64,000 bases of DNA from Leucoraja erinacea. Taxonomy: Eukaryota. How positions within the stretch are numbered: the stretch's first letter is position 1; every line of letters begins with the position of its first letter. Made by a program: the position numbers and the translations under genes. The notes under the pieces are model-generated. The model had not been told where the DNA came from. It searched no databases and saw only the letters and a program-made list of their open reading frames with translations. Positions 1-64,000 of the stretch are shown piece after piece. Location: positions 12,648,001-12,712,000 of the forward strand of contig NC_073405.1 in the NCBI RefSeq assembly GCF_028641065.1, written 5' to 3'.

Positions 1-5
1 CGCAG

Positions 6-1363
6 AGAGGAAATGGTTAACAGCACCAGAGTGACAGCTGAATGTTTATTTCAAAATGTGTCCACCATGGAACCCATCAACCGAGAAGATGTTTATGATG
101 AATTTAACGAGATGACCAAAGACATTTCCTCACTGGGGCCATACGAACTGCAAAGCAACAGTCTCTATGTAGACGGTACTTATCAAAATATTCCTTGGTG
201 TTTTTCTTCATATTGTATTTGTCCATTCTACAGTAACTATTGATTTATAGACAAGTTCTTTGGTATTTACATATTTAGATCGGGGACAACCAGGCATGAT
301 ATCCTATAGGATCTGAGAAAGCAAACCTTAAATTCATTCACAGTCTTGCTCTTCGGAGCCTGCCTTTGCACAAACACACTGCCTCACTGGTATGACCCAC
401 ACACAAAAGGATTTTCTTCCTGATAAATGTTCAAGGAGAGGGAAAAAAATACCCGATTAAAAAGTTGCATGCTTTTTTAGAAGAAACAAAGTGCTAGAGT
501 AACTCAGCGGATCAGGCAGCATCACTGGAGAACGTGAATGGGTGACATTTCAGCTCAAAATCCTTCTTCAGACAGATTGTGGGGTGGTGGGGGGAGAAGA
601 AAGCTGTAAGAGAAGGGAGGCAGTACAAAGCACGTCATTAATAGGTGGACACAGGTGAGGTGGACTTTAGATACGCAGAAGGTTGGACAAAGGCCAGAGA
701 CGAAAAAACATAAAGTCTGGGGGAAAGGATTGAAGAGTCGCAAATTTGAAGCCAGAAAAAGGAATGTAGATGGAGGGCAAGTGGGAGGAGTTTACTAGGT
801 GTATGCCCAGTTGTTGTGGTTGGTGGGTTTTTAAAGGTTGCCTAAACTTGAACATTTAAATTTCAACCTTTATTTCTCTGTTTGTTTTCAGATTTCAATG
901 TACAGCACAATGTCAATGGTGAGTTTGTATCAAATGCATGAAATAATTGTCTTAAGCTACATTTGTTCTTCTCCATCTGTTGCTTAGACTCTGTAGAAAT
1001 CCAGTACTGGGAAACAGTTTTTAAACTATTTGAAAATCGTGGTACTCACAACATGCTAAATTGCTTACTCTATTTCCTCAGTTCCAGTTCCAACCGAGGT
1101 AACAAATCCCATTAAATACAACGTGACTTTCATTGTTGACAATCTGTCTATTGAAGAAATTCAAGCAAACCCTTCAGAAACAGCAACCATGATTGCAAAT
1201 GAGGTGAGAGAGTTTACCAATTAGTTTTCTGCTGATATACTACTTATTCATTCCCTTATTATGTCTAATTCTAACACAATTTTTCTTGCCCCCAGCTCAC
1301 AGACCTGTTTGAGAACAGCAGTGTCAATGCAACATTCTTAAAATGTGACGTGAAATCATTCAG
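6..1363 (+). CDS. SEA module 1 (family A)
   Basis: Exons 6-175, 892-918 (DFNVQHNVN), 1082-1203, 1296-1363; all AG/GT; 387 nt = 129 aa. Confidence 0.9.
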
Positions 1364-4300
1364 GTAACTCACAAAAAAAATTCCAATTAAATCATGAAAA
1401 TTGCATTCCTTTGTCTCCAAATTGTTAATGCACAGTGATTCCAAATGGTAAAGATGATAATCTCATAAACACATTTCCTACAAATATCAGTGCAAAGTCA
1501 ATATAAATTCTAACAGAATAAGACACGATGTGCTGGAGTATCTCAGCGGGTCAGTCGGCAAATCTGGAGAACATGGGTTGGCAGAGTTTTTGGTCGGGCC
1601 CTACTTCAGACTGATGGCAGTAGGGGTGAGAAAGCTGCAAGAGAGGTGGGAAGGGGATGACAAAGTGTGGCAAGTGATACGGGGATACAAGTGATGGGGA
1701 GGGAGCAGTTGATTGGCAAATGGTTACAGAAAATCCTGAGATGAGAAGACAAAAGGTTCAATATAGGAAGTTAGGCATAGAAGTCAAATTAATCATGAAA
1801 GTTGAGGAAGCATAGTGGAAGAGGAGAATGGGGGTAGGGAAGGGGTGAAGGGAAAAGGGGAAAATGGGTGCATATTCAAGTGTAGCACAGGGAAGAGTGG
1901 GGAGGAAATTGTGGGGTAGAGGAGCATTTGTGGGATGACACGTAAAATTGAACAACTCATTGTTCATACAGTTAGTTTGTAGATTGTCACGTAAAATGAT
2001 TCATGTTGTTAAGCTCCAAATCCACACATTAAATAATGAGATGATTTTCCTCCAACTTAAATATGGTCTCCCTCAGACTATAGATGGGCTAGAGACGGAC
2101 AAATTGAGAGTCAGATTTCTCTGACCATTGCTTAGACACCAGTAAAGAGCCACGGCAACATTTCAGCTGTGCTCTTGCTGGCATTGCAAACAACTTTGCA
2201 CAAAATTCTTTTACACTTTTCACAAATGTCTTTTGCTTTATCGCAGAGAGGAAATGGTTAACAGCACCAGAGTGACAGCTGAATGTTTATTTCAAAATGT
2301 GTCCACCATGGAACCCATCAACCGAGAAGATGTTTATGATGAATTTAACGAGATGACCAAAGACATTTCCTCACTGGGGCCATACGAACTGCAAAGCAAC
2401 AGTCTCTATGTAGACGGTACTTATCAAAATATTCCTTGGTGTTTTTCTTCATATTGTATTTGTCCAATCTACAGTAACTATTGATTTATAGACAAGTTCT
2501 TTGGTATTTACATATTTAGATCGGGGACAACCAGGCATGATATCCTATAGGATCTGAGAAGGCAAACCTTAATTTCATTCACAGTCTTGCTCTTCGGAGC
2601 CGGCCTTTGCACAAACACACGGCCTCACTGTTATGACCCACACACAAAAGGGATTTTTTCCCTAATAAATGTTCAAGGAGAGGGAAAAAAATACCCGATT
2701 AAAAGGTTGCATGCTTTTTTAGAAGAAACAAAGTGCTAGAGTAACTCAGCGGATCAGGCAGCATCACTGGAGAACGTGAATGGGTGACATTTCAGCTCAA
2801 AATCCTTCTTCAGACAGATTGTGGGGTGGGGGGGGAGAAGAAAAAGCTGTAAGAGAAGGGAGGCAGTACAAAGCACGTCATTAATAGGTGGACACAGGTG
2901 AGGTGGAGTTTAGATACGCAGAAGGTTGGACAAAGGCCAGAGACGAAAAAAAACATAAAGTCTGGGGGAAAGGATTGAAGAGTTGCAAATTTGAAGCCAG
3001 AAAAGGAATGTAGATGGAGGGCAAGTGGGAGGAGTTTACTAGGTGTATGCCCAGTTGTTGTGGTTGGTGGGTTTTTAAAGGTTGCCTAAACTTGAACATT
3101 TAAATTTCAACCTTTATTTCTCTGTTTGTTTTCAGATTTCAATGTACAGCACAATGTCAATGGTGAGTTTGTATCAAATGCATGAAATAATTGTCTTAAG
3201 CTACATTTGTTCTTCTCCATCTGTTGCTTAGACTCTGTAGAAATCCAGTACTGGGAAACAGTTTTTAAACTATTTGAAAATCGTGGTACTCACAACATGC
3301 TAAATTGCTTACTCTATTTCCTCAGTTCCAGTTCCAACCGAGGTAACAAATCCCATTAAATACAACGTGACTTTCATTGTTGACAATCTGTCTATTGAAG
3401 AAATTCAAGCAAACCCTTCAGAAACAGCAACCATGATTGCAAATGAGGTGAGAGAGTTTACCAATTAGTTTTCTGCTGATATACTACTTATTCATTCCCT
3501 TATTATGTCTAATTCTAACACAATTTTTCTTGCCCCCAGCTCACAGACCTGTTTGAGAACAGCAGTGTCAATGCAACATTCTTAAAATGTGACGTGAAAT
3601 CATTCAGGTAACTCACAAAAAAAATTCCAATTAAATCATGAAAATTGCATTCCTTTGTCTCCAAATTGTTAATGCACAGTGATTCCAAATGGTAAAGATG
3701 ATAATCTCATAAACACATTTCCTACAAATATCAGTGCAAAGTCAATATAAATTCTAACAGAATAAGACACGATGTGCTGGAGTATCTCAGCGGGTCAGTC
3801 GGCAAATCTGGAGAACATGGGTTGGCAGAGTTTTTGGTCGGGCCCTACTTCAGACTGATTGCAGTAGGGGTGAGAAAGCTGCAAGAGAGGTGGGAAGGGG
3901 ATGACAAAGTGTGGCAAGTGATACGGGGATACAAGTGATGGGGAGGGAGCAGTTGATTGGCAAATGGTTACAGAAAATCCTGAGATGAGAAGACAAAAGG
4001 TTCAATATAGGAAGTTAGGCATAGAAGTCAAATTAATCATGAAAGTTGAGGAAGCATAGTGGAAGAGGAGAATGGGGGTAGGGAAGGGGTGAAGGGAAAA
4101 GGGAAAAATGGGTGCATATTCAAGTGTAGCACAGGGAAGAGTGGGGAGGAAATTGTGGGGTAGAGGAGCATTTGTGGGATGACACGTAAAATTGAACAAC
4201 TCATTGTTCATACAGTTAGTTTGTAGATTGTCACGTAAAATGATTCATGTTGTTAAGCTCCAAATCCACACATTAAATAATGAGATGATTTTCCTCCAAC

Positions 4301-7300
4301 TTAAATATGGTCTCCCTCAGACTATAGATGGGCTAGAGACGGACAAATTGAGAGTCAGATTTCTCTGACCATTGCTTAGACACCAGTAAAGAGCCACGGC
4401 AACATTTCAGCTGTGCTCTTGCTGGCATTGCAAAACAACTTTGCACAAAATTCTTTTACACTTTTCACAAATGTCTTTTGCTTTATCGCAGAGAGGAAAT
4501 GGTTAACAGCACCAGAGTGACAGCTGAATGTTTATTTCAAAATGTGTCCACCATGGAACCCATCAACCGAGAAGATGTTTATGATGAATTTAACGAGATG
4601 ACCAAAGACATTTCCTCACTGGGGCCATACGAACTGCAAAGCAACAGTCTCTATGTAGACGGTACTTATCAAAATATTCCTTGGTGTTTTTCTTCATATT
4701 GTATTTGTCCAATCTACAGTAACTATTGATTTATAGACAAGTTCTTTGGTATTTACATATTTAGATCGGGGACAACCAGGCATGATATCCTATAGGATCT
4801 GAGAAAGCAAACCTTAAATTCATTCACAGTCTTGCTCTTCGGAGCCTGCCTTTGCACAAACACACTGCCTCACTGGTATGACCCACACACAAAAGGATTT
4901 TCTTCCTGATAAATGTTCAAGGAGAGGGAAAAAAATACCCGATTAAAAAGTTGCATGCTTTTTTAGAAGAAACAAAGTGCTAGAGTAACTCAGCGGATCA
5001 GGCAGCATCACTGGAGAACGTGAATGGGTGACATTTCAGCTCAAAATCCTTCTTCAGACAGATTGTGGGGTGGTGGGGGGAGAAGAAAGCTGTAAGAGGC
5101 AGTACAAAGCACGTCATTAATAGGTGGACACAGGTGAGGTGGACTTTAGATACGCAGAAGGTTGGACAAAGGCCAGAGACGAAAAAACATAAAGTCTGGG
5201 GGAAAGGATTGAAGAGTTGCAAATTTGAAGCCAGAAAAAGGAATGTAGATGGAGGGCAAGTGGGAGGAGTTTACTAGGTGTATGCCCAGTTGTTGTGGTT
5301 GGTGGGTTTTTAAAGGTTGCCTAAACTTGAACATTTAAATTTCAACCTTTATTTCTCTGTTTGTTTTCAGATTTCAATGTACAGCACAATGTCAATGGTG
5401 AGTTTGTATCAAATGCATGAAATAATTGTCTTAAGCTACATTTGTTCTTCTCCATCTGTTGCTTAGACTCTGTAGAAATCCAGTACTGGGAAACAGTTTT
5501 TAAACTATTTGAAAATCGTGGTACTCACAACATGCTAAATTGCTTACTCTATTTCCTCAGTTCCAGTTCCAACCGAGGTAACAAATCCCATTAAATACAA
5601 CGTGACTTTCATTGTTGACAATCTGTCTATTGAAGAAATTCAAGCAAACCCTTCAGAAACAGCAACCATGATTGCAAATGAGGTGAGAGAGTTTACCAAT
5701 TAGTTTTCTGCTGATATACTACTTATTCATTCCCTTATTATGTCTAATTCTAACACAATTTTTCTTGCCCCCAGCTCACAGACCTGTTTGAGAACAGCAG
5801 TGTCAATGCAACATTCTTAAAATGTGACGTGAAATCATTCAGGTAACTCACAAAAAAAATTCCAATTAAATCATGAAAATTGCATTCCTTTGTCTCCAAA
5901 TTGTTAATGCACAGTGATTCCAAATGGTAAAGATGATAATCTCATAAACACATTTCCTACAAATATCAGTGCAAAGTCAATATAAATTCTAACAGAATAA
6001 GACACGATGTGCTGGAGTATCTCAGCGGGTCAGTCGGCAAATCTGGAGAACATGGGTTGGCAGAGTTTTTGGTCGGGCCCTACTTCAGACTGATTGCAGT
6101 AGGGGTGAGAAAGCTGCAAGAGAGGTGGGAAGGGGATGACAAAGTGTGGCAAGTGATACGGGGATACAAGTGATGGGGAGGGAGCAGTTGATTGGCAAAT
6201 GGTTACAGAAAATCCTGAGATGAGAAGACAAAAGGTTCAATATAGGAAGTTAGGCATAGAAGTCAAATTAATCATGAAAGTTGAGGAAGCATAGTGGAAG
6301 AGGAGAATGGGGGTAGGGAAGGGGTGAAGGGAAAAGGGGAAAATGGGTGCATATTCAAGTGTAGCACAGGGAAGAGTGGGGAGGAAATTGTGGGGTAGAG
6401 GAGCATTTGTGGGATGACACGTAAAATTGAACAACTCATTGTTCATACAGTTAGTTTGTAGATTGTCACGTAAAATGATTCATGTTGTTAAGCTCCAAAT
6501 CCACACATTAAATAATGAGATGATTTTCCTCCAACTTAAATATGGTCTCCCTCAGACTATAGATGGGCTAGAGACGGACAAATTGAGAGTCAGATTTCTC
6601 TGACCATTGCTTAGACACCAGTAAAGAGCCACGGCAACATTTCAGCTGTGCTCTTGCTGGCATTGCAAACAACTTTGCACAAAATTCTTTTACACTTTTC
6701 ACAAATGTCTTTTGCTTTATCGCAGAGAGGAAATGGTTAACAGCACCAGAGTGACAGCTGAATGTTTATTTCAAAATGTGTCCACCATGGAACCCATCAA
6801 CCGAGAAGATGTTTATGATGAATTTAACGAGATGACCAAAGACATTTCCTCACTGGGGCCATACGAACTGCAAAGCAACAGTCTCTATGTAGACGGTACT
6901 TATCAAAATATTCCTTGGTGTTTTTCTTCATATTGTATTTGTCCAATCTACAGTAACTATTGATTTATAGACAAGTTCTTTGGTATTTACATATTTAGAT
7001 CGGGGACAACCAGGCATGATATCCTATAGGATCTGAGAAAGCAAACCTTAAATTCATTCACAGTCTTGCTCTTCGGAGCCTGCCTTTGCACAAACACACT
7101 GCCTCACTGGTATGACCCACACACAAAAGGATTTTCTTCCTGATAAATGTTCAAGGAGAGGGAAAAAAATACCCGATTAAAAAGTTGCATGCTTTTTTAG
7201 AAGAAACAAAGTGCTAGAGTAACTCAGCGGATCAGGCAGCATCACTGGAGAACGTGAATGGGTGACATTTCAGCTCAAAATCCTTCTTCAGACAGATTGT

Positions 7301-10300
7301 GGGGTGGTGGGGGGAGAAGAAAGCTGTAAGAGGCAGTACAAAGCACGTCATTAATAGGTGGACACAGGTGAGGTGGACTTTAGATACGCAGAAGGTTGGA
7401 CAAAGGCCAGAGACGAAAAAACATAAAGTCTGGGGGAAAGGATTGAAGAGTTGCAAATTTGAAGCCAGAAAAAGGAATGTAGATGGAGGGCAAGTGGGAG
7501 GAGTTTACTAGGTGCATGCCCAGTTGTTGTTGTGGTTGGTGGGTTTTTAAAGGTTGCCTAAACTTGAACATTTAAATTTCAACCTTTATTTCTCTGTTTG
7601 TTTTCAGATTTCAATGTACAGCACAATGTCAATGGTGAGTTTGTATCAAATGCATGAAATAATTGTCTTAAGCTACATTTGTTCTTCTCCATCTGTTGCT
7701 TAGACTCTGTAGAAATCCAGTACTGGGAAACAGTTTTTAAACTATTTGAAAATCGTGGTACTCACAACATGCTAAATTGCTTACTCTATTTCCTCAGTTC
7801 CAGTTCCAACCGAGGTAACAAATCCCATTAAATACAACGTGACTTTCATTGTTGACAATCTGTCTATTGAAGAAATTCAAGCAAACCCTTCAGAAACAGC
7901 AACCATGATTGCAAATGAGGTGAGAGAGTTTACCAATTAGTTTTCTGCTGATATACTACTTATTCATTCCCTTATTATGTCTAATTCTAACACAATTTTT
8001 CTTGCCCCCAGCTCACAGACCTGTTTGAGAACAGCAGTGTCAATGCAACATTCTTAAAATGTGACGTGAAATCATTCAGGTAACTCACAAAAAAAATTCC
8101 AATTAAATCATGAAAATTGCATTCCTTTGTCTCCAAATTGTTAATGCACAGTGATTCCAAATGGTAAAGATGATAATCTCATAAACACATTTCCTACAAA
8201 TATCAGTGCAAAGTCAATATAAATTCTAACAGAATAAGACACGATGTGCTGGAGTATCTCAGCGGGTCAGTCGGCAAATCTGGAGAACATGGGTTGGCAG
8301 AGTTTTTGGTCGGGCCCTACTTCAGACTGATGGCAGTAGGGGTGAGAAAGCTGCAAGAGAGGTGGGAAGGGGATGACAAAGTGTGGCAAGTGATACGGGG
8401 ATACAAGTGATGGGGAGGGAGCAGTTGATTGGCAAATGGTTACAGAAAATCCTGAGATGAGAAGACAAAAGGTTCAATATAGGAAGTTAGGCATAGAAGT
8501 CAAATTAATCATGAAAGTTGAGGAAGCATAGTGGAAGAGGAGAATGGGGGTAGGGAAGGGGTGAAGGGAAAAGGGGAAAATGGGTGCATATTCAAGTGTA
8601 GCACAGGGAAGAGTGGGGAGGAAATTGTGGGGTAGAGGAGCATTTGTGGGATGACACGTAAAATTGAACAACTCATTGTTCATACAGTTAGTTTGTAGAT
8701 TGTCACGTAAAATGATTCATGTTGTTAAGCTCCAAATCCACACATTAAATAATGAGATGATTTTCCTCCAACTTAAATATGGTCTCCCTCAGACTATAGA
8801 TGGGCTAGAGACGGACAAATTGAGAGTCAGATTTCTCTGACCATTGCTTAGACACCAGTAAAGAGCCACGGCAACATTTCAGCTGTGCTCTTGCTGGCAT
8901 TGCAAACAACTTTGCACAAAATTCTTTTACACTTTTCACAAATGTCTTTTGCTTTATCGCAGAGAGGAAATGGTTAACAGCACCAGAGTGACAGCTGAAT
9001 GTTTATTTCAAAATGTGTCCACCATGGAACCCATCAACCGAGAAGATGTTTATGATGAATTTAACGAGATGACCAAAGACATTTCCTCACTGGGGCCATA
9101 CGAACTGCAAAGCAACAGTCTCTATGTAGACGGTACTTATCAAAATATTCCTTGGTGTTTTTCTTCATATTGTATTTGTCCAATCTACAGTAACTATTGA
9201 TTTATAGACAAGTTCTTTGGTATTTACATATTTAGATCGGGGACAACCAGGCATGATATCCTATAGGATCTGAGAAAGCAAACCTTAAATTCATTCACAG
9301 TCTTGCTCTTCGGAGCCTGCCTTTGCACAAACACACTGCCTCACTGGTATGACCCACACACAAAAGGATTTTCTTCCTGATAAATGTTCAAGGAGAGGGA
9401 AAAAAATACCCGATTAAAAAGTTGCATGCTTTTTTAGAAGAAACAAAGTGCTAGAGTAACTCAGCGGATCAGGCAGCATCACTGGAGAACGTGAATGGGT
9501 GACATTTCAGCTCAAAATCCTTCTTCAGACAGATTGTGGGGTGGTGGGGGGAGAAGAAAGCTGTAAGAGGCAGTACAAAGCACGTCATTAATAGGTGGAC
9601 ACAGGTGAGGTGGACTTTAGATACGCAGAAGGTTGGACAAAGGCCAGAGACGAAAAAACATAAAGTCTGGGGAAAAGGATTGAAGAGTTGCAAATTTGAA
9701 TCCAGAAAAAGGAATGTAGATGGAGGGCAAGTGGGAGGAGTTTACTAGGTGCATGCCCAGTTGTTGTTGTGGTTGGTGGGTTTTTAAAGGTTGCCTAAAC
9801 TTGAACATTTAAAGTTCAACTTATATTTCTCTGTTTGTTTTCAGATTTCAATGTACAGCACAATGTCAATGGTGAGTTTGTATCAAATGCATGAAATAAT
9901 TGTCTAACACTACATTTGTTCTTCTCAACCTGTTGCTTAAACTCTGTAGAAATCCAGTACTAGGAAACAGTTTTTAAACTATTTGAAAATTGAGGTACTC
10001 ACAACATGCTAAATTGCTTACTCTATTTCCACAGTTCCAGTTCCAACCGAGGTAACAAATCCCATTAAATACAACGTGACTTTCATTGTTGACAATCTGT
10101 CTATTGAAGAAATTCAAGCAAACCCTTCAGAAACAACAACCATGATTGCAAATGAGGTGAGAGAGTTTACCAATTAGTTTTCTGCTGATATACTACTTAT
10201 TCATCCCATTTTTATGTCTAATTCTAACACAATTTTTCTTGCCCCCAGCTCACAGACCTGTTTGAGAACAGCAGTGTCAATGCAACATTCTTAAAATGTG

Positions 10301-13300
10301 ACGTGAAATCATTCAGGTAACTCACAAAAAAAATTCCAATTAAATCATGAAAATTGCATTCCTTTGTCTCCAAATTGTTAATGCACAGTGATTCCAAATG
10401 GTAAAGATGATAATCTCATAAACACATTTCCTACAAATATCAGTGCAAAGTCAATATAAATTCTAACAGAATAAGACACGATGTGCTGGAGTATCTCAGT
10501 GGGTCAGTCGGCAAATCTGGAGAACATGGGTTGGCAGAGTTTTGGGTCGGGCCCTACTTCAGACTGATTGCAGTAGGGGTGAGAAAGCTGCAAGAGAGGT
10601 GGGAAGGGGATGACAAAGTGTGGCAAGTGATACGGGGATACAAGTGATGGGGAGGGAGCAGTTGATTGGCAAATGGTTACAGAAAATCCTGAGATGAGAA
10701 GACAAAAGGTTCAATATAGGAAGTTAGGCATAGAAGTCAAATTAATCATGAAAGTTGAGGAGGCATAGTGGAAGAGGAGAATGGGGGTAGGGAAGGGGTG
10801 AAGGGAAAAGGGGAAAATGGGTGCATATTCAAGTGTAGCACAGGGAAGAGTGGGGAGGAAATTGTGGGGTAGAAGGGCATTTGTAGGTTGACACGTAAAA
10901 TTGAACAACTCATTGTTCATACAGTTAGTTTGTAGGTTGTCACGTAAAATGATTCATGTTGTTAAGCTCCGAATCCACACATTAAATAATGAGATGATTT
11001 TCCTCCAACTTAAATATGGTCTCCCTCTGGCTATAGATAGGCTGGAGATGGACAAATTGAGAGTCAGATTTCTCTGACCATTGCTTAGACACCAGTAATG
11101 CGCCACGGCAACATTTCAGCTGTGCTCTTGCTGGCATTGCAAACAACTTTGCACTAAATTATTTTACACTTATCACAAATGTCTTTTGCTTTATCGCAGA
11201 GAGGAAATGGTTAACAGCACCAGAGTGACAGCCGAATGTTTATTTCAAAATGTGTCCACCATCGAACCCATCAACCGAGAAGATGTTTATGATGAATTTA
11301 GCGAGATGACCAAAGACATTTCCTCACTGGGGCCATACAAACTGCAAAGCAACAGCCTCTATGTAGACGGTACTTATCAAAATATTCCTTGGTGTTTTTC
11401 TTCATATTGTATTTGTCCAATCTACAGTAACTATTGATTTATAGACAAGTTCTTTGGTATTTACATATTTAGATCAGGGACAACCAGGCATGATATCCTA
11501 TAGGATCTGAGAAAGCAAACCTTAAAATCATTCACAGTCTTGCTCTTCGGAGCCTGCTTTTGCACAAACACACTGCCTCACTGGTATGACCCACTCAAAA
11601 AAGGGTTTTCTTCCTGATAAATGTTCAAGGAGAGGCAAAAAATACCCGATTAAAAAGTTGCATGCTTCTTTAGAAGAAACAAAGTGCTAGAGTAACTCAG
11701 GGAGTCAGGCAGCATCACTAGAGAACGTGAATGGGTGACATTTCAGCTCAAAATCCTTCTTCTGACTGTTTGTGGGGTGAGAAGAAAGCTTTAAGAGAAG
11801 GGAGGCAGTACAAAGCACGTCATTAATAGGTGGGCACAGTTGAGGTGGAGTTTAGATACACAGAAGGTTGGACAAAGGCCAGAGACGAAAAAACATAAAG
11901 TGTGAGGGAAAGGATTGAAGAGTTGCAAATTTGAAGCCAGAAAAAGGAATGTAGATGGAGGGCAAGTGGGAGGAGTTTACTAGGTGCATGCCCAGTTGTT
12001 GTTGTGGTTGGTGGGTTTTTAAAGGTTGCCTAAACTTGAACATTTAAAGTTCAACCTTTATTTCTCTGTTTGTTTTCAGATTTCAATGTACAGCACAATG
12101 TCAATGGTGAGTTTGTATCAAATGCATGAAATAATTGTCTAACACTACATTTGTTCTTCTCAACCTGTTGCTTAAACTCTGTAGAAATCCAGACCTAGGA
12201 AACAGTTTTTAAACTATTTGAAAATTGTGGTACTCACAACATGCTAAATTGCTTACTCTATTTCCACAGTTCCAGTTCCAACCGAGGTAACAAATCCCAT
12301 TAAATACAACGTGACTTTCATTGTTGACAATCTGTCTATTGAAGAAATTCAAGCAAACCCTTCAGAAACAACAACCATGATTGCAAATGAGGTGAGAGAG
12401 TTTACCAATTAGTTTTCTGCTGATATACTACTTATTCATCCCTTTTTTTATGTCTAATTCTAACACAATTTTTCTTGCCCCCAGCTCACAGACCTGTTTG
12501 AGAACAGCAGTGTCAATGCAACATTCTTAAAATGTGACGTGAAATCATTCAGGTAACTCACAAAAAAAATTCCAATTAAATCATGAAAATTGCATTCCTT
12601 TGTCTCCAAATTGTTAATGCACAGTGATTCCAAATGGTAAAGATGATAATCTCATAAACACATTTCCTACAAATATCAGTGCAAAGTCAATATAAATTCT
12701 AACAGAATAAGACACGATGTGCTGGAGTATCTCAGTGGGTCAGTCGGCAAATGTGGAGAACATGGGGTGGCAGAGTTTTTGGTCGGGCCCTACTTCAGAC
12801 TGATTGCAGTAGGGGTGAGAAAGCTGCAAGAGAGGTGGGAAGGGGATGACAAAGTGTGGCAAGTGATACGGGGATACAAGTGATGGGGAGGGAGCAGTTG
12901 ATTGGCAAATGGTTACAGAAAATCCTGAGATGAGAAGACAAAAGGTTCAATATAGGAAGTTAGGCATAGAAGTCAAATTAATCATGAAAGTTGAGGAGGC
13001 ATAGTGGAAGAGGAGAATGGGGGTAGGGAAGGGGTGAAGGGAAAAGGGGAAAATGGGTGCATATTCAAGTGTAGCACAGGGAAGAGTGGGGAGGAAATTG
13101 TGGGGTAGAAGGGCATTTGTAGGTTGACACGTAAAATTGAACAACTCATTGTTCTTACAGTTAGTTTGTAGGTTGTCACGTAAAATGATTCATGTTGTTA
13201 AGCTCCAAATCCACACATTAGATAATGAGATGATTTTCCTCCAACTTAAATATGGTCTCCCTCAGACTATAGATGGGCTAGAGACGGACAAATTGAGAGT

Positions 13301-16300
13301 CGGATTTCTCTGACCATTGCTTAGACACCAGTAAAGAGCCACGGCAACATTTCAGCTGTGCTCTTGCTGGCATTGCAAACAACTTTGCACTAAATTCTTT
13401 TATACTTATCACAAATGTCTTTTGCTTTATCGCAGAGAGGAAATGGTTAACAGCACCAGAGTGACAGCTGAATGTTTATTTAAAAATGTGTCCACCATGG
13501 AACCCATCAACCGAGAAGATGTTTATGATGAATTTAGCGAGATGACCAAAGACATTTCCTCACTGGGGCCATACGAACTGCAAAGCAACAGCCTCTATGT
13601 AGACGGTACTTATCAAAATATTCCTTGGTGTTTTTCATCATATTGTATTTGTCCAATCTACAGTAACTATTGATTTATAGACAAGTTCTTTGGTATTTAC
13701 ATATTTAGATCGGGGACAACCAGGCATGATATCCTATAGGATCTGAGAAAGCAAACCTTAAATTCATTCACAGTCTTGCTCTTCGGAGCCTGCCTTTGCA
13801 CAAACACACTGCCTCACTGGTATGACCCACTCACAAAAGGATTTTCTTCCTGATAAATATTCAAGGAGAGGGAAAAAAATACCCGATTAAAAAGTTGCAT
13901 GCTTTTTTAGAAGAAACAAAGTGCTAGAGTAACTCAGCGGGTCAGACAGCATCACTGGAGAACGTGAATGGGTGGCATTTCAGCTCAAAATCCTTCTTCA
14001 GGCAGATTGTGGGGTGGTGGGGGGAGAAGAAAGCTGTAAGAGAAGGGAGGCAGTACAAAGCACGTCATTAATAGGTGGACACAAGTGAGGTGGAGTTTAG
14101 ATACGCAGAAGGTTGGACAAAGGGCAGAGACGAAAAAACATAAAGTCTGGGGGAAAGGATTGAAGAGTTGCAAATTTGAAGCCAGAACTAGGAATGTAGA
14201 TGGGAGGAGTTTACTAGGTGCATGCCCAGTAAGTGGGAGGAGTTTACTAGGTGCATGCCCAGTTGTTGTTGTGGTTGGTGGATTTTTGAAGGTTGCCTAA
14301 ACTTGAACATTTAAAGTTCAACCTTTATTTCTCTGTTTGTTTTCAGATTTCAATGTACAGCACAATGTCAATGGTGAGTTTGTATCAAATGCATGAAATA
14401 ATTGTCTAACACTACATTTGTTCTTCTCCATCTGTTGCTTAAACTCTGTAGAAATCCAGTACTGGGAAACAGTTTTTAAACTATTTGAAAATCGTGGTTC
14501 TCACAACATGCTAAATTGCTTACTCTATTTCCACACTTCCAGTTCCAACCGAGGTAAGAAATCCCATTGAATACAACGTGACTTTCATTGTTGACAATCT
14601 GTCTATTGAAGAAATTCAAGCAAACCCTTCAGAAACAGCAACCATGATTGCAAATGAGGTGAGAGAATTTACAAGTTAATTCACTGATGTTGTTTTACTT
14701 CATCGTACCCTTTTTATTTCTCATTCTGACTCAATTATTGTTACTGCTTTCAGCTCACCGAACTGTTCGAAAATAGCAATGTCAATGCTACATTCTTGAC
14801 ATGTGTTGTGGAATCCTTCAGGTAACTCAAAATAACTTTCCTATTAAATGATAAAATTGATAACGCTCAATAATTCCAATTTGCAAACGCATTAATTTCA
14901 ATTTAATTAAAAATTAATGAGCAAATTTCCCACAAATATCATGTAGAATTAATATAAATTCTACCAGAAAAAAGGTACAATGTACCAGAGTCTCCTTGTG
15001 AGTCAGGCAGCAATTCTGTAGACGCTGGCGAGGCAAAGTTTTGTCGTAGGGGAGTCCAGTTGCCGGTTTTTCGGTGACCTGCTACGACTGTGACAGTCGC
15101 CTGCAGTCAACGAAAATATCGCTTAAGTGGGACAAATACATAAGTATCTAAGCTACTCTTCGAAATATGAGGTGCTGTTCCTCCAGTTTGAGTGTGGCCT
15201 CACTCTGCAATTGATGAGGCCCAGGACAGACAGATTGGTTTGGGAATGGAAAGGGAGATAAATTGTTTTTCAACCAGGATTTCCAGCAGACCTTGGATGA
15301 CTGCACATGTTTGGCGAAAAAGTCATCTAGATACTGTTTGGTCTTGCCAACGTATAGGATACCACATAATGTGCAGCAAATGCATTAGGTGGTGTTAGTA
15401 ACAGTTGGGGTGTAAACTGAGGATGGGGGGAACTCTATCCTTGTTCCGTCTGGGTGAGGGTGATGTGAGAGCAGATCTAAGGGAGACTTGGGTGAGGGAT
15501 CCTTCTAAAACAGCCAAGGCTAATATATATTTACACTAGAAAGACGACATCATGGATGCCCGAGAATGGGAAGCCACATCGTGGTTGAAGATGGGCTGGA
15601 GACGGACAAATTCAGTCGGATTTCTCTAACCATTGCTTAGACACCAGTAATGAGCCACGGCAACATTTCAGCTGTGCTCTTGCTGGCATTGCAAACAACT
15701 TTGCACTAAATTCTTTTACACTTATCACAAATGTATTTTGCTTTATCGCAGAGAGGAAATGGTTAACAGCACCAGAGTGACAGCTGAATGTTTATTTCAA
15801 AATGTGTCCACCATGGAACCCATCAACCGAGAAGATGTTTATGATGAATTTAGCGAGATGACCAAAGACATTTCCTCACTGGGGCCATACGAACTGCAAA
15901 GCAACAGCCTCTATGTAGATGGTACTTATCAAAATATTCCTTGGTGTTTTTCTTCGTAATGTATTTGTCCAATCTACAGTAACTATTGATTTATAGACAA
16001 GTTCTTTGGTATTTACATATTTAGATCAGGGACAACCAGGCATGATATCCTATAGGATCTGAGAAAGCAACCCTTTAAATCATTCACAGTCTTGCTCTTA
16101 GGAGCCTGCCTTTGCACAAACACACTGCCTCACTGGTATGACCCACTCACAAAAGGGTTTTCTTCCTGATAAATGTTCAAGGAGAGGGAAAAAAATACCC
16201 CATTAAAAAGTTGCATGCTTTTTTAGAAGAAACAATGAGCTAGAGTAACTCAGCGGGTCAGGCAGCATCACTGGAGAACGTGAATGGGTGACATTTCAGC

Positions 16301-19300
16301 TCAAAATCCTTCTTCAGACAGATTGTGGGGTGGTGGGGGGAGAAGAAAGCTGTGAGAGAAGGGAGGCAGTACAAAGCACGTCATTAATAGGTGGACACAG
16401 GTGAGGTGGAGTTTAGATACGCAGAAGGTTGGACAAAGGCCAGAGACGAAAAAACATAAAGTGTGAGGGAAAGGATTGAAGAGTTGCAAATTTGAAGCCA
16501 GAAAAAGGAATATAGACGGAGGGCAAGGGGGAGGAGTTTACTAGGTGCATGCCCAGTTGTTGTTGTGGTTGGTGGGTTTTTAAAGGCTGCCTAAACTTGA
16601 ACATTTAAAGTTCAACCTATATTTCTCTGTTTGTTTTCAGATTTCAATGTACAGCACAATGTCAATGGTGAGTTTGTATCAAATGCATGAAATAATTGTC
16701 TTTAGCTACATTTGTTCTTCTCCATCTGTTGCTTAAACTCTGTAGAAATCCAGTACTGGGAAACAGTTTTTAAACTATTTGAAAATCGTGGTTCTCACAA
16801 CATGCTAAATTGCTTACTCTATTTCCACAGTCCCAGTTCCAACCGAGGTAACAAATCCCATTGAATACAACGTGACTTTCGTTGTTGACAATCTGTCTAT
16901 TGAAGAAATTCAAGCAAACCCTTCAGAAACAGCAACCATGATTGCAAATGAGGTGAGAGAATTTACAAGTTAATTCACTGATGTTGTTTTACTTCATCGT
17001 ACCCTTTTTATTTCGCATTCTGACTCAATTATTGTTATTGCTTTCAGCTCACCGAACTGTTCGAAAATAGCAATATCAATGCTACATTCTTGACATGTGT
17101 TGTGGAATCCTTCAGGTAACTCAAAATAACTTTCCTATTAAATGATAAAATTGATAACGCTCAATAATTCCAATTTGCAAACGCATTAATTTCAATTTAA
17201 TTAAAAATTAATAAGCAAATTTCCCACAAATATCATGTAGAATTAATATAAATTCTACCAGAAAAAAGGTACAATGTACCAGAGTCTCCTTGTGAGTCAG
17301 GCAGCAATTCTGTAGACGCTGGCGAGGCAAAGTTTTGTCGTAGGGAGGTCCAGCCGCCGGTTTTTCGGTGACCTGCTATGACTGTGACAGTCGCCAGCAG
17401 TCACCGAAAATATCGCTTAAGTGAGACAGACAAATAAGGCTCTAAGCTACTCTTCGAAATATGAGGTGCTGTTCCTCCAGTTTGAGTGTGGCCTCACTCT
17501 GCAATGGATGACGCCCAGTACAGACAGATTGGTTTGGGAATGGAAAGGGAGTTAAATTGTTTTTGAACCAGGATTTCCAGCAGACCTTGGATGACCGCAC
17601 ATGTTTGGCGAAAAAGTCACCTAGATACTGTTTGGTCTTGCTAACGTATCGGACACCACATAAGGTGCAGCAAATGCATTAGGTGGTGTTAGTGACAGGT
17701 GGGGTGTAAACTGAGGATGGGGGGAACTCTATCCTTGTTCCGTCTGGATGAGGGTGGTGTGAGAGCAGATCTCGGGGAGAATTGGGTGAGGGATCCATCT
17801 AAAACAGCCAAGGCTAATATATATCATAAGGCTACATATATATAAGGCTAATACGACATAATTGATGCCATAGAATGGGAAGCCACATCGTAGTTAAAGA
17901 TGGGCTGGAGACGGACAAATTGAGAATCAGATTTCTCAACCCATTGCTTAGACACCAGTAATGGGCCATGGCAACATTTCAGCTGTGCACTTGCTGGCAT
18001 TGCAAACAACTTTGCACTAAATTATTTTGCATATCACAAATGTCTTTTGCTTTTTCGCAGAGAGGAAATGGTTCACAGCACCAGAGTGACAGCTAATTGT
18101 TCATTCCAAAATGTGTCCACCATGGAACCCATCAACCGAGAAGTTGTTTATGCTGAATTTAGCGAGATGACTGATGGCATTTTCTCACTGGGTTCATACG
18201 AACTGCAAAGCAACAGCCTCTATGTAGACGGTACTTATCAAAATATTCCTTGGTGTTTTTCTTCATATTGTATTTGTCCAATCTACGGTAACTATTGATT
18301 TATAGACAAGTTCTTAGGTATTTACATATTTAGATCAGTGACAGCCAGGCATGATATCCAATGGGATCTGAGAAAGCAAACCTTAAAATCATTCAGTCTT
18401 GCTCTTCGTAGTCTGCCTTTGCACAAACACACTGCCACACTGATATAACCCACTCATAAGAATGTCTTCTTCCTGATAAATGTTCAAGTAGACGCAAAAA
18501 AAAACTCCATTAAAAAGTTACATGTTTTTTTAGAAGGCACAAAGTGGGTCAGGCAGCATCACTGGAGAACGTGAATGGGTGACACTTCAGCTCGAGATCC
18601 TTCTTCGAACTGATTGTGGGGTGGTGGGGGGAGAAGAAAGCTGGAAGAGAAGGGAGGCAGTACAAAGCACGTCATTAATAGGTGGACACAGGTGAGGTGG
18701 AGTTTGGATACGCAGAAGGTTGGACAAAGGCGAATGACGAAAAAACATAAAGTGTGAGGGAAAAAGATTGAAGTTGCAAATTTGATGCCAGCAGAAGGAA
18801 TGTAGATGGAGGGCAAGGGGGAGGAGTTTAATAAGTGCGAGCCCAAGTCGGACACAGTGTTGCTGTGGTTGGTGGGTTTTTAAAGTTTGACTAAATTTGA
18901 AGAATTTAAAGTTCATGCCATTGGATTGGTCCTACATATATTTCCTTGTTTGTTTTCAGATTTCACTGTACAGCACAATGTCAATGGTGAGTTTGTATCA
19001 ATTCATCAAACAATTGTCTCGTGTTATATTTGTTCTTCTCCATCTGTTGCTTAAACTGTGCAGAATTTCATCAAAGTTGAACATGTTTTTTTATGACTTC
19101 TTAAATCAAATGCCTTTTAGACACCTGTACTTGAAAAACTCTTACCAGTGGACCTTGACAAATAATTCCCATGTTGCACCACTGCTTTCATTTAGAGAGA
19201 AACAAACATTAAAATAACCTGAGAAGCAAATTGTTGTGATTTATTTGGCGAAGGATTTTATGACTGGGTCAGCTGTCAAAGAGCGAGATAACAAAAATCA

Positions 19301-22300
19301 AGGTCAAAACACATATAACAGGTGTACTATAAGATCCAAGAAATTTGAATTCCAATTGTCTTGGCACATATCCTTGAATTAGTTTGGAGCATTTTCTGTT
19401 TGTACAAATTTATGATGATTTCATAGCTTTTAATAACATTATTCCAATTGTTTCTTCGAAATTTTTCTTTACAGAGCCACAAATTGTTCCTGAACAAAAT
19501 AATCCAAACAATCAAGAGAATCCAGGTAATTCAGCTACATGCTCTGCTCACATCAAGTATATGGAGACCTCCAAGTACTAAAAGCATACATAATTCGCAA
19601 AGAACCACAAAATAAAACCAAAACTGGGCTGTACTCCGCCTACTATCACTACAATGAGTCAGGTGGTGGATGATCAGGATTGGATCTCCCAGTATGATAT
19701 TTTATAGCTTTCATTATAATTGAAGGGAAATTGTGGATGAAGAACAGTAGAGGCTTTGATTCCAAAGGGGAGACATAAGAGATTACAGATGCTGGAAACT
19801 GGAGCGAACAACAAAATACTGGAGGCACTCAATAAGTCAGGCAATACCCGTGGAAGGAAATGGATAAACATTTCAGATCTGAAATTGACTGTCAACTGTC
19901 AATTCCCTTCTCAGATACTGCTGGAATGCTAGGTTATAACAGCAGTTTGTTTTCCCCTTATGATTGTAAAAAAAATAATCAAAATAACAAAAAGCATTGC
20001 ACAACCTCAGCATGACCTAGACCACTTCACAACAAACTGAGCACAAATGAAATGTAATCTCTGATTTCAAATGTTGAATTGCTTACTCTATTACCACAGT
20101 TCCAGTTCCAATCGAGGTAATAAATCCCATTGAGTACAACGTGACATTCATTCTTGACAGTCTGTCTATTGAAGAAATTCAAGCAAACCCTTCAGATACA
20201 GCAACCATGATTGCAGCTGAGGTGAGAGATTTGTACAAGATACTTCCCTGCTGATATATGACTTCATCCTTCCTTTTTCACCTCTCATTCTGACACAATT
20301 TTTCTTAATGCCCACAGCTCACGGACCTGTTCAACAACAGCAGTATCAATGCAACATTTTTAAAGTGTGTTGTGGAATCATTCAGGTAACTAGAGTAACT
20401 TTTCTATTATGCTACGCAAAATTCCTTCGTCTCAACCCGAAACGTTGCCTATTCCTTCTCTCCATAGATGCTGCCTCACCCGCTGAGATCCTCCAGCATT
20501 TTTGTCTAACTTCCAATTGTTCATGCTCTGCTTCCAAGTTGCAAACCCAAAAGTCTCATAAGCAAATTTCCCACAAATTTCAATGCAGAATTAATATATG
20601 CTATCAGAAAAAACCCCCATAATATACTGGAGTATCTCAACGGGACAGACAGCCAATGACTAGACAAAGTTTTGGATCGGGCCCTTTTCAGACTAATTGC
20701 AGTAGGGGTGAGAAACCTGGACGAGGTGTGGTGAAAGCAAGGGACGATATGAACTCTGTCCGTGTGTCATCTGGGTGAGGGTGATGTGAGAACAGATCTA
20801 GAAGATGACGTGGAGGAGTGATCCATTTAATCAAGCAAGGCTAATACACATTTATCAAGAAAGTGGACATCTCTGATGCCCTAAAATGGGATGACTCATT
20901 AGAGGAGCTGATGTGGCGGAGACGGACAAATTTAGATTTCTCTGACCATTGCTTCTCCTCTTGTAATCAGCCACGGAAACATTTCAGCTGTTCTCTTGCG
21001 AACACTGCAAACAACTTTGCACCAAATTCGTTTCCACTTACTACAAATGTCTTTTGCTGTTTTTGCAGTGAGGTAATGGTTCACAGCACCAGAGTGACAG
21101 CTAATTGTTTATTCCAAAACGTGTCCACCATGGAACCCATCAGGCGTGAAGATGTTTACGATGTATTTAAAGAGAAGACCATTAACAGTTCCTCACTGGG
21201 TCCATACGCGCTGCAACGCTACAGCCTCTATGTAGATGGTACTTATCAAAATATTCCACAGTGTTTCTGTACATATTGTTATTCATGCAACATATTGTAG
21301 GTGTCGACCTGGGGTCAAATTGTTTGGTAATTACATATTCAGATCCGGTACGACCAGGTATGATATCTGATGGACTTTGGGAAAGCAAATCTTAAAGTCA
21401 TTCATTAAAGTTAATATTGCAGTTGAAGAAGTGCTGAAGGTATTATCGTGTATGAAGGCAGTCAAATCTTCTGGGCCTGATCAGACCTATCCGTGATTCA
21501 AAAAGGGCTGCAGAGCAAAGGCAGGGACTACAGGCCTGTGAGCTTAACACATGTAGTTGGAAATTTACTGGAGAGTATTCTGAGGGATACAATATACATG
21601 TAATTAGTTGGGCATTGGCTGATTAGGGAAAGTCAGCATGGTTTTGTTTGTGGGACTTTGTGCCTCATGAATCCGATTGAGATTTTGAAGATGTGACCAA
21701 AAGGGTTGATGAGGGCACAGTTATAGATGTGTATAAATAGACTTCAGCAAAGCATTCTACAAGGTTCTGCATGGTAGGCTGCCTTGGAAGGTCAGATCGC
21801 ACGGGATCCAAGGAGAGGTAACTGAATGGATAGAAAATTGGCTTTATGGAAAGAAGCAAAGGGTGATGGTGGAAGGTTGCTTCTTAGAATGGAGGCCTGC
21901 GACCAGTGGTGTGGCTCAGGGTTTGCTGCTGGGCCTGTTACTGTTTGTCATCCATATCAATGATTTTGGTGACAATGTACATGGGAAGATTAACAAGTTT
22001 TCAGATGGTATTGCAGGTAGTGAAAATGTTCTAACTTACAGCGGGATCTTGATCAGCTGGCCAAGTTGGCTGAAGAATGGTTGATGGAACCAAGGTGTGA
22101 GGTGTTACATTTTGGAAAGTCAAACATGGGCAGGACCTACACGGTGAATGGTAGGGCCCTGGGGAGTGTTATAGACCAGGGGGACCTAAGAGTACAGGTA
22201 CATAATTCCATGAAGGAGGAGCCACATGTACATAGGGTGGTCAAAAAGGCTTTTGGCACTTTGGACTTCAGCAGTGTATTGAGTATAGATGTTGGGAGGT

Positions 22301-25300
22301 CGTGCTACTGTTATATAAGATGCTGGTGAGGTCGCATTAAGGGTATTATGTTCACCATGTTAGAGGAAAGATGTTGTCAAGCTGGAATGGGTACAGATAA
22401 TAATTACAAGGATGTTGCCAAGACTCGAGGATCTGAGCTATAGGGAGAGTTTGAGCAGGCTGGGTCTCTATTCCTTGGAGCACAAGAGGATGAGGGTGAT
22501 CTGATTGAGGGGTCAAATTTTCACACAAAGGGTGGTGAGTGTATGGAACGAGCTGCCAGGAGAGGTTGTTGAGGCAGGGACTATCGCAACATTTAAAACA
22601 AAGTTCGACAGGTACATCGATAGGACTGGTTTGGAGGTGTATGGATCAAACACAGGCAGGTGGGACTATTTAGCTAGGACGTTGGGTGGTGGGGACAAAT
22701 GGGGCTGTAGGGCCTTTTCCCACGCAGTATGCCTCTGTGATTCTAAGGTATCCTCACTTACAGGAGGGGTGATATACGTGTGAATCCTGGTGGTGCACAG
22801 AAGGGGAGGGGGGGGGGGGGGGGGGGGGGCTTGTTAGAAGTTACCTAAAATAGGAAAATTCAAAGTTCATCCTGTTGGTTGTAAACTACCTATGTTTCTT
22901 TCTTTGCTTCCAGGTTACACTGTGCAGCCCATCGCCACGGGTGAGTTTGGGTTTCCATTTTATTGTTTCAGGAATCTTTGGTTATTCACTGCATTTATGA
23001 CACTTCCACCACCCATATTCTGCTGGATTAACAGTTGAAATTTTGCCTTGTCCTTTGTTCGCAAGTAAAATCTTGATTGAGAAATGAATGAATTGAAAAC
23101 TTTCCTTGCTCAAGGCAAGGTTTATATTTCTTTACAAAACAAAAGCTGCTTTGAAACCTGCTTCTCAGCCTTATGCTAGAAACAACTCACAAATATACTC
23201 ATCTACATTGTGTGCAGAATTACACTCAAATGTATCAAACAATTGCCTCAGATCACAATTATTCTACTCGATCTGTTGCTTAAGCTGTGTAGAAAACCAT
23301 AACTTGGAAACTGTTCTTAAACTATTTTAAAATTGTTGTAGTATCAGCGTGCTAAATTGCTCACTATATTTCCACAGTTCCAGCTCCAATCGACTTAACA
23401 AATGACATTAATTACAATGTGACGTTCACTGTTAGTCTGCCAATTGAAGAAATTCAAAGAAACCCTTCAGAAACAGCAACCATCATTGCAGCTGAGGTGA
23501 GAAAGTTGTACAAGATAGTTTTCTGCTGATATATTACATCATTGTTCCCTTTTTTTCTCATTCTAACACAATTTTTCTTACTGTCCTCAGATCATAGACC
23601 TGTTCGAAAACAGCATAATCAATGCAACATTTTTAACATGTGTTGTAGAATCATTCAGGTAACTCACAGTCATTTTCCTATCAATTATGAAACTTGTATT
23701 CCTTTAATTTCCAATTGTCCTCAAACAGTGTTTCCAGTATGCAAACACGATAATCTCATAAACACATTTCCTGCAAATATCGTTGCATAGTCAATATACA
23801 TTCTTATATATTCATAGGTGAGTCCAGGTGGGGCACAGGAGAGGGATGTGGGGTGGGGGCGGTTTGTTGGAGCTTACTTCAAATTGGAAAATTCAAGACA
23901 CAGTGTTGTGCAGTACATCAGCGGGTCAGGCAACAAATCTGGATATTATGGCTCTGCAATGTTTTGGGTTTGCCCCTTCTTCAGACATATTGCAGTAGGT
24001 GTGAGATTGGCAAATGGTTGGTCAAATTCCACTGAAAAAGACAAGTAGTTTCGTACAGGGAGAAACCTTAAACAGGCATTAAATATAAAGCCAGAGGAAG
24101 GAAAACTGGTGGATTAAGAGAATGGAGGGAGTTGGGACCATTGAGAACTGGGTGCACACCTACGTGTAGCACAGGGAAGTTGGTGAGAAAGGAAAGGTGG
24201 CATTTGTAGGTTAGTTACGTTAAATTGGAGGATTCATTGTTCATACTGTTAAGCTCTAAGCTACTCTTCGAGGTGCTGTTCCTCTAGTTTGAGTGTGGCC
24301 TCACTCTGACAATGGATGAGGCCCAGGACAGACCATTCGGTAAAGGAATAGGAAGGGGGGATAAAATGTTATAAAACTGGGAGATCCAGTAGACCTTGGT
24401 CGACACTACACGTGTTCAGCTGAATGGTCACCTAGACCATGCTTGGTCTTGCCAATGTAATTGAGACCACATCAGAGCACCAAATGCAATAGATGAGGTT
24501 CAAGACTGTTGGCGTGAAAGCTAAGGACGAGGGGAACTCTGTCCTTGTTCCATCTGGATGAGGCGCATGTGACAACAGAATTAGATGAGACGTGAGTGAA
24601 GGATCCATCTATGACAACCAGTGGTAATCCCATGTTTACTCAAGAAAGGGCATGTCTCAGATGCCCTAGAATGGGAAGCCCATTCCCACGGGAGTGGGAG
24701 CAGATGCGGCGGAGACAGACAAATTGAGAATCGGCTTTCTGTGACCATTGCTTCTACCCTTATAATCAGCCACAGCAATGTTTAGCTGTGCTCTTGTTAA
24801 GACTGCAAACAACTTTGCACTCAATTCTTTTATACTTATCACAAATGTCTTTTGCTTTTTCGCAGCGAGAAAATGGTTAACAACACCAGAGTGACAGCTA
24901 ATTGTTCATTCCAAAACGTGTCCACCATGGAACCCATCAACCGAGAAAAGGTTTATGATGTATTTAACGAGAAGACCGATGACATTTCCTCACTGGGGCC
25001 ACACTTACTGCAAAGCTACAGCCTCTATGTAAACGGTACATATCAAAATATTCTTTGATGTTTCTCTACATATTGTACTTGTGCAATCTACGCTAACTAT
25101 TGATTTATAGTAACGGTTTTTGGTATTTACATATTTAGATCAGGGACAACTAGGTATTGTAGTTTTGCAAAGAGGACCAGAGGACATGGGTTTAAGGTAA
25201 AAAAAATGGAATAGGAATCTGAGGTGTCAAATTTTCACACAAAGGGTGGTGAGTGTATGGAACGAGCTGACAGAAGAGGTTGTTGAGCCAGGGACTATCG

Positions 25301-28300
25301 CAACATTTAAAACAAAGTTTGACAGGTACGTGGTAGGACTGGTTTGGAGGTGTATGGATCAAACACAGGCAGGTGGGACAATATTAGCTAGGACATTGAC
25401 TGGTGCACACAAATAGGGCCTTATTCCACGCAGTATGCCTATGATTCTAAAGCATCCTCATTTATAGGAGGTGTGAAATAGGTGTGAATCCAGGTGGTGT
25501 ACAGAAGGGAGGGTGGGGTGGGGGGGGCTTTGTTAGAAGTTATCTAAATTAGGAAAATTCAAAGTTCATACTGTTGGTTGTAAACTAGCTATTTTTCTTT
25601 CTTTGCTTCCAGGATACACAGTGCAGCCCATCGCCACGGGTGAGTTTGGGTTTCCATTTTATTGTTTCAGGAATCTTTGGTTATTCACTGCATTTATGAC
25701 ACTTCCACCACCCATATTCTGCCGGATTAACAGTTGAAATTCGGGAAATTTTGCCTTGTCCTTTGTTCACAAGTAAAATCTTGATTGAGAAATGAATGAA
25801 TTGAAAACTTTCCTTGCTGATGGCAAGGTTTATATTTCTCTACAAAACAAAAGCTGCTGTGATACCTGCTTCTCAGCCTTATGCTAGAAACAACTCACAA
25901 ATATTCTCATCTACATTGTGTGCAGAATTACACTCAAATGTATCAAACAATTGCCTCAGATCACAATTATTCTACTCGATCTGTTGCTTAAGCTGTGTAG
26001 AAAACCATAACTTGGAAACTGTTCTTAAACTATTTTAAAATTGTTGTAGTAACAGCGTGCTAAATTGCTCACTATATTTCCACAGTTCCAGCTCCAATCG
26101 ACTTAACAAATGACATTAATTACAACGTGACGTTCACTGTTAGTCTGCCAATTGAAGAAATTCAAAGAAACCCTTCAGAAACAGCAACCATCATTGCAGC
26201 TGAGGTGAGAAAGTTGTACAAGATAGTTTTCTGCTGATATATTACTTCATCGGTCCCTTTTTTTTTCTCATTCTAACACAATTTTTCTTACTGTCCTCAG
26301 ATCATAGACCTGTTCGAAAACAGCATAATCAATGCAACATTCTTAACATGTGTTGTAAAATCATTCAGGTAACACACAGTCATTTCCCTATCGGTTATGA
26401 AACTTGCATTCCTTTAATTTCCAATTGTTCTCGCACAGTGTTTCCAATTTGCAAACACGATAATCTCATAAACACATTTCCTGCAAATATCATTGTGGAG
26501 TCAATATGCATTCTTATATATTCATAGGTGAGTCCAGGTGGGGCACAGGAGAGGGATGCGGGTTGGGGGCGGTTTGTTGGAGCTTACTTCAAATTGGAAA
26601 ATTCAAGACACAATGTTGTGCAGTACATCAGCGGGTCAGGCAGCAAATCTGGGCATTATGGCGCTGCAATGTTTAGGGTTTGCCCCTTCTTCAGACATAT
26701 TGCAGTAGGTGTGAGATTGGCAAATAGTTGGTCAAATTCCACTGAAAAAGACAGCTAGTTTCGTACAGGGAGAAACCTTAAGGAGGCATTCAATATAAAG
26801 CCAGAGGAAGGAAAACTGGTGGATTAGGAGAATGGGGGGTGTTGGGACCATTGAGAACTGGGTGCACACCCAGGTGTAGCACAGGGAAGTTGGGGAGAAA
26901 GGGAAGGTGGCATTTGTAGGTTAGTTATGTTAAATTGGAGAATTCATTGTTCATACCGTTAGGCTCTAAGCTACTCTTTGGAATTTGAGGTGCTGTTCCT
27001 CTAGTTTGAGTGTGGCCTCACTCTGGCAATGGATGAGGCCTAGGACAGACCATTCAGTAAAGGAATAGGAAAGGGGGATAAAATGTTATAAAACTGGGAG
27101 ATCCAGTAGGCCTTGGTCGACACTGCACGTGTTCAGCTGAATGGTCACCTAGACCATGCTTGGTCTTGCCAATGTAATTGAGACCACATCAGAGCAACAA
27201 ATGTAATAGAAGAGGTTCAAGACTGTTGGCGTGAAAGCTAAGGACGAGGGGAACTCTGTCCTTGTTCCATTTGGATGAGGCGGAAACAAGAGCAGAATTA
27301 GTTGAGATGTGAGTGAAAGATCGATCTATGACAACCAGTGGTAATCCATGTTTACTCAAGAAAGGGCATATCTCAGATGCCCTAGAATGGGAAGCCCATT
27401 CCCACGGGAGTGGGAGCAGATGCGGCGGAGACGGACAAATTGAGAATCGGCTTTCTGTGACCATTGCTTCTATCCTTATAATCAGCCACAGCAATGTTTA
27501 GCTGTGCTCTTGTTAAGACTGCAAACAACTTTGCACTAAATTCTTTTACACTTATCACAAATGTTTTTTGCTTTTTCGCAGCGGGGAAATGGTTAACAAC
27601 ACCAGAGTGACAGCTAATTGTTCATTCCAAAACGTGTCCACCATGGAACCCGTCAACCGAGAAAAGGTTTATGACGTATTTAGCGAGAAGACCGATGACA
27701 TTTCCTCACTGGGGCCACACTTACTGCAAAGCTACAGCCTCTATGTAAACGGTACATATCAAAATATTCTTTGATGTTTCTCTTCATATTGTACTTGTGC
27801 AATCTACGCTAACTATTGATTTATAGTAACGGTTTTTGGTATTTACATATTTAGATCAGGGACAACTAGGTATTGTAGTTTTGCAAAGAGGACCAGAGGA
27901 CATGGGTTTAAGGTGAAAAAATGGAATAGGAATCTGAGGTGTCAAATTTTCACACAAAGGGTGGTGAGTGTATGGAACGAGCTGACAGAAGAGGTTGTTG
28001 AGCCAGGGACTATCGCAACATTTAAAACAAAGTTTGACAGGTACGTGGATAGGACTGGTTTGGAGGTGTATGGATCAAACACAGGCAGGTGGGACAATAT
28101 TAGCTAGGACATTGACTGGTGCACACAAATAGGGCCTTATTCCACGCAGTATGCCTCTATGTTTCTAAATCATCCTCATTTATAGGAGGTGTGAAATTGT
28201 GAATCCAGGTGGTGTACAGAAGGGAGGATGGGGTGGGGGGGGCTTTGTTAGAAGTTATCTAAATTAGGAAAATTCAAAGTTCATACTGTTGGTTGTAAAC

Positions 28301-31300
28301 TACCTATGTTTCTTTCTTTGCTTCCAGGTTACACTGTGCAGCCCATCGCCACGGGTGAGTTTGGGTTTCCATTTTATTGTTTCAGGAATCTTTGGTTATT
28401 CACTGCATTTATGACACTTCCACCACCCATATTCTGCCGGATTAACAGTTGAAATTCGGGAAATTTTGCCTTGTCCTTTGTTCACAAGTAAAATCTTGAT
28501 TGAGAAATGAATGAATTGAAAACTTTCCTTGCTGATGGCAAGGTTTATATTTCTCTACAAAACAAAAGCTGCTGTGATACCTGCTTCTCAGCCTTATGCT
28601 AGAAACAACTCACAAATATTCTCATCTACATCGTGTGCAGAATTTCACTCAAATATATCAAACAATTGCCTCAGATCACAATTATTCTACTCGATCTGTT
28701 GCTTAAGCTGTGTAGAAAACCATAACTTGGAAACTGTTCTTAAACTATTTTAAAATTGTTGTAGTATCAGCGTGCTAAATTGCTCACTATATTTCCACAG
28801 TTCCAGCTCCAATCGACTTAACAAATGACATTAATTACAACGTGACGTTCACTGTTAGTCTGCCAATTGAAGAAATTCAAAGAAACCCTTCAGAAACAGC
28901 AACCATCATTGCAGCTGAGGTGAGAAAGTTGTACAAGATAGTTTTCTGCTGATATATTACTTCATCGGTCCCTTTTTTTTTCTCATTCTAACACAATTTT
29001 TCTTACTGTCCTCAGATCATAGACCTGTTCGAAAACAGCATAATCAATGCAACATTCTTAACATGTGTTGTAAAATCATTCAGGTAACACACAGTCATTT
29101 CCCTATCGGTTATGAAACTTGCATTCCTTTAATTTCCAATTGTTCTCGCACAGTGTTTCCAATTTGCAAACACGATAATCTCATAAACACATTTCCTGCA
29201 AATATCATTGTGGAGTCAATATGCATTCTTATATATTCATAGGTGAGTCCAGGTGGGGCACAGGAGAGGGATGCGGGTTGAGGGCGGTTTGTTGGAGCTT
29301 ACTTCAAATTGGAAAATTCAAGACACAATGTTGTGCAGTACATCAGCGGGTCAGGCAGCAAATCTGGGCATTATGGCGCTGCAATGTTTAGGGTTTGCCC
29401 CTTCTTCAGACATATTGCAGTAGGTGTGAGATTGGCAAATAGTTGGTCAAATTCCACTGAAAAAGACAGCTAGTTTCGTACAGGGAGAAACCTTAAGGAG
29501 GCATTCAATATAAAGCCAGAGGAAGGAAAACTGGTGGATTAGGAGAATGGGGGGTGTTGGGACCATTGAGAACTGGGTGCACACCCAGGTGTAGCACAGG
29601 GAAGTTGGGGAGAAAGGGAAGGTGGCATTTGTAGGTTAGTTATGTTAAATTGGAGAATTCATTGTTCATACCGTTAGGCTCTAAGCTACTCTTTGGAATT
29701 TGAGGTGCTGTTCCTCTAGTTTGAGTGTGGCCTCACTCTGGCAATGGATGAGGCCTAGGACAGACCATTCAGTAAAGGAATAGGAAAGGGGGATAAAATG
29801 TTATAAAACTGGGAGATCCAGTAGGCCTTGGTCGACACTGCACGTGTTCAGCTGAATGGTCACCTAGACCATGCTTGGTCTTGCCAATGTAATTGAGACC
29901 ACATCAGAGCAACAAATGTAATAGAAGAGGTTCAAGACTGTTGGCGTGAAAGCTAAGGACGAGGGGAACTCTGTCCTTGTTCCATTTGGATGAGGCGGAA
30001 ACAAGAGTAGAATTAGTTGAGACGTGAGTGAAAGATCCATCTATGACAACCAGTGGTAATCCATGTTTACTCAAGAAAGGGCATATCTCAGATGCCCTAG
30101 AATGGGAAGCCCATTCCCACGGGAGTGGGAGCAGATGCGGCGGAGACGGACAAATTGAGAATCGGCTTTCTGTGACCATTGCTTCTATCCTTATAATCAG
30201 CCACAGCAATGTTTAGCTGTGCTCTTGTTAAGACTGCAAACAACTTTGCACTAAATTCTTTTACACTTATCACAAATGTTTTTTGCTTTTTCTCAGCGAG
30301 GAAATGGTTAACAACACCAGAGTGACAGCTAATTGTTCATTCCAAAACGTGTCCACCATGGAACCCGTCAACCGAGAAAAGGTTTATGATGTATTTAGCG
30401 AGAAGACCGATGACATTTCCTCACTGGGGCCACACTTACTGCAAAGCTACAGCCTCTATGTAAACGGTACATATCAAAATATTCTTTGATGTTTCTCTTC
30501 ATATTGTACTTGTGCAATCTACGCTAACTATTGATTTATAGTAACGGGTTTTGGTGTTTACATATTTAGATCAGGGACAACTAGGTATTGTAGTTTTGCA
30601 AAGAGGACCAGAGGACATGGGTTTAAGGTGAAAAAATGGAATAGGAATCTGAGGTGTCAAATTTTCACACAAAGGGTGGTGAGTGTATGGAACGAGCTGA
30701 CAGAAGAGGTTGTTGAGCCAGGGACTATCGCAACATTTAAAACAAAGTTTGACAGGTACGTGGATAGGACTGGTTTGGAGGTGTATGGATCAAACACAGG
30801 CAGGTGGGACAATATTAGCTAGGACATTGACTGGTGCACACAAATAGGGCCTTATTCCACGCAGTATGCCTCTATGATTCTAAAGCATCCTCATTTATAG
30901 GAGGTGTGAAATAGGTGTGAATCCAGGTGGTGTACAGAAGGGAGGGTGGGGTGGGGGGGGGGCTTTGTTAGAAGTTATCTAAATTAGGAAAATTCAAAGT
31001 TCATACTGTTGGTTGTAAACTTCCTATGTTTCTTTCTTTGCTTCCAGGTTACACAGTGCAGCCCATCGCCACGGGTGAGTTTGGGTTTCCATTTTATTGT
31101 TTCAGGAATCTTTGGTTATTCACTGCATTTATGATACTTCCACCACCCATATTCTGCCAGATTAACAGTTGAAATTTGGGAAATTTTGCCTTGTCCTTTG
31201 TTCACAAGTAAATTCTTGATTGAGAAATGAATGAATTGAAAACTTTCCTTGCTGATGGCAAGATTTATATTTCTCTACAAAACAAAAGCTGCTGTGATAC

Positions 31301-34300
31301 CTGCTTCACAGCCTTATGCTAGAAACAACCCACAAATATTCTCATCTACATCGTGTGCAGAATTACACTCAAATGTATCAAACAATTGCCTCAGATCACA
31401 ATTATTCTACTCGATCTGTTGCTTAAGCTGTGTAGAAAACCATAACTTGGAAACTGTTCTTAAACTATTTTAAAATTGTTGTAGTATCAGCGTGCTAAAT
31501 TGCTCACTATATTTCCACAGTTCCAGCTCCAATCGACTTAACAAATGACATTAATTACAACGTGACGTTCACTGTTAGTCTGCCAATTGAAGAAATTCAA
31601 AGAAACCCTTCAGAAACAGCAACCATCATTGCAGCTGAGGTGAGAAAGTTGTACAAGATAGTTTTCTGCTGATATATTACTTCATCGTTCCCTTTTTTTT
31701 TCTCATTCTAACACAATTTTTCTTACTGTCCTCAGATCATAGACCTGTTCGAAAACAGCATAATCAATGCAACATTCTTAACATGTGTTGTAAAATCATT
31801 CAGGTAACTCACAGTCATTTTCCTATCAATTATGAAACTTGCATTCCTTTAAACGAGGGGAACTCTGTCCTTGTTCCATCTGGATGAGGCACATGCGAGA
31901 GCAGAATTAGATGAGATGTGAGTGAAGGATCCATCTATGACAACCAGTGGTAAATCCATTTTTACTCAAGAAAGGGCATGTCTCAGATGCCCTAGAATGG
32001 AAAGCCCATTCCCATGGGAGTGGGAGCAGATGCGGAGGAGACGGATACATTGAGAATCGGCTTTCTGTGACCATTGCTTCTACCCTTATAATCAGCCACA
32101 GCAATGTTTAGCTGTGCTCTTGTTAAGACTGCAAACAACTTTGCACTAAATTCTTTTACACTTATCACAAATGTCTTTTGCTTTTTCGCAGCGAGGAAAT
32201 GGTTAACAACACCAGAGTGACAGCTAATTGTTCATTCCAAAACGTGTCCACCATGGAACCCATCAACCGAGAAAAGGTTTATGATGTATTTAACGAGAAG
32301 ACCGATGACATTTCCTCACTGGGGCCACACTTACTGCAAAGCTACAGCCTCTATGTAAACGGTACATATCAAAATATTCTTTGATGTTTCTCTACATATT
32401 GTACTTGTGCAATCTACGCTAACTATTGATTTATAGTAACGGTTTTTGGTATTTACATATGTAGATCAGGGACAACTAGGTATTGTAGTTTTGCAAAGAG
32501 GACCAGAGGACATGGGTTTAAGGTGAAAAAATGGAATAGGAATCTGAGGTGTCAAATTTTCGCACAAAGGGTGGTGAGTGTATGGAACGAGCTGACAGAA
32601 GAGGTTGTTGAGCCAGGGACTATCGCAACATTTAAAACAAAGTTTGACAGGTACGTGGATAGGACTGGTTTGGAGGTGTATGGATCAAACATAGGCAGGT
32701 GGGACAATATTAGCTAGGACATTGACTGGTGCACACAAATAGGGCCTTATTCCACGCAGTATGACTCTATGATTCTAAAGCATCCTCATTTATAGGAGGT
32801 GTGAAATAGGTGTGAATCCAGGTGGTGTACAGAAGGGAGGGTGGGGTGGGGGGGCTTTGTTAGAAGTTATCTAAATTAGGAAAATTCAAAGTTCATACTG
32901 TTGGTTGTAAACTACCTATGTTTCTTTCTTTGCTTCCAGGATACACTGTGCAGCCCATCGCCACGGGTGAGTTTGGGTTTCCATTTTATTGTTTCAGGAA
33001 TCTTTGGTTATGCACTGCATTTATGACACTTCCACCACCCATATTCTGCCGGATTAACAGTTGAAATTCGGGAAATTTTGCCTTGTCCTTTGTTCACAAC
33101 TAAAATCTTGATGGAGAAATGATTGAATTGAAAACTTTCCTTGCTGATGGCAAGGTTTATATTTCTCTACAAAACAAAAGCTGCTTTGATACCTGCTTCT
33201 CAGCCTTATGCTAGAAACAACTCACAAATATTCTCATCTACATTGTGTGCAGAATTACACTCAAATGTATCAAACAATTGCCTCATATCACAATTATTCT
33301 ACTCGATCTGTAGCTTAAGCTGTGTAGAAAACCATAACTTGGAAACTGTTCTTAAACTATTTTAAAATTGTTGTAGTATCAGCGTGCTAAATTGCTCAAT
33401 ATATTTCCACAGTTCCAGCTCCAATCGACTTAACAAATGACATTAATTACAACGTGACGTTCACTGTTAGTCTGCCAATTGAAGAAATTCAAAGAAACCC
33501 TTCAGAAACAGCAACCATCATTGCAGCTGAGGTGAGAAAGTTGTACAAGATAGTTTTCTGCTGATATATTACTTAATCGTTCCCTTTTTTTTCTCATTCT
33601 AACACAATTTTTCTTACTGTCCTCAGATCATAGACCTGTTCGAAAACAGCATAATCAATGCAACATTCTTAACATGTGTTGTAAAATCATTCAGGTAACT
33701 CACAGTCATTTTCCTATCAATTATGAAACTTGCATTCCTTTAAACGAGGGGAACTCTGTCCTTGTTCCATCTGGATGAGGCACATGCGAGAGCAGAATTA
33801 GATGAGATGTGAGTGAAGGATCCATCTATGACAACCAGTGGTAATTCCATTTTTACTCAAGAAAGGGCATGTCTCAGATGCCCTAGAATGGAAAGCCCAT
33901 TCCCATGGGAGTGGGAGCAGATGCGGAGGAGACGGATACATTGAGAATCGGCTTTCTGTGACCATTGCTTCTACCCTTATAATCAGCCACAGCAATGTTT
34001 AGCTGTGCTCTTGTTAAGACTGCAAACAACTTTGCACTAAATTCTTTTACACTTATCACAAATGTCTTTTGCTTTTTCGCAGCGAGGAAATGGTTAACAA
34101 CACCAGAGTGACAGCTAATTGTTCATTCCAAAACGTGTCCACCATGGAACCCATCAACCGAGAAAAGGTTTATGATGTATTTAACGAGAAGACCGATGAC
34201 ATTTCCTCACTGGGGCCACACTTACTGCAAAGCTACAGCCTCTATGTAAATGGTACATATCAAAATATTCTTTGATGTTTCTCTACATATTGTACTTGTG

Positions 34301-37300
34301 CAATCTACGCTAACTATTGATTTATAGTAACGGTTTTTGGTATTTACATATTTAGATCAGGGACAACTAGGTATTGTAGTTTTGCAAAGAGGACCAGAGG
34401 ACATGGGTTTAAGGTGAAAAAATGGAATAGGAATCTGAGGTGTCAAATTTTCACACAAAGGGTGGTGAGTGTATGGAACGAGCTGACAGAAGAGGTTGAT
34501 GAACCAGGGACTATCGCAACATTTAAAACAAAGTTTGACAGGTACGTGGATAGGACTGGTTTGGAGGTGTATGGATCAAACACAGGCAGGTGGGACAATA
34601 TTAGCTAGGACATTGACTGGTGCACACAAATAGGGCCTTATTCCACGCAGTATGCCTCTATGATTCTAAAGCATCCTCATTTATAGGAGGTGTGAAATAG
34701 GTGTGAATCCAGGTGGTGTACAGAAGGGAGGGTGGGGTGGGGGGGGGGCTTTGTTAGAAGTTATCTAAATTAGGAAAATTCAAAGTTCATACTGTTGGTT
34801 GTAAACTACCTATGTTTCTTTCTTTGCTTCCAGGTTACACAGTGCAGCCCATCGCCACGGGTGAGTTTGGGTTTCCATTTTATTGTTTCAGGAATCTTTG
34901 GTTATTCACTGCATTTATGATACTTCCACCACCCATATTCTGCCGGATTAACAGTTGAAATTCGGGAAATTTTGCCTTGTCCGTTGTTCACAAGTAAAAT
35001 CTTGATTGCGAAATGATTGAATTGAAAACTTTCCTTGCTGATGGCAAGGTTTATATTTCTCTACAAAACAAAAGCTGCTTTGATACCTGCTTCTCAGCCT
35101 TATGCTAGAAACAACTCACAAATATTCTCATCTACATTGTGTGCAGAATTACACTCAAATGTATCAAACAATTGCCTCAGATCACAATTATTCTACTCAA
35201 TCTGTAGCTTAAACTGTGTAGAAAACCATAACTTGGAAACTGTTCTTAAACTATTTTAAAATTGTTGTAGTATCAGCGTGCTAAACTGCTCACTATATTT
35301 CCACAGTTCCAGCTCCAATCGACTTAACAAATGACATTAATTACAACGTGACGTTCACTGTTAGTCTGCCAATTGAAGAAATTCAAAGAAACCCTTCAGA
35401 AACAGCAACCATCATTGCAGCTGAGGTGAGAAAGTTGTACAAGATAGTTTTCTGCTGATATATTACTTCATCGGTCCCTTTTTTTTTCTCATTCTAACAC
35501 AATTTTTCTTACTGTCCTCAGATCATAGACCTGTTCGAAAACAGCATAATCAATGCAACATTCTTAACATGTGTTGTAAAATCATTCAGGTAACTCACAG
35601 TCATTTTCCTATCAATTATGAAACTTGCATTCCTTTAAACGAGGGGAACTCTGTCCTTGTTCCATCTGGATGAGGCACATGCGAGAGCAGAATTAGATGA
35701 GAGATGTGAGTGAAGGATCCATCTATGACAACCAGTGGTAATCCCATGTTTACTCAAGAAAGGGCATGTCTCACATGCCCTAGAATGGGAAGCCCATTCC
35801 CATGGGAGTGGGAGCAGATGCGGAGGAGACGGATACATTGAGAATCGGCTTTCTGTGAACATTGCTTTGACCCATAATATCAGCCACAGCAATGTTTACC
35901 TGTGCTCTTGTTAAAACTGCAAACAACCTTGCAATCACTTCTTGTATACTTGTCACAAATGTCTTTTCCTTTTTCGCGGCGATAAAATGGTTAACAACAC
36001 CAGAGTGACAGCTAATTGTTCATTCCAAAACGTGTCCACCATGGAACCCATCAACCGAGAAAAGGTTTATGATGTATTTAACGAGAAGACCGATGACATT
36101 TCCTCACTGGGGCCACACTTACTGCAAAGCTACAGCCTCTATGTAAATGGTACATATCAAAATATTCTTTGATGTTTCTCTACATATTGTACTTGTGCAA
36201 TCTACGCTAACTATTGATTTATAGTAACGGTTTTTGGTATTTACATATGTAGATCAGGGACAACTAGGTATTGTAGTTTTGCAAAGAGGACCAGAGGACA
36301 TGGGTTTAAGGTGAAAAAATGGAATAGGAATCTGAGGTGTCAAATTTTCGCACAAAGGGTGGTGAGTGTATGGAACGAGCTGACAGAAGAGGTTGTTGAG
36401 CCAGGGACTATCGCAACATTTAAAACAAAGTTTGACAGGTACGTGGATAGGACTGGTTTGGAGGTGTATGGATCAAACATAGGCAGGTGGGACAATATTA
36501 GCTAGGACATTGACTGGTGCACACAAATAGGGCCTTATTCCACGCAGTATGACTCTATGATTCTAAAGCATCCTCATTTATAGGAGGTGTGAAATAGGTG
36601 TGAATCCAGGTGGTGTACAGAAGGGAGGGTGGGGTGGGGGGCTTTGTTAGAAGTTATCTAAATTAGGAAAATTCAAAGTTCATATTGTTGGTTGTAAACT
36701 ACCTATGTTTCTTTCTTTGCTTCCAGGTTACACTGTGCAGCCCATCGCCACGGGTGAGTTTGGGTTTCCATTTTATTGTTTCAGAAATCTTTGGTTATTC
36801 ACTGCATTTATGACACTTCCACCACCCATATTCTGCCGGATTAACAGTTGAAATTCGGGAAATTTTGCCTTGTCCTTTGTTCACAAGTAAAATCTTGATG
36901 GAGAAATGATTGAATTGAAAACTTTCCTTGCTGATGGCAAGGTTTATATTTCTCTACAAAACAAAAGCTGCTTTGATACCTGCTTCTCAGCCTTATGTTA
37001 GAAACAACTCACAAATATTCTCATCTACATTGTGTGCAGAATTACACTCAAATGTATCAAACAATTGCCTCAGATCACAATTATTCTACTCAATCTGTAG
37101 CTTAAGCTGTGTAGAAAACCATAACTTGGAAACTGTTCTTAAACTATTTTAAAATTGTTGTAGTATCAGCGTGCTAAATTGCTCACTATATTTCCACAGT
37201 TCCAGCTCCAATCGACTTAACAAATGACATTAATTACAACGTGACGTTCACTGTTAGTCTGCCAATTGAAGAAATTCAAAGAAATCCTTCAGAAACAGCA

Positions 37301-40300
37301 ACCATCATTGCAGCTGAGGTGAGAAAGTTGTACAAGATAGTTTTCTGCTGATATATTACTTCATCGGTCCCTTTTTTTTTCTCATTCTAACACAATTTTT
37401 CTTACTGTCCTCAGATCATAGACCTGTTCGAAAACAGCATAATCAATGCAACATTCTTAACATGTGTTGTAGAATCATTCAGGTAACTCACAGTCATTTT
37501 CCTATCAATTATGAAACTTGCATTCCTTTAAATGAGGGGAACTCTGTCCTTGTTCCATCTGGATGAGGCACATGTGACAACAGAATTAGATGAGATGTGA
37601 GTGAAGGATCCATCTATGACAACCAGTGGTATTCCCATGTTTACTCAAGAAAGGGCATGTCTCAGATGCCCTAGAATGGGAAGCCCATTTCCATGGGAGT
37701 GGGAGCAGATGCGGAGGAGACGGATACATTGAGAATCGGCTTTCTGTGACCATTGCTTCTACCCTTATAATCAGCCACAGCAATGTTTAGCTGTGCTCTT
37801 GTTAAGACTGCAAACAACTTTGCACTAAATTCTTTTACACTTATCACAAATGTCTTTTGCTTTTTCGCAGCGAGGAAATGGTTAACAACACCAGAGTGAC
37901 AGCTAATTGTTCATTCCAAAACGTGCCCACCATGGAACCCATCAACCGAGAAAAGGTTTATGATGTATTTAACGAGAAGACCGATGACATTTCCTCACTG
38001 GGGCCACACTTACTGCAAAGCTACAGCCTCTATGTAAACGGTACATATCAAAATATTCTTTGATGTTTCTCTACATATTGTACTTGTGCAATCTACGCTA
38101 ACTATTGATTTATAGTAACGGTTTTTGGTATTTACATATTTAGATCAGGGACAACTAGGTATTGTAGTTTTGCAAAGAGGACCAGAGGACATGGGTTTAA
38201 GGTGAAAAAATGGAATAGGAATCTGAGGTGTCAAATTTTCACACAAAGGGTGGTGAGTGTATGGAACGAGCTGACAGAAGAGGTTGATGAACCAGGGACT
38301 ATCGCAACATTTAAAACAAAGTTTGACAGGTACGTGGATAGGACTGGTTTGGAGGTGTATGGATCAAACACAGGCAGGTGGGACAATATTAGCTAGGACA
38401 TTGACTGGTGCACACAAATAGGGCCTTATTCCACGCAGTATGCCTCTATGATTCTAAAGCATCCTCATTTATAGGAGGTGTGAAATAGGTGTGAATCCAG
38501 GTGGTGTACAGAAGGGAGGGTGGGGTGGGGGGGGCTTTGTTAGAAGTTATCTAAATTAGGAAAATTCAAAGTTCATACTGTTGGTTGTAAACTTCCTATG
38601 TTTCTTTCTTTGCTTCCAGGTTACACAGTGCAGCCCATCGCCACGGGTGAGTTTGGGTTTCCATTTTATTGTTTCAGGAATCTTTGGTTATTCACTGCAT
38701 TTATGATACTTCCACCACCCATATTCTGCCGGATTAACAGTTGAAATTCGGGAAATTTTGCCTTGTCCGTTGTTCACAAGTAAAATCTTGATTGCGAAAT
38801 GATTGAATTGAAAACTTTCCTTGCTGATGGCAAGGTTTATATTTCTCTACAAAACAAAAGCTGCTTTGATACCTGCTTCTCAGCCTTATGCTAGAAACAA
38901 CTCACAAATATTCTCATCTACATTGTGTGCAGAATTACACTCAAATGTATCAAACAATTGCCTCAGATCACAATTATTCTACTCAATCTGTAGCTTAAAC
39001 TGTGTAGAAAACCATAACTTGGAAACTGTTCTTAAACTATTTTAAAATTGTTGTAGTATCAGCGTGCTAAACTGCTCACTATATTTCCACAGTTCCAGCT
39101 CCAATCGACTTAACAAATGACATTAATTACAACGTGACGTTCACTGTTAGTCTGCCAATTGAAGAAATTCAAAGAAACCCTTCAGAAACAGCAACCATCA
39201 TTGCAGCTGAGGTGAGAAAGTTGTACAAGATAGTTTTCTGCTGATATATTACTTCATCGGTCCCTTTTTTTTTCTCATTCTAACACAATTTTTCTTACTG
39301 TCCTCAGATCATAGACCTGTTCGAAAACAGCATAATCAATGCAACATTCTTAACATGTGTTGTAAAATCATTCAGGTAACTTACAGTCATTTTCCTATCA
39401 ATTATGAAACTTGCATTCCTTTAAACGAGGGGAACTCTGTCCTTGTTCCATCTGGATGTGGCGCATGCAAGAGCAGAATTAGATGAGATGTGAGTGAAGG
39501 ATCCATCTATGACAACCAGTGGTAATCCCATGTTTACTCAAGAAAGGGCATGTCTCACATGCCCTAGAATGGGAAGCCCATTCCCATGGGAGTGGGAGCA
39601 GATGCGGAGGAGACGGATACATTGAGAATTGGCTTTCTGTGACCATTGCTTCTACCCTTATAATCAGCCACAGCAATGTTTAGCTGTGCTCTTGTTAAGA
39701 CTGCAAACAACTTTGCACTAAATTCTTTTACACTTATCACAAATGTCTTTTGCTTTTTCGCAGCGAGGAAATGGTTAACAACACCAGAGTGACAGCTAAT
39801 TGTTCATTCCAAAACGTGTCCACCATGGAAACCGTCAACCGAAAAAAGGTTTATGATGTATTTAACGAGAAGACCGATGACATTTCCTCACTGGGGCCAC
39901 ACTTACTGCAAAGCTACAGCCTCTATGTAAATGGTACATATCAAAATATTCTTTGATGTTTCTCTACATATTGTACTTGTGCAATCTACGCTAACTATTG
40001 ATTTATAGTAATGGTTTTTGGTATTTACATATTTAGATCAGGGACAACTAGGTATTGTAGTTTTGCAAAGAGGACCAGAGGACATGGGTTTAAGGTGAAA
40101 AAATGGAATAGGTATCTGAGGTGTCACATTTTCACACAAAGGGTGGTGAGTGTATGGAAAGAGCTGACAGAAGAGGTTGATGAGCCAGGGACTATCGCAA
40201 CATTTAAAACAAAGTTTGACAGGTACGTGGATAGGACTGGTTTGGAGGTGTATGGATCAAACACAGGCAGGTTGGACAATATTAGCTAGGACATTGACTG

Positions 40301-43300
40301 GTGCACACAAATAGGGCCTTATTCCACGCAGTATGCCTATGATTCTAAAGCATCCTCATTTATAGGAGGTGTGAAATAGGTGTGAATCCAGGTGGTGTAC
40401 AGAAGTGGGGTGGGGGGGGGGCTTTGTTAGAAGTTATCTAAATTAGGAAAATTCAAAGTTCATACTGTTGGTTGTAAACTACCTATGTTTCTTTCTTTGC
40501 TTCCAGGTTACACTGTGCAGCCCATCGCCACGGGTGAGTTTGGGTTTCCATTTTATTGTTTCAGGAATCTTTGGTTATTCACTGCATTTATGACACTTCC
40601 ACCACCCATATTCTGCCGGATTAACAGTTGAAATTCGGGAAATTTTGCCTTGTCCTTTGTTCACAAGTAAAATCTTGATTGAGAAATGAATGAATTGAAA
40701 ACTATCCTTGCTGATGGCAAGGTTTATATTTCTCTACAAAACAAAAGCTGCTTTGATACCTGCTTCTCCGCCTTATGCTAGAAACAACTCACAAATATTC
40801 TCATCTACATCGTGTGCAGAATTTCACTCAAATGTATCAAACAATTGCCTCAGATCACAATTATTCTACTCGATCTGTTGCTTAAGCTGTGTAGAAAACC
40901 ATAACTTGGAAACTGTTCTTAAACTATTTTAAAATTGTTGTAGTATCAGCGTGCTAAATTGCTCCCTATATTTCCACAGTTCCAGCTCCAATCGACTTAA
41001 CAAATGACATTAATTACAACGTGACGTTCATTGTTAGTCTGCCAATTGAAGAAATTCAAAGAAACCCTTCAGAAACAGCAACCATCATTGCAGCTGAGGT
41101 GAGAAAGTTGTACAAGATAGTTTTCTGCTGATATATTACTTCATCGATCCCTTTTTTTCTCTCATTCTAACACAATTTTTCTTACTGTCCTCAGATCATA
41201 GCCTTGTTCGAAAGCAGCATAATCAATGCAACATTCTTAACATGTGTTGTAGAATCATTCAGGTAACTCACAGTCAATTTCCTATCAATTATGAAAATTG
41301 CATTCCTTTAATTTCCAATTGTTCTCACACAGTGTTTCCAATTTGCAAACACGATAATCTCATAAACACATTTCCTGCAAATATCGTTGCAGATTCAATA
41401 TACATTCTTATATATTCATATGTGAGAGTCTAGGTTGGGCACAGGAGAGGGAGGCAGGAAGGGGCGGTTTGTTGGAGCTTACTTCAAATTGGAAAATTCA
41501 AGACACAGTGTTGTGCAGTACATCAGTGGGACAGGCAGCAAATCTGGACATTATGGCTCGGCAATGTTTAGGGTTTGCTCCTTCTTCAGACATATTGCAG
41601 TAGGTGTAAGAAAGCTGGAAGAGAGGTGGGAAGAGAATGTTTAAATGTGGCAAGTGATAGGAGTATACAGATGAGGGGGGTTTGGCAAATGGTTGGTCAA
41701 ATTCCACTGAAGAAGACAATTAGTTTCTTATAGGGAGAAACCTTAAAGAGGCATTAAATATAAAGCTAGACGAAGGAAAAGTGGTGGAATAGGAGAATGG
41801 GGGGTTGGGACCATTGAGAAATGAGTGCACACCTAGGTGTAGCACAGGGAAGGTTGGGGAGAAAGGGAAGGTGGCATTTGTCGTTAATTTGGAGGATTCA
41901 TTGTTCATACTGTTAGGCTCTAAGCTAATCTTCGGAATTTGAGGTGCTGTTCCTCTAGTTGGAGTGTGGCCTCACTCTGGCAATGGATGAGGCCCAGGAC
42001 AGACTGGTCGGTAAGGGAATGGGAAGGGGAGATAAAATGTTATAAAACTGGGAGATCCAGTAGGCCTTGGTCGACACTGCACGTGTTCAGCTGAATGGTC
42101 ACCTAGACCATGCTTGGTCTTGCCAATGTAATTGAGACCACATCAGAGCACCAAATGCAATAGATGAGGTTCAAGACTGTTGGCGTGAAAGCTAACGACG
42201 AGGGGAACTCTGTCCTTGTTCCATCTGGATGAGGCGCATGCGAGAGCAGAATTAGATGAGATGTGAGTGAAGGATCCATCTATGACAACCAGTGGTAATC
42301 CATGTTTACTCAAGAAAGGGCATTTCTCAGATGCCCTAGAATGGGAAGCCCATTCCCATGGGAGTGGGAGCAGATGCGGCAGAGACGGGCAAATTGAGAA
42401 TAGCCTTCCTGTGACCATTGCTTCTATCCTTATAATCAGCCACAGTAATGTTTAGCTGTGCTCTTGCTACGACATGCAAACAACTTTGCACTAAATTCTT
42501 TTACACTTATCACAAATGTTTTTTGCTTTTTCGCAGCGAGGAAATGGTTAACAACACCAGAGTGACAGCTAATTGTTCATTCCAAAACGTGTCCACCATG
42601 GAACCCATCAACCGAGAAAAGGTTTATGATGTATTTAGCGAGAAGACCGATGACATTTCCTCACTGGGGCCATACGAACTGCAAAGCTACAGCCTCTATG
42701 TAAACGGTACTTATCAAAATATTCATTGGTGATTCTCTTCATATTGTATTTGTCCAATCTACGGTAACTATTGATTTATAGTCACGTTCTTTGGTCTTTA
42801 CATATTTAAATCAGGGACAACCAGGTATGATATCCTATAGGATCTGAGGAAGCAAAATTTAAAATAATTCGCAGACTTGCTATTCGGAGCCTGCCTTTGC
42901 ACAAACACACTGCCTCACTGGTATGACCCACTCACAAAAAAACTTGCCTCCTGATAAATATTCAAGGAGCAGTCAAATAAAACCTCCTCCATTAAAAGGT
43001 TACATGCATTTTTAGAAGACACAAAGTGCTAGAATAACTCAGCGGGTCGGGCTGCATCACTGGAGAATGTGAAAGGGTGACATTTCCGCCCAAGATCCTT
43101 CTTCAGACTGATTGTGAGGTGGGGGGTGGAGAAGAAAGCTGGAAGATAACGGAGGCAGTACAAAGCACGTCATTAATAGGTGAACACAGGTGAAGCAGAG
43201 TTTTGATTCGCAGAACGTTGGGCAAAGGCCAGAGACAAAAAAACATAAGGGGTGAGGGAAAAGGATTGAAGAGATGCAAATTTGATGCCAGGGAGAGGAA

Positions 43301-46300
43301 TGTGGATGGAGGGCAAGGGGGGGGGGGGGAGTTTAATAGGTGCAAGCCAAGGTGGGACACAGTGTTGTTGTGGTTGGTGGTTTTTAAAGATTGCCTTAAT
43401 TGCCTGAATTTAAAGTTCATGCCATTGGATTGGTCCTACATATATTTCCTTGTTTGTTTTCAGATTTCAATATACAGCCCAATGTCAATGGTGAGTTTGT
43501 ATCAATTCATCAAACAATTTTCTCACGTTACATTTGTTCTTCTCCATCTACATCTTCTACAAATATTCTCATCTACATCTTGTGCAGAATTTCACTCAAA
43601 TGTATCAAACAATTGCCTCAGATCACAATTATTTTACTCGATCTGTTGCTTAAGCTGTGTCGAAAACCAAAACTGGGAAACTGTTCTTAAACTATTTTAA
43701 AATTGTTGTAATATCAACGTGCTAAATTGCTCACTATAATTCCACAGTCCCAGCTCCAATCGACTTAAATGCCATTAATTACAACGTGACGTTCATTGTT
43801 AGTCTGCCAATTGAAGAAATTCAAAGAAACCCTTCAGAGACAGCAATCATTATTGCAGCTGAGGTGAGAACGTTGTACAAGATAGTTTTCTGCTGATATA
43901 TTACTTCATTGTTCCCTTTTTTTTCTCAGTCTAACACAATTTTTCTTACTGTCCTCAGATCATAGACCTGTTCGAAAACAGCATAATCAATGAAACGTTC
44001 TTAACATGTGTTGTAGAATCATTCAGGTAACTCACAGTCACTTTCCTATCAATTCTGAAAATTGCATTCCTTTAATTTCCAAATTTTCTCGCACAGTGTT
44101 TCCAATTTGCAAACACAATAAGCTCATAAACACATTTCCTGCAAAATATCGTTGCAGTCAATATACATTCTTATATATTCATAGGTCCAGGTAGGGCATA
44201 GGAGAGGGATGCGGGGTGGGGGCGGTTTGTTGGAACTTACTTAAAATTGGAAAATTCAAGACACAATGTTGTACAGTACCTCAGCGGGTCAGGGAGCAAA
44301 TGTGGACATTATGGCAATGTTTTGGGTCCAGCCTTTCTTCAGATAAATTGCAGTAGGTGTGAGAAAGCTGGAAGAGAGGTGGGAAAAGGATGTCAAAATG
44401 TGGCAAGTGATAGGAGTATACAGATGAGGGGGGTTTAGATTGGCAAATGGTTGGACAAAATCCACTGAAGAAGACAACTGGTTTCAGCTGAATGGTCACC
44501 TAGACAATGCTTGGTCTTGCCAATGTAAATGAGACCACATCAGAGCACCAAATGCAGTAGATAAGGTTCAAGACTGGTGGCATGAAAGTTAAGGACGAGG
44601 GGAAATCTATCCTCGTGAGTAAGGGATTCATCTACGACAGCCAGTGGTAATCCATGTTTACTCTAAAAAGGGTATATCTCAAATGCCCTAGAATGGGAAG
44701 CCCATATCCATGGGAGTGGGAGCAGATGCAGCGGAAATTGAACTATTGAGAGTCGGCTTTCTGTGACCATTGCTTCTGCTCTTATAATCAGCCACAGCAA
44801 TGTTTAGTTCTGCTCTTGTTAAGACTGCAATAAATGTTTTTAAACTTATCACAAATATATTTTGCTTTTGCGCAGTGCGGAAATGCTTACCAGCACCAGA
44901 GTGACAGCTAATTGTTCATTCCAAAACGTGTCCTCCATGGAACCCATCAACCGAGAAAAGGTTTATGCTGTATTTAGTGAGAAGACCAAAAACATTTCCT
45001 CAATGGGGCCATACGTACTGCAAAGCTACAGCCTCTATGTAAATGGTACTTATCAAAATATTCCTCTGTGTTTCTCTTCATATTGCACGTCATGTTATCT
45101 ATGGTAACTATTTATTTGTAGTCGAGTATTTGGTATTTGCAGTTTTTTTTATCAACCAGGAATGATATCCGATCGGATTTGGGATTGCGATTCTTAAAGT
45201 CATTCACAGTCTTGCTCTTCGAAGCCAGCGTTCACACAAACACTCTGCCTCACTGGTTTGACCCACTTACATATGCGTTTACTTTCTGATAGGTGTTTAA
45301 GATGCAGGTAAAAATACATTGCCTCCACTAAAACATTGCAAGGAAGATAGATGTTTCTTGAAAAGAAGACATAAACTGTTGGAGTAACTCAAGAGGTCAG
45401 GCAGCATCTCTGGAGAACATGGGTCAATCAGTTCTTCAGACTAATTGTGGGAGGGGTGTGGAGGGAAGAAAGCTAGAATAGAGGAGGCACAGTACAAAGC
45501 CCGTCAGGTAAATAAATGAATACAGGTGAGGTGGAGTTTTGATAAGCAGATGGATGGCCAAAGATGAAAAAAACATAAGGTGTGATATTTGAGACAAAAC
45601 ATAAGGTGTGAGAAAAAGATTGAAGATTTGTGAATTCGAAGCCAGAGGAAGGAATATCGATGGAGGAGAAGGGGGAGGGGATATAATGTACGAGTCCAGT
45701 TTGAGCACAGTGGATGGTAGTTGGGGGTGGGTGCTTGTTAGAGGTTACCTAAACTTTAAAGTTCATACCATCGGGTTATAACCAATTTATTACGTCTTGA
45801 CAAATGTCCATGCCAAATATGACTTCCTTTTATAATCTTCAAATGTTGATGCTTTCAAAAACTTTGCCCGTGATTTTATCTCTTCATTATTACGTCCATA
45901 TCGGAAATTCACCAATCGCTTTAGTTGAGAGAAGCTCAATGTCACTGAATTTATAATCATGGTTTAGATAGTTGCACCGCTGGAGATAATAAAACTGGAC
46001 TTTTGGCATGGAGAAAACTTGGTGCCAGTCATCACAGATGCCCTAGAATGGGAATTTTGTCTTTTGTCTACACTGACATTTATTTTTACGATCTGTTTTG
46101 GCAGTATGCTTGTAATCAGAAATGTTGATGATTACAAAAATTACTAATATGGATTTTTGAATACATGACAAAACCATCACACAACATAACGCTGCTCTAT
46201 GAGATTTTGTTTGAATGAGGTAAAAGTCATTATAGGTGGCATACAATATTGTACCTTGTGGTGACCATGTGGTGACAATTATCTCTAATAGTACAATCTT

Positions 46301-49300
46301 TTTCATATCTCCAGATTACAGCGAATCACCTTCAAGGAATGGTAAATTTTCTTATTTGCAGTTTTTTTTAATCAATTACTTTAATTCTATTTACAACATC
46401 GATGCAGATTACCTATTCCAAAAGATTCATGTTCATCTACTAATTTATTTTGTGATCTCAAATAGAATTTGTAGTTAGCTCCACATTCTGTCCACTCTTT
46501 GCTGCAATATTCCCTCTGAAATTCTGCTTTCTATTAATTTATAACCATTATATTTCCCCCCGTTCTTAAGTTCACTCGGAATTCTGGTAGACCCTGACCA
46601 TATAACCATATAACCATATAACAATTACAGTACGGAAACAGGCCATCTCGGCCCTACAAGTCCGTGCCGAACAATTATTTTCCCTTAGTCCCACCTGCCT
46701 GCACTCATACCATAACCCTCCATTCCCTTCTTATCCATATGCCTATCCAATTTATTTTTAAATGATACCATCGAACCTGCCTCCATCACTTCCACTGGAA
46801 GCTCATTCCACACCGCTACCACTCTCCGAGTAAAGAAGTTCCCCCTCATGTTATCCCTAAACTTCTGTCCCTTAACTCTGAAGTCATGTCCTCTTGTTTG
46901 AATCTTCCCTATCTTCCCAGTCACAGGACAGCATGGCTGGGACGGGTGTTGCTTCTGCAAATGTATCTTCTGCTTGCAGTGTTGCACTGGTTCAGCATGG
47001 GAAATGTGCTGCCCTGCACAACCCTTCAAGCAATATGTTCAAGATAGTTGGCAGCAATTCTAATGAGGACTTTACTTCTGCTGATTGGAGAATGGTTTTA
47101 AATGGTGGTGGTGGTTGGGTTTCTGAAGGGTCACAATTTAGACTCGGGCAACATCGAGTCAGTAATTTATTTTTCCGCCAATTTTGGTCCCATTTGTTTG
47201 TGTTTTAACATTTTGTGTGGAATTTAAAAGAGACTAGTTGGTTGGTACATTTCATAATCCAATAATTTTTCCTTGTTCCAAAAGCACCAATTGCAACTCA
47301 AACACCGGTTGAGTTTAATGTGACTTTCATTGTAACAAATTTGCCATTCCTGGGTTTATTGCACGAGAAACAATCCCCCTTATATCAATCAGCATCGGCA
47401 ATTATTACAGGAGAGGTAAAATATCAATACAACATTTATTTAAATTAATTTTCATAATCAGTCAAAATAATCTTCTAACTGGAACATATCTTTTATGCAG
47501 CTGAACACTTTGCTTAGGAACAGCGAAATCAAGGCACAGTTTGATAACTGTGAAACAAAGTCTCTAAGGTAAGAATTATTCTTTTTTTTCTTTGTTCTGC
47601 AGGAATCTGTCAACAGGGTAATTCCATTTGCTATTTATTTGTTATCACATCATCACTCTTTGCAGCATTTCATTTTTCACATACTTACCTCAATTCTCTT
47701 AAAACACTGACCTGCTTCATCTGTGAAACTATTTCAAATCCGTTGAAAACTTTACAGTAAATTCTTTCGAGCTCTTTCATTGTAGATTTTATAATGATCG
47801 GCCAACGGTTTCTGATTCTAATCATGAAGCAGTTCACAAATGCTGTCACTGAGCACATTATTGCTGGTTGTGTGATCTCGCTGAAGACTTGTCTCCCACC
47901 ACCTCGTGTAGTGGAGTGAAGCTCGGATTGTCTCAGACCCGGCATCTGCTTGTAGAGATGACCTGCCATGCCCAGAAATGTAGTGCCTGAGCCATCATGG
48001 TTATTGAAAGAACTACACAGAGTACTGGAGCCACTCAGCGGATCTGGCAGCATCACTGGAGCATGCATTGGATTGGATTGGATTCGATTCAATTTTATTG
48101 TCATTGCTCTTTTCTGTGCAACAAAATGCATATGCAAAGACTGTGTGTGGTGTGTCTTGTGCAGCTTTGTGAATGATGGGCTTGTCCTCGTTGCTATAGA
48201 ATGCCACATTCACTTGAATTGTGCTACACCACTTGCCCCTCAGAATATCTGTTCAGGGAAACAGTTTTGACCACAAGTCAGTCAGTCAGTGGATGGCATA
48301 GAATGTCACGGAGACCCAAGGCAGAAGGAGACAGCCGACTCTGTGTGATGGTTTTCTGATCAGTTATTTGGTAGAGTGCCACATCACCAAAGCTCTTGAA
48401 CAGCAACATGACTTCACTCAGGTAGTGGTGAAAGGGGCTGAATCCCACCAAGCACTGCCCTGCAGATGGCTGTGATGCACATAAGAAAGTTAGCCACCTC
48501 CTAGTAGACTGGATGTTTGCAGGTGTGGAAAAGGACGCAATGATCTCTGTCAAAGTTTTTCCCAAGATGTTGCGTAATGTGCGACCCTTCGGAGTACTCT
48601 CAGGGACACACAATGAGCCAACGGAAGATATCAACGTAGTAAAAGACGAACATTTGTCTGCTGGAAACTTATTGGTCTTCCAGGAGTTGTTCGCAAGAGG
48701 ATGCTGCCTACTTGCACGTTCCAAGGTGCGGGAGTAGGGACCAAGAGATGCATTGAAGCTCTATTTCACAAATCCAAAGGGCTTTGTAGGGAAAAACCAC
48801 AGTCTATGAACATCACAGGGTCAGGTCCCGATTTATAATTTACACAACCGATTTATAATTTACAAACCATTTTGCTGTTCTGTCATGAATGATTCATTTA
48901 CATTTTTCATATATAACATCTTCACCAATTAAAGATGAGAATATTTTTCCCAATGTGGAAATGTCAGACTAGAGGCATAGCTTTAAGTTGAGAGTGGCAA
49001 ATTTTAAATGCTGGAGTAACTCAGCGGGACAGGTAGCATCTCTGGAGAGAAGGAATGGGTGATGTTTCGGATTGAGAACCTTCTTCTGAAGAAGCTATGA
49101 AGAAGGGTCTTGACCCGAAACGTCACCCATTCTTTCTCTCCAGAGATGCTGCCTGTCCCACTGAGTTACTCCAGCATTCTGTGCCTACCTTCAACTTAAA
49201 ACAGCATCTGTAGTTCTTTCCTACAAATTTTAAAGGAGATATGCCGGGCAAGATTTTTACACAGAAGTGCCTGGAACGTGCTGCCAGGGGTGGTGGTGGA

Positions 49301-52300
49301 TGCAAATACAATAATGGTGACGAAGTGGTTTTTAGATAGGCACATGAAGATACAGGGAATGAAGGGATATGGATCATGTGCGGGCAAAGGAGATTAGTTT
49401 TACTTGGCATCAAGTTCAGCATGGAATTGAGAGCCGATGAGTCTGTTCTAATCTATGTTTCTTTTTATGTAGTTGATGTTTTTAGCTGTCTCTATGGATA
49501 AATATGCTTTATAGCACAGAATGCAATTCAATAATGGTACATTTCTGAATGTAGCAAACCCTCTTTCAATCATTATCTTTTTTTTTAATAGCTATATTCG
49601 CCGGAGCTGTTCGTCCTTTTGACTTCTTTACATTTTTATTATATCTTAAAGTGTGTTTTAGTGTGTGGGGAGGTGGGGGGTGGTAGCAGGGTATAGGGGA
49701 ATAGGGGGAAACTGATTTTTGGTCGCTTGCCTCGACGGAATGTGACTTTTCTTCATGTCACATTTCGTCCTCCCTTGCGGCATAACAGCTTGGATTGGTG
49801 CGGCCTCTCCCGGAGACGGGGCCCAGAGCTTCAGCAGCGGGCGCAGCGCGGACTCCATTGCGGAGCCGGACAATCCCTTGCCGGGGATTGCCAGAAGAAG
49901 TGCTCCGATTTCTGGCCCACGGACTATAACATCTTAAAGCTGCGGTCTGCGGCGCTTCTAGCCGCGAGCGTGGCATGGACTTCCCATCGCGGAGTCTTGG
50001 ATCCCTTGCTGGGGATCGCCAAAGAGGAGCTCCGACCACCGGCCAGCGGCCTATAACATCGTGAAGCCCCGGTGTCCGGTAGGAAGCGGCCGATTCAGAA
50101 TTTCCAAGTCGCAGAGTGTCCGTCCATCCCGACGTCGGAGTTTTGAGCATCCCGACGAGTGGGCCTGTACATTGGGCCATCCGTAGCGGTGACTGCGGAT
50201 GGTTCATGGTCCCAACCACGGATGAACAAAGGAAGAGGACTGACTGAATGTTATTGCCTTACATCACAGTGACAAATGTTGATTCCACTGTGGTGGATGT
50301 TCATGTTGTATTTTATTGTGTAATGTGCTCTTTTTGATTGTATGGCTGCATGGTAAATCAAATTCCACTGTACCTTAACTGGTGCATGTGGCAATAAATG
50401 TGAACTTGAATTGTTGGTTAAGTGAAAATATGCAAAAGGTTTCATTAATTTGGGCAGTAATATTGTTTGTATTATTACTTGTTAATTGTTGTTAATTCAT
50501 CCTTATCTTACAATATTTTTATAATAATTATTATTTTGCTGTCTTACAGTGTTCTAGGTCAAAATACCCAAGTGTATGCAGTCTGTACCTTCAACAATTC
50601 TGCCACCAGGCCAATTGACAGAGTTACTGTGTATCGACAAATCAGTTACAACACAAACGTCATAACTACATTGGGACCTTATCTTCTGGAGAGCAACAGT
50701 CTCCATGTTGATGGTACGAATTGCTTACTCCTTTACATGATACTGTAGATTTATTCAGGAATTTCAGTGGATGTGTGTGTGTTCACAGCTACTGGGCAAA
50801 CAGTGGGGATTTTAATGTTGCTGTTGTTTTGTCAATCAGAATTTTCTTGCATTCACTTTTCCCAGTAGATCCCTACCGTATATCAGAAAACATGATGGTT
50901 ACTGCTAAAAAAAAAACACGTAGTATTTGTTATAGGTTATTTCAGAAAGCTCTGACTAATTAAACTTTGGCTTCTCTTTTCAGACTACAATGAATTAACA
51001 TCTCCATCTGGTGAGTATGTTTACTATGGGTTTTAATTGTTAATAACTCTACAATTTATCTACAATTTTGATTATTTAAATGTTGTGCTTTCTTTGTAAT
51101 TCTGCAAACTAGATTTCTAAGATTACCTGCATTGGGACATTACATTCCTTTCTCAGCTCCGTGCTGCTAAGACTCCCATGCATACCTATGTTGGTCCTAT
51201 TCCAATCTAATCACACATCCTCCTGACTAGCCTTCCTTATTCCAATCTCTGTAAATCCAAGATTTGCTACACCTCTGCTGTCATTGTCTTTACTGAGATC
51301 CACATTATTGCTGCAGCTGCATTGCTCTTGCTTTGCAAGCCTTCAATGATAATGTTGTCACTTGCTTTCAAAGCACCCCAAGGTCTCACCCTCTCCAGAA
51401 CCTGCTGCCCTTTAATTCTCCACAATTCCTCCCCCCTCCTCCTCTGGATTATGCCAGTGTGATTGGTCCCGTGATGTGGAATGCCTTTGCAGCAGAGCTC
51501 GGGATGTTCTAGAATTCCTTCCCAAAACCTCTCTTTTCTGACAGGTCTCAATTGGGGCAACATCGAGTCAGTAATTTATTTTTTGCCAATTTTCTTCCCC
51601 ATTGTTTTGTTTTAACGTTTTGTGTGAAATTTAAAAGAGACTAGTTGGTTGGTACATTTCATAATCCAATAATTTTTCCTTGTTCCAAAAGCACCAAATG
51701 CAAAGCAGACATCGAATGAGTTTAATGTGACTTTCATTGTAACAAATTTGCCATTCCTGGGATTATTACATGATAAAACATCCCCCTTATATCAATCAGC
51801 ATCGGCAATTATTACAGGAGAGGTAAACTATCAATACAATTTTTATTTAAATTAATTTTCACAATCAATCAAAATGTTCTTCTAACTGGAACATATCTTT
51901 TTTGCAGCTGAATACTTTGTTTAGGAACAGCGAAATCAAGGCACAGTTTAATAACTGTGAAACAAAGTCTCTAAGGTAAGAATTATTCTGTTTTTTCTTT
52001 GTTCTGCAGGAATCTTATAACAGGGTAGTTCCATTTGCTATTTATTTGTTACTTTATTGATACTATTGGTTAAGTGAAAATATGCATTAGGTTTCAGTAA
52101 TTTGGGCAGTAATTTTTTTTGTATTATACCTGTTGTTAATTCACCCTTATCTTACAATATTTTTATAATTATTATTATTTTGTTGTCTCACAGTGTTCTA
52201 GGTCAAAATACCCAAGTGTATGCAGTCTGTACCTTCAACAATTCTGCCACCAGGACAATTGATAGAGTTACTGTGTATCGACAAATCAGTTACAACACAG

Positions 52301-55300
52301 ACGTCATAACTACATTGGGACCTTATCTTCTGGAGAGCAACAGTCTCTATGTTGATGGTACGAATTGCTTACTGCTTTACACAATACTGTAGATTTATTC
52401 AGGAATTTCAGTGGATGTGTATGTGTTCACAGCTACTGGGCAAACAATGGGGATTTTAATGTTGCTGTTGTTTTGTCAACGAACGAAGAAATAGGTGACG
52501 TTTCGGGTCCAGACCCTTCTTCAGATTGATGTGGAGGTGGGGNNNNNNNNNNNNNNNNNNNNNNNNNNNNNNNNNNNNNNNNNNNNNNNNNNNNNNNNNN
52601 NNNNNNNNNNNNNNNNNNNNNNNNNNNNNNNNNNNNNNNNNNNNNNNNNNNNNNNNNNNNNNNNNNNNNNNNNNNNNNNNNNNNNNNNNNNNNNNNNNTC
52701 CACCCGAAACGTCACCTATTTCCTTTGCTCCTTACATGCTGCCTCACCGGCTGAGTTTCTCCAGCATTTTTGTCTACCTTTGATTTTTCCAGCATCTGCA
52801 GTTCTTTCTTAAACATAGTATGAGTTATAGGTTATTACAGAAAGTTCTGACTAATTAAACTTTGGCTTCTCTTTTCAGACTACAATGAATCAACACCTCC
52901 ATCTGGTGAGTATGTTTACTATGGGTTTTAATTGTTAATAACTCTACAACTTATCTACAATTTTGATTATTTAAATGTTGTGCTTTCTTTGTAATTCTGC
53001 AAACTAGATTTCTAAGATTACCTGCATTGGGACATTACATTCCTTTCTCAGCTCCGTGCTGCTAAGACTCCCATGCATACCTATGTTGGTCCTATTCCAA
53101 TCTAATCACACATCCCTCCTGACTAGCCTTCCTTATTCCAATCTCTGTAATTCCAAGGTTTGCCACACCTCTGCTGTCATTGTCTTCACTGAGATCCACA
53201 TTATTGCTGCCTCTGCATTGCTCTTGCTTTGCAACGCTTCAATTTAAATGTTGTCGCTTGCTTTCGAAGCACCCCAAGGTCTCACCCTCTCCAGAACCTG
53301 CTGCCCTTTAATCCCCCACAATTCTTCCCTCCTCTTCTTCTGGTTTATGCCAGTGTGATTGGTCCCCTGATCTGTAATGCCTTTGCAGCAGAGCTCTGAA
53401 GTTCTAGAATTCCTTCCCAAAACCTCTCTTCCTCTCTATTCCCATGAGGCACATCCTGCAATCTACGTTTTACTTCAAACCTTTAAATGCTTATTCTGAT
53501 ATATTCATGGGATTTATGTCAAATGTTCTTTCTTTGATGCTCATGAAATGCTTTGGGACATCTTGCAAGATTAAATATGTAATGCAAATAATTATCGCTG
53601 ACGTTATGGCTCCTCTTAACGCTGAGAAAACGTGTATTATTCTAATTTAAATGTTGGAAAAATTAGGTATGGATTTGTGACTTTTGCTTGATTTAAACAT
53701 TCTAAATGGAACAATGAATGGATGAGCAATATTTTGACTTCCTCAAATGATTGTTCATTTTCTCTTTCTTTGCTACTACAGAACCAATTGGAAAAGTAAT
53801 ACCTGGGTTTAATGTGACATTCATTATAACAAGTCTGACATACACTGCAGCTTTTAATGACCCCTCATCACTGTTGTACCAATCGGCATCGCAATCTGTT
53901 ATTTTGAAGGTAGTGCATCAAAGTATTCTTTATCAGAATAATTTGACAATTATTTAATATAGTCTTCTAACTGAAAAAATGCGAATACCTTCCTTGCAGC
54001 TCAAAAACACTTTCGAGAACAGTGATATAGCGTCAGCATTTACAGGCTGCAAAGTAATTACTTTGAGGTAAGTTATATAACGTTGCCTTTATTCTTCACG
54101 TTATTTGCATTATTTATGTGCACAAAATCTTTTACCTAGGGAAGAGGAATTAAGAACCAGAGAACATGGGTTTAAGATGAAATGGGAAAGATTTAATGGG
54201 AACCTGAGGGGCAACATTTTCACTCAGAGGACGGTCGGTATATGGAATGAGCTGCCAGAGGAGGTAGTTGATAAAATACCAACATTCCACTAGAATTTCC
54301 TAAAAGATTCTATTGCATTGTGTATAATATAGTTGATTAAAATAAATATTGTTCAAACTATTTTAAGCATTGGCTTGCATCGTGACAATATAAGGAGCCG
54401 GTTTATAAAGTGGTGCAATCTCCACTTTTAAGTCACAGTACCTGTCATGTTTCATGTACATGAACATTTTATTTTTGACAGTGCTGCAAATAATCAGGGG
54501 ACTGGCGTGTATGCTATTTGTTCCTTCAACAATACTTCTGCAGCAGAGAATGTGGACAGAGTTATTGTGCACCGCCAGTTCAGTTACACCACGCGGAACA
54601 TCACCAAACTTGGACAATATCTTCTGGATCCAAATAGTCTCTATGTAAACGGTACGAACTGTATAATTATTTCACATAGTACTGCAGAATTCATAACAAA
54701 ACCTGATCAGCAACTTGTGTTCACTCAATCTGTATTCTGTTTTTGTAATGTTATCTTTAAAGTGAAATCACTTGAAAATAGCTTCCCCATTGGGAATTTG
54801 GTACTACATTTTTTTCTTTTAATTTTGTAACAAAGGTACAAAGTTCTTCTTGATTTGACAGGCATAAAAAATACAGGAAGTATTTCATATCAGGTTCAAA
54901 AAAGCTCCAATTAATTTATCATTGCTATCATCTTTTCAGGTTACCACAAATCAAATGAGCCAAAGGGTGAGTATGATTTCAGGCGTCTTTTCTTTTTTAC
55001 TCCTTCTTAAATAGTATTCCTGATTAATTTAACACAGCATTTAGCATCTCTTATAGTTCCATAATCAATTGAATGCTTGTTACCTTGCATTCAGAACAAT
55101 TATTCAGAAAATAAGTTGAAATTTTCTATTATTTTCTATTTCCATTTCATGTTTTCTATTGCCTGATTTCTTACATGATTTTTGCAAAAACGGCAATGCA
55201 ATAAGGTTATTAATTTCATCTTTCTTTCTTTTTGGCAGATTTTCCAAATAGAAGTCAATTTCCTACTCTATTTAACGTGACCTTTACTGTAACGAATTTG

Positions 55301-58300
55301 CCCTACGTTAATGCACTTCATACCCAGACATCGCCTTTGTACCAATCAGCTGTGCTAACAATTACTCATCAGGTAATCAACGTAATATTCATTGAAATTA
55401 TTTAATCATCATTTAATATAGTCAGCTCACTGAAAATTATCTTTCTTGCAGCTCACTACCTTGTTTAATAACAGTGATATAACTTCAGCATTTATTGCCT
55501 GCAACACGAGGTCCTTAAGGTGAGAATTATTCAATGTTTTCCTCATTGTTTCCTGAAGCAATCTATGACAGAGGGATTAATCAGGAATTTCGTTCTTCAC
55601 TCAATATTTCCCTCTACAGAAATATAATTTTGCTTCATTTCTCTGACCTTGGCCAATATATTTGAATTGATTTCTGTTTTAAGTGGTTGATCCCTTCTGT
55701 TAATGCCTGGTTACTTTAGAATCAATTATCATTTATGGTTTCACTTCCCATCAAATTAAAATCTATAACTTCAAACTATTTTATGAGTTGGTAGACAAAA
55801 GTGCTGGAGAAACTCAGCGGGTGCAGCAGCATCTATGGAGCGAAGGAAATAGGCAACGTTTCGGGCCAAAACCCTTCTTCAGACTCCAGTCTGAAGAAGA
55901 ATTTCGGCCCGAAACGTTGCCTATTTCCTTCACTCCATAGATGCTGCTGCATCCGCTGAGTTTCTCCAGCATTTTTGTCTACCTTCAATTTTCCAGCATC
56001 TGCAGTTCCTTCTTAAATATTATATGAGTTGGTTCCTTTATACAATTTCAAATTGACACCACTCACTATTGAATTCAAAGACTAACATGTGCGCCCCTAC
56101 CCCTTCTCATTTTCCTGTGCCCCACCCTATTTGCTTACCTATTTCCCACCCCATTTTCACCTCCTGTTCTTCCATTCCCTTCCAACTATATCCCTCCCTC
56201 TGGCTTTACACTTCATCTTCTCTGCTTCTTACATGATACCAGTTTGTCTCTTCACCTCTAGCCTTTGTTGCTTACTACGATCTGTCACTTAAAACGCCCT
56301 CATCAAGATCCATTATCACTTGCCAGGCTTTGTCCCACTCCACTTCTCTTTTCCAGATTTCTTCCCTCTACTCCAATCAGTCTGAATGGTCCCAACCCAA
56401 AATGTCACCAATCCATTCTCTCCACAGATGTTGCCTTCATAACAAGAGGAGTTGAGTATAGGAGCAAAGAGGTCCTTCTGCAGTTGTACAGGGCCCGAGT
56501 GAGACCACACCTGGAGTATTGTGTGCAGCTTTGGTCTCCAAATTTAAAGAAGGACATTCTTGCTATTGAGGGAGTGCAACGTAGGTTTACAAGGTTAATT
56601 CCTGGGATGGCGGGACAATCATATATTGATAGAATGGAGCGGCTGGGCTTGTATACTCTGGAGTTTAGAAGGTTGAGAGGGGATCTTATTGAAACATATA
56701 AGATTATTAAGGGATTGGACATGCTAGAGGCAGGAAACATAATCCCGATGTTGGGGGAGAACCAGGGGGCACAGTTTAAGAATAAGTTGCAAGCCATTTA
56801 GAACGAAGATGAGGAAAATCTTTTTCACACAGAGGGTTGTGAATCTGTGGAATTCTCTGCCTCAGAAGGCAGTGGAGGCCAATTCTCTGGATGCTTTCAA
56901 GAGAGAGTTAGATAGAGCTCGTAAAGATAGCGGAGTCAGGAGATATGGTGAGAAGGCAGGAACGGGGCACTGAATGTTACTGATGAGCCATGATCACAAT
57001 GAATGGCGGTGCTGGCTCGAAGGGCCGAATGGCCTATTTTTGCACCTATTGTCTATCGCCTGACCTGCTAAATTACTCCAGCAAGTTGGCTTTTGCTCAA
57101 AATTCAGCATCTGCAGTTTGTTGTGTCTTACATTAAAATTTCTTTTGTTTCGCAGCACTGCACGCATGATGATGACCAAAGTGTATGCTCTTTGCTCCTT
57201 CAATTCCATTTCTACAGAGAATGAGGACAGAATTATCATATACCATCAATTCCGTTACAACACACGAAACATCACTATTTTGGGAGCATATTCCCTGGAT
57301 AACAACAGTCTCTATGTAAATGGTATGAAATATCTGGTCATTTTTCATTAGAAAAAGAAATCAGTTTGTAACCTCCGTGTGCTCCTGTTCTCATGTGACA
57401 GGGTTGAGTCACAGTGAAAAAGAAGTAGTCTATTCCCTCCCTGACCCTGTTCCAACATTCAAAGAGATCCTGGCTAATCGGTGACCTAACTCCGTGTCAT
57501 ACCTGTCTATAATGTTATCCATGTCAGATTTAGAGTTAGAATTCACTTGGTCAATTGTTAGAAAAGGATCCCAGATTTCATTCTCATTTAATTTTGATTT
57601 TTTACCAATTTCTCTCCTGAATGGGCCAGGCCTATTTCTTAAACAACATCCCTCAATTCGAGGCACTCTAGCCACCAAAAGCATTTCCTATCTATTCCAT
57701 TAGTTCATCCAACTATCTAGAAAATGTCAATCAAATTAAACCTTACCATTTCAGTTTTCAGTAGGTAAACTAACTGTAGGAATCCTAATAGCATTCCAAT
57801 AAACTTATGTTATTCTTTCACCAAGAACAACATATCTTTCCCAGGGTGAAGACCCTAGAACTGTTTTCAAAACTCTTGTTGTAGTCTAACCATAGATTTG
57901 CCCAATGTAGCACGATCCCTTGTGGAGTGGACTGAAGTCTGAAGAAGGATCTCGACCCGAAATGTCGGCAATTCCTTCTCTCCATGGTTGCTGCCTCACC
58001 TGCTGAGTTACTCCAGCATTTTGTGTCTACCTACAATCCCTTGTGGTCTCGTTCTCTGCATTTAAAGCATGCGCATCATGAGACGTACCTATTTATTTTC
58101 CGTTCTTGTCAAGGATCAACGTTCTTCAACAACAAAATATTTTAGAATCCCAATTACAAATTCTAGATAAAATGTATTTGGCAAACTGATGATGCTATAG
58201 GTTGACAATTATCTGGATCTGATGACCAGAGTTGTGGGATTTCAAAGAACGTGGTAACAGAGCGAGGGACCTTTGAATTTACCATGGTTCCCTGGAATCT

Positions 58301-61300
58301 GAGGAGGACCCAGAGGACTGGAACACCGCAGATGTAATGTCACAGTTCAAGAAAGCAAGAAACTATATGTCAGTTTGCTTAACAACTGACAAAGGGAAAA
58401 TTTTGGAATCCATCATTAAGAACCAAATAGTCTGACAATGGAGAATCTGTAGATTTCCTACCTCCTTTAGACTGAAAATCATCTGTATTTTCTGCCATCA
58501 TTTTTCTCACCAATTAAAACAGTAAACTTCAATTTATTATCAGTATCTGTGTCAGTTGTTGATTTTCAAATGTGTTCAATTTATCTTGTTTCTTAGAAAC
58601 CGTGATCCATAGCTTTTTGTTCACGTTTTTTAAGCTCCGATTTCAATATAATTATTATGCAAACATTTTCCTGGCATTTAATTCTGCTATACTATTGTTT
58701 TTCAGACTACCATGAATCAGCTTTTCCACTCAGTAAGTACAATTCATTAGTCCTTTTTCTCTTTTGCCATTTGAACATTATGCTTCATTTTCAATACTTA
58801 TCTGACATTCAGTTAGATCATGGCTGATTACTATCTCAACTCCATTCACATTGTTTTTAATGATCTCTCTTCATTAGAAACATAGAAAATAGATGCAGGA
58901 AGAGGCCATTCGGCCCTTCGAGCCAGCACCGCCATTCATTGTGATCATGGCTGAGCATCCCCTATCAATAACCCGTGCCTGCCTTCTACCCATATCCCTT
59001 GACTCCACTAGCCCCTAGAGCTCTATCTAACTCTCTCTTAAATCCATCCAGTGACTTGGCCTCCACTGCCCTCTGTGGCAGGGAATTCCATAAATTCACA
59101 ACTCTCTGAGTAAAAAAGTTTTTTCTCACCTCGGTCTTAAATGACCTCCCCTTTATTCTAAGACTGTGGCTGCAATGTGTGTTAATGGATTAGGGAGAAC
59201 CATTTATTGTGTGGTTCTTTATAGTTTTCCACCCCATTAACATATTTTTCTCTTTGACAAGGGGTTTCACCCTCATTTAGAGCCGAAGACCCACACCAAC
59301 CAACATGTCCCACCTACATTAGTTCCACCTGCTTGCATTTGGCCCATAACCCTCTAAACCTGTCCTATCCATGTACCTGTCTGGCATAGGCTCATACAGC
59401 ATGGAAATGGGCTCTTTGGTGCAACTCGTCCATGCCGACCAAGCTGGTCTCATTTGGTCAATAACCTTTCCTATCCATGTACCTGTCCAAACCAAAATGT
59501 ATTTTAAATATTGTTATTGTACCTGCCTCAACTATTCCTCTGGCAGCTCATTCCATGTACGCACCACCATCCGTGTGAAAAAGCTAATAAATGGATCTCC
59601 TCTCATCTTCAATCTATGCCTTCTTGTTTTTGAGTCCCCGAGTCTGGGAGAAAGACTGTGCATAATTTTGCTTTGGCACGATATAAGAAGTTGTGTATGG
59701 TGACAGAGAATGGTAACCCATGTAGTGATATTGCCAAACACTCAACTCGACCCGAAACGTCACCCATTCCTTCTATCCAGAGATGCTGCCAGTCCCGCTG
59801 TTACTCCAGCTTTTTGTGTCTATCTCCTTTTCTTAATTTCTCATATGCTTTGAACAGTGTGGCTTCTGAAAAGTATGACCCCTTGTGGTGTCCCAGTATA
59901 GAAACTTGCAGAGTAAGATTCAATAGCTCTGAAAGGTGATCAGCAACAAGTTAAGCAGGCAGCACCAAAACAGCGCACAGGAGCACAATTGTACAACATA
60001 AATAAATCATAAACACGTACCCTTCTTATTTACATATACTGAAGTTGGCAGGCAGTAAACCTGACAAAACCTGACCCGCTGAGTTACTCCAGCATCTGAC
60101 CCGCTGAGTCACTCCAGCATTTTGTGTTTACCCTGACAAAACTATACATTGTTAAACCTTTGAAATTGTTGCACATTGAACGTTTGTTTTGTGATTTTTG
60201 TTGTTGTTATTTTTATCTGCTTAAGTGGCTTAATACCTATCTGTAGCAACGCAATGTACTTTTCTTTGTTGTCCACCTTATGGTCAGTGGTTGAGACATA
60301 GTTAAAATTTTACTATATATATTGTTCAATTTTACTCTTTAATTAGTATTATTATTTTTTAATTTCTATTTGCCTGCACATTCATATGTGTGTTGTATGC
60401 AGGAATTAATGCTCTTCCCATTTCCATGCATCATCTGAGCTAATCATCTAAAGGCTACATAAACAAAGATACATAGAAAATAGGTGAAGGAGTAGGTCAT
60501 TCGGTACTTCAAGCCACCAATGCCATTCAATGTGATTATGGCTGATCATCCACAATCAATACCCTGTTCCTGCCTTCTCCCCATATCCCTTGATTTCGCT
60601 AGCCCTTGGAGCTCAATCCAACTCTCTTTTGAATGCATCCAGTGAGTCGGCCTCCACTGCCTTCTGAGGCAGAGAATTCCACAAATTCACAATTCTCTGG
60701 GTGAAAAAGTATTTCCTCATCCCCGTTCTAGGCCTATCTCTTATTCTTAGTTCTAGACTCCCCCAACACCGTAAACATGTTTCCTGCATCTTGCATGTCC
60801 AATCCCTTAATAATTTTCTATGTTTCTATAAGATCCCCTCTCATCCTAAATTATAGTGCTTACAAGCCCAGTCGTTTCATTCTTTCATCATACGACAGTC
60901 CCGCCATCCCAGGAATTAACCTCGTAAACCTACGCTGGACTCCCTCAATATCAAGGATGTCCTTCCTCAAATTAGGAGACCAAAACTGCACACAATATTC
61001 CAGGTATGGTCTCACCAAGGCCCTGTACAACTGCAGAAGGACCTCATTGCTCCTATACTCAAATCCTCTCATATGAAGGCTATCATGCCATTAGCTTTCT
61101 TCACTGCCTGCTGTACCTTCATGCTTACTTTCAGTGACTGATGTACAGGGGGCATCCAGGTCTTGTTGCACTTCCCCTTTTCCTATTTCAGATTCAGATA
61201 ATAATCTGCCTTCTTGTTCTTGCCACCAAAGAAGATAACCTTACATTTATCCACATTATACTGCATCTGCCTGCTCACCTAATCTATCCAAGTCGCCCTG

Positions 61301-63569
61301 CATCCTCATAGCATCCTCTTCACAACTCACACTGCTACTCAGCTTTGTGCCAACTGCAAATTTGCTAATGTTACTTAATTCTATCTATATCATTGACATG
61401 TACTGTTAATAGCTGCGGGTCCCAGCACTGAGTCTTGTGCCACCCCACCAGTCACTACCTGCCATTCTGAAAGGGAACCATTAATTCCTACTCTGTTTCC
61501 TGTCAGCCAACCAATATTCGATCCATGTCAATACCATACCCCCAATACCATTTGCTCTAATTTTGCCCACTGATCTCCTGTGTTGAACCTTGTCAAAGGC
61601 TTTCTGAAAGTCCAGATATACTCCATCCACTGGCTCTCCCTTATCCATTTTACATGTTACATCCTCAAAAAAATTCCAGAAGATTAGTCAAGCAAGATTT
61701 CCCCTTCATAAATCCATGCTGACTTGGACTGATCCTGTTACTGCTATCCAAATACTATCACTTCTTTAATAATTGACTCCAGCATCTTCCCCACCACCGA
61801 TGTCAGGCTAACTGATCTATAATTCCCTGCTTTCTCTCTCCTTCCATTCTTAAAAAGTGAGATAACATTAGCTACCCTCCAATCCACAGGAACTGATCCT
61901 GAATCTGTAGATCATTGGAACTGAACCAGAATCTATAGACCTCTAGAAATGAGTCCACAATTTCTAGTGCCACCTCCTCGAGTATCCTGGGATGCAGACC
62001 ATCAGGCCCTGGGGATTTATCAGCCTTCAGTCCCATCAATCTACCCAACACCATTTCCTGACTAATGTGAATTTCCTTCAGTTCCTCTGTCACCCTGGAT
62101 CCTCTGTCCCCTGGTACAGCTGGGAGATTGTTTGTGTCTTCCTTAGTGAAGACAGAACCAAAGTACCTGTTTAACTTGTCTGCCATTTCCATGTTCCCCA
62201 TAATAAATTCACCTTTTTCTGTCTTCAAGGGACTCACATTTGTCTTAACTAATTTTTTCCTCTTCTTCCTCCATAACCTGGAGCACATGTTGTTTGCCAC
62301 CCTCCTGTGGTGATCCACTAGTCTGGTTTGCTCGACTGTGAATTGAATGTATTTTTCACCTATAGCATACGACATCTATATTCAGCTCTTTAATGGGTTA
62401 TAAATAGCATTAATGTATTTTAGGCATATTTTTTAAATTATGAAATAGCAACTTTAAAAAGGAATTTAGGAAGGAGGAAACCAAAGCAGGAAGTGGAATT
62501 TGAAAAAGTAATATGTGTAAAAATAACCAAAAGAAAAAGATAGGCAGCCAATAAAGTCAAAGGACAGAACAAAGTTAAAGAGGCAACATTCAATTCTGCT
62601 TAGGTTGCTTACAACCCAACAATGGGAACATTGAATTCTTCAATATTCGGTAACAGCCCCCCTTTTCCCCCCCTCTCTTTCATGTGCCCCCCCCCACCCA
62701 CTATCCCACCGCCTATATTCCTGCCTCTGGCTTTACATTTCACTCCTCTACTTATCTGACACCCCTTTGTCTCCTTTGCACCTCTAGCTTTTGGCCATCC
62801 ATCTGTCAATCACTTGCCCCTGCCCCTTCACCTGTATACACCCATCAATTGCCAGGCTTTGTTCTGTCCCCACCTCTTTTCCAGCTATCTTCCCCCCCAC
62901 CCCTCCCCACAATCAGTTTGAAGAAGGATTTCAACCTGAAACATTGCCTGTCCATGTCTTCCAGGGACGTTGCCTGACCCACTGAGAGGTGCTTAAAAGG
63001 ATTTTAGATAGGCACATGGATTTACAGTGTATGGAGAGATAGATCACGTGCTGCTGGCAGATTAGTTTATCTTGGCGTCATGTTCGACACAGATATTGTG
63101 CACCAGAGAGCCTGTGCTGTACTGTTCCATGTTCTAATTGGGGAATTAGTAATTTATTTCCCAGCATCTTTCCCAATGTTTGTGCAAGTTGCAATGATAA
63201 AGCAAAGCCTATGTTAAAAAGCAAATGAAACAGGTTACCAGTAAAACAGCATTGCTTATTTCATGTTTTTCATCCTAGCTACATCTCAACAACCAGGTCA
63301 GAAATCTCTGTGCTTTGATGTGTCTGTTATCATCACCAACCTACCATTCAGTTCAGTTCTACTTGACCCAACCTCGCCGTTGTATCAGTCGGCTTCAGCC
63401 CTGGTCATTTATCAGGTACCCCTAAATACAATTAAATAATCTTTATTAAAATAATTTAACTAATGTGATAATAATTATTAACAAGTCTATATTTCTTTCA
63501 GCTCAATGCCATCTTCCGTGACAGCAAAATAAGTGCTCAATTTTCAGAATGTACAAACATCCTCTTAAG
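6..63569 (+). CDS. MUC16: Internal part of a mucin-16-like gene with tandem SEA domains (97 exons, ~3,100 codons in window, both ends outside the window)
   Basis: The spliced repeat ...YNVTFIVDNL.../LTDLFENSSVNATFLKCDVKSF/REEMVNSTRVTAECLF...INREDVYDEFNEMTKDISSLGPYELQSNSLYVD matches the MUC16 SEA repeat pattern (NFTITNL; LF.N.S....CR...LR; T.V.A.C; DRE.LY.E....T..I..LGPY.L...SLYVNG) including the two-Cys loop. Intron phases 1/1/0/2 recur in every module. Strict orthology to MUC16 is inference. Confidence 0.85.
484..860 (-). mobile_element. Penelope-like 3'/pLTR remnant in the A-B intron (repeated in modules 1-9, 19, 20)
   Basis: acaaagtgctagagtaactcagcggatcaggcagcatc...gggtgacatttcagctcaaaatccttcttcagac followed by a purine-rich tract; same family as the element at 62570-62985, in the opposite orientation. 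Confidence 0.65.
1520..2110 (-). mobile_element. Penelope-like remnant in the D-A intron (repeated in modules 1-6)
   Basis: Same pLTR-type terminus. The minus strand reads ...MNNELFNF, resembling the GMNIEFSNF end of the GIY-YIG ORF. Confidence 0.6.
2247..3607 (+). CDS. SEA module 2 (family A)
   Basis: Exons 2247-2416, 3136-3162, 3326-3447, 3540-3607. Confidence 0.9.
4492..5842 (+). CDS. SEA module 3 (family A)
   Basis: Exons 4492-4661, 5371-5397, 5561-5682, 5775-5842. Confidence 0.9.
6726..8079 (+). CDS. SEA module 4 (family A)
   Basis: Exons 6726-6895, 7608-7634, 7798-7919, 8012-8079. Confidence 0.9.
8963..10316 (+). CDS. SEA module 5 (family A)
   Basis: Exons 8963-9132, 9845-9871, 10035-10156, 10249-10316. 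Confidence 0.9.
11200..12552 (+). CDS. SEA module 6 (family A)
   Basis: Exons 11200-11369, 12080-12106, 12270-12391, 12485-12552. Confidence 0.9.
13436..14821 (+). CDS. SEA module 7 (family A', canonical exon C acceptor mutated)
   Basis: Exons 13436-13605, 14347-14373, 14543-14658 (using a downstream in-frame AG because CCACAG became CCACAC at 14531-14536), 14754-14821. Confidence 0.8.
15752..17115 (+). CDS. SEA module 8 (family A')
   Basis: Exons 15752-15921, 16641-16667, 16831-16952, 17048-17115. Confidence 0.9.
18061..20385 (+). CDS. SEA module 9 (transitional, five exons)
   Basis: Exons 18061-18230, 18960-18986, 19475-19525 (extra), 20100-20221, 20318-20385. Confidence 0.85.
19475..19525 (+). 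CDS. Extra 51-nt linker exon (EPQIVPEQNNPNNQENP)
   Basis: Acceptor atttttctttacAG, donor CAG|GTAATT, symmetric phase 1-1, open in the frame set by the flanking exons. Confidence 0.7.
21069..23658 (+). CDS. SEA module 10 (first module with family B microexon, C and D)
   Basis: Exons 21069-21238, 22914-22940 (GYTVQPIAT), 23378-23496, 23591-23658. Confidence 0.88.
21410..22750 (+). mobile_element. Degenerate CR1-clade LINE, RT and 3' end
   Basis: KSSGPD, YRPVSLT, QHGF, SGVAQGLLLGLLLFVIHINDF, FTQRVVSVWNELP motifs with stops and frameshifts. Confidence 0.85.
23890..24730 (-). mobile_element. Penelope-like remnant: RT thumb, linker, GIY-YIG end and pLTR (also ~26600-27440, 29315-30155, 41490-42400; shortened in modules 13-17; related at ~14975-15610 and 17270-17920)
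   Basis: Minus-strand peptides HSRASE.CPFLSKHG, WNKDRVPLVLSFH and SVLGLIHCQSEATLKLEEQHL...MNNESSN are typical of the C-terminal part of a Penelope ORF. Confidence 0.75.
24866..26368 (+). CDS. SEA module 11 (family B)
   Basis: Exons 24866-25035, 25613-25639, 26086-26204, 26301-26368; 384 nt = 128 aa. Confidence 0.9.
25165..25450 (+). mobile_element. CR1 3' fragment carried in each family B unit (modules 11-18)
   Basis: RTRGHGFKV...FTQRVVSVWNEL.EEVVE.GTIATFKTKFDRY. Confidence 0.8.
27582..29083 (+). CDS. SEA module 12 (family B)
   Basis: Exons 27582-27751, 28328-28354, 28801-28919, 29016-29083. Confidence 0.9.
30297..31803 (+). CDS. SEA module 13 (family B)
   Basis: Exons 30297-30466, 31048-31074, 31521-31639, 31736-31803. 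Confidence 0.9.
32192..33694 (+). CDS. SEA module 14 (family B)
   Basis: Exons 32192-32361, 32940-32966, 33413-33531, 33627-33694. Confidence 0.9.
34083..35589 (+). CDS. SEA module 15 (family B)
   Basis: Exons 34083-34252, 34834-34860, 35307-35425, 35522-35589. Confidence 0.9.
35980..37482 (+). CDS. SEA module 16 (family B, exon A acceptor reads GG)
   Basis: Exons 35980-36149 (preceded by CGCGG instead of CGCAG), 36727-36753, 37200-37318, 37415-37482. Confidence 0.75.
37871..39375 (+). CDS. SEA module 17 (family B)
   Basis: Exons 37871-38040, 38620-38646, 39093-39211, 39308-39375. Confidence 0.9.
39764..41262 (+). CDS. SEA module 18 (family B)
   Basis: Exons 39764-39933, 40507-40533, 40980-41098, 41195-41262. 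Confidence 0.9.
42537..44026 (+). CDS. SEA module 19 (A/B mosaic)
   Basis: Exons 42537-42706, 43464-43490 (DFNIQPNVN), 43748-43863, 43959-44026. Confidence 0.88.
44876..47568 (+). CDS. SEA module 20 (junction to the diverged repeats)
   Basis: Exons 44876-45045, 46315-46341 (DYSESPSRN), 47285-47415 (AAG acceptor; FNVTFIVTNLPF...SPLYQSAS), 47501-47568. Confidence 0.85.
46598..46915 (-). mobile_element. CR1 3' fragment with (ACCATATA)n tail
   Basis: Minus ORF TRGHDFRV...NFFTRRVVAVWNELP...FKNKLDRHM; short tandem tail at ~46598-46621. Confidence 0.85.
48230..48770 (+). mobile_element. Degenerate Tx1/L1-clade ORF2 C-terminal fragment
   Basis: VSHLLVD.MFA...SAGNLLVFQEL...CCLLARSKVRE*..RDALK resembles the Cys-rich tail of Tx1-type ORF2 (recognised from memory). 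Confidence 0.55.
48940..49465 (+). mobile_element. CR1 3' fragment interrupted by an inverted-repeat Penelope-derived element (49009-49223)
   Basis: The LINE tail is split by a hairpin element; CAAATTTTAAA is duplicated at 48998-49008 and 49224-49234. Confidence 0.75.
49590..50410 (+). mobile_element. GC/CpG-rich interspersed element with a LINE-like 3' tail
   Basis: Sharp GC/CpG rise in an AT-rich intron; ends ggtgcatgtggcAATAAAtgtgaacttgaa; absent from the paralogous intron 51976-52193. Confidence 0.5.
50550..51975 (+). CDS. SEA module 21 (diverged)
   Basis: Exons 50550-50713, 50984-51010 (DYNELTSPS), 51692-51822, 51908-51975. Confidence 0.87.
52194..54067 (+). CDS. SEA module 22 (diverged)
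   Basis: Exons 52194-52357, 52879-52905 (DYNESTPPS), 53782-53909, 54000-54067. Confidence 0.87.
52480..52812. mobile_element. Inverted-repeat Penelope-derived element spanning the assembly gap
   Basis: gaaataggtgacgtttcgggt lies before the gap and its reverse complement acccgaaacgtcacctatttc lies after it; absent from the paralogous intron 50714-50983. Confidence 0.7.
52543..52698. other. Assembly gap (156 N)
   Basis: Run of N. Confidence 1.
54125..54285 (+). mobile_element. Short CR1 3' fragment
   Basis: RTREHGFKM...IFTQRTVGIWNELPEEVV. Confidence 0.75.
54482..55519 (+). CDS. SEA module 23 (diverged)
   Basis: Exons 54482-54651 (TGVYAIC...LGQYLLDPNSLYVN), 54940-54966 (GYHKSNEPK), 55239-55372, 55452-55519. 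Confidence 0.87.
55791..56017. mobile_element. Hairpin (inverted pLTR) Penelope-derived element
   Basis: Arms ~55790-55885 and ~55888-55983 are near-perfect reverse complements; a ~16-bp direct repeat flanks them (55777-55792 and 56018-56033). Confidence 0.8.
56050..57130 (+). mobile_element. Penelope-like 3' remnant with a nested 5'-truncated CR1 LINE (56433-57057)
   Basis: Pyrimidine-rich tract and pLTR broken at gatgttGCCT|...|GCCTgacctgct. The insert encodes [30 protein letters not shown].WSP and the LINE tail. Confidence 0.8.
57156..63569 (+). CDS. SEA module 24 (diverged, TE-expanded introns)
   Basis: Exons 57156-57322, 58706-58732 (DYHESAFPL), 63279-63415, 63502-63569. Confidence 0.83.
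57926..58035 (+). mobile_element. ~110-bp solo pLTR-type element with an 11-bp TSD
   Basis: ATCCCTTGTGG at 57915-57925 and 58036-58046; contains CTGAAGAaggatctcgacccGAAAtgtc. Confidence 0.75.
58875..59660 (-). mobile_element. Cluster of CR1 3' fragments
   Basis: agaaacatagaaaatag tail; minus ORF KTRRHRLKM...FFTRMVVRTWNELPEE. Confidence 0.75.
60465..62265 (-). mobile_element. Degenerate CR1-clade LINE ORF2 (RT) and 3' tail
   Basis: LNRYFGSVFTKED...[40 protein letters not shown]; internal deletions and stops. Confidence 0.9.
62570..62985 (+). mobile_element. Penelope-like 3' end (GIY-YIG tail, pyrimidine tract, pLTR)
   Basis: FCLGCLQPNNGNIEFFNIR* followed by a C/T-rich tract and cagtttgaagaaggatttcaacctgaaacattgcc...gcctgacccactgag. 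Confidence 0.7.
62986..63135 (+). mobile_element. LINE 3' tail fragment
   Basis: Similar to the tail at 49330-49460 (ttagataggcacatg...agattagttt..cttggc). Confidence 0.55.
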
Positions 63570-63777
63570 GTAAGAATCCTTTATTAGCTTTTATAGATTT
63601 GCTTACAAATTGGGGACTTTGTAGACTTCTATTCATCTATACTATGAGTGCCTGATTTAGCACTAATACATAATGGTGCCTTAGTATCAATATGATTGAC
63701 AACAGGTTTAAATTATTCATCGGATTAGAATGACTATCTATTTAGTATTGCTCTCGTTTCTCCATGTTATGATTCAT

Positions 63778-63990
63778 TCCATGGAATTCTTTGCCACAGA
63801 AGGCTGTGGAGGTCAAGTCAATTAATATTTTTAAGGCAGAGATAGATAGTTGTTTGATTAGTATGGTTGTCAGGGTTATTGGGAGAAGGTAGGAGAATGG
63901 GGTTAGAAGGGAGAGATAAATCAGCCATGATTGAATGGTGGAGTAGACATGTTAGGCCGTGTGGCCTAATTCTGTTCCTATTATTTATGA
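63778..63990 (+). mobile_element. CR1 3' tail fragment
   Basis: tggaattctttgccacagaaggctgtggagg...cagccatgattgaatgg...ggcctaattctgttcctat. Confidence 0.7.
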
Positions 63991-64000
63991 TTCCACCTTA

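What the first reader, a model, noticed from the sequence alone, without database searches (positions are those of the whole stretch)
6..63569. Giant MUC16-like poly-SEA gene built from a repeating four-exon cassette, hidden from the ORF track
Seen: 24 modules with constant intron phases and invariant 27-nt and 68-nt exons splice into one frame of ~3,100 codons, and the array runs off both ends of the window. Known: mammalian MUC16 has ~156-aa SEA repeats with a two-Cys loop and no GSVVV autocleavage motif; both traits occur here (C-x18-C in families A and B). Inference: this is an independent, recent, lineage-specific SEA expansion in a probable cartilaginous fish, with a more compact 128-129 aa repeat.
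Basis: partly seen in the sequence, partly recalled or inferred. Interest (0 to 1): 0.75.

Follow-up and report, generated by a model that had tools for sequence, protein, structure and literature searches.

The report
Skate MUC16-like poly-SEA mucin gene
This is the repeated middle of a skate relative of the human CA125/MUC16 surface mucin, built from 24 copies of a four-exon unit; it is one of two such genes in sharks and rays, and just beyond the window it keeps a predicted self-cutting motif that most mammals examined have lost.

Summary
Observation essentially right. 96 exons (24 x 4) join into 3,090 stop-free codons with fixed 27- and 68-nt exons, giving 23 whole SEA modules of 127-132 aa. 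Two acceptors are not AG; the one at 35980 sits in a dense substitution patch, where RefSeq splits the gene. The exons match little-skate RefSeq 'mucin-16-like' models exactly over 761 and 1,079 aa. A contig from another species lacks the introns at six junction-spanning gaps tested. No pairing with mammalian repeats, and copying is recent. But the multi-SEA design is shared across jawed vertebrates sampled, arrays of about 30 modules occur in thorny skate and sawfish, 127-129 aa is the batoid norm, and the proximal modules are one-to-one orthologues. Added here: sharks and rays have two MUC16 paralogues, and the membrane-proximal SEA beyond the window keeps G-S-[VIL] in 32 of 35 non-mammals against 1 of 9 mammals. 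Known family, modest interest.

The parts
6..63569 (+). Interior of one MUC16-like gene: 96 coding exons, 24 x (D, A, B, C); 23 whole SEA modules W01-W23 (W = B + C + next D + next A) plus a half module at each end
   Evidence: exact match to RefSeq models P0001 (761 aa) and P0088 (1,079 aa)
6..175 (+). Exon D1 (170 nt, phase 2-1): second Cys, strand 3, helix 2 and C-terminal strand of an SEA domain that begins upstream of the window. Other D starts: 2247, 4492, 6726, 8963, 11200, 13436, 15752, 18061, 21069, 24866, 27582, 30297, 32192, 34083, 35980, 37871, 39764, 42537, 44876, 50550, 52194, 54482, 57156
   Evidence: (MUC16 chains, E about 5e-5)
892..918 (+). Exon A1 (27 nt, phase 1-1): linker. 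Other A starts: 3136, 5371, 7608, 9845, 12080, 14347, 16641, 18960, 22914, 25613, 28328, 31048, 32940, 34834, 36727, 38620, 40507, 43464, 46315, 50984, 52879, 54940, 58706
1082..1203 (+). Exon B1 (122 nt, phase 1-0): linker end, strand 1, first helix. Other B starts: 3326, 5561, 7798, 10035, 12270, 14537 (or 14543), 16831, 20100, 23378, 26086, 28801, 31521, 33413, 35307, 37200, 39093, 40980, 43748, 47285, 51692, 53782, 55239, 63297 (RefSeq uses 63279)
1296..1363 (+). Exon C1 (68 nt, phase 0-2): end of helix 1, first Cys, strand 2. Other C starts: 3540, 5775, 8012, 10249, 12485, 14754, 17048, 20318, 23591, 26301, 29016, 31736, 33627, 35522, 37415, 39308, 41195, 43959, 47501, 51908, 54000, 55452, 63502
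1082..18986 (+). Family A block, W01-W08: 129 aa, genomic period about 2.24-2.29 kb; W01-W04 identical in coding DNA
19475..19525 (+). Single extra 51-nt linker exon (phase 1-1), the only copy in the window; also present in thorny-skate models
23378..43490 (+). Family B block, W10-W18: 128 aa, period about 2.71 kb then about 1.89 kb
35859..35984 (+). Patch of 19 substitutions (15 found in no other of 18 copies compared, no indels) that includes the GG acceptor of exon D16; RefSeq ends one model at D15 and starts the next inside D16
14535..14542 (+). Acceptor of B7 reads CAC; an in-frame AG lies 6 nt downstream (two residues shorter)
43748..46341 (+). W19 (127 aa): last family-B-type module, one-to-one with a thorny-skate module
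47285..58732 (+). Family C, W20-W23 (130-132 aa): diverged membrane-proximal modules, one-to-one with thorny-skate modules; spliced form seen in a contig of another species
63279..63569 (+). B24 and C24: first half of the penultimate SEA domain; its D exon, the last SEA (GSVKV), transmembrane helix and tail lie beyond the window

Best explanation
The window is the interior of one skate MUC16-family gene whose exons encode a chain of 23 whole SEA domains; it likely makes a single-pass cell-surface glycoprotein that works as a long, N-glycan-rich spacer in the epithelial coat and is likely shed near the membrane. Shown: the frame-preserving four-exon cassette, the SEA identity, the paired cysteines, 2-6 N-glycosylation sequons per module, short Ser/Thr-poor linkers, and membership of one of two shark/ray MUC16 paralogues (here 'DGK', after its tail). 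Taken from database models: a transmembrane helix and short tail 1.5 domains past the window, and a signal peptide with a 584-aa Pro/Thr/Ser-rich head in the thorny-skate orthologue. Inferred: because any four consecutive exons sum to whole codons, unequal crossing-over and conversion copy or drop units with their introns without breaking the frame; the distal array therefore turns over in each lineage while the proximal domains stay one-to-one. The in-window domains would stay uncut; release would occur at the last SEA (GSVKV) or next to the membrane.
For: Exon anatomy and open frame. Pfam SEA on the matching RefSeq proteins, E 1.9e-40 and 1.4e-100; only MUC16 chains hit in PDB by sequence, 3 of 3; AlphaFold model of P0001 (mean pLDDT 76, pTM 0.28, low-confidence linkers) has human MUC16 SEA as the top 4 Foldseek hits, TM to target 0.55-0.83. 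Exact identity with L. erinacea models over 761 and 1,079 aa; consecutive accessions XP_055514607-611. Contigs of run X19 (another species label) lay exon by exon, with gaps of 68, 27, 69, 28 and 71 nt equal to the predicted spliced gaps, 5 of 5 tested. Paralogue clades DGK 100/99 and FY 99/99, tetrapods 100/100. Distal modules cluster by lineage, proximal ones by position. RefSeq isoforms differ by whole modules: 1,280 vs 1,408 aa here, steps of 127 aa in sawfish.
Against: No junction read from the best DNA holder's species was seen: three RNA runs (1-5% of each read) had about zero depth in exon-bearing bins such as 47101-47750 and 54901-55550, and 1,694 joints were not displayed. X19 is labelled 'RNA? 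(probably DNA)', so its intron-less contigs could be a retrocopy. No family A or B junction was seen in any run. The GG acceptor at D16 breaks the frame if only that exon is skipped. Near-identical units (W01-W04) may be over- or under-counted by the assembly. Constraint among recent copies is weak and mixed (pN/pS 0.026/0.125 for W01-W07 but 0.064/0.048 for W17-W18). Synteny, tissue and function were not tested; the comparison proteins are automatic gene models.
Confidence: 0.85

Rival explanations
1. The locus is two or three separate transcription units, as RefSeq annotates it, or the distal array is cut off: the GG acceptor at D16 is real, so upstream modules give a truncated or decayed product and only the 3' part makes a membrane protein.
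For: GG at 35978-35979; RefSeq has separate models ending at D15 and starting in D16; the thorny-skate gene is also split into two models; skipping D16 alone or C15+D16 gives a stop.
Against: The RefSeq fragments have no signal peptide, start at internal Met codons and end by reading into introns. The GG lies in a 126-bp patch of 19 substitutions, 12 of them transversions, in an array otherwise about 99% identical, as a local consensus error would look. Whole-module skipping (three registers tested) and an in-frame AG 24 nt downstream keep the frame. All 96 exons are stop-free. Sawfish has one 31-domain model ending in the same tail.
Confidence: 0.1
2. One reading: a recent, species-specific and independent creation of a poly-SEA protein with an unusually compact repeat, convergent on mammalian MUC16.
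For: Units 96-100% identical with their introns inside families A and B; Leucoraja family-B modules W10-W18 form their own clade, 97/90; no pairing with baboon repeats.
Against: Multi-SEA relatives across all jawed-vertebrate groups returned; the last SEA groups with the penultimate SEA of amniotes, 41 domains, support 1.0; thorny skate and sawfish have about 32 and 31 domains; both families predate the Leucoraja-Amblyraja split; 127 aa in sawfish, devil ray and stingray.
Confidence: 0.05
3. Part of the copy number is an assembly artefact: the near-identical blocks (W01-W04, W13-W17) are inflated or collapsed.
For: W01-W04 identical in coding DNA and 98.6-100% in introns; error-like patch at D16; a 156-base gap at 52543-52698; human MUC16 was long over-counted, 63 against 19 repeats (PMC10829539, passages).
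Against: 20 of 23 modules are distinct in coding DNA; units carry diagnostic intron indels and period changes; related species show similar counts.
Confidence: 0.25

Closest known systems
RefSeq 'mucin-16-like' models of Leucoraja erinacea (XP_055514607-611; P0004, P0090, P0001, P0088, P0003)
   Same: Same exons; exact identity over 761 aa (P0001) and 1,079 aa (P0088).
   Different: RefSeq splits the locus into three models; modules W01-W07 matched none of P0001-P0004 exactly, apart from short stretches; RefSeq includes the 51-nt exon and uses the 63279 acceptor, whereas the X19 contig fits 63297.
Human MUC16 / CA125 tandem-repeat region (Pfam PF01390; PDB 7SA9, 8GKL, 8VM1)
   Same: Tandem SEA domains, two-cysteine loop, no GSVVV in the repeats, transmembrane helix and short tail, forms that lack whole repeats (PMC3431878 and PMC10829539, passages).
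   Different: Human: 19 repeats of 156 aa, five exons each, 19-residue loop, Ser/Thr-rich linker. Skate: at least 26 domains of 127-132 aa, four exons, 17-18-residue loop, about 2.6 Ser/Thr per linker against 9-14 in mammals. The membrane-proximal SEA of amniotes has no counterpart after the cleavage-type SEA in sharks and rays. Human DSVLV is not cut (PMC4456727, passages); skate has GSVKV at that place.
Second shark/ray MUC16 paralogue ('FY' tail; e.g. P0061 thorny skate, P0005 zebra shark)
   Same: Multi-SEA array, cleavage-type last SEA, transmembrane helix and tail; on a contig of the same length as the DGK gene in thorny skate, zebra shark and sawfish.
   Different: Separate clade; longer repeats (about 134-142 aa) with 5.6-8.4 Ser/Thr per linker.
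MUC1-type single-SEA mucins and other self-cleaving SEA proteins
   Same: SEA fold; G-S-V motif in the strand 2-strand 3 loop of the skate gene's last SEA (motif and loop from PMC6954182 and PMC9564314, passages).
   Different: One SEA only; the skate loop is flanked by two cysteines (C-x15-C) and has Lys in the motif; by sequence this domain hits MUC16 chains, not MUC1.

Membership tests
SEA domain (PF01390) | Profile match above the curated cut-off | tested here: met
   P0001 137.7 bits and P0003 331 bits against 26.4; these are identical to the window's spliced exons. Single exons alone stayed below the cut-off, 3 of 7 with a weak hit.
SEA domain (PF01390) | Ferredoxin-like SEA fold | tested here: met
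   Predicted model; top 4 Foldseek hits are MUC16 SEA structures.
MUC16 | Many tandem SEA domains | tested here: met
   23 whole modules in the window.
MUC16 | Conserved two-cysteine loop in each repeat | tested here: met
   23 of 23 modules, spacing 18 (21) or 17 (2); human spacing 19.
MUC16 | Transmembrane helix and short cytoplasmic tail homologous to MUC16 | tested here: met
   In P0003/P0088, which continue the window's exons; tails align with tetrapod mucin-16. The exons themselves lie outside the window.
MUC16 | N-terminal Pro/Thr/Ser-rich mucin domain and signal peptide | tested here: inconclusive
   Outside the window. Thorny-skate P0089: signal-peptide-like start and 584 aa at 48% P/T/S; stingray P0062/P0108: 176 aa at 32%. 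Not seen in any L. erinacea model returned.
MUC16 | Phylogenetic orthology with tetrapod MUC16 | tested here: inconclusive
   Both shark/ray clades are equally related to tetrapod MUC16 in the C-terminal tree, as co-orthologues would be, and the cleavage-type SEA groups across jawed vertebrates; no non-MUC16 outgroup was included, so the root is assumed.
MUC16 | Conserved synteny | not testable with these tools
   The gene fills the window and no genome is held.
MUC16 | 156-aa, five-exon repeat (human form) | tested here: not met
   127-132 aa, four exons. This defines the mammalian repeat, not the family: birds about 137, sharks 124-142, mammals 134 and about 156.
Self-cleaving SEA (MUC1 type) | G-S-V-V-V-like motif in the strand 2-strand 3 loop | tested here: not met
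   0 of 23 window modules. The gene's last SEA, outside the window, has GSVKV.
Self-cleaving SEA (MUC1 type) | Actual autoproteolysis | not testable with these tools
   Needs expression of the domain.

The most novel reading that the evidence does not exclude
Ancestral jawed-vertebrate MUC16 was a four-exon-cassette poly-SEA mucin with one self-cutting, disulphide-clamped SEA domain near the membrane; sharks and rays duplicated the gene and batoids grew one copy into a chain of about 30 compact, N-glycan-rich domains whose length is tuned by whole-module gain, loss and skipping, while mammals lengthened the linker and lost the self-cutting site, leaving the uncut DSVLV.
Probability: 0.35. Interest if true: 0.55.

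Novelty: new member of a known kind. Interest (0 to 1): 0.36.

Why it matters
It repairs a gene that RefSeq splits, and places MUC16 history on a wider base: the open-access papers seen take MUC16 only as far as chicken (PMC1552070, passages). The two shark/ray paralogues, the conserved-proximal/turning-over-distal pattern and the G-S-[VIL] motif kept in non-mammals make one old question directly testable: whether the MUC16 'DSVLV' site, shown uncut in human (PMC4456727), is the relic of a working self-cleavage site. It is not a new kind of system.

Tried and rejected
No whole genome is held, so upstream exons, the transmembrane exon and synteny could not be read. Run search: no RNA holder listed; this says nothing on expression. 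Three RNA runs with the best holder's species label gave about zero exon depth, tissue unknown, 1-5% of each run read: uninformative. Whether the GG acceptor at 35980 is real could not be checked on reads; comparison with 18 other copies found no donor for the patch (4 of 19 letters shared elsewhere), so gene conversion from a copy in the window is not supported and the question stays open. Idea that the DGK paralogue lacks a mucin (PTS) head, from the stingray model: rejected by thorny-skate P0089. Search for further copies of the 51-nt exon: only one. Rfam: 0 matches. TRF (period limit 500) does not see the kb-scale units. The Pfam side hits (HNOB, DUFs, terminase) have no passing stretch and are repeat-summing artefacts. 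One paper search ran as an OR query and was useless. Lang 2016 has no mention of MUC16 in its main text. Pei and Grishin 2017 is not held. Earlier-finding look-ups by place, relatives and sequence returned nothing.

Full report
Observation. Self-comparison shows kb-scale tandem units: a block with a period near 2.24 kb at 1-19 kb and a block with periods near 2.71 and 1.89 kb at 22.5-43.5 kb. tblastn and a splice-site scan found four exon classes repeated 24 times on the + strand. A exons are all 27 nt, C exons all 68 nt, D exons 164-170 nt, B exons 116-134 nt. All 96 donors are GT and 94 of 96 acceptors AG; joined, the exons give 3,090 codons without a stop and 23 whole modules of 127-132 aa. 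Each module has exactly two cysteines (18 residues apart in 21, 17 in 2), 2-6 N-glycosylation sequons and no GSVVV-like motif. As a chance control, 7 of 182 intronic AG..GT segments of 170 nt are open in the frame needed. The longest stop-to-stop frames in the window are under 180 aa and several are LINE remnants, which explains why an ORF track misses the gene.

B7 has a CAC acceptor with an in-frame AG 6 nt on. D16 has GG; it lies in a 126-bp patch of 19 substitutions (12 transversions, no indels; 15 seen in none of 18 other copies). Dropping D16 alone, or C15 with D16, gives a stop; dropping any of three whole-module registers does not, and an in-frame AG lies 24 nt downstream. Whether the GG is real stays open. 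One extra 51-nt linker exon exists at 19475-19525.

Identity. Exon D1 hits only MUC16 chains in the PDB (3 of 3). A protein search returned 4 proteins among 5 candidates, all skate 'mucin-16-like'. The spliced frame equals L. erinacea P0001 over 761 aa and P0088 over 1,079 aa; the models carry consecutive accessions; P0001 stops at D15 by reading into the intron and P0003/P0088 start at a Met inside D16, so the annotation breaks at the GG. P0003/P0088 go on past the window through the rest of one SEA, a last SEA, a transmembrane helix and a short tail. Pfam SEA scores are far over the cut-off. An AlphaFold model of P0001 from a 24-sequence alignment shows separate confident domains with low-confidence linkers (pLDDT 76, pTM 0.28), and its top 4 structural hits are human MUC16 SEA domains. 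The gene has at least 26 SEA domains (23 whole, one entering from the left, two finishing on the right).

Splicing evidence. Four runs were laid on 44501-64000. Three RNA runs with the best DNA holder's species label covered repeats but not exons. In run X19 (another species label; tool label 'RNA? (probably DNA)') a 3,046-nt contig lay on five exons in order and a 365-nt contig on two; the record gaps of 68, 27, 69, 28 and 71 nt equal the predicted spliced gaps, 5 of 5 (the 365-nt contig joins B20-like to D22-like sequence, which are near-identical neighbours of one module type). This supports the family C exon structure in a relative, as mRNA or retrocopy. No family A or B junction was tested.

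Relatives. Two further searches returned 46 and 52 multi-SEA proteins from sharks, rays, chimaera, coelacanth, frogs, sauropsids and mammals (only the best 7,983 and 7,980 candidates scored; no ray-finned fish appeared, which is weak evidence of absence). An HMM from the window's modules found 495 domains in 49 sequences, 466 near full length. Spacings are 124-142 aa in cartilaginous fish, about 137 in birds, and 134 or about 156 in mammals; in baboon the 156-aa repeats differ from the 134-aa one by a 22-aa Ser/Thr-rich insert in the linker. Human repeats have five exons and 156 aa (PMC3431878, passages); that one of them is a 66-nt linker exon and another 68 nt is recalled, not checked. The four-exon unit is therefore likely the older state. 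Sawfish models have up to 31 domains at 127 aa, stingray 17-18; thorny skate has P0089 (signal-peptide-like start, 584-aa head at 48% P/T/S, 23 domains) and P0002 (10 domains, sharing one identical module with P0089), about 32 in all.

Trees. FastTree on 438 domains (left out: 29 partial domains, models duplicating the window, and one redundant model each of bamboo shark and hamster), IQ-TREE on 167 and on 53 rows, each with only 111-116 columns. W01-W19 group with other skate modules (100), inside a batoid clade (100), inside a clade with zebra-shark distal modules (99). W19-W23 pair one-to-one with thorny-skate modules, W22 and W23 also with other batoids. Families A and B both occur in thorny skate, each species having amplified its own near-identical copies (W10-W18, 97/90; eight Amblyraja family-A copies, 100/97). 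Baboon's 13 distal repeats form their own clade (99). Four chosen skate-baboon pairings were all rejected by AU tests (p 8e-5 or lower). The same polarity, proximal conserved and distal lineage-specific, appears in birds, mammals and other sharks. A tree of the cleavage-type SEA plus membrane and tail (44 proteins; 3 dropped for lack of a detected membrane segment) splits sharks and rays into two clades, DGK (10 rows, 100/99; this gene) and FY (13 rows, 99/99), with chimaera unresolved and tetrapods 100/100; the root is assumed. DGK distal linkers are shorter and poorer in Ser/Thr (2.6 per linker in the window; FY 5.6-8.4; mammals 9.3-14.3; pattern-detected linkers only).

Cleavage-type domain. 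The last SEA of cartilaginous fish, coelacanth and frogs groups with the penultimate SEA of amniotes (41 domains, support 1.0). In the 44-protein set G-S-[VIL] stands in its strand 2-strand 3 loop in 21 of 24 cartilaginous fish, 2 of 2 frogs, 9 of 9 sauropsids and 1 of 9 mammals (two mustelids have GSM); a C-x15-C pair flanks it in 30 of 35 non-mammals and 0 of 9 mammals; 21 of 769 other domains (redundant isoforms included, 17 further cleavage-type or doubtful domains left out) have the tripeptide in that region. MUC1 and some adhesion GPCRs cut themselves at GSVVV or GSIVA in this loop (PMC9564314, PMC6954182; passages); the human MUC16 DSVLV site was predicted to be cut but was not (PMC4456727, passages). 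The skate form, GSVKV, departs from the consensus and the cysteine pair could either clamp the two halves or relieve the strain, so cleavage is only a prediction.

Mechanism. Shown: cassette, frame, domain identity, paralogue, turnover pattern. From database models: membrane anchor, tail, and the mucin head in a close relative. Inferred from MUC16 biology: an epithelial surface spacer and barrier, here relying on N-glycosylated domains more than O-glycosylated linkers, shed near the membrane. Inferred from near-identical introns and symmetric phases: unequal crossing-over and conversion resize the distal array; RefSeq isoforms differing by whole modules and human forms lacking whole repeats (PMC10829539, passages) suggest module skipping, although such isoforms can be mapping artefacts in repeats.

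Literature. Ten searches of open-access text found no paper on shark or ray MUC16, its duplication or its array turnover; most subscription papers are not covered. Passages were read from PMC1552070 (chicken Muc16, at least four SEA), PMC3431878, PMC10829539, PMC4948705 (no MUC16 mention), PMC4456727, PMC13345508, PMC6954182 and PMC9564314; no supplements were read, and they may list fish MUC16. Duraisamy 2006, Maeda 2004 and Lang 2007 were seen only as cited; Pei and Grishin 2017 is not held. Any of them may already note parts of this.

Verdict. A real, well-supported gene of a known family, already annotated in fragments. Interest 0.36.

Noticed in passing
window 56430-57060 (+), 60470-62270 (-), 21737-22084 (+), 46600-46920, 58870-59170, 63780-63980: Intronic remnants that look like CR1/LINE reverse-transcriptase 3' ends (family label recalled; frames seen); heavily covered by repeat-derived reads.
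   Followed up: no
window e.g. 485-550, 1520-1600, 49010-49200, 55795-55990, 57940-58030: Short hairpin-like or SINE-like repeats recur in the introns, several as inverted pairs, and were copied along with the family A units; very high read depth genome-wide.
   Followed up: no
window 52543-52698: 156-base N gap inside the D22-A22 intron, in a repeat element; an unseen module there cannot be excluded, though thorny skate has the same module order.
   Followed up: partly
window 63279 and 63297: Two in-frame acceptors for B24; RefSeq uses the first, the X19 contig fits the second.
   Followed up: partly
P0051/P0096 (sawfish): Distal modules m08-m21 repeat with a period of four (identical sets m10/14/18, m11/15/19, m09/13, m16/20): a higher-order repeat; zebra shark P0006 shows a period of three.
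   Followed up: no
P0019 (chimaera): The model has two cleavage-type SEA domains (third-last and last), which may reflect two tandem genes fused in one model or an internal duplication.
   Followed up: no
P0065/P0066, P0009/P0027: Some sharks appear to have two FY-type genes as well, so the cluster may hold three MUC16-like genes.
   Followed up: no
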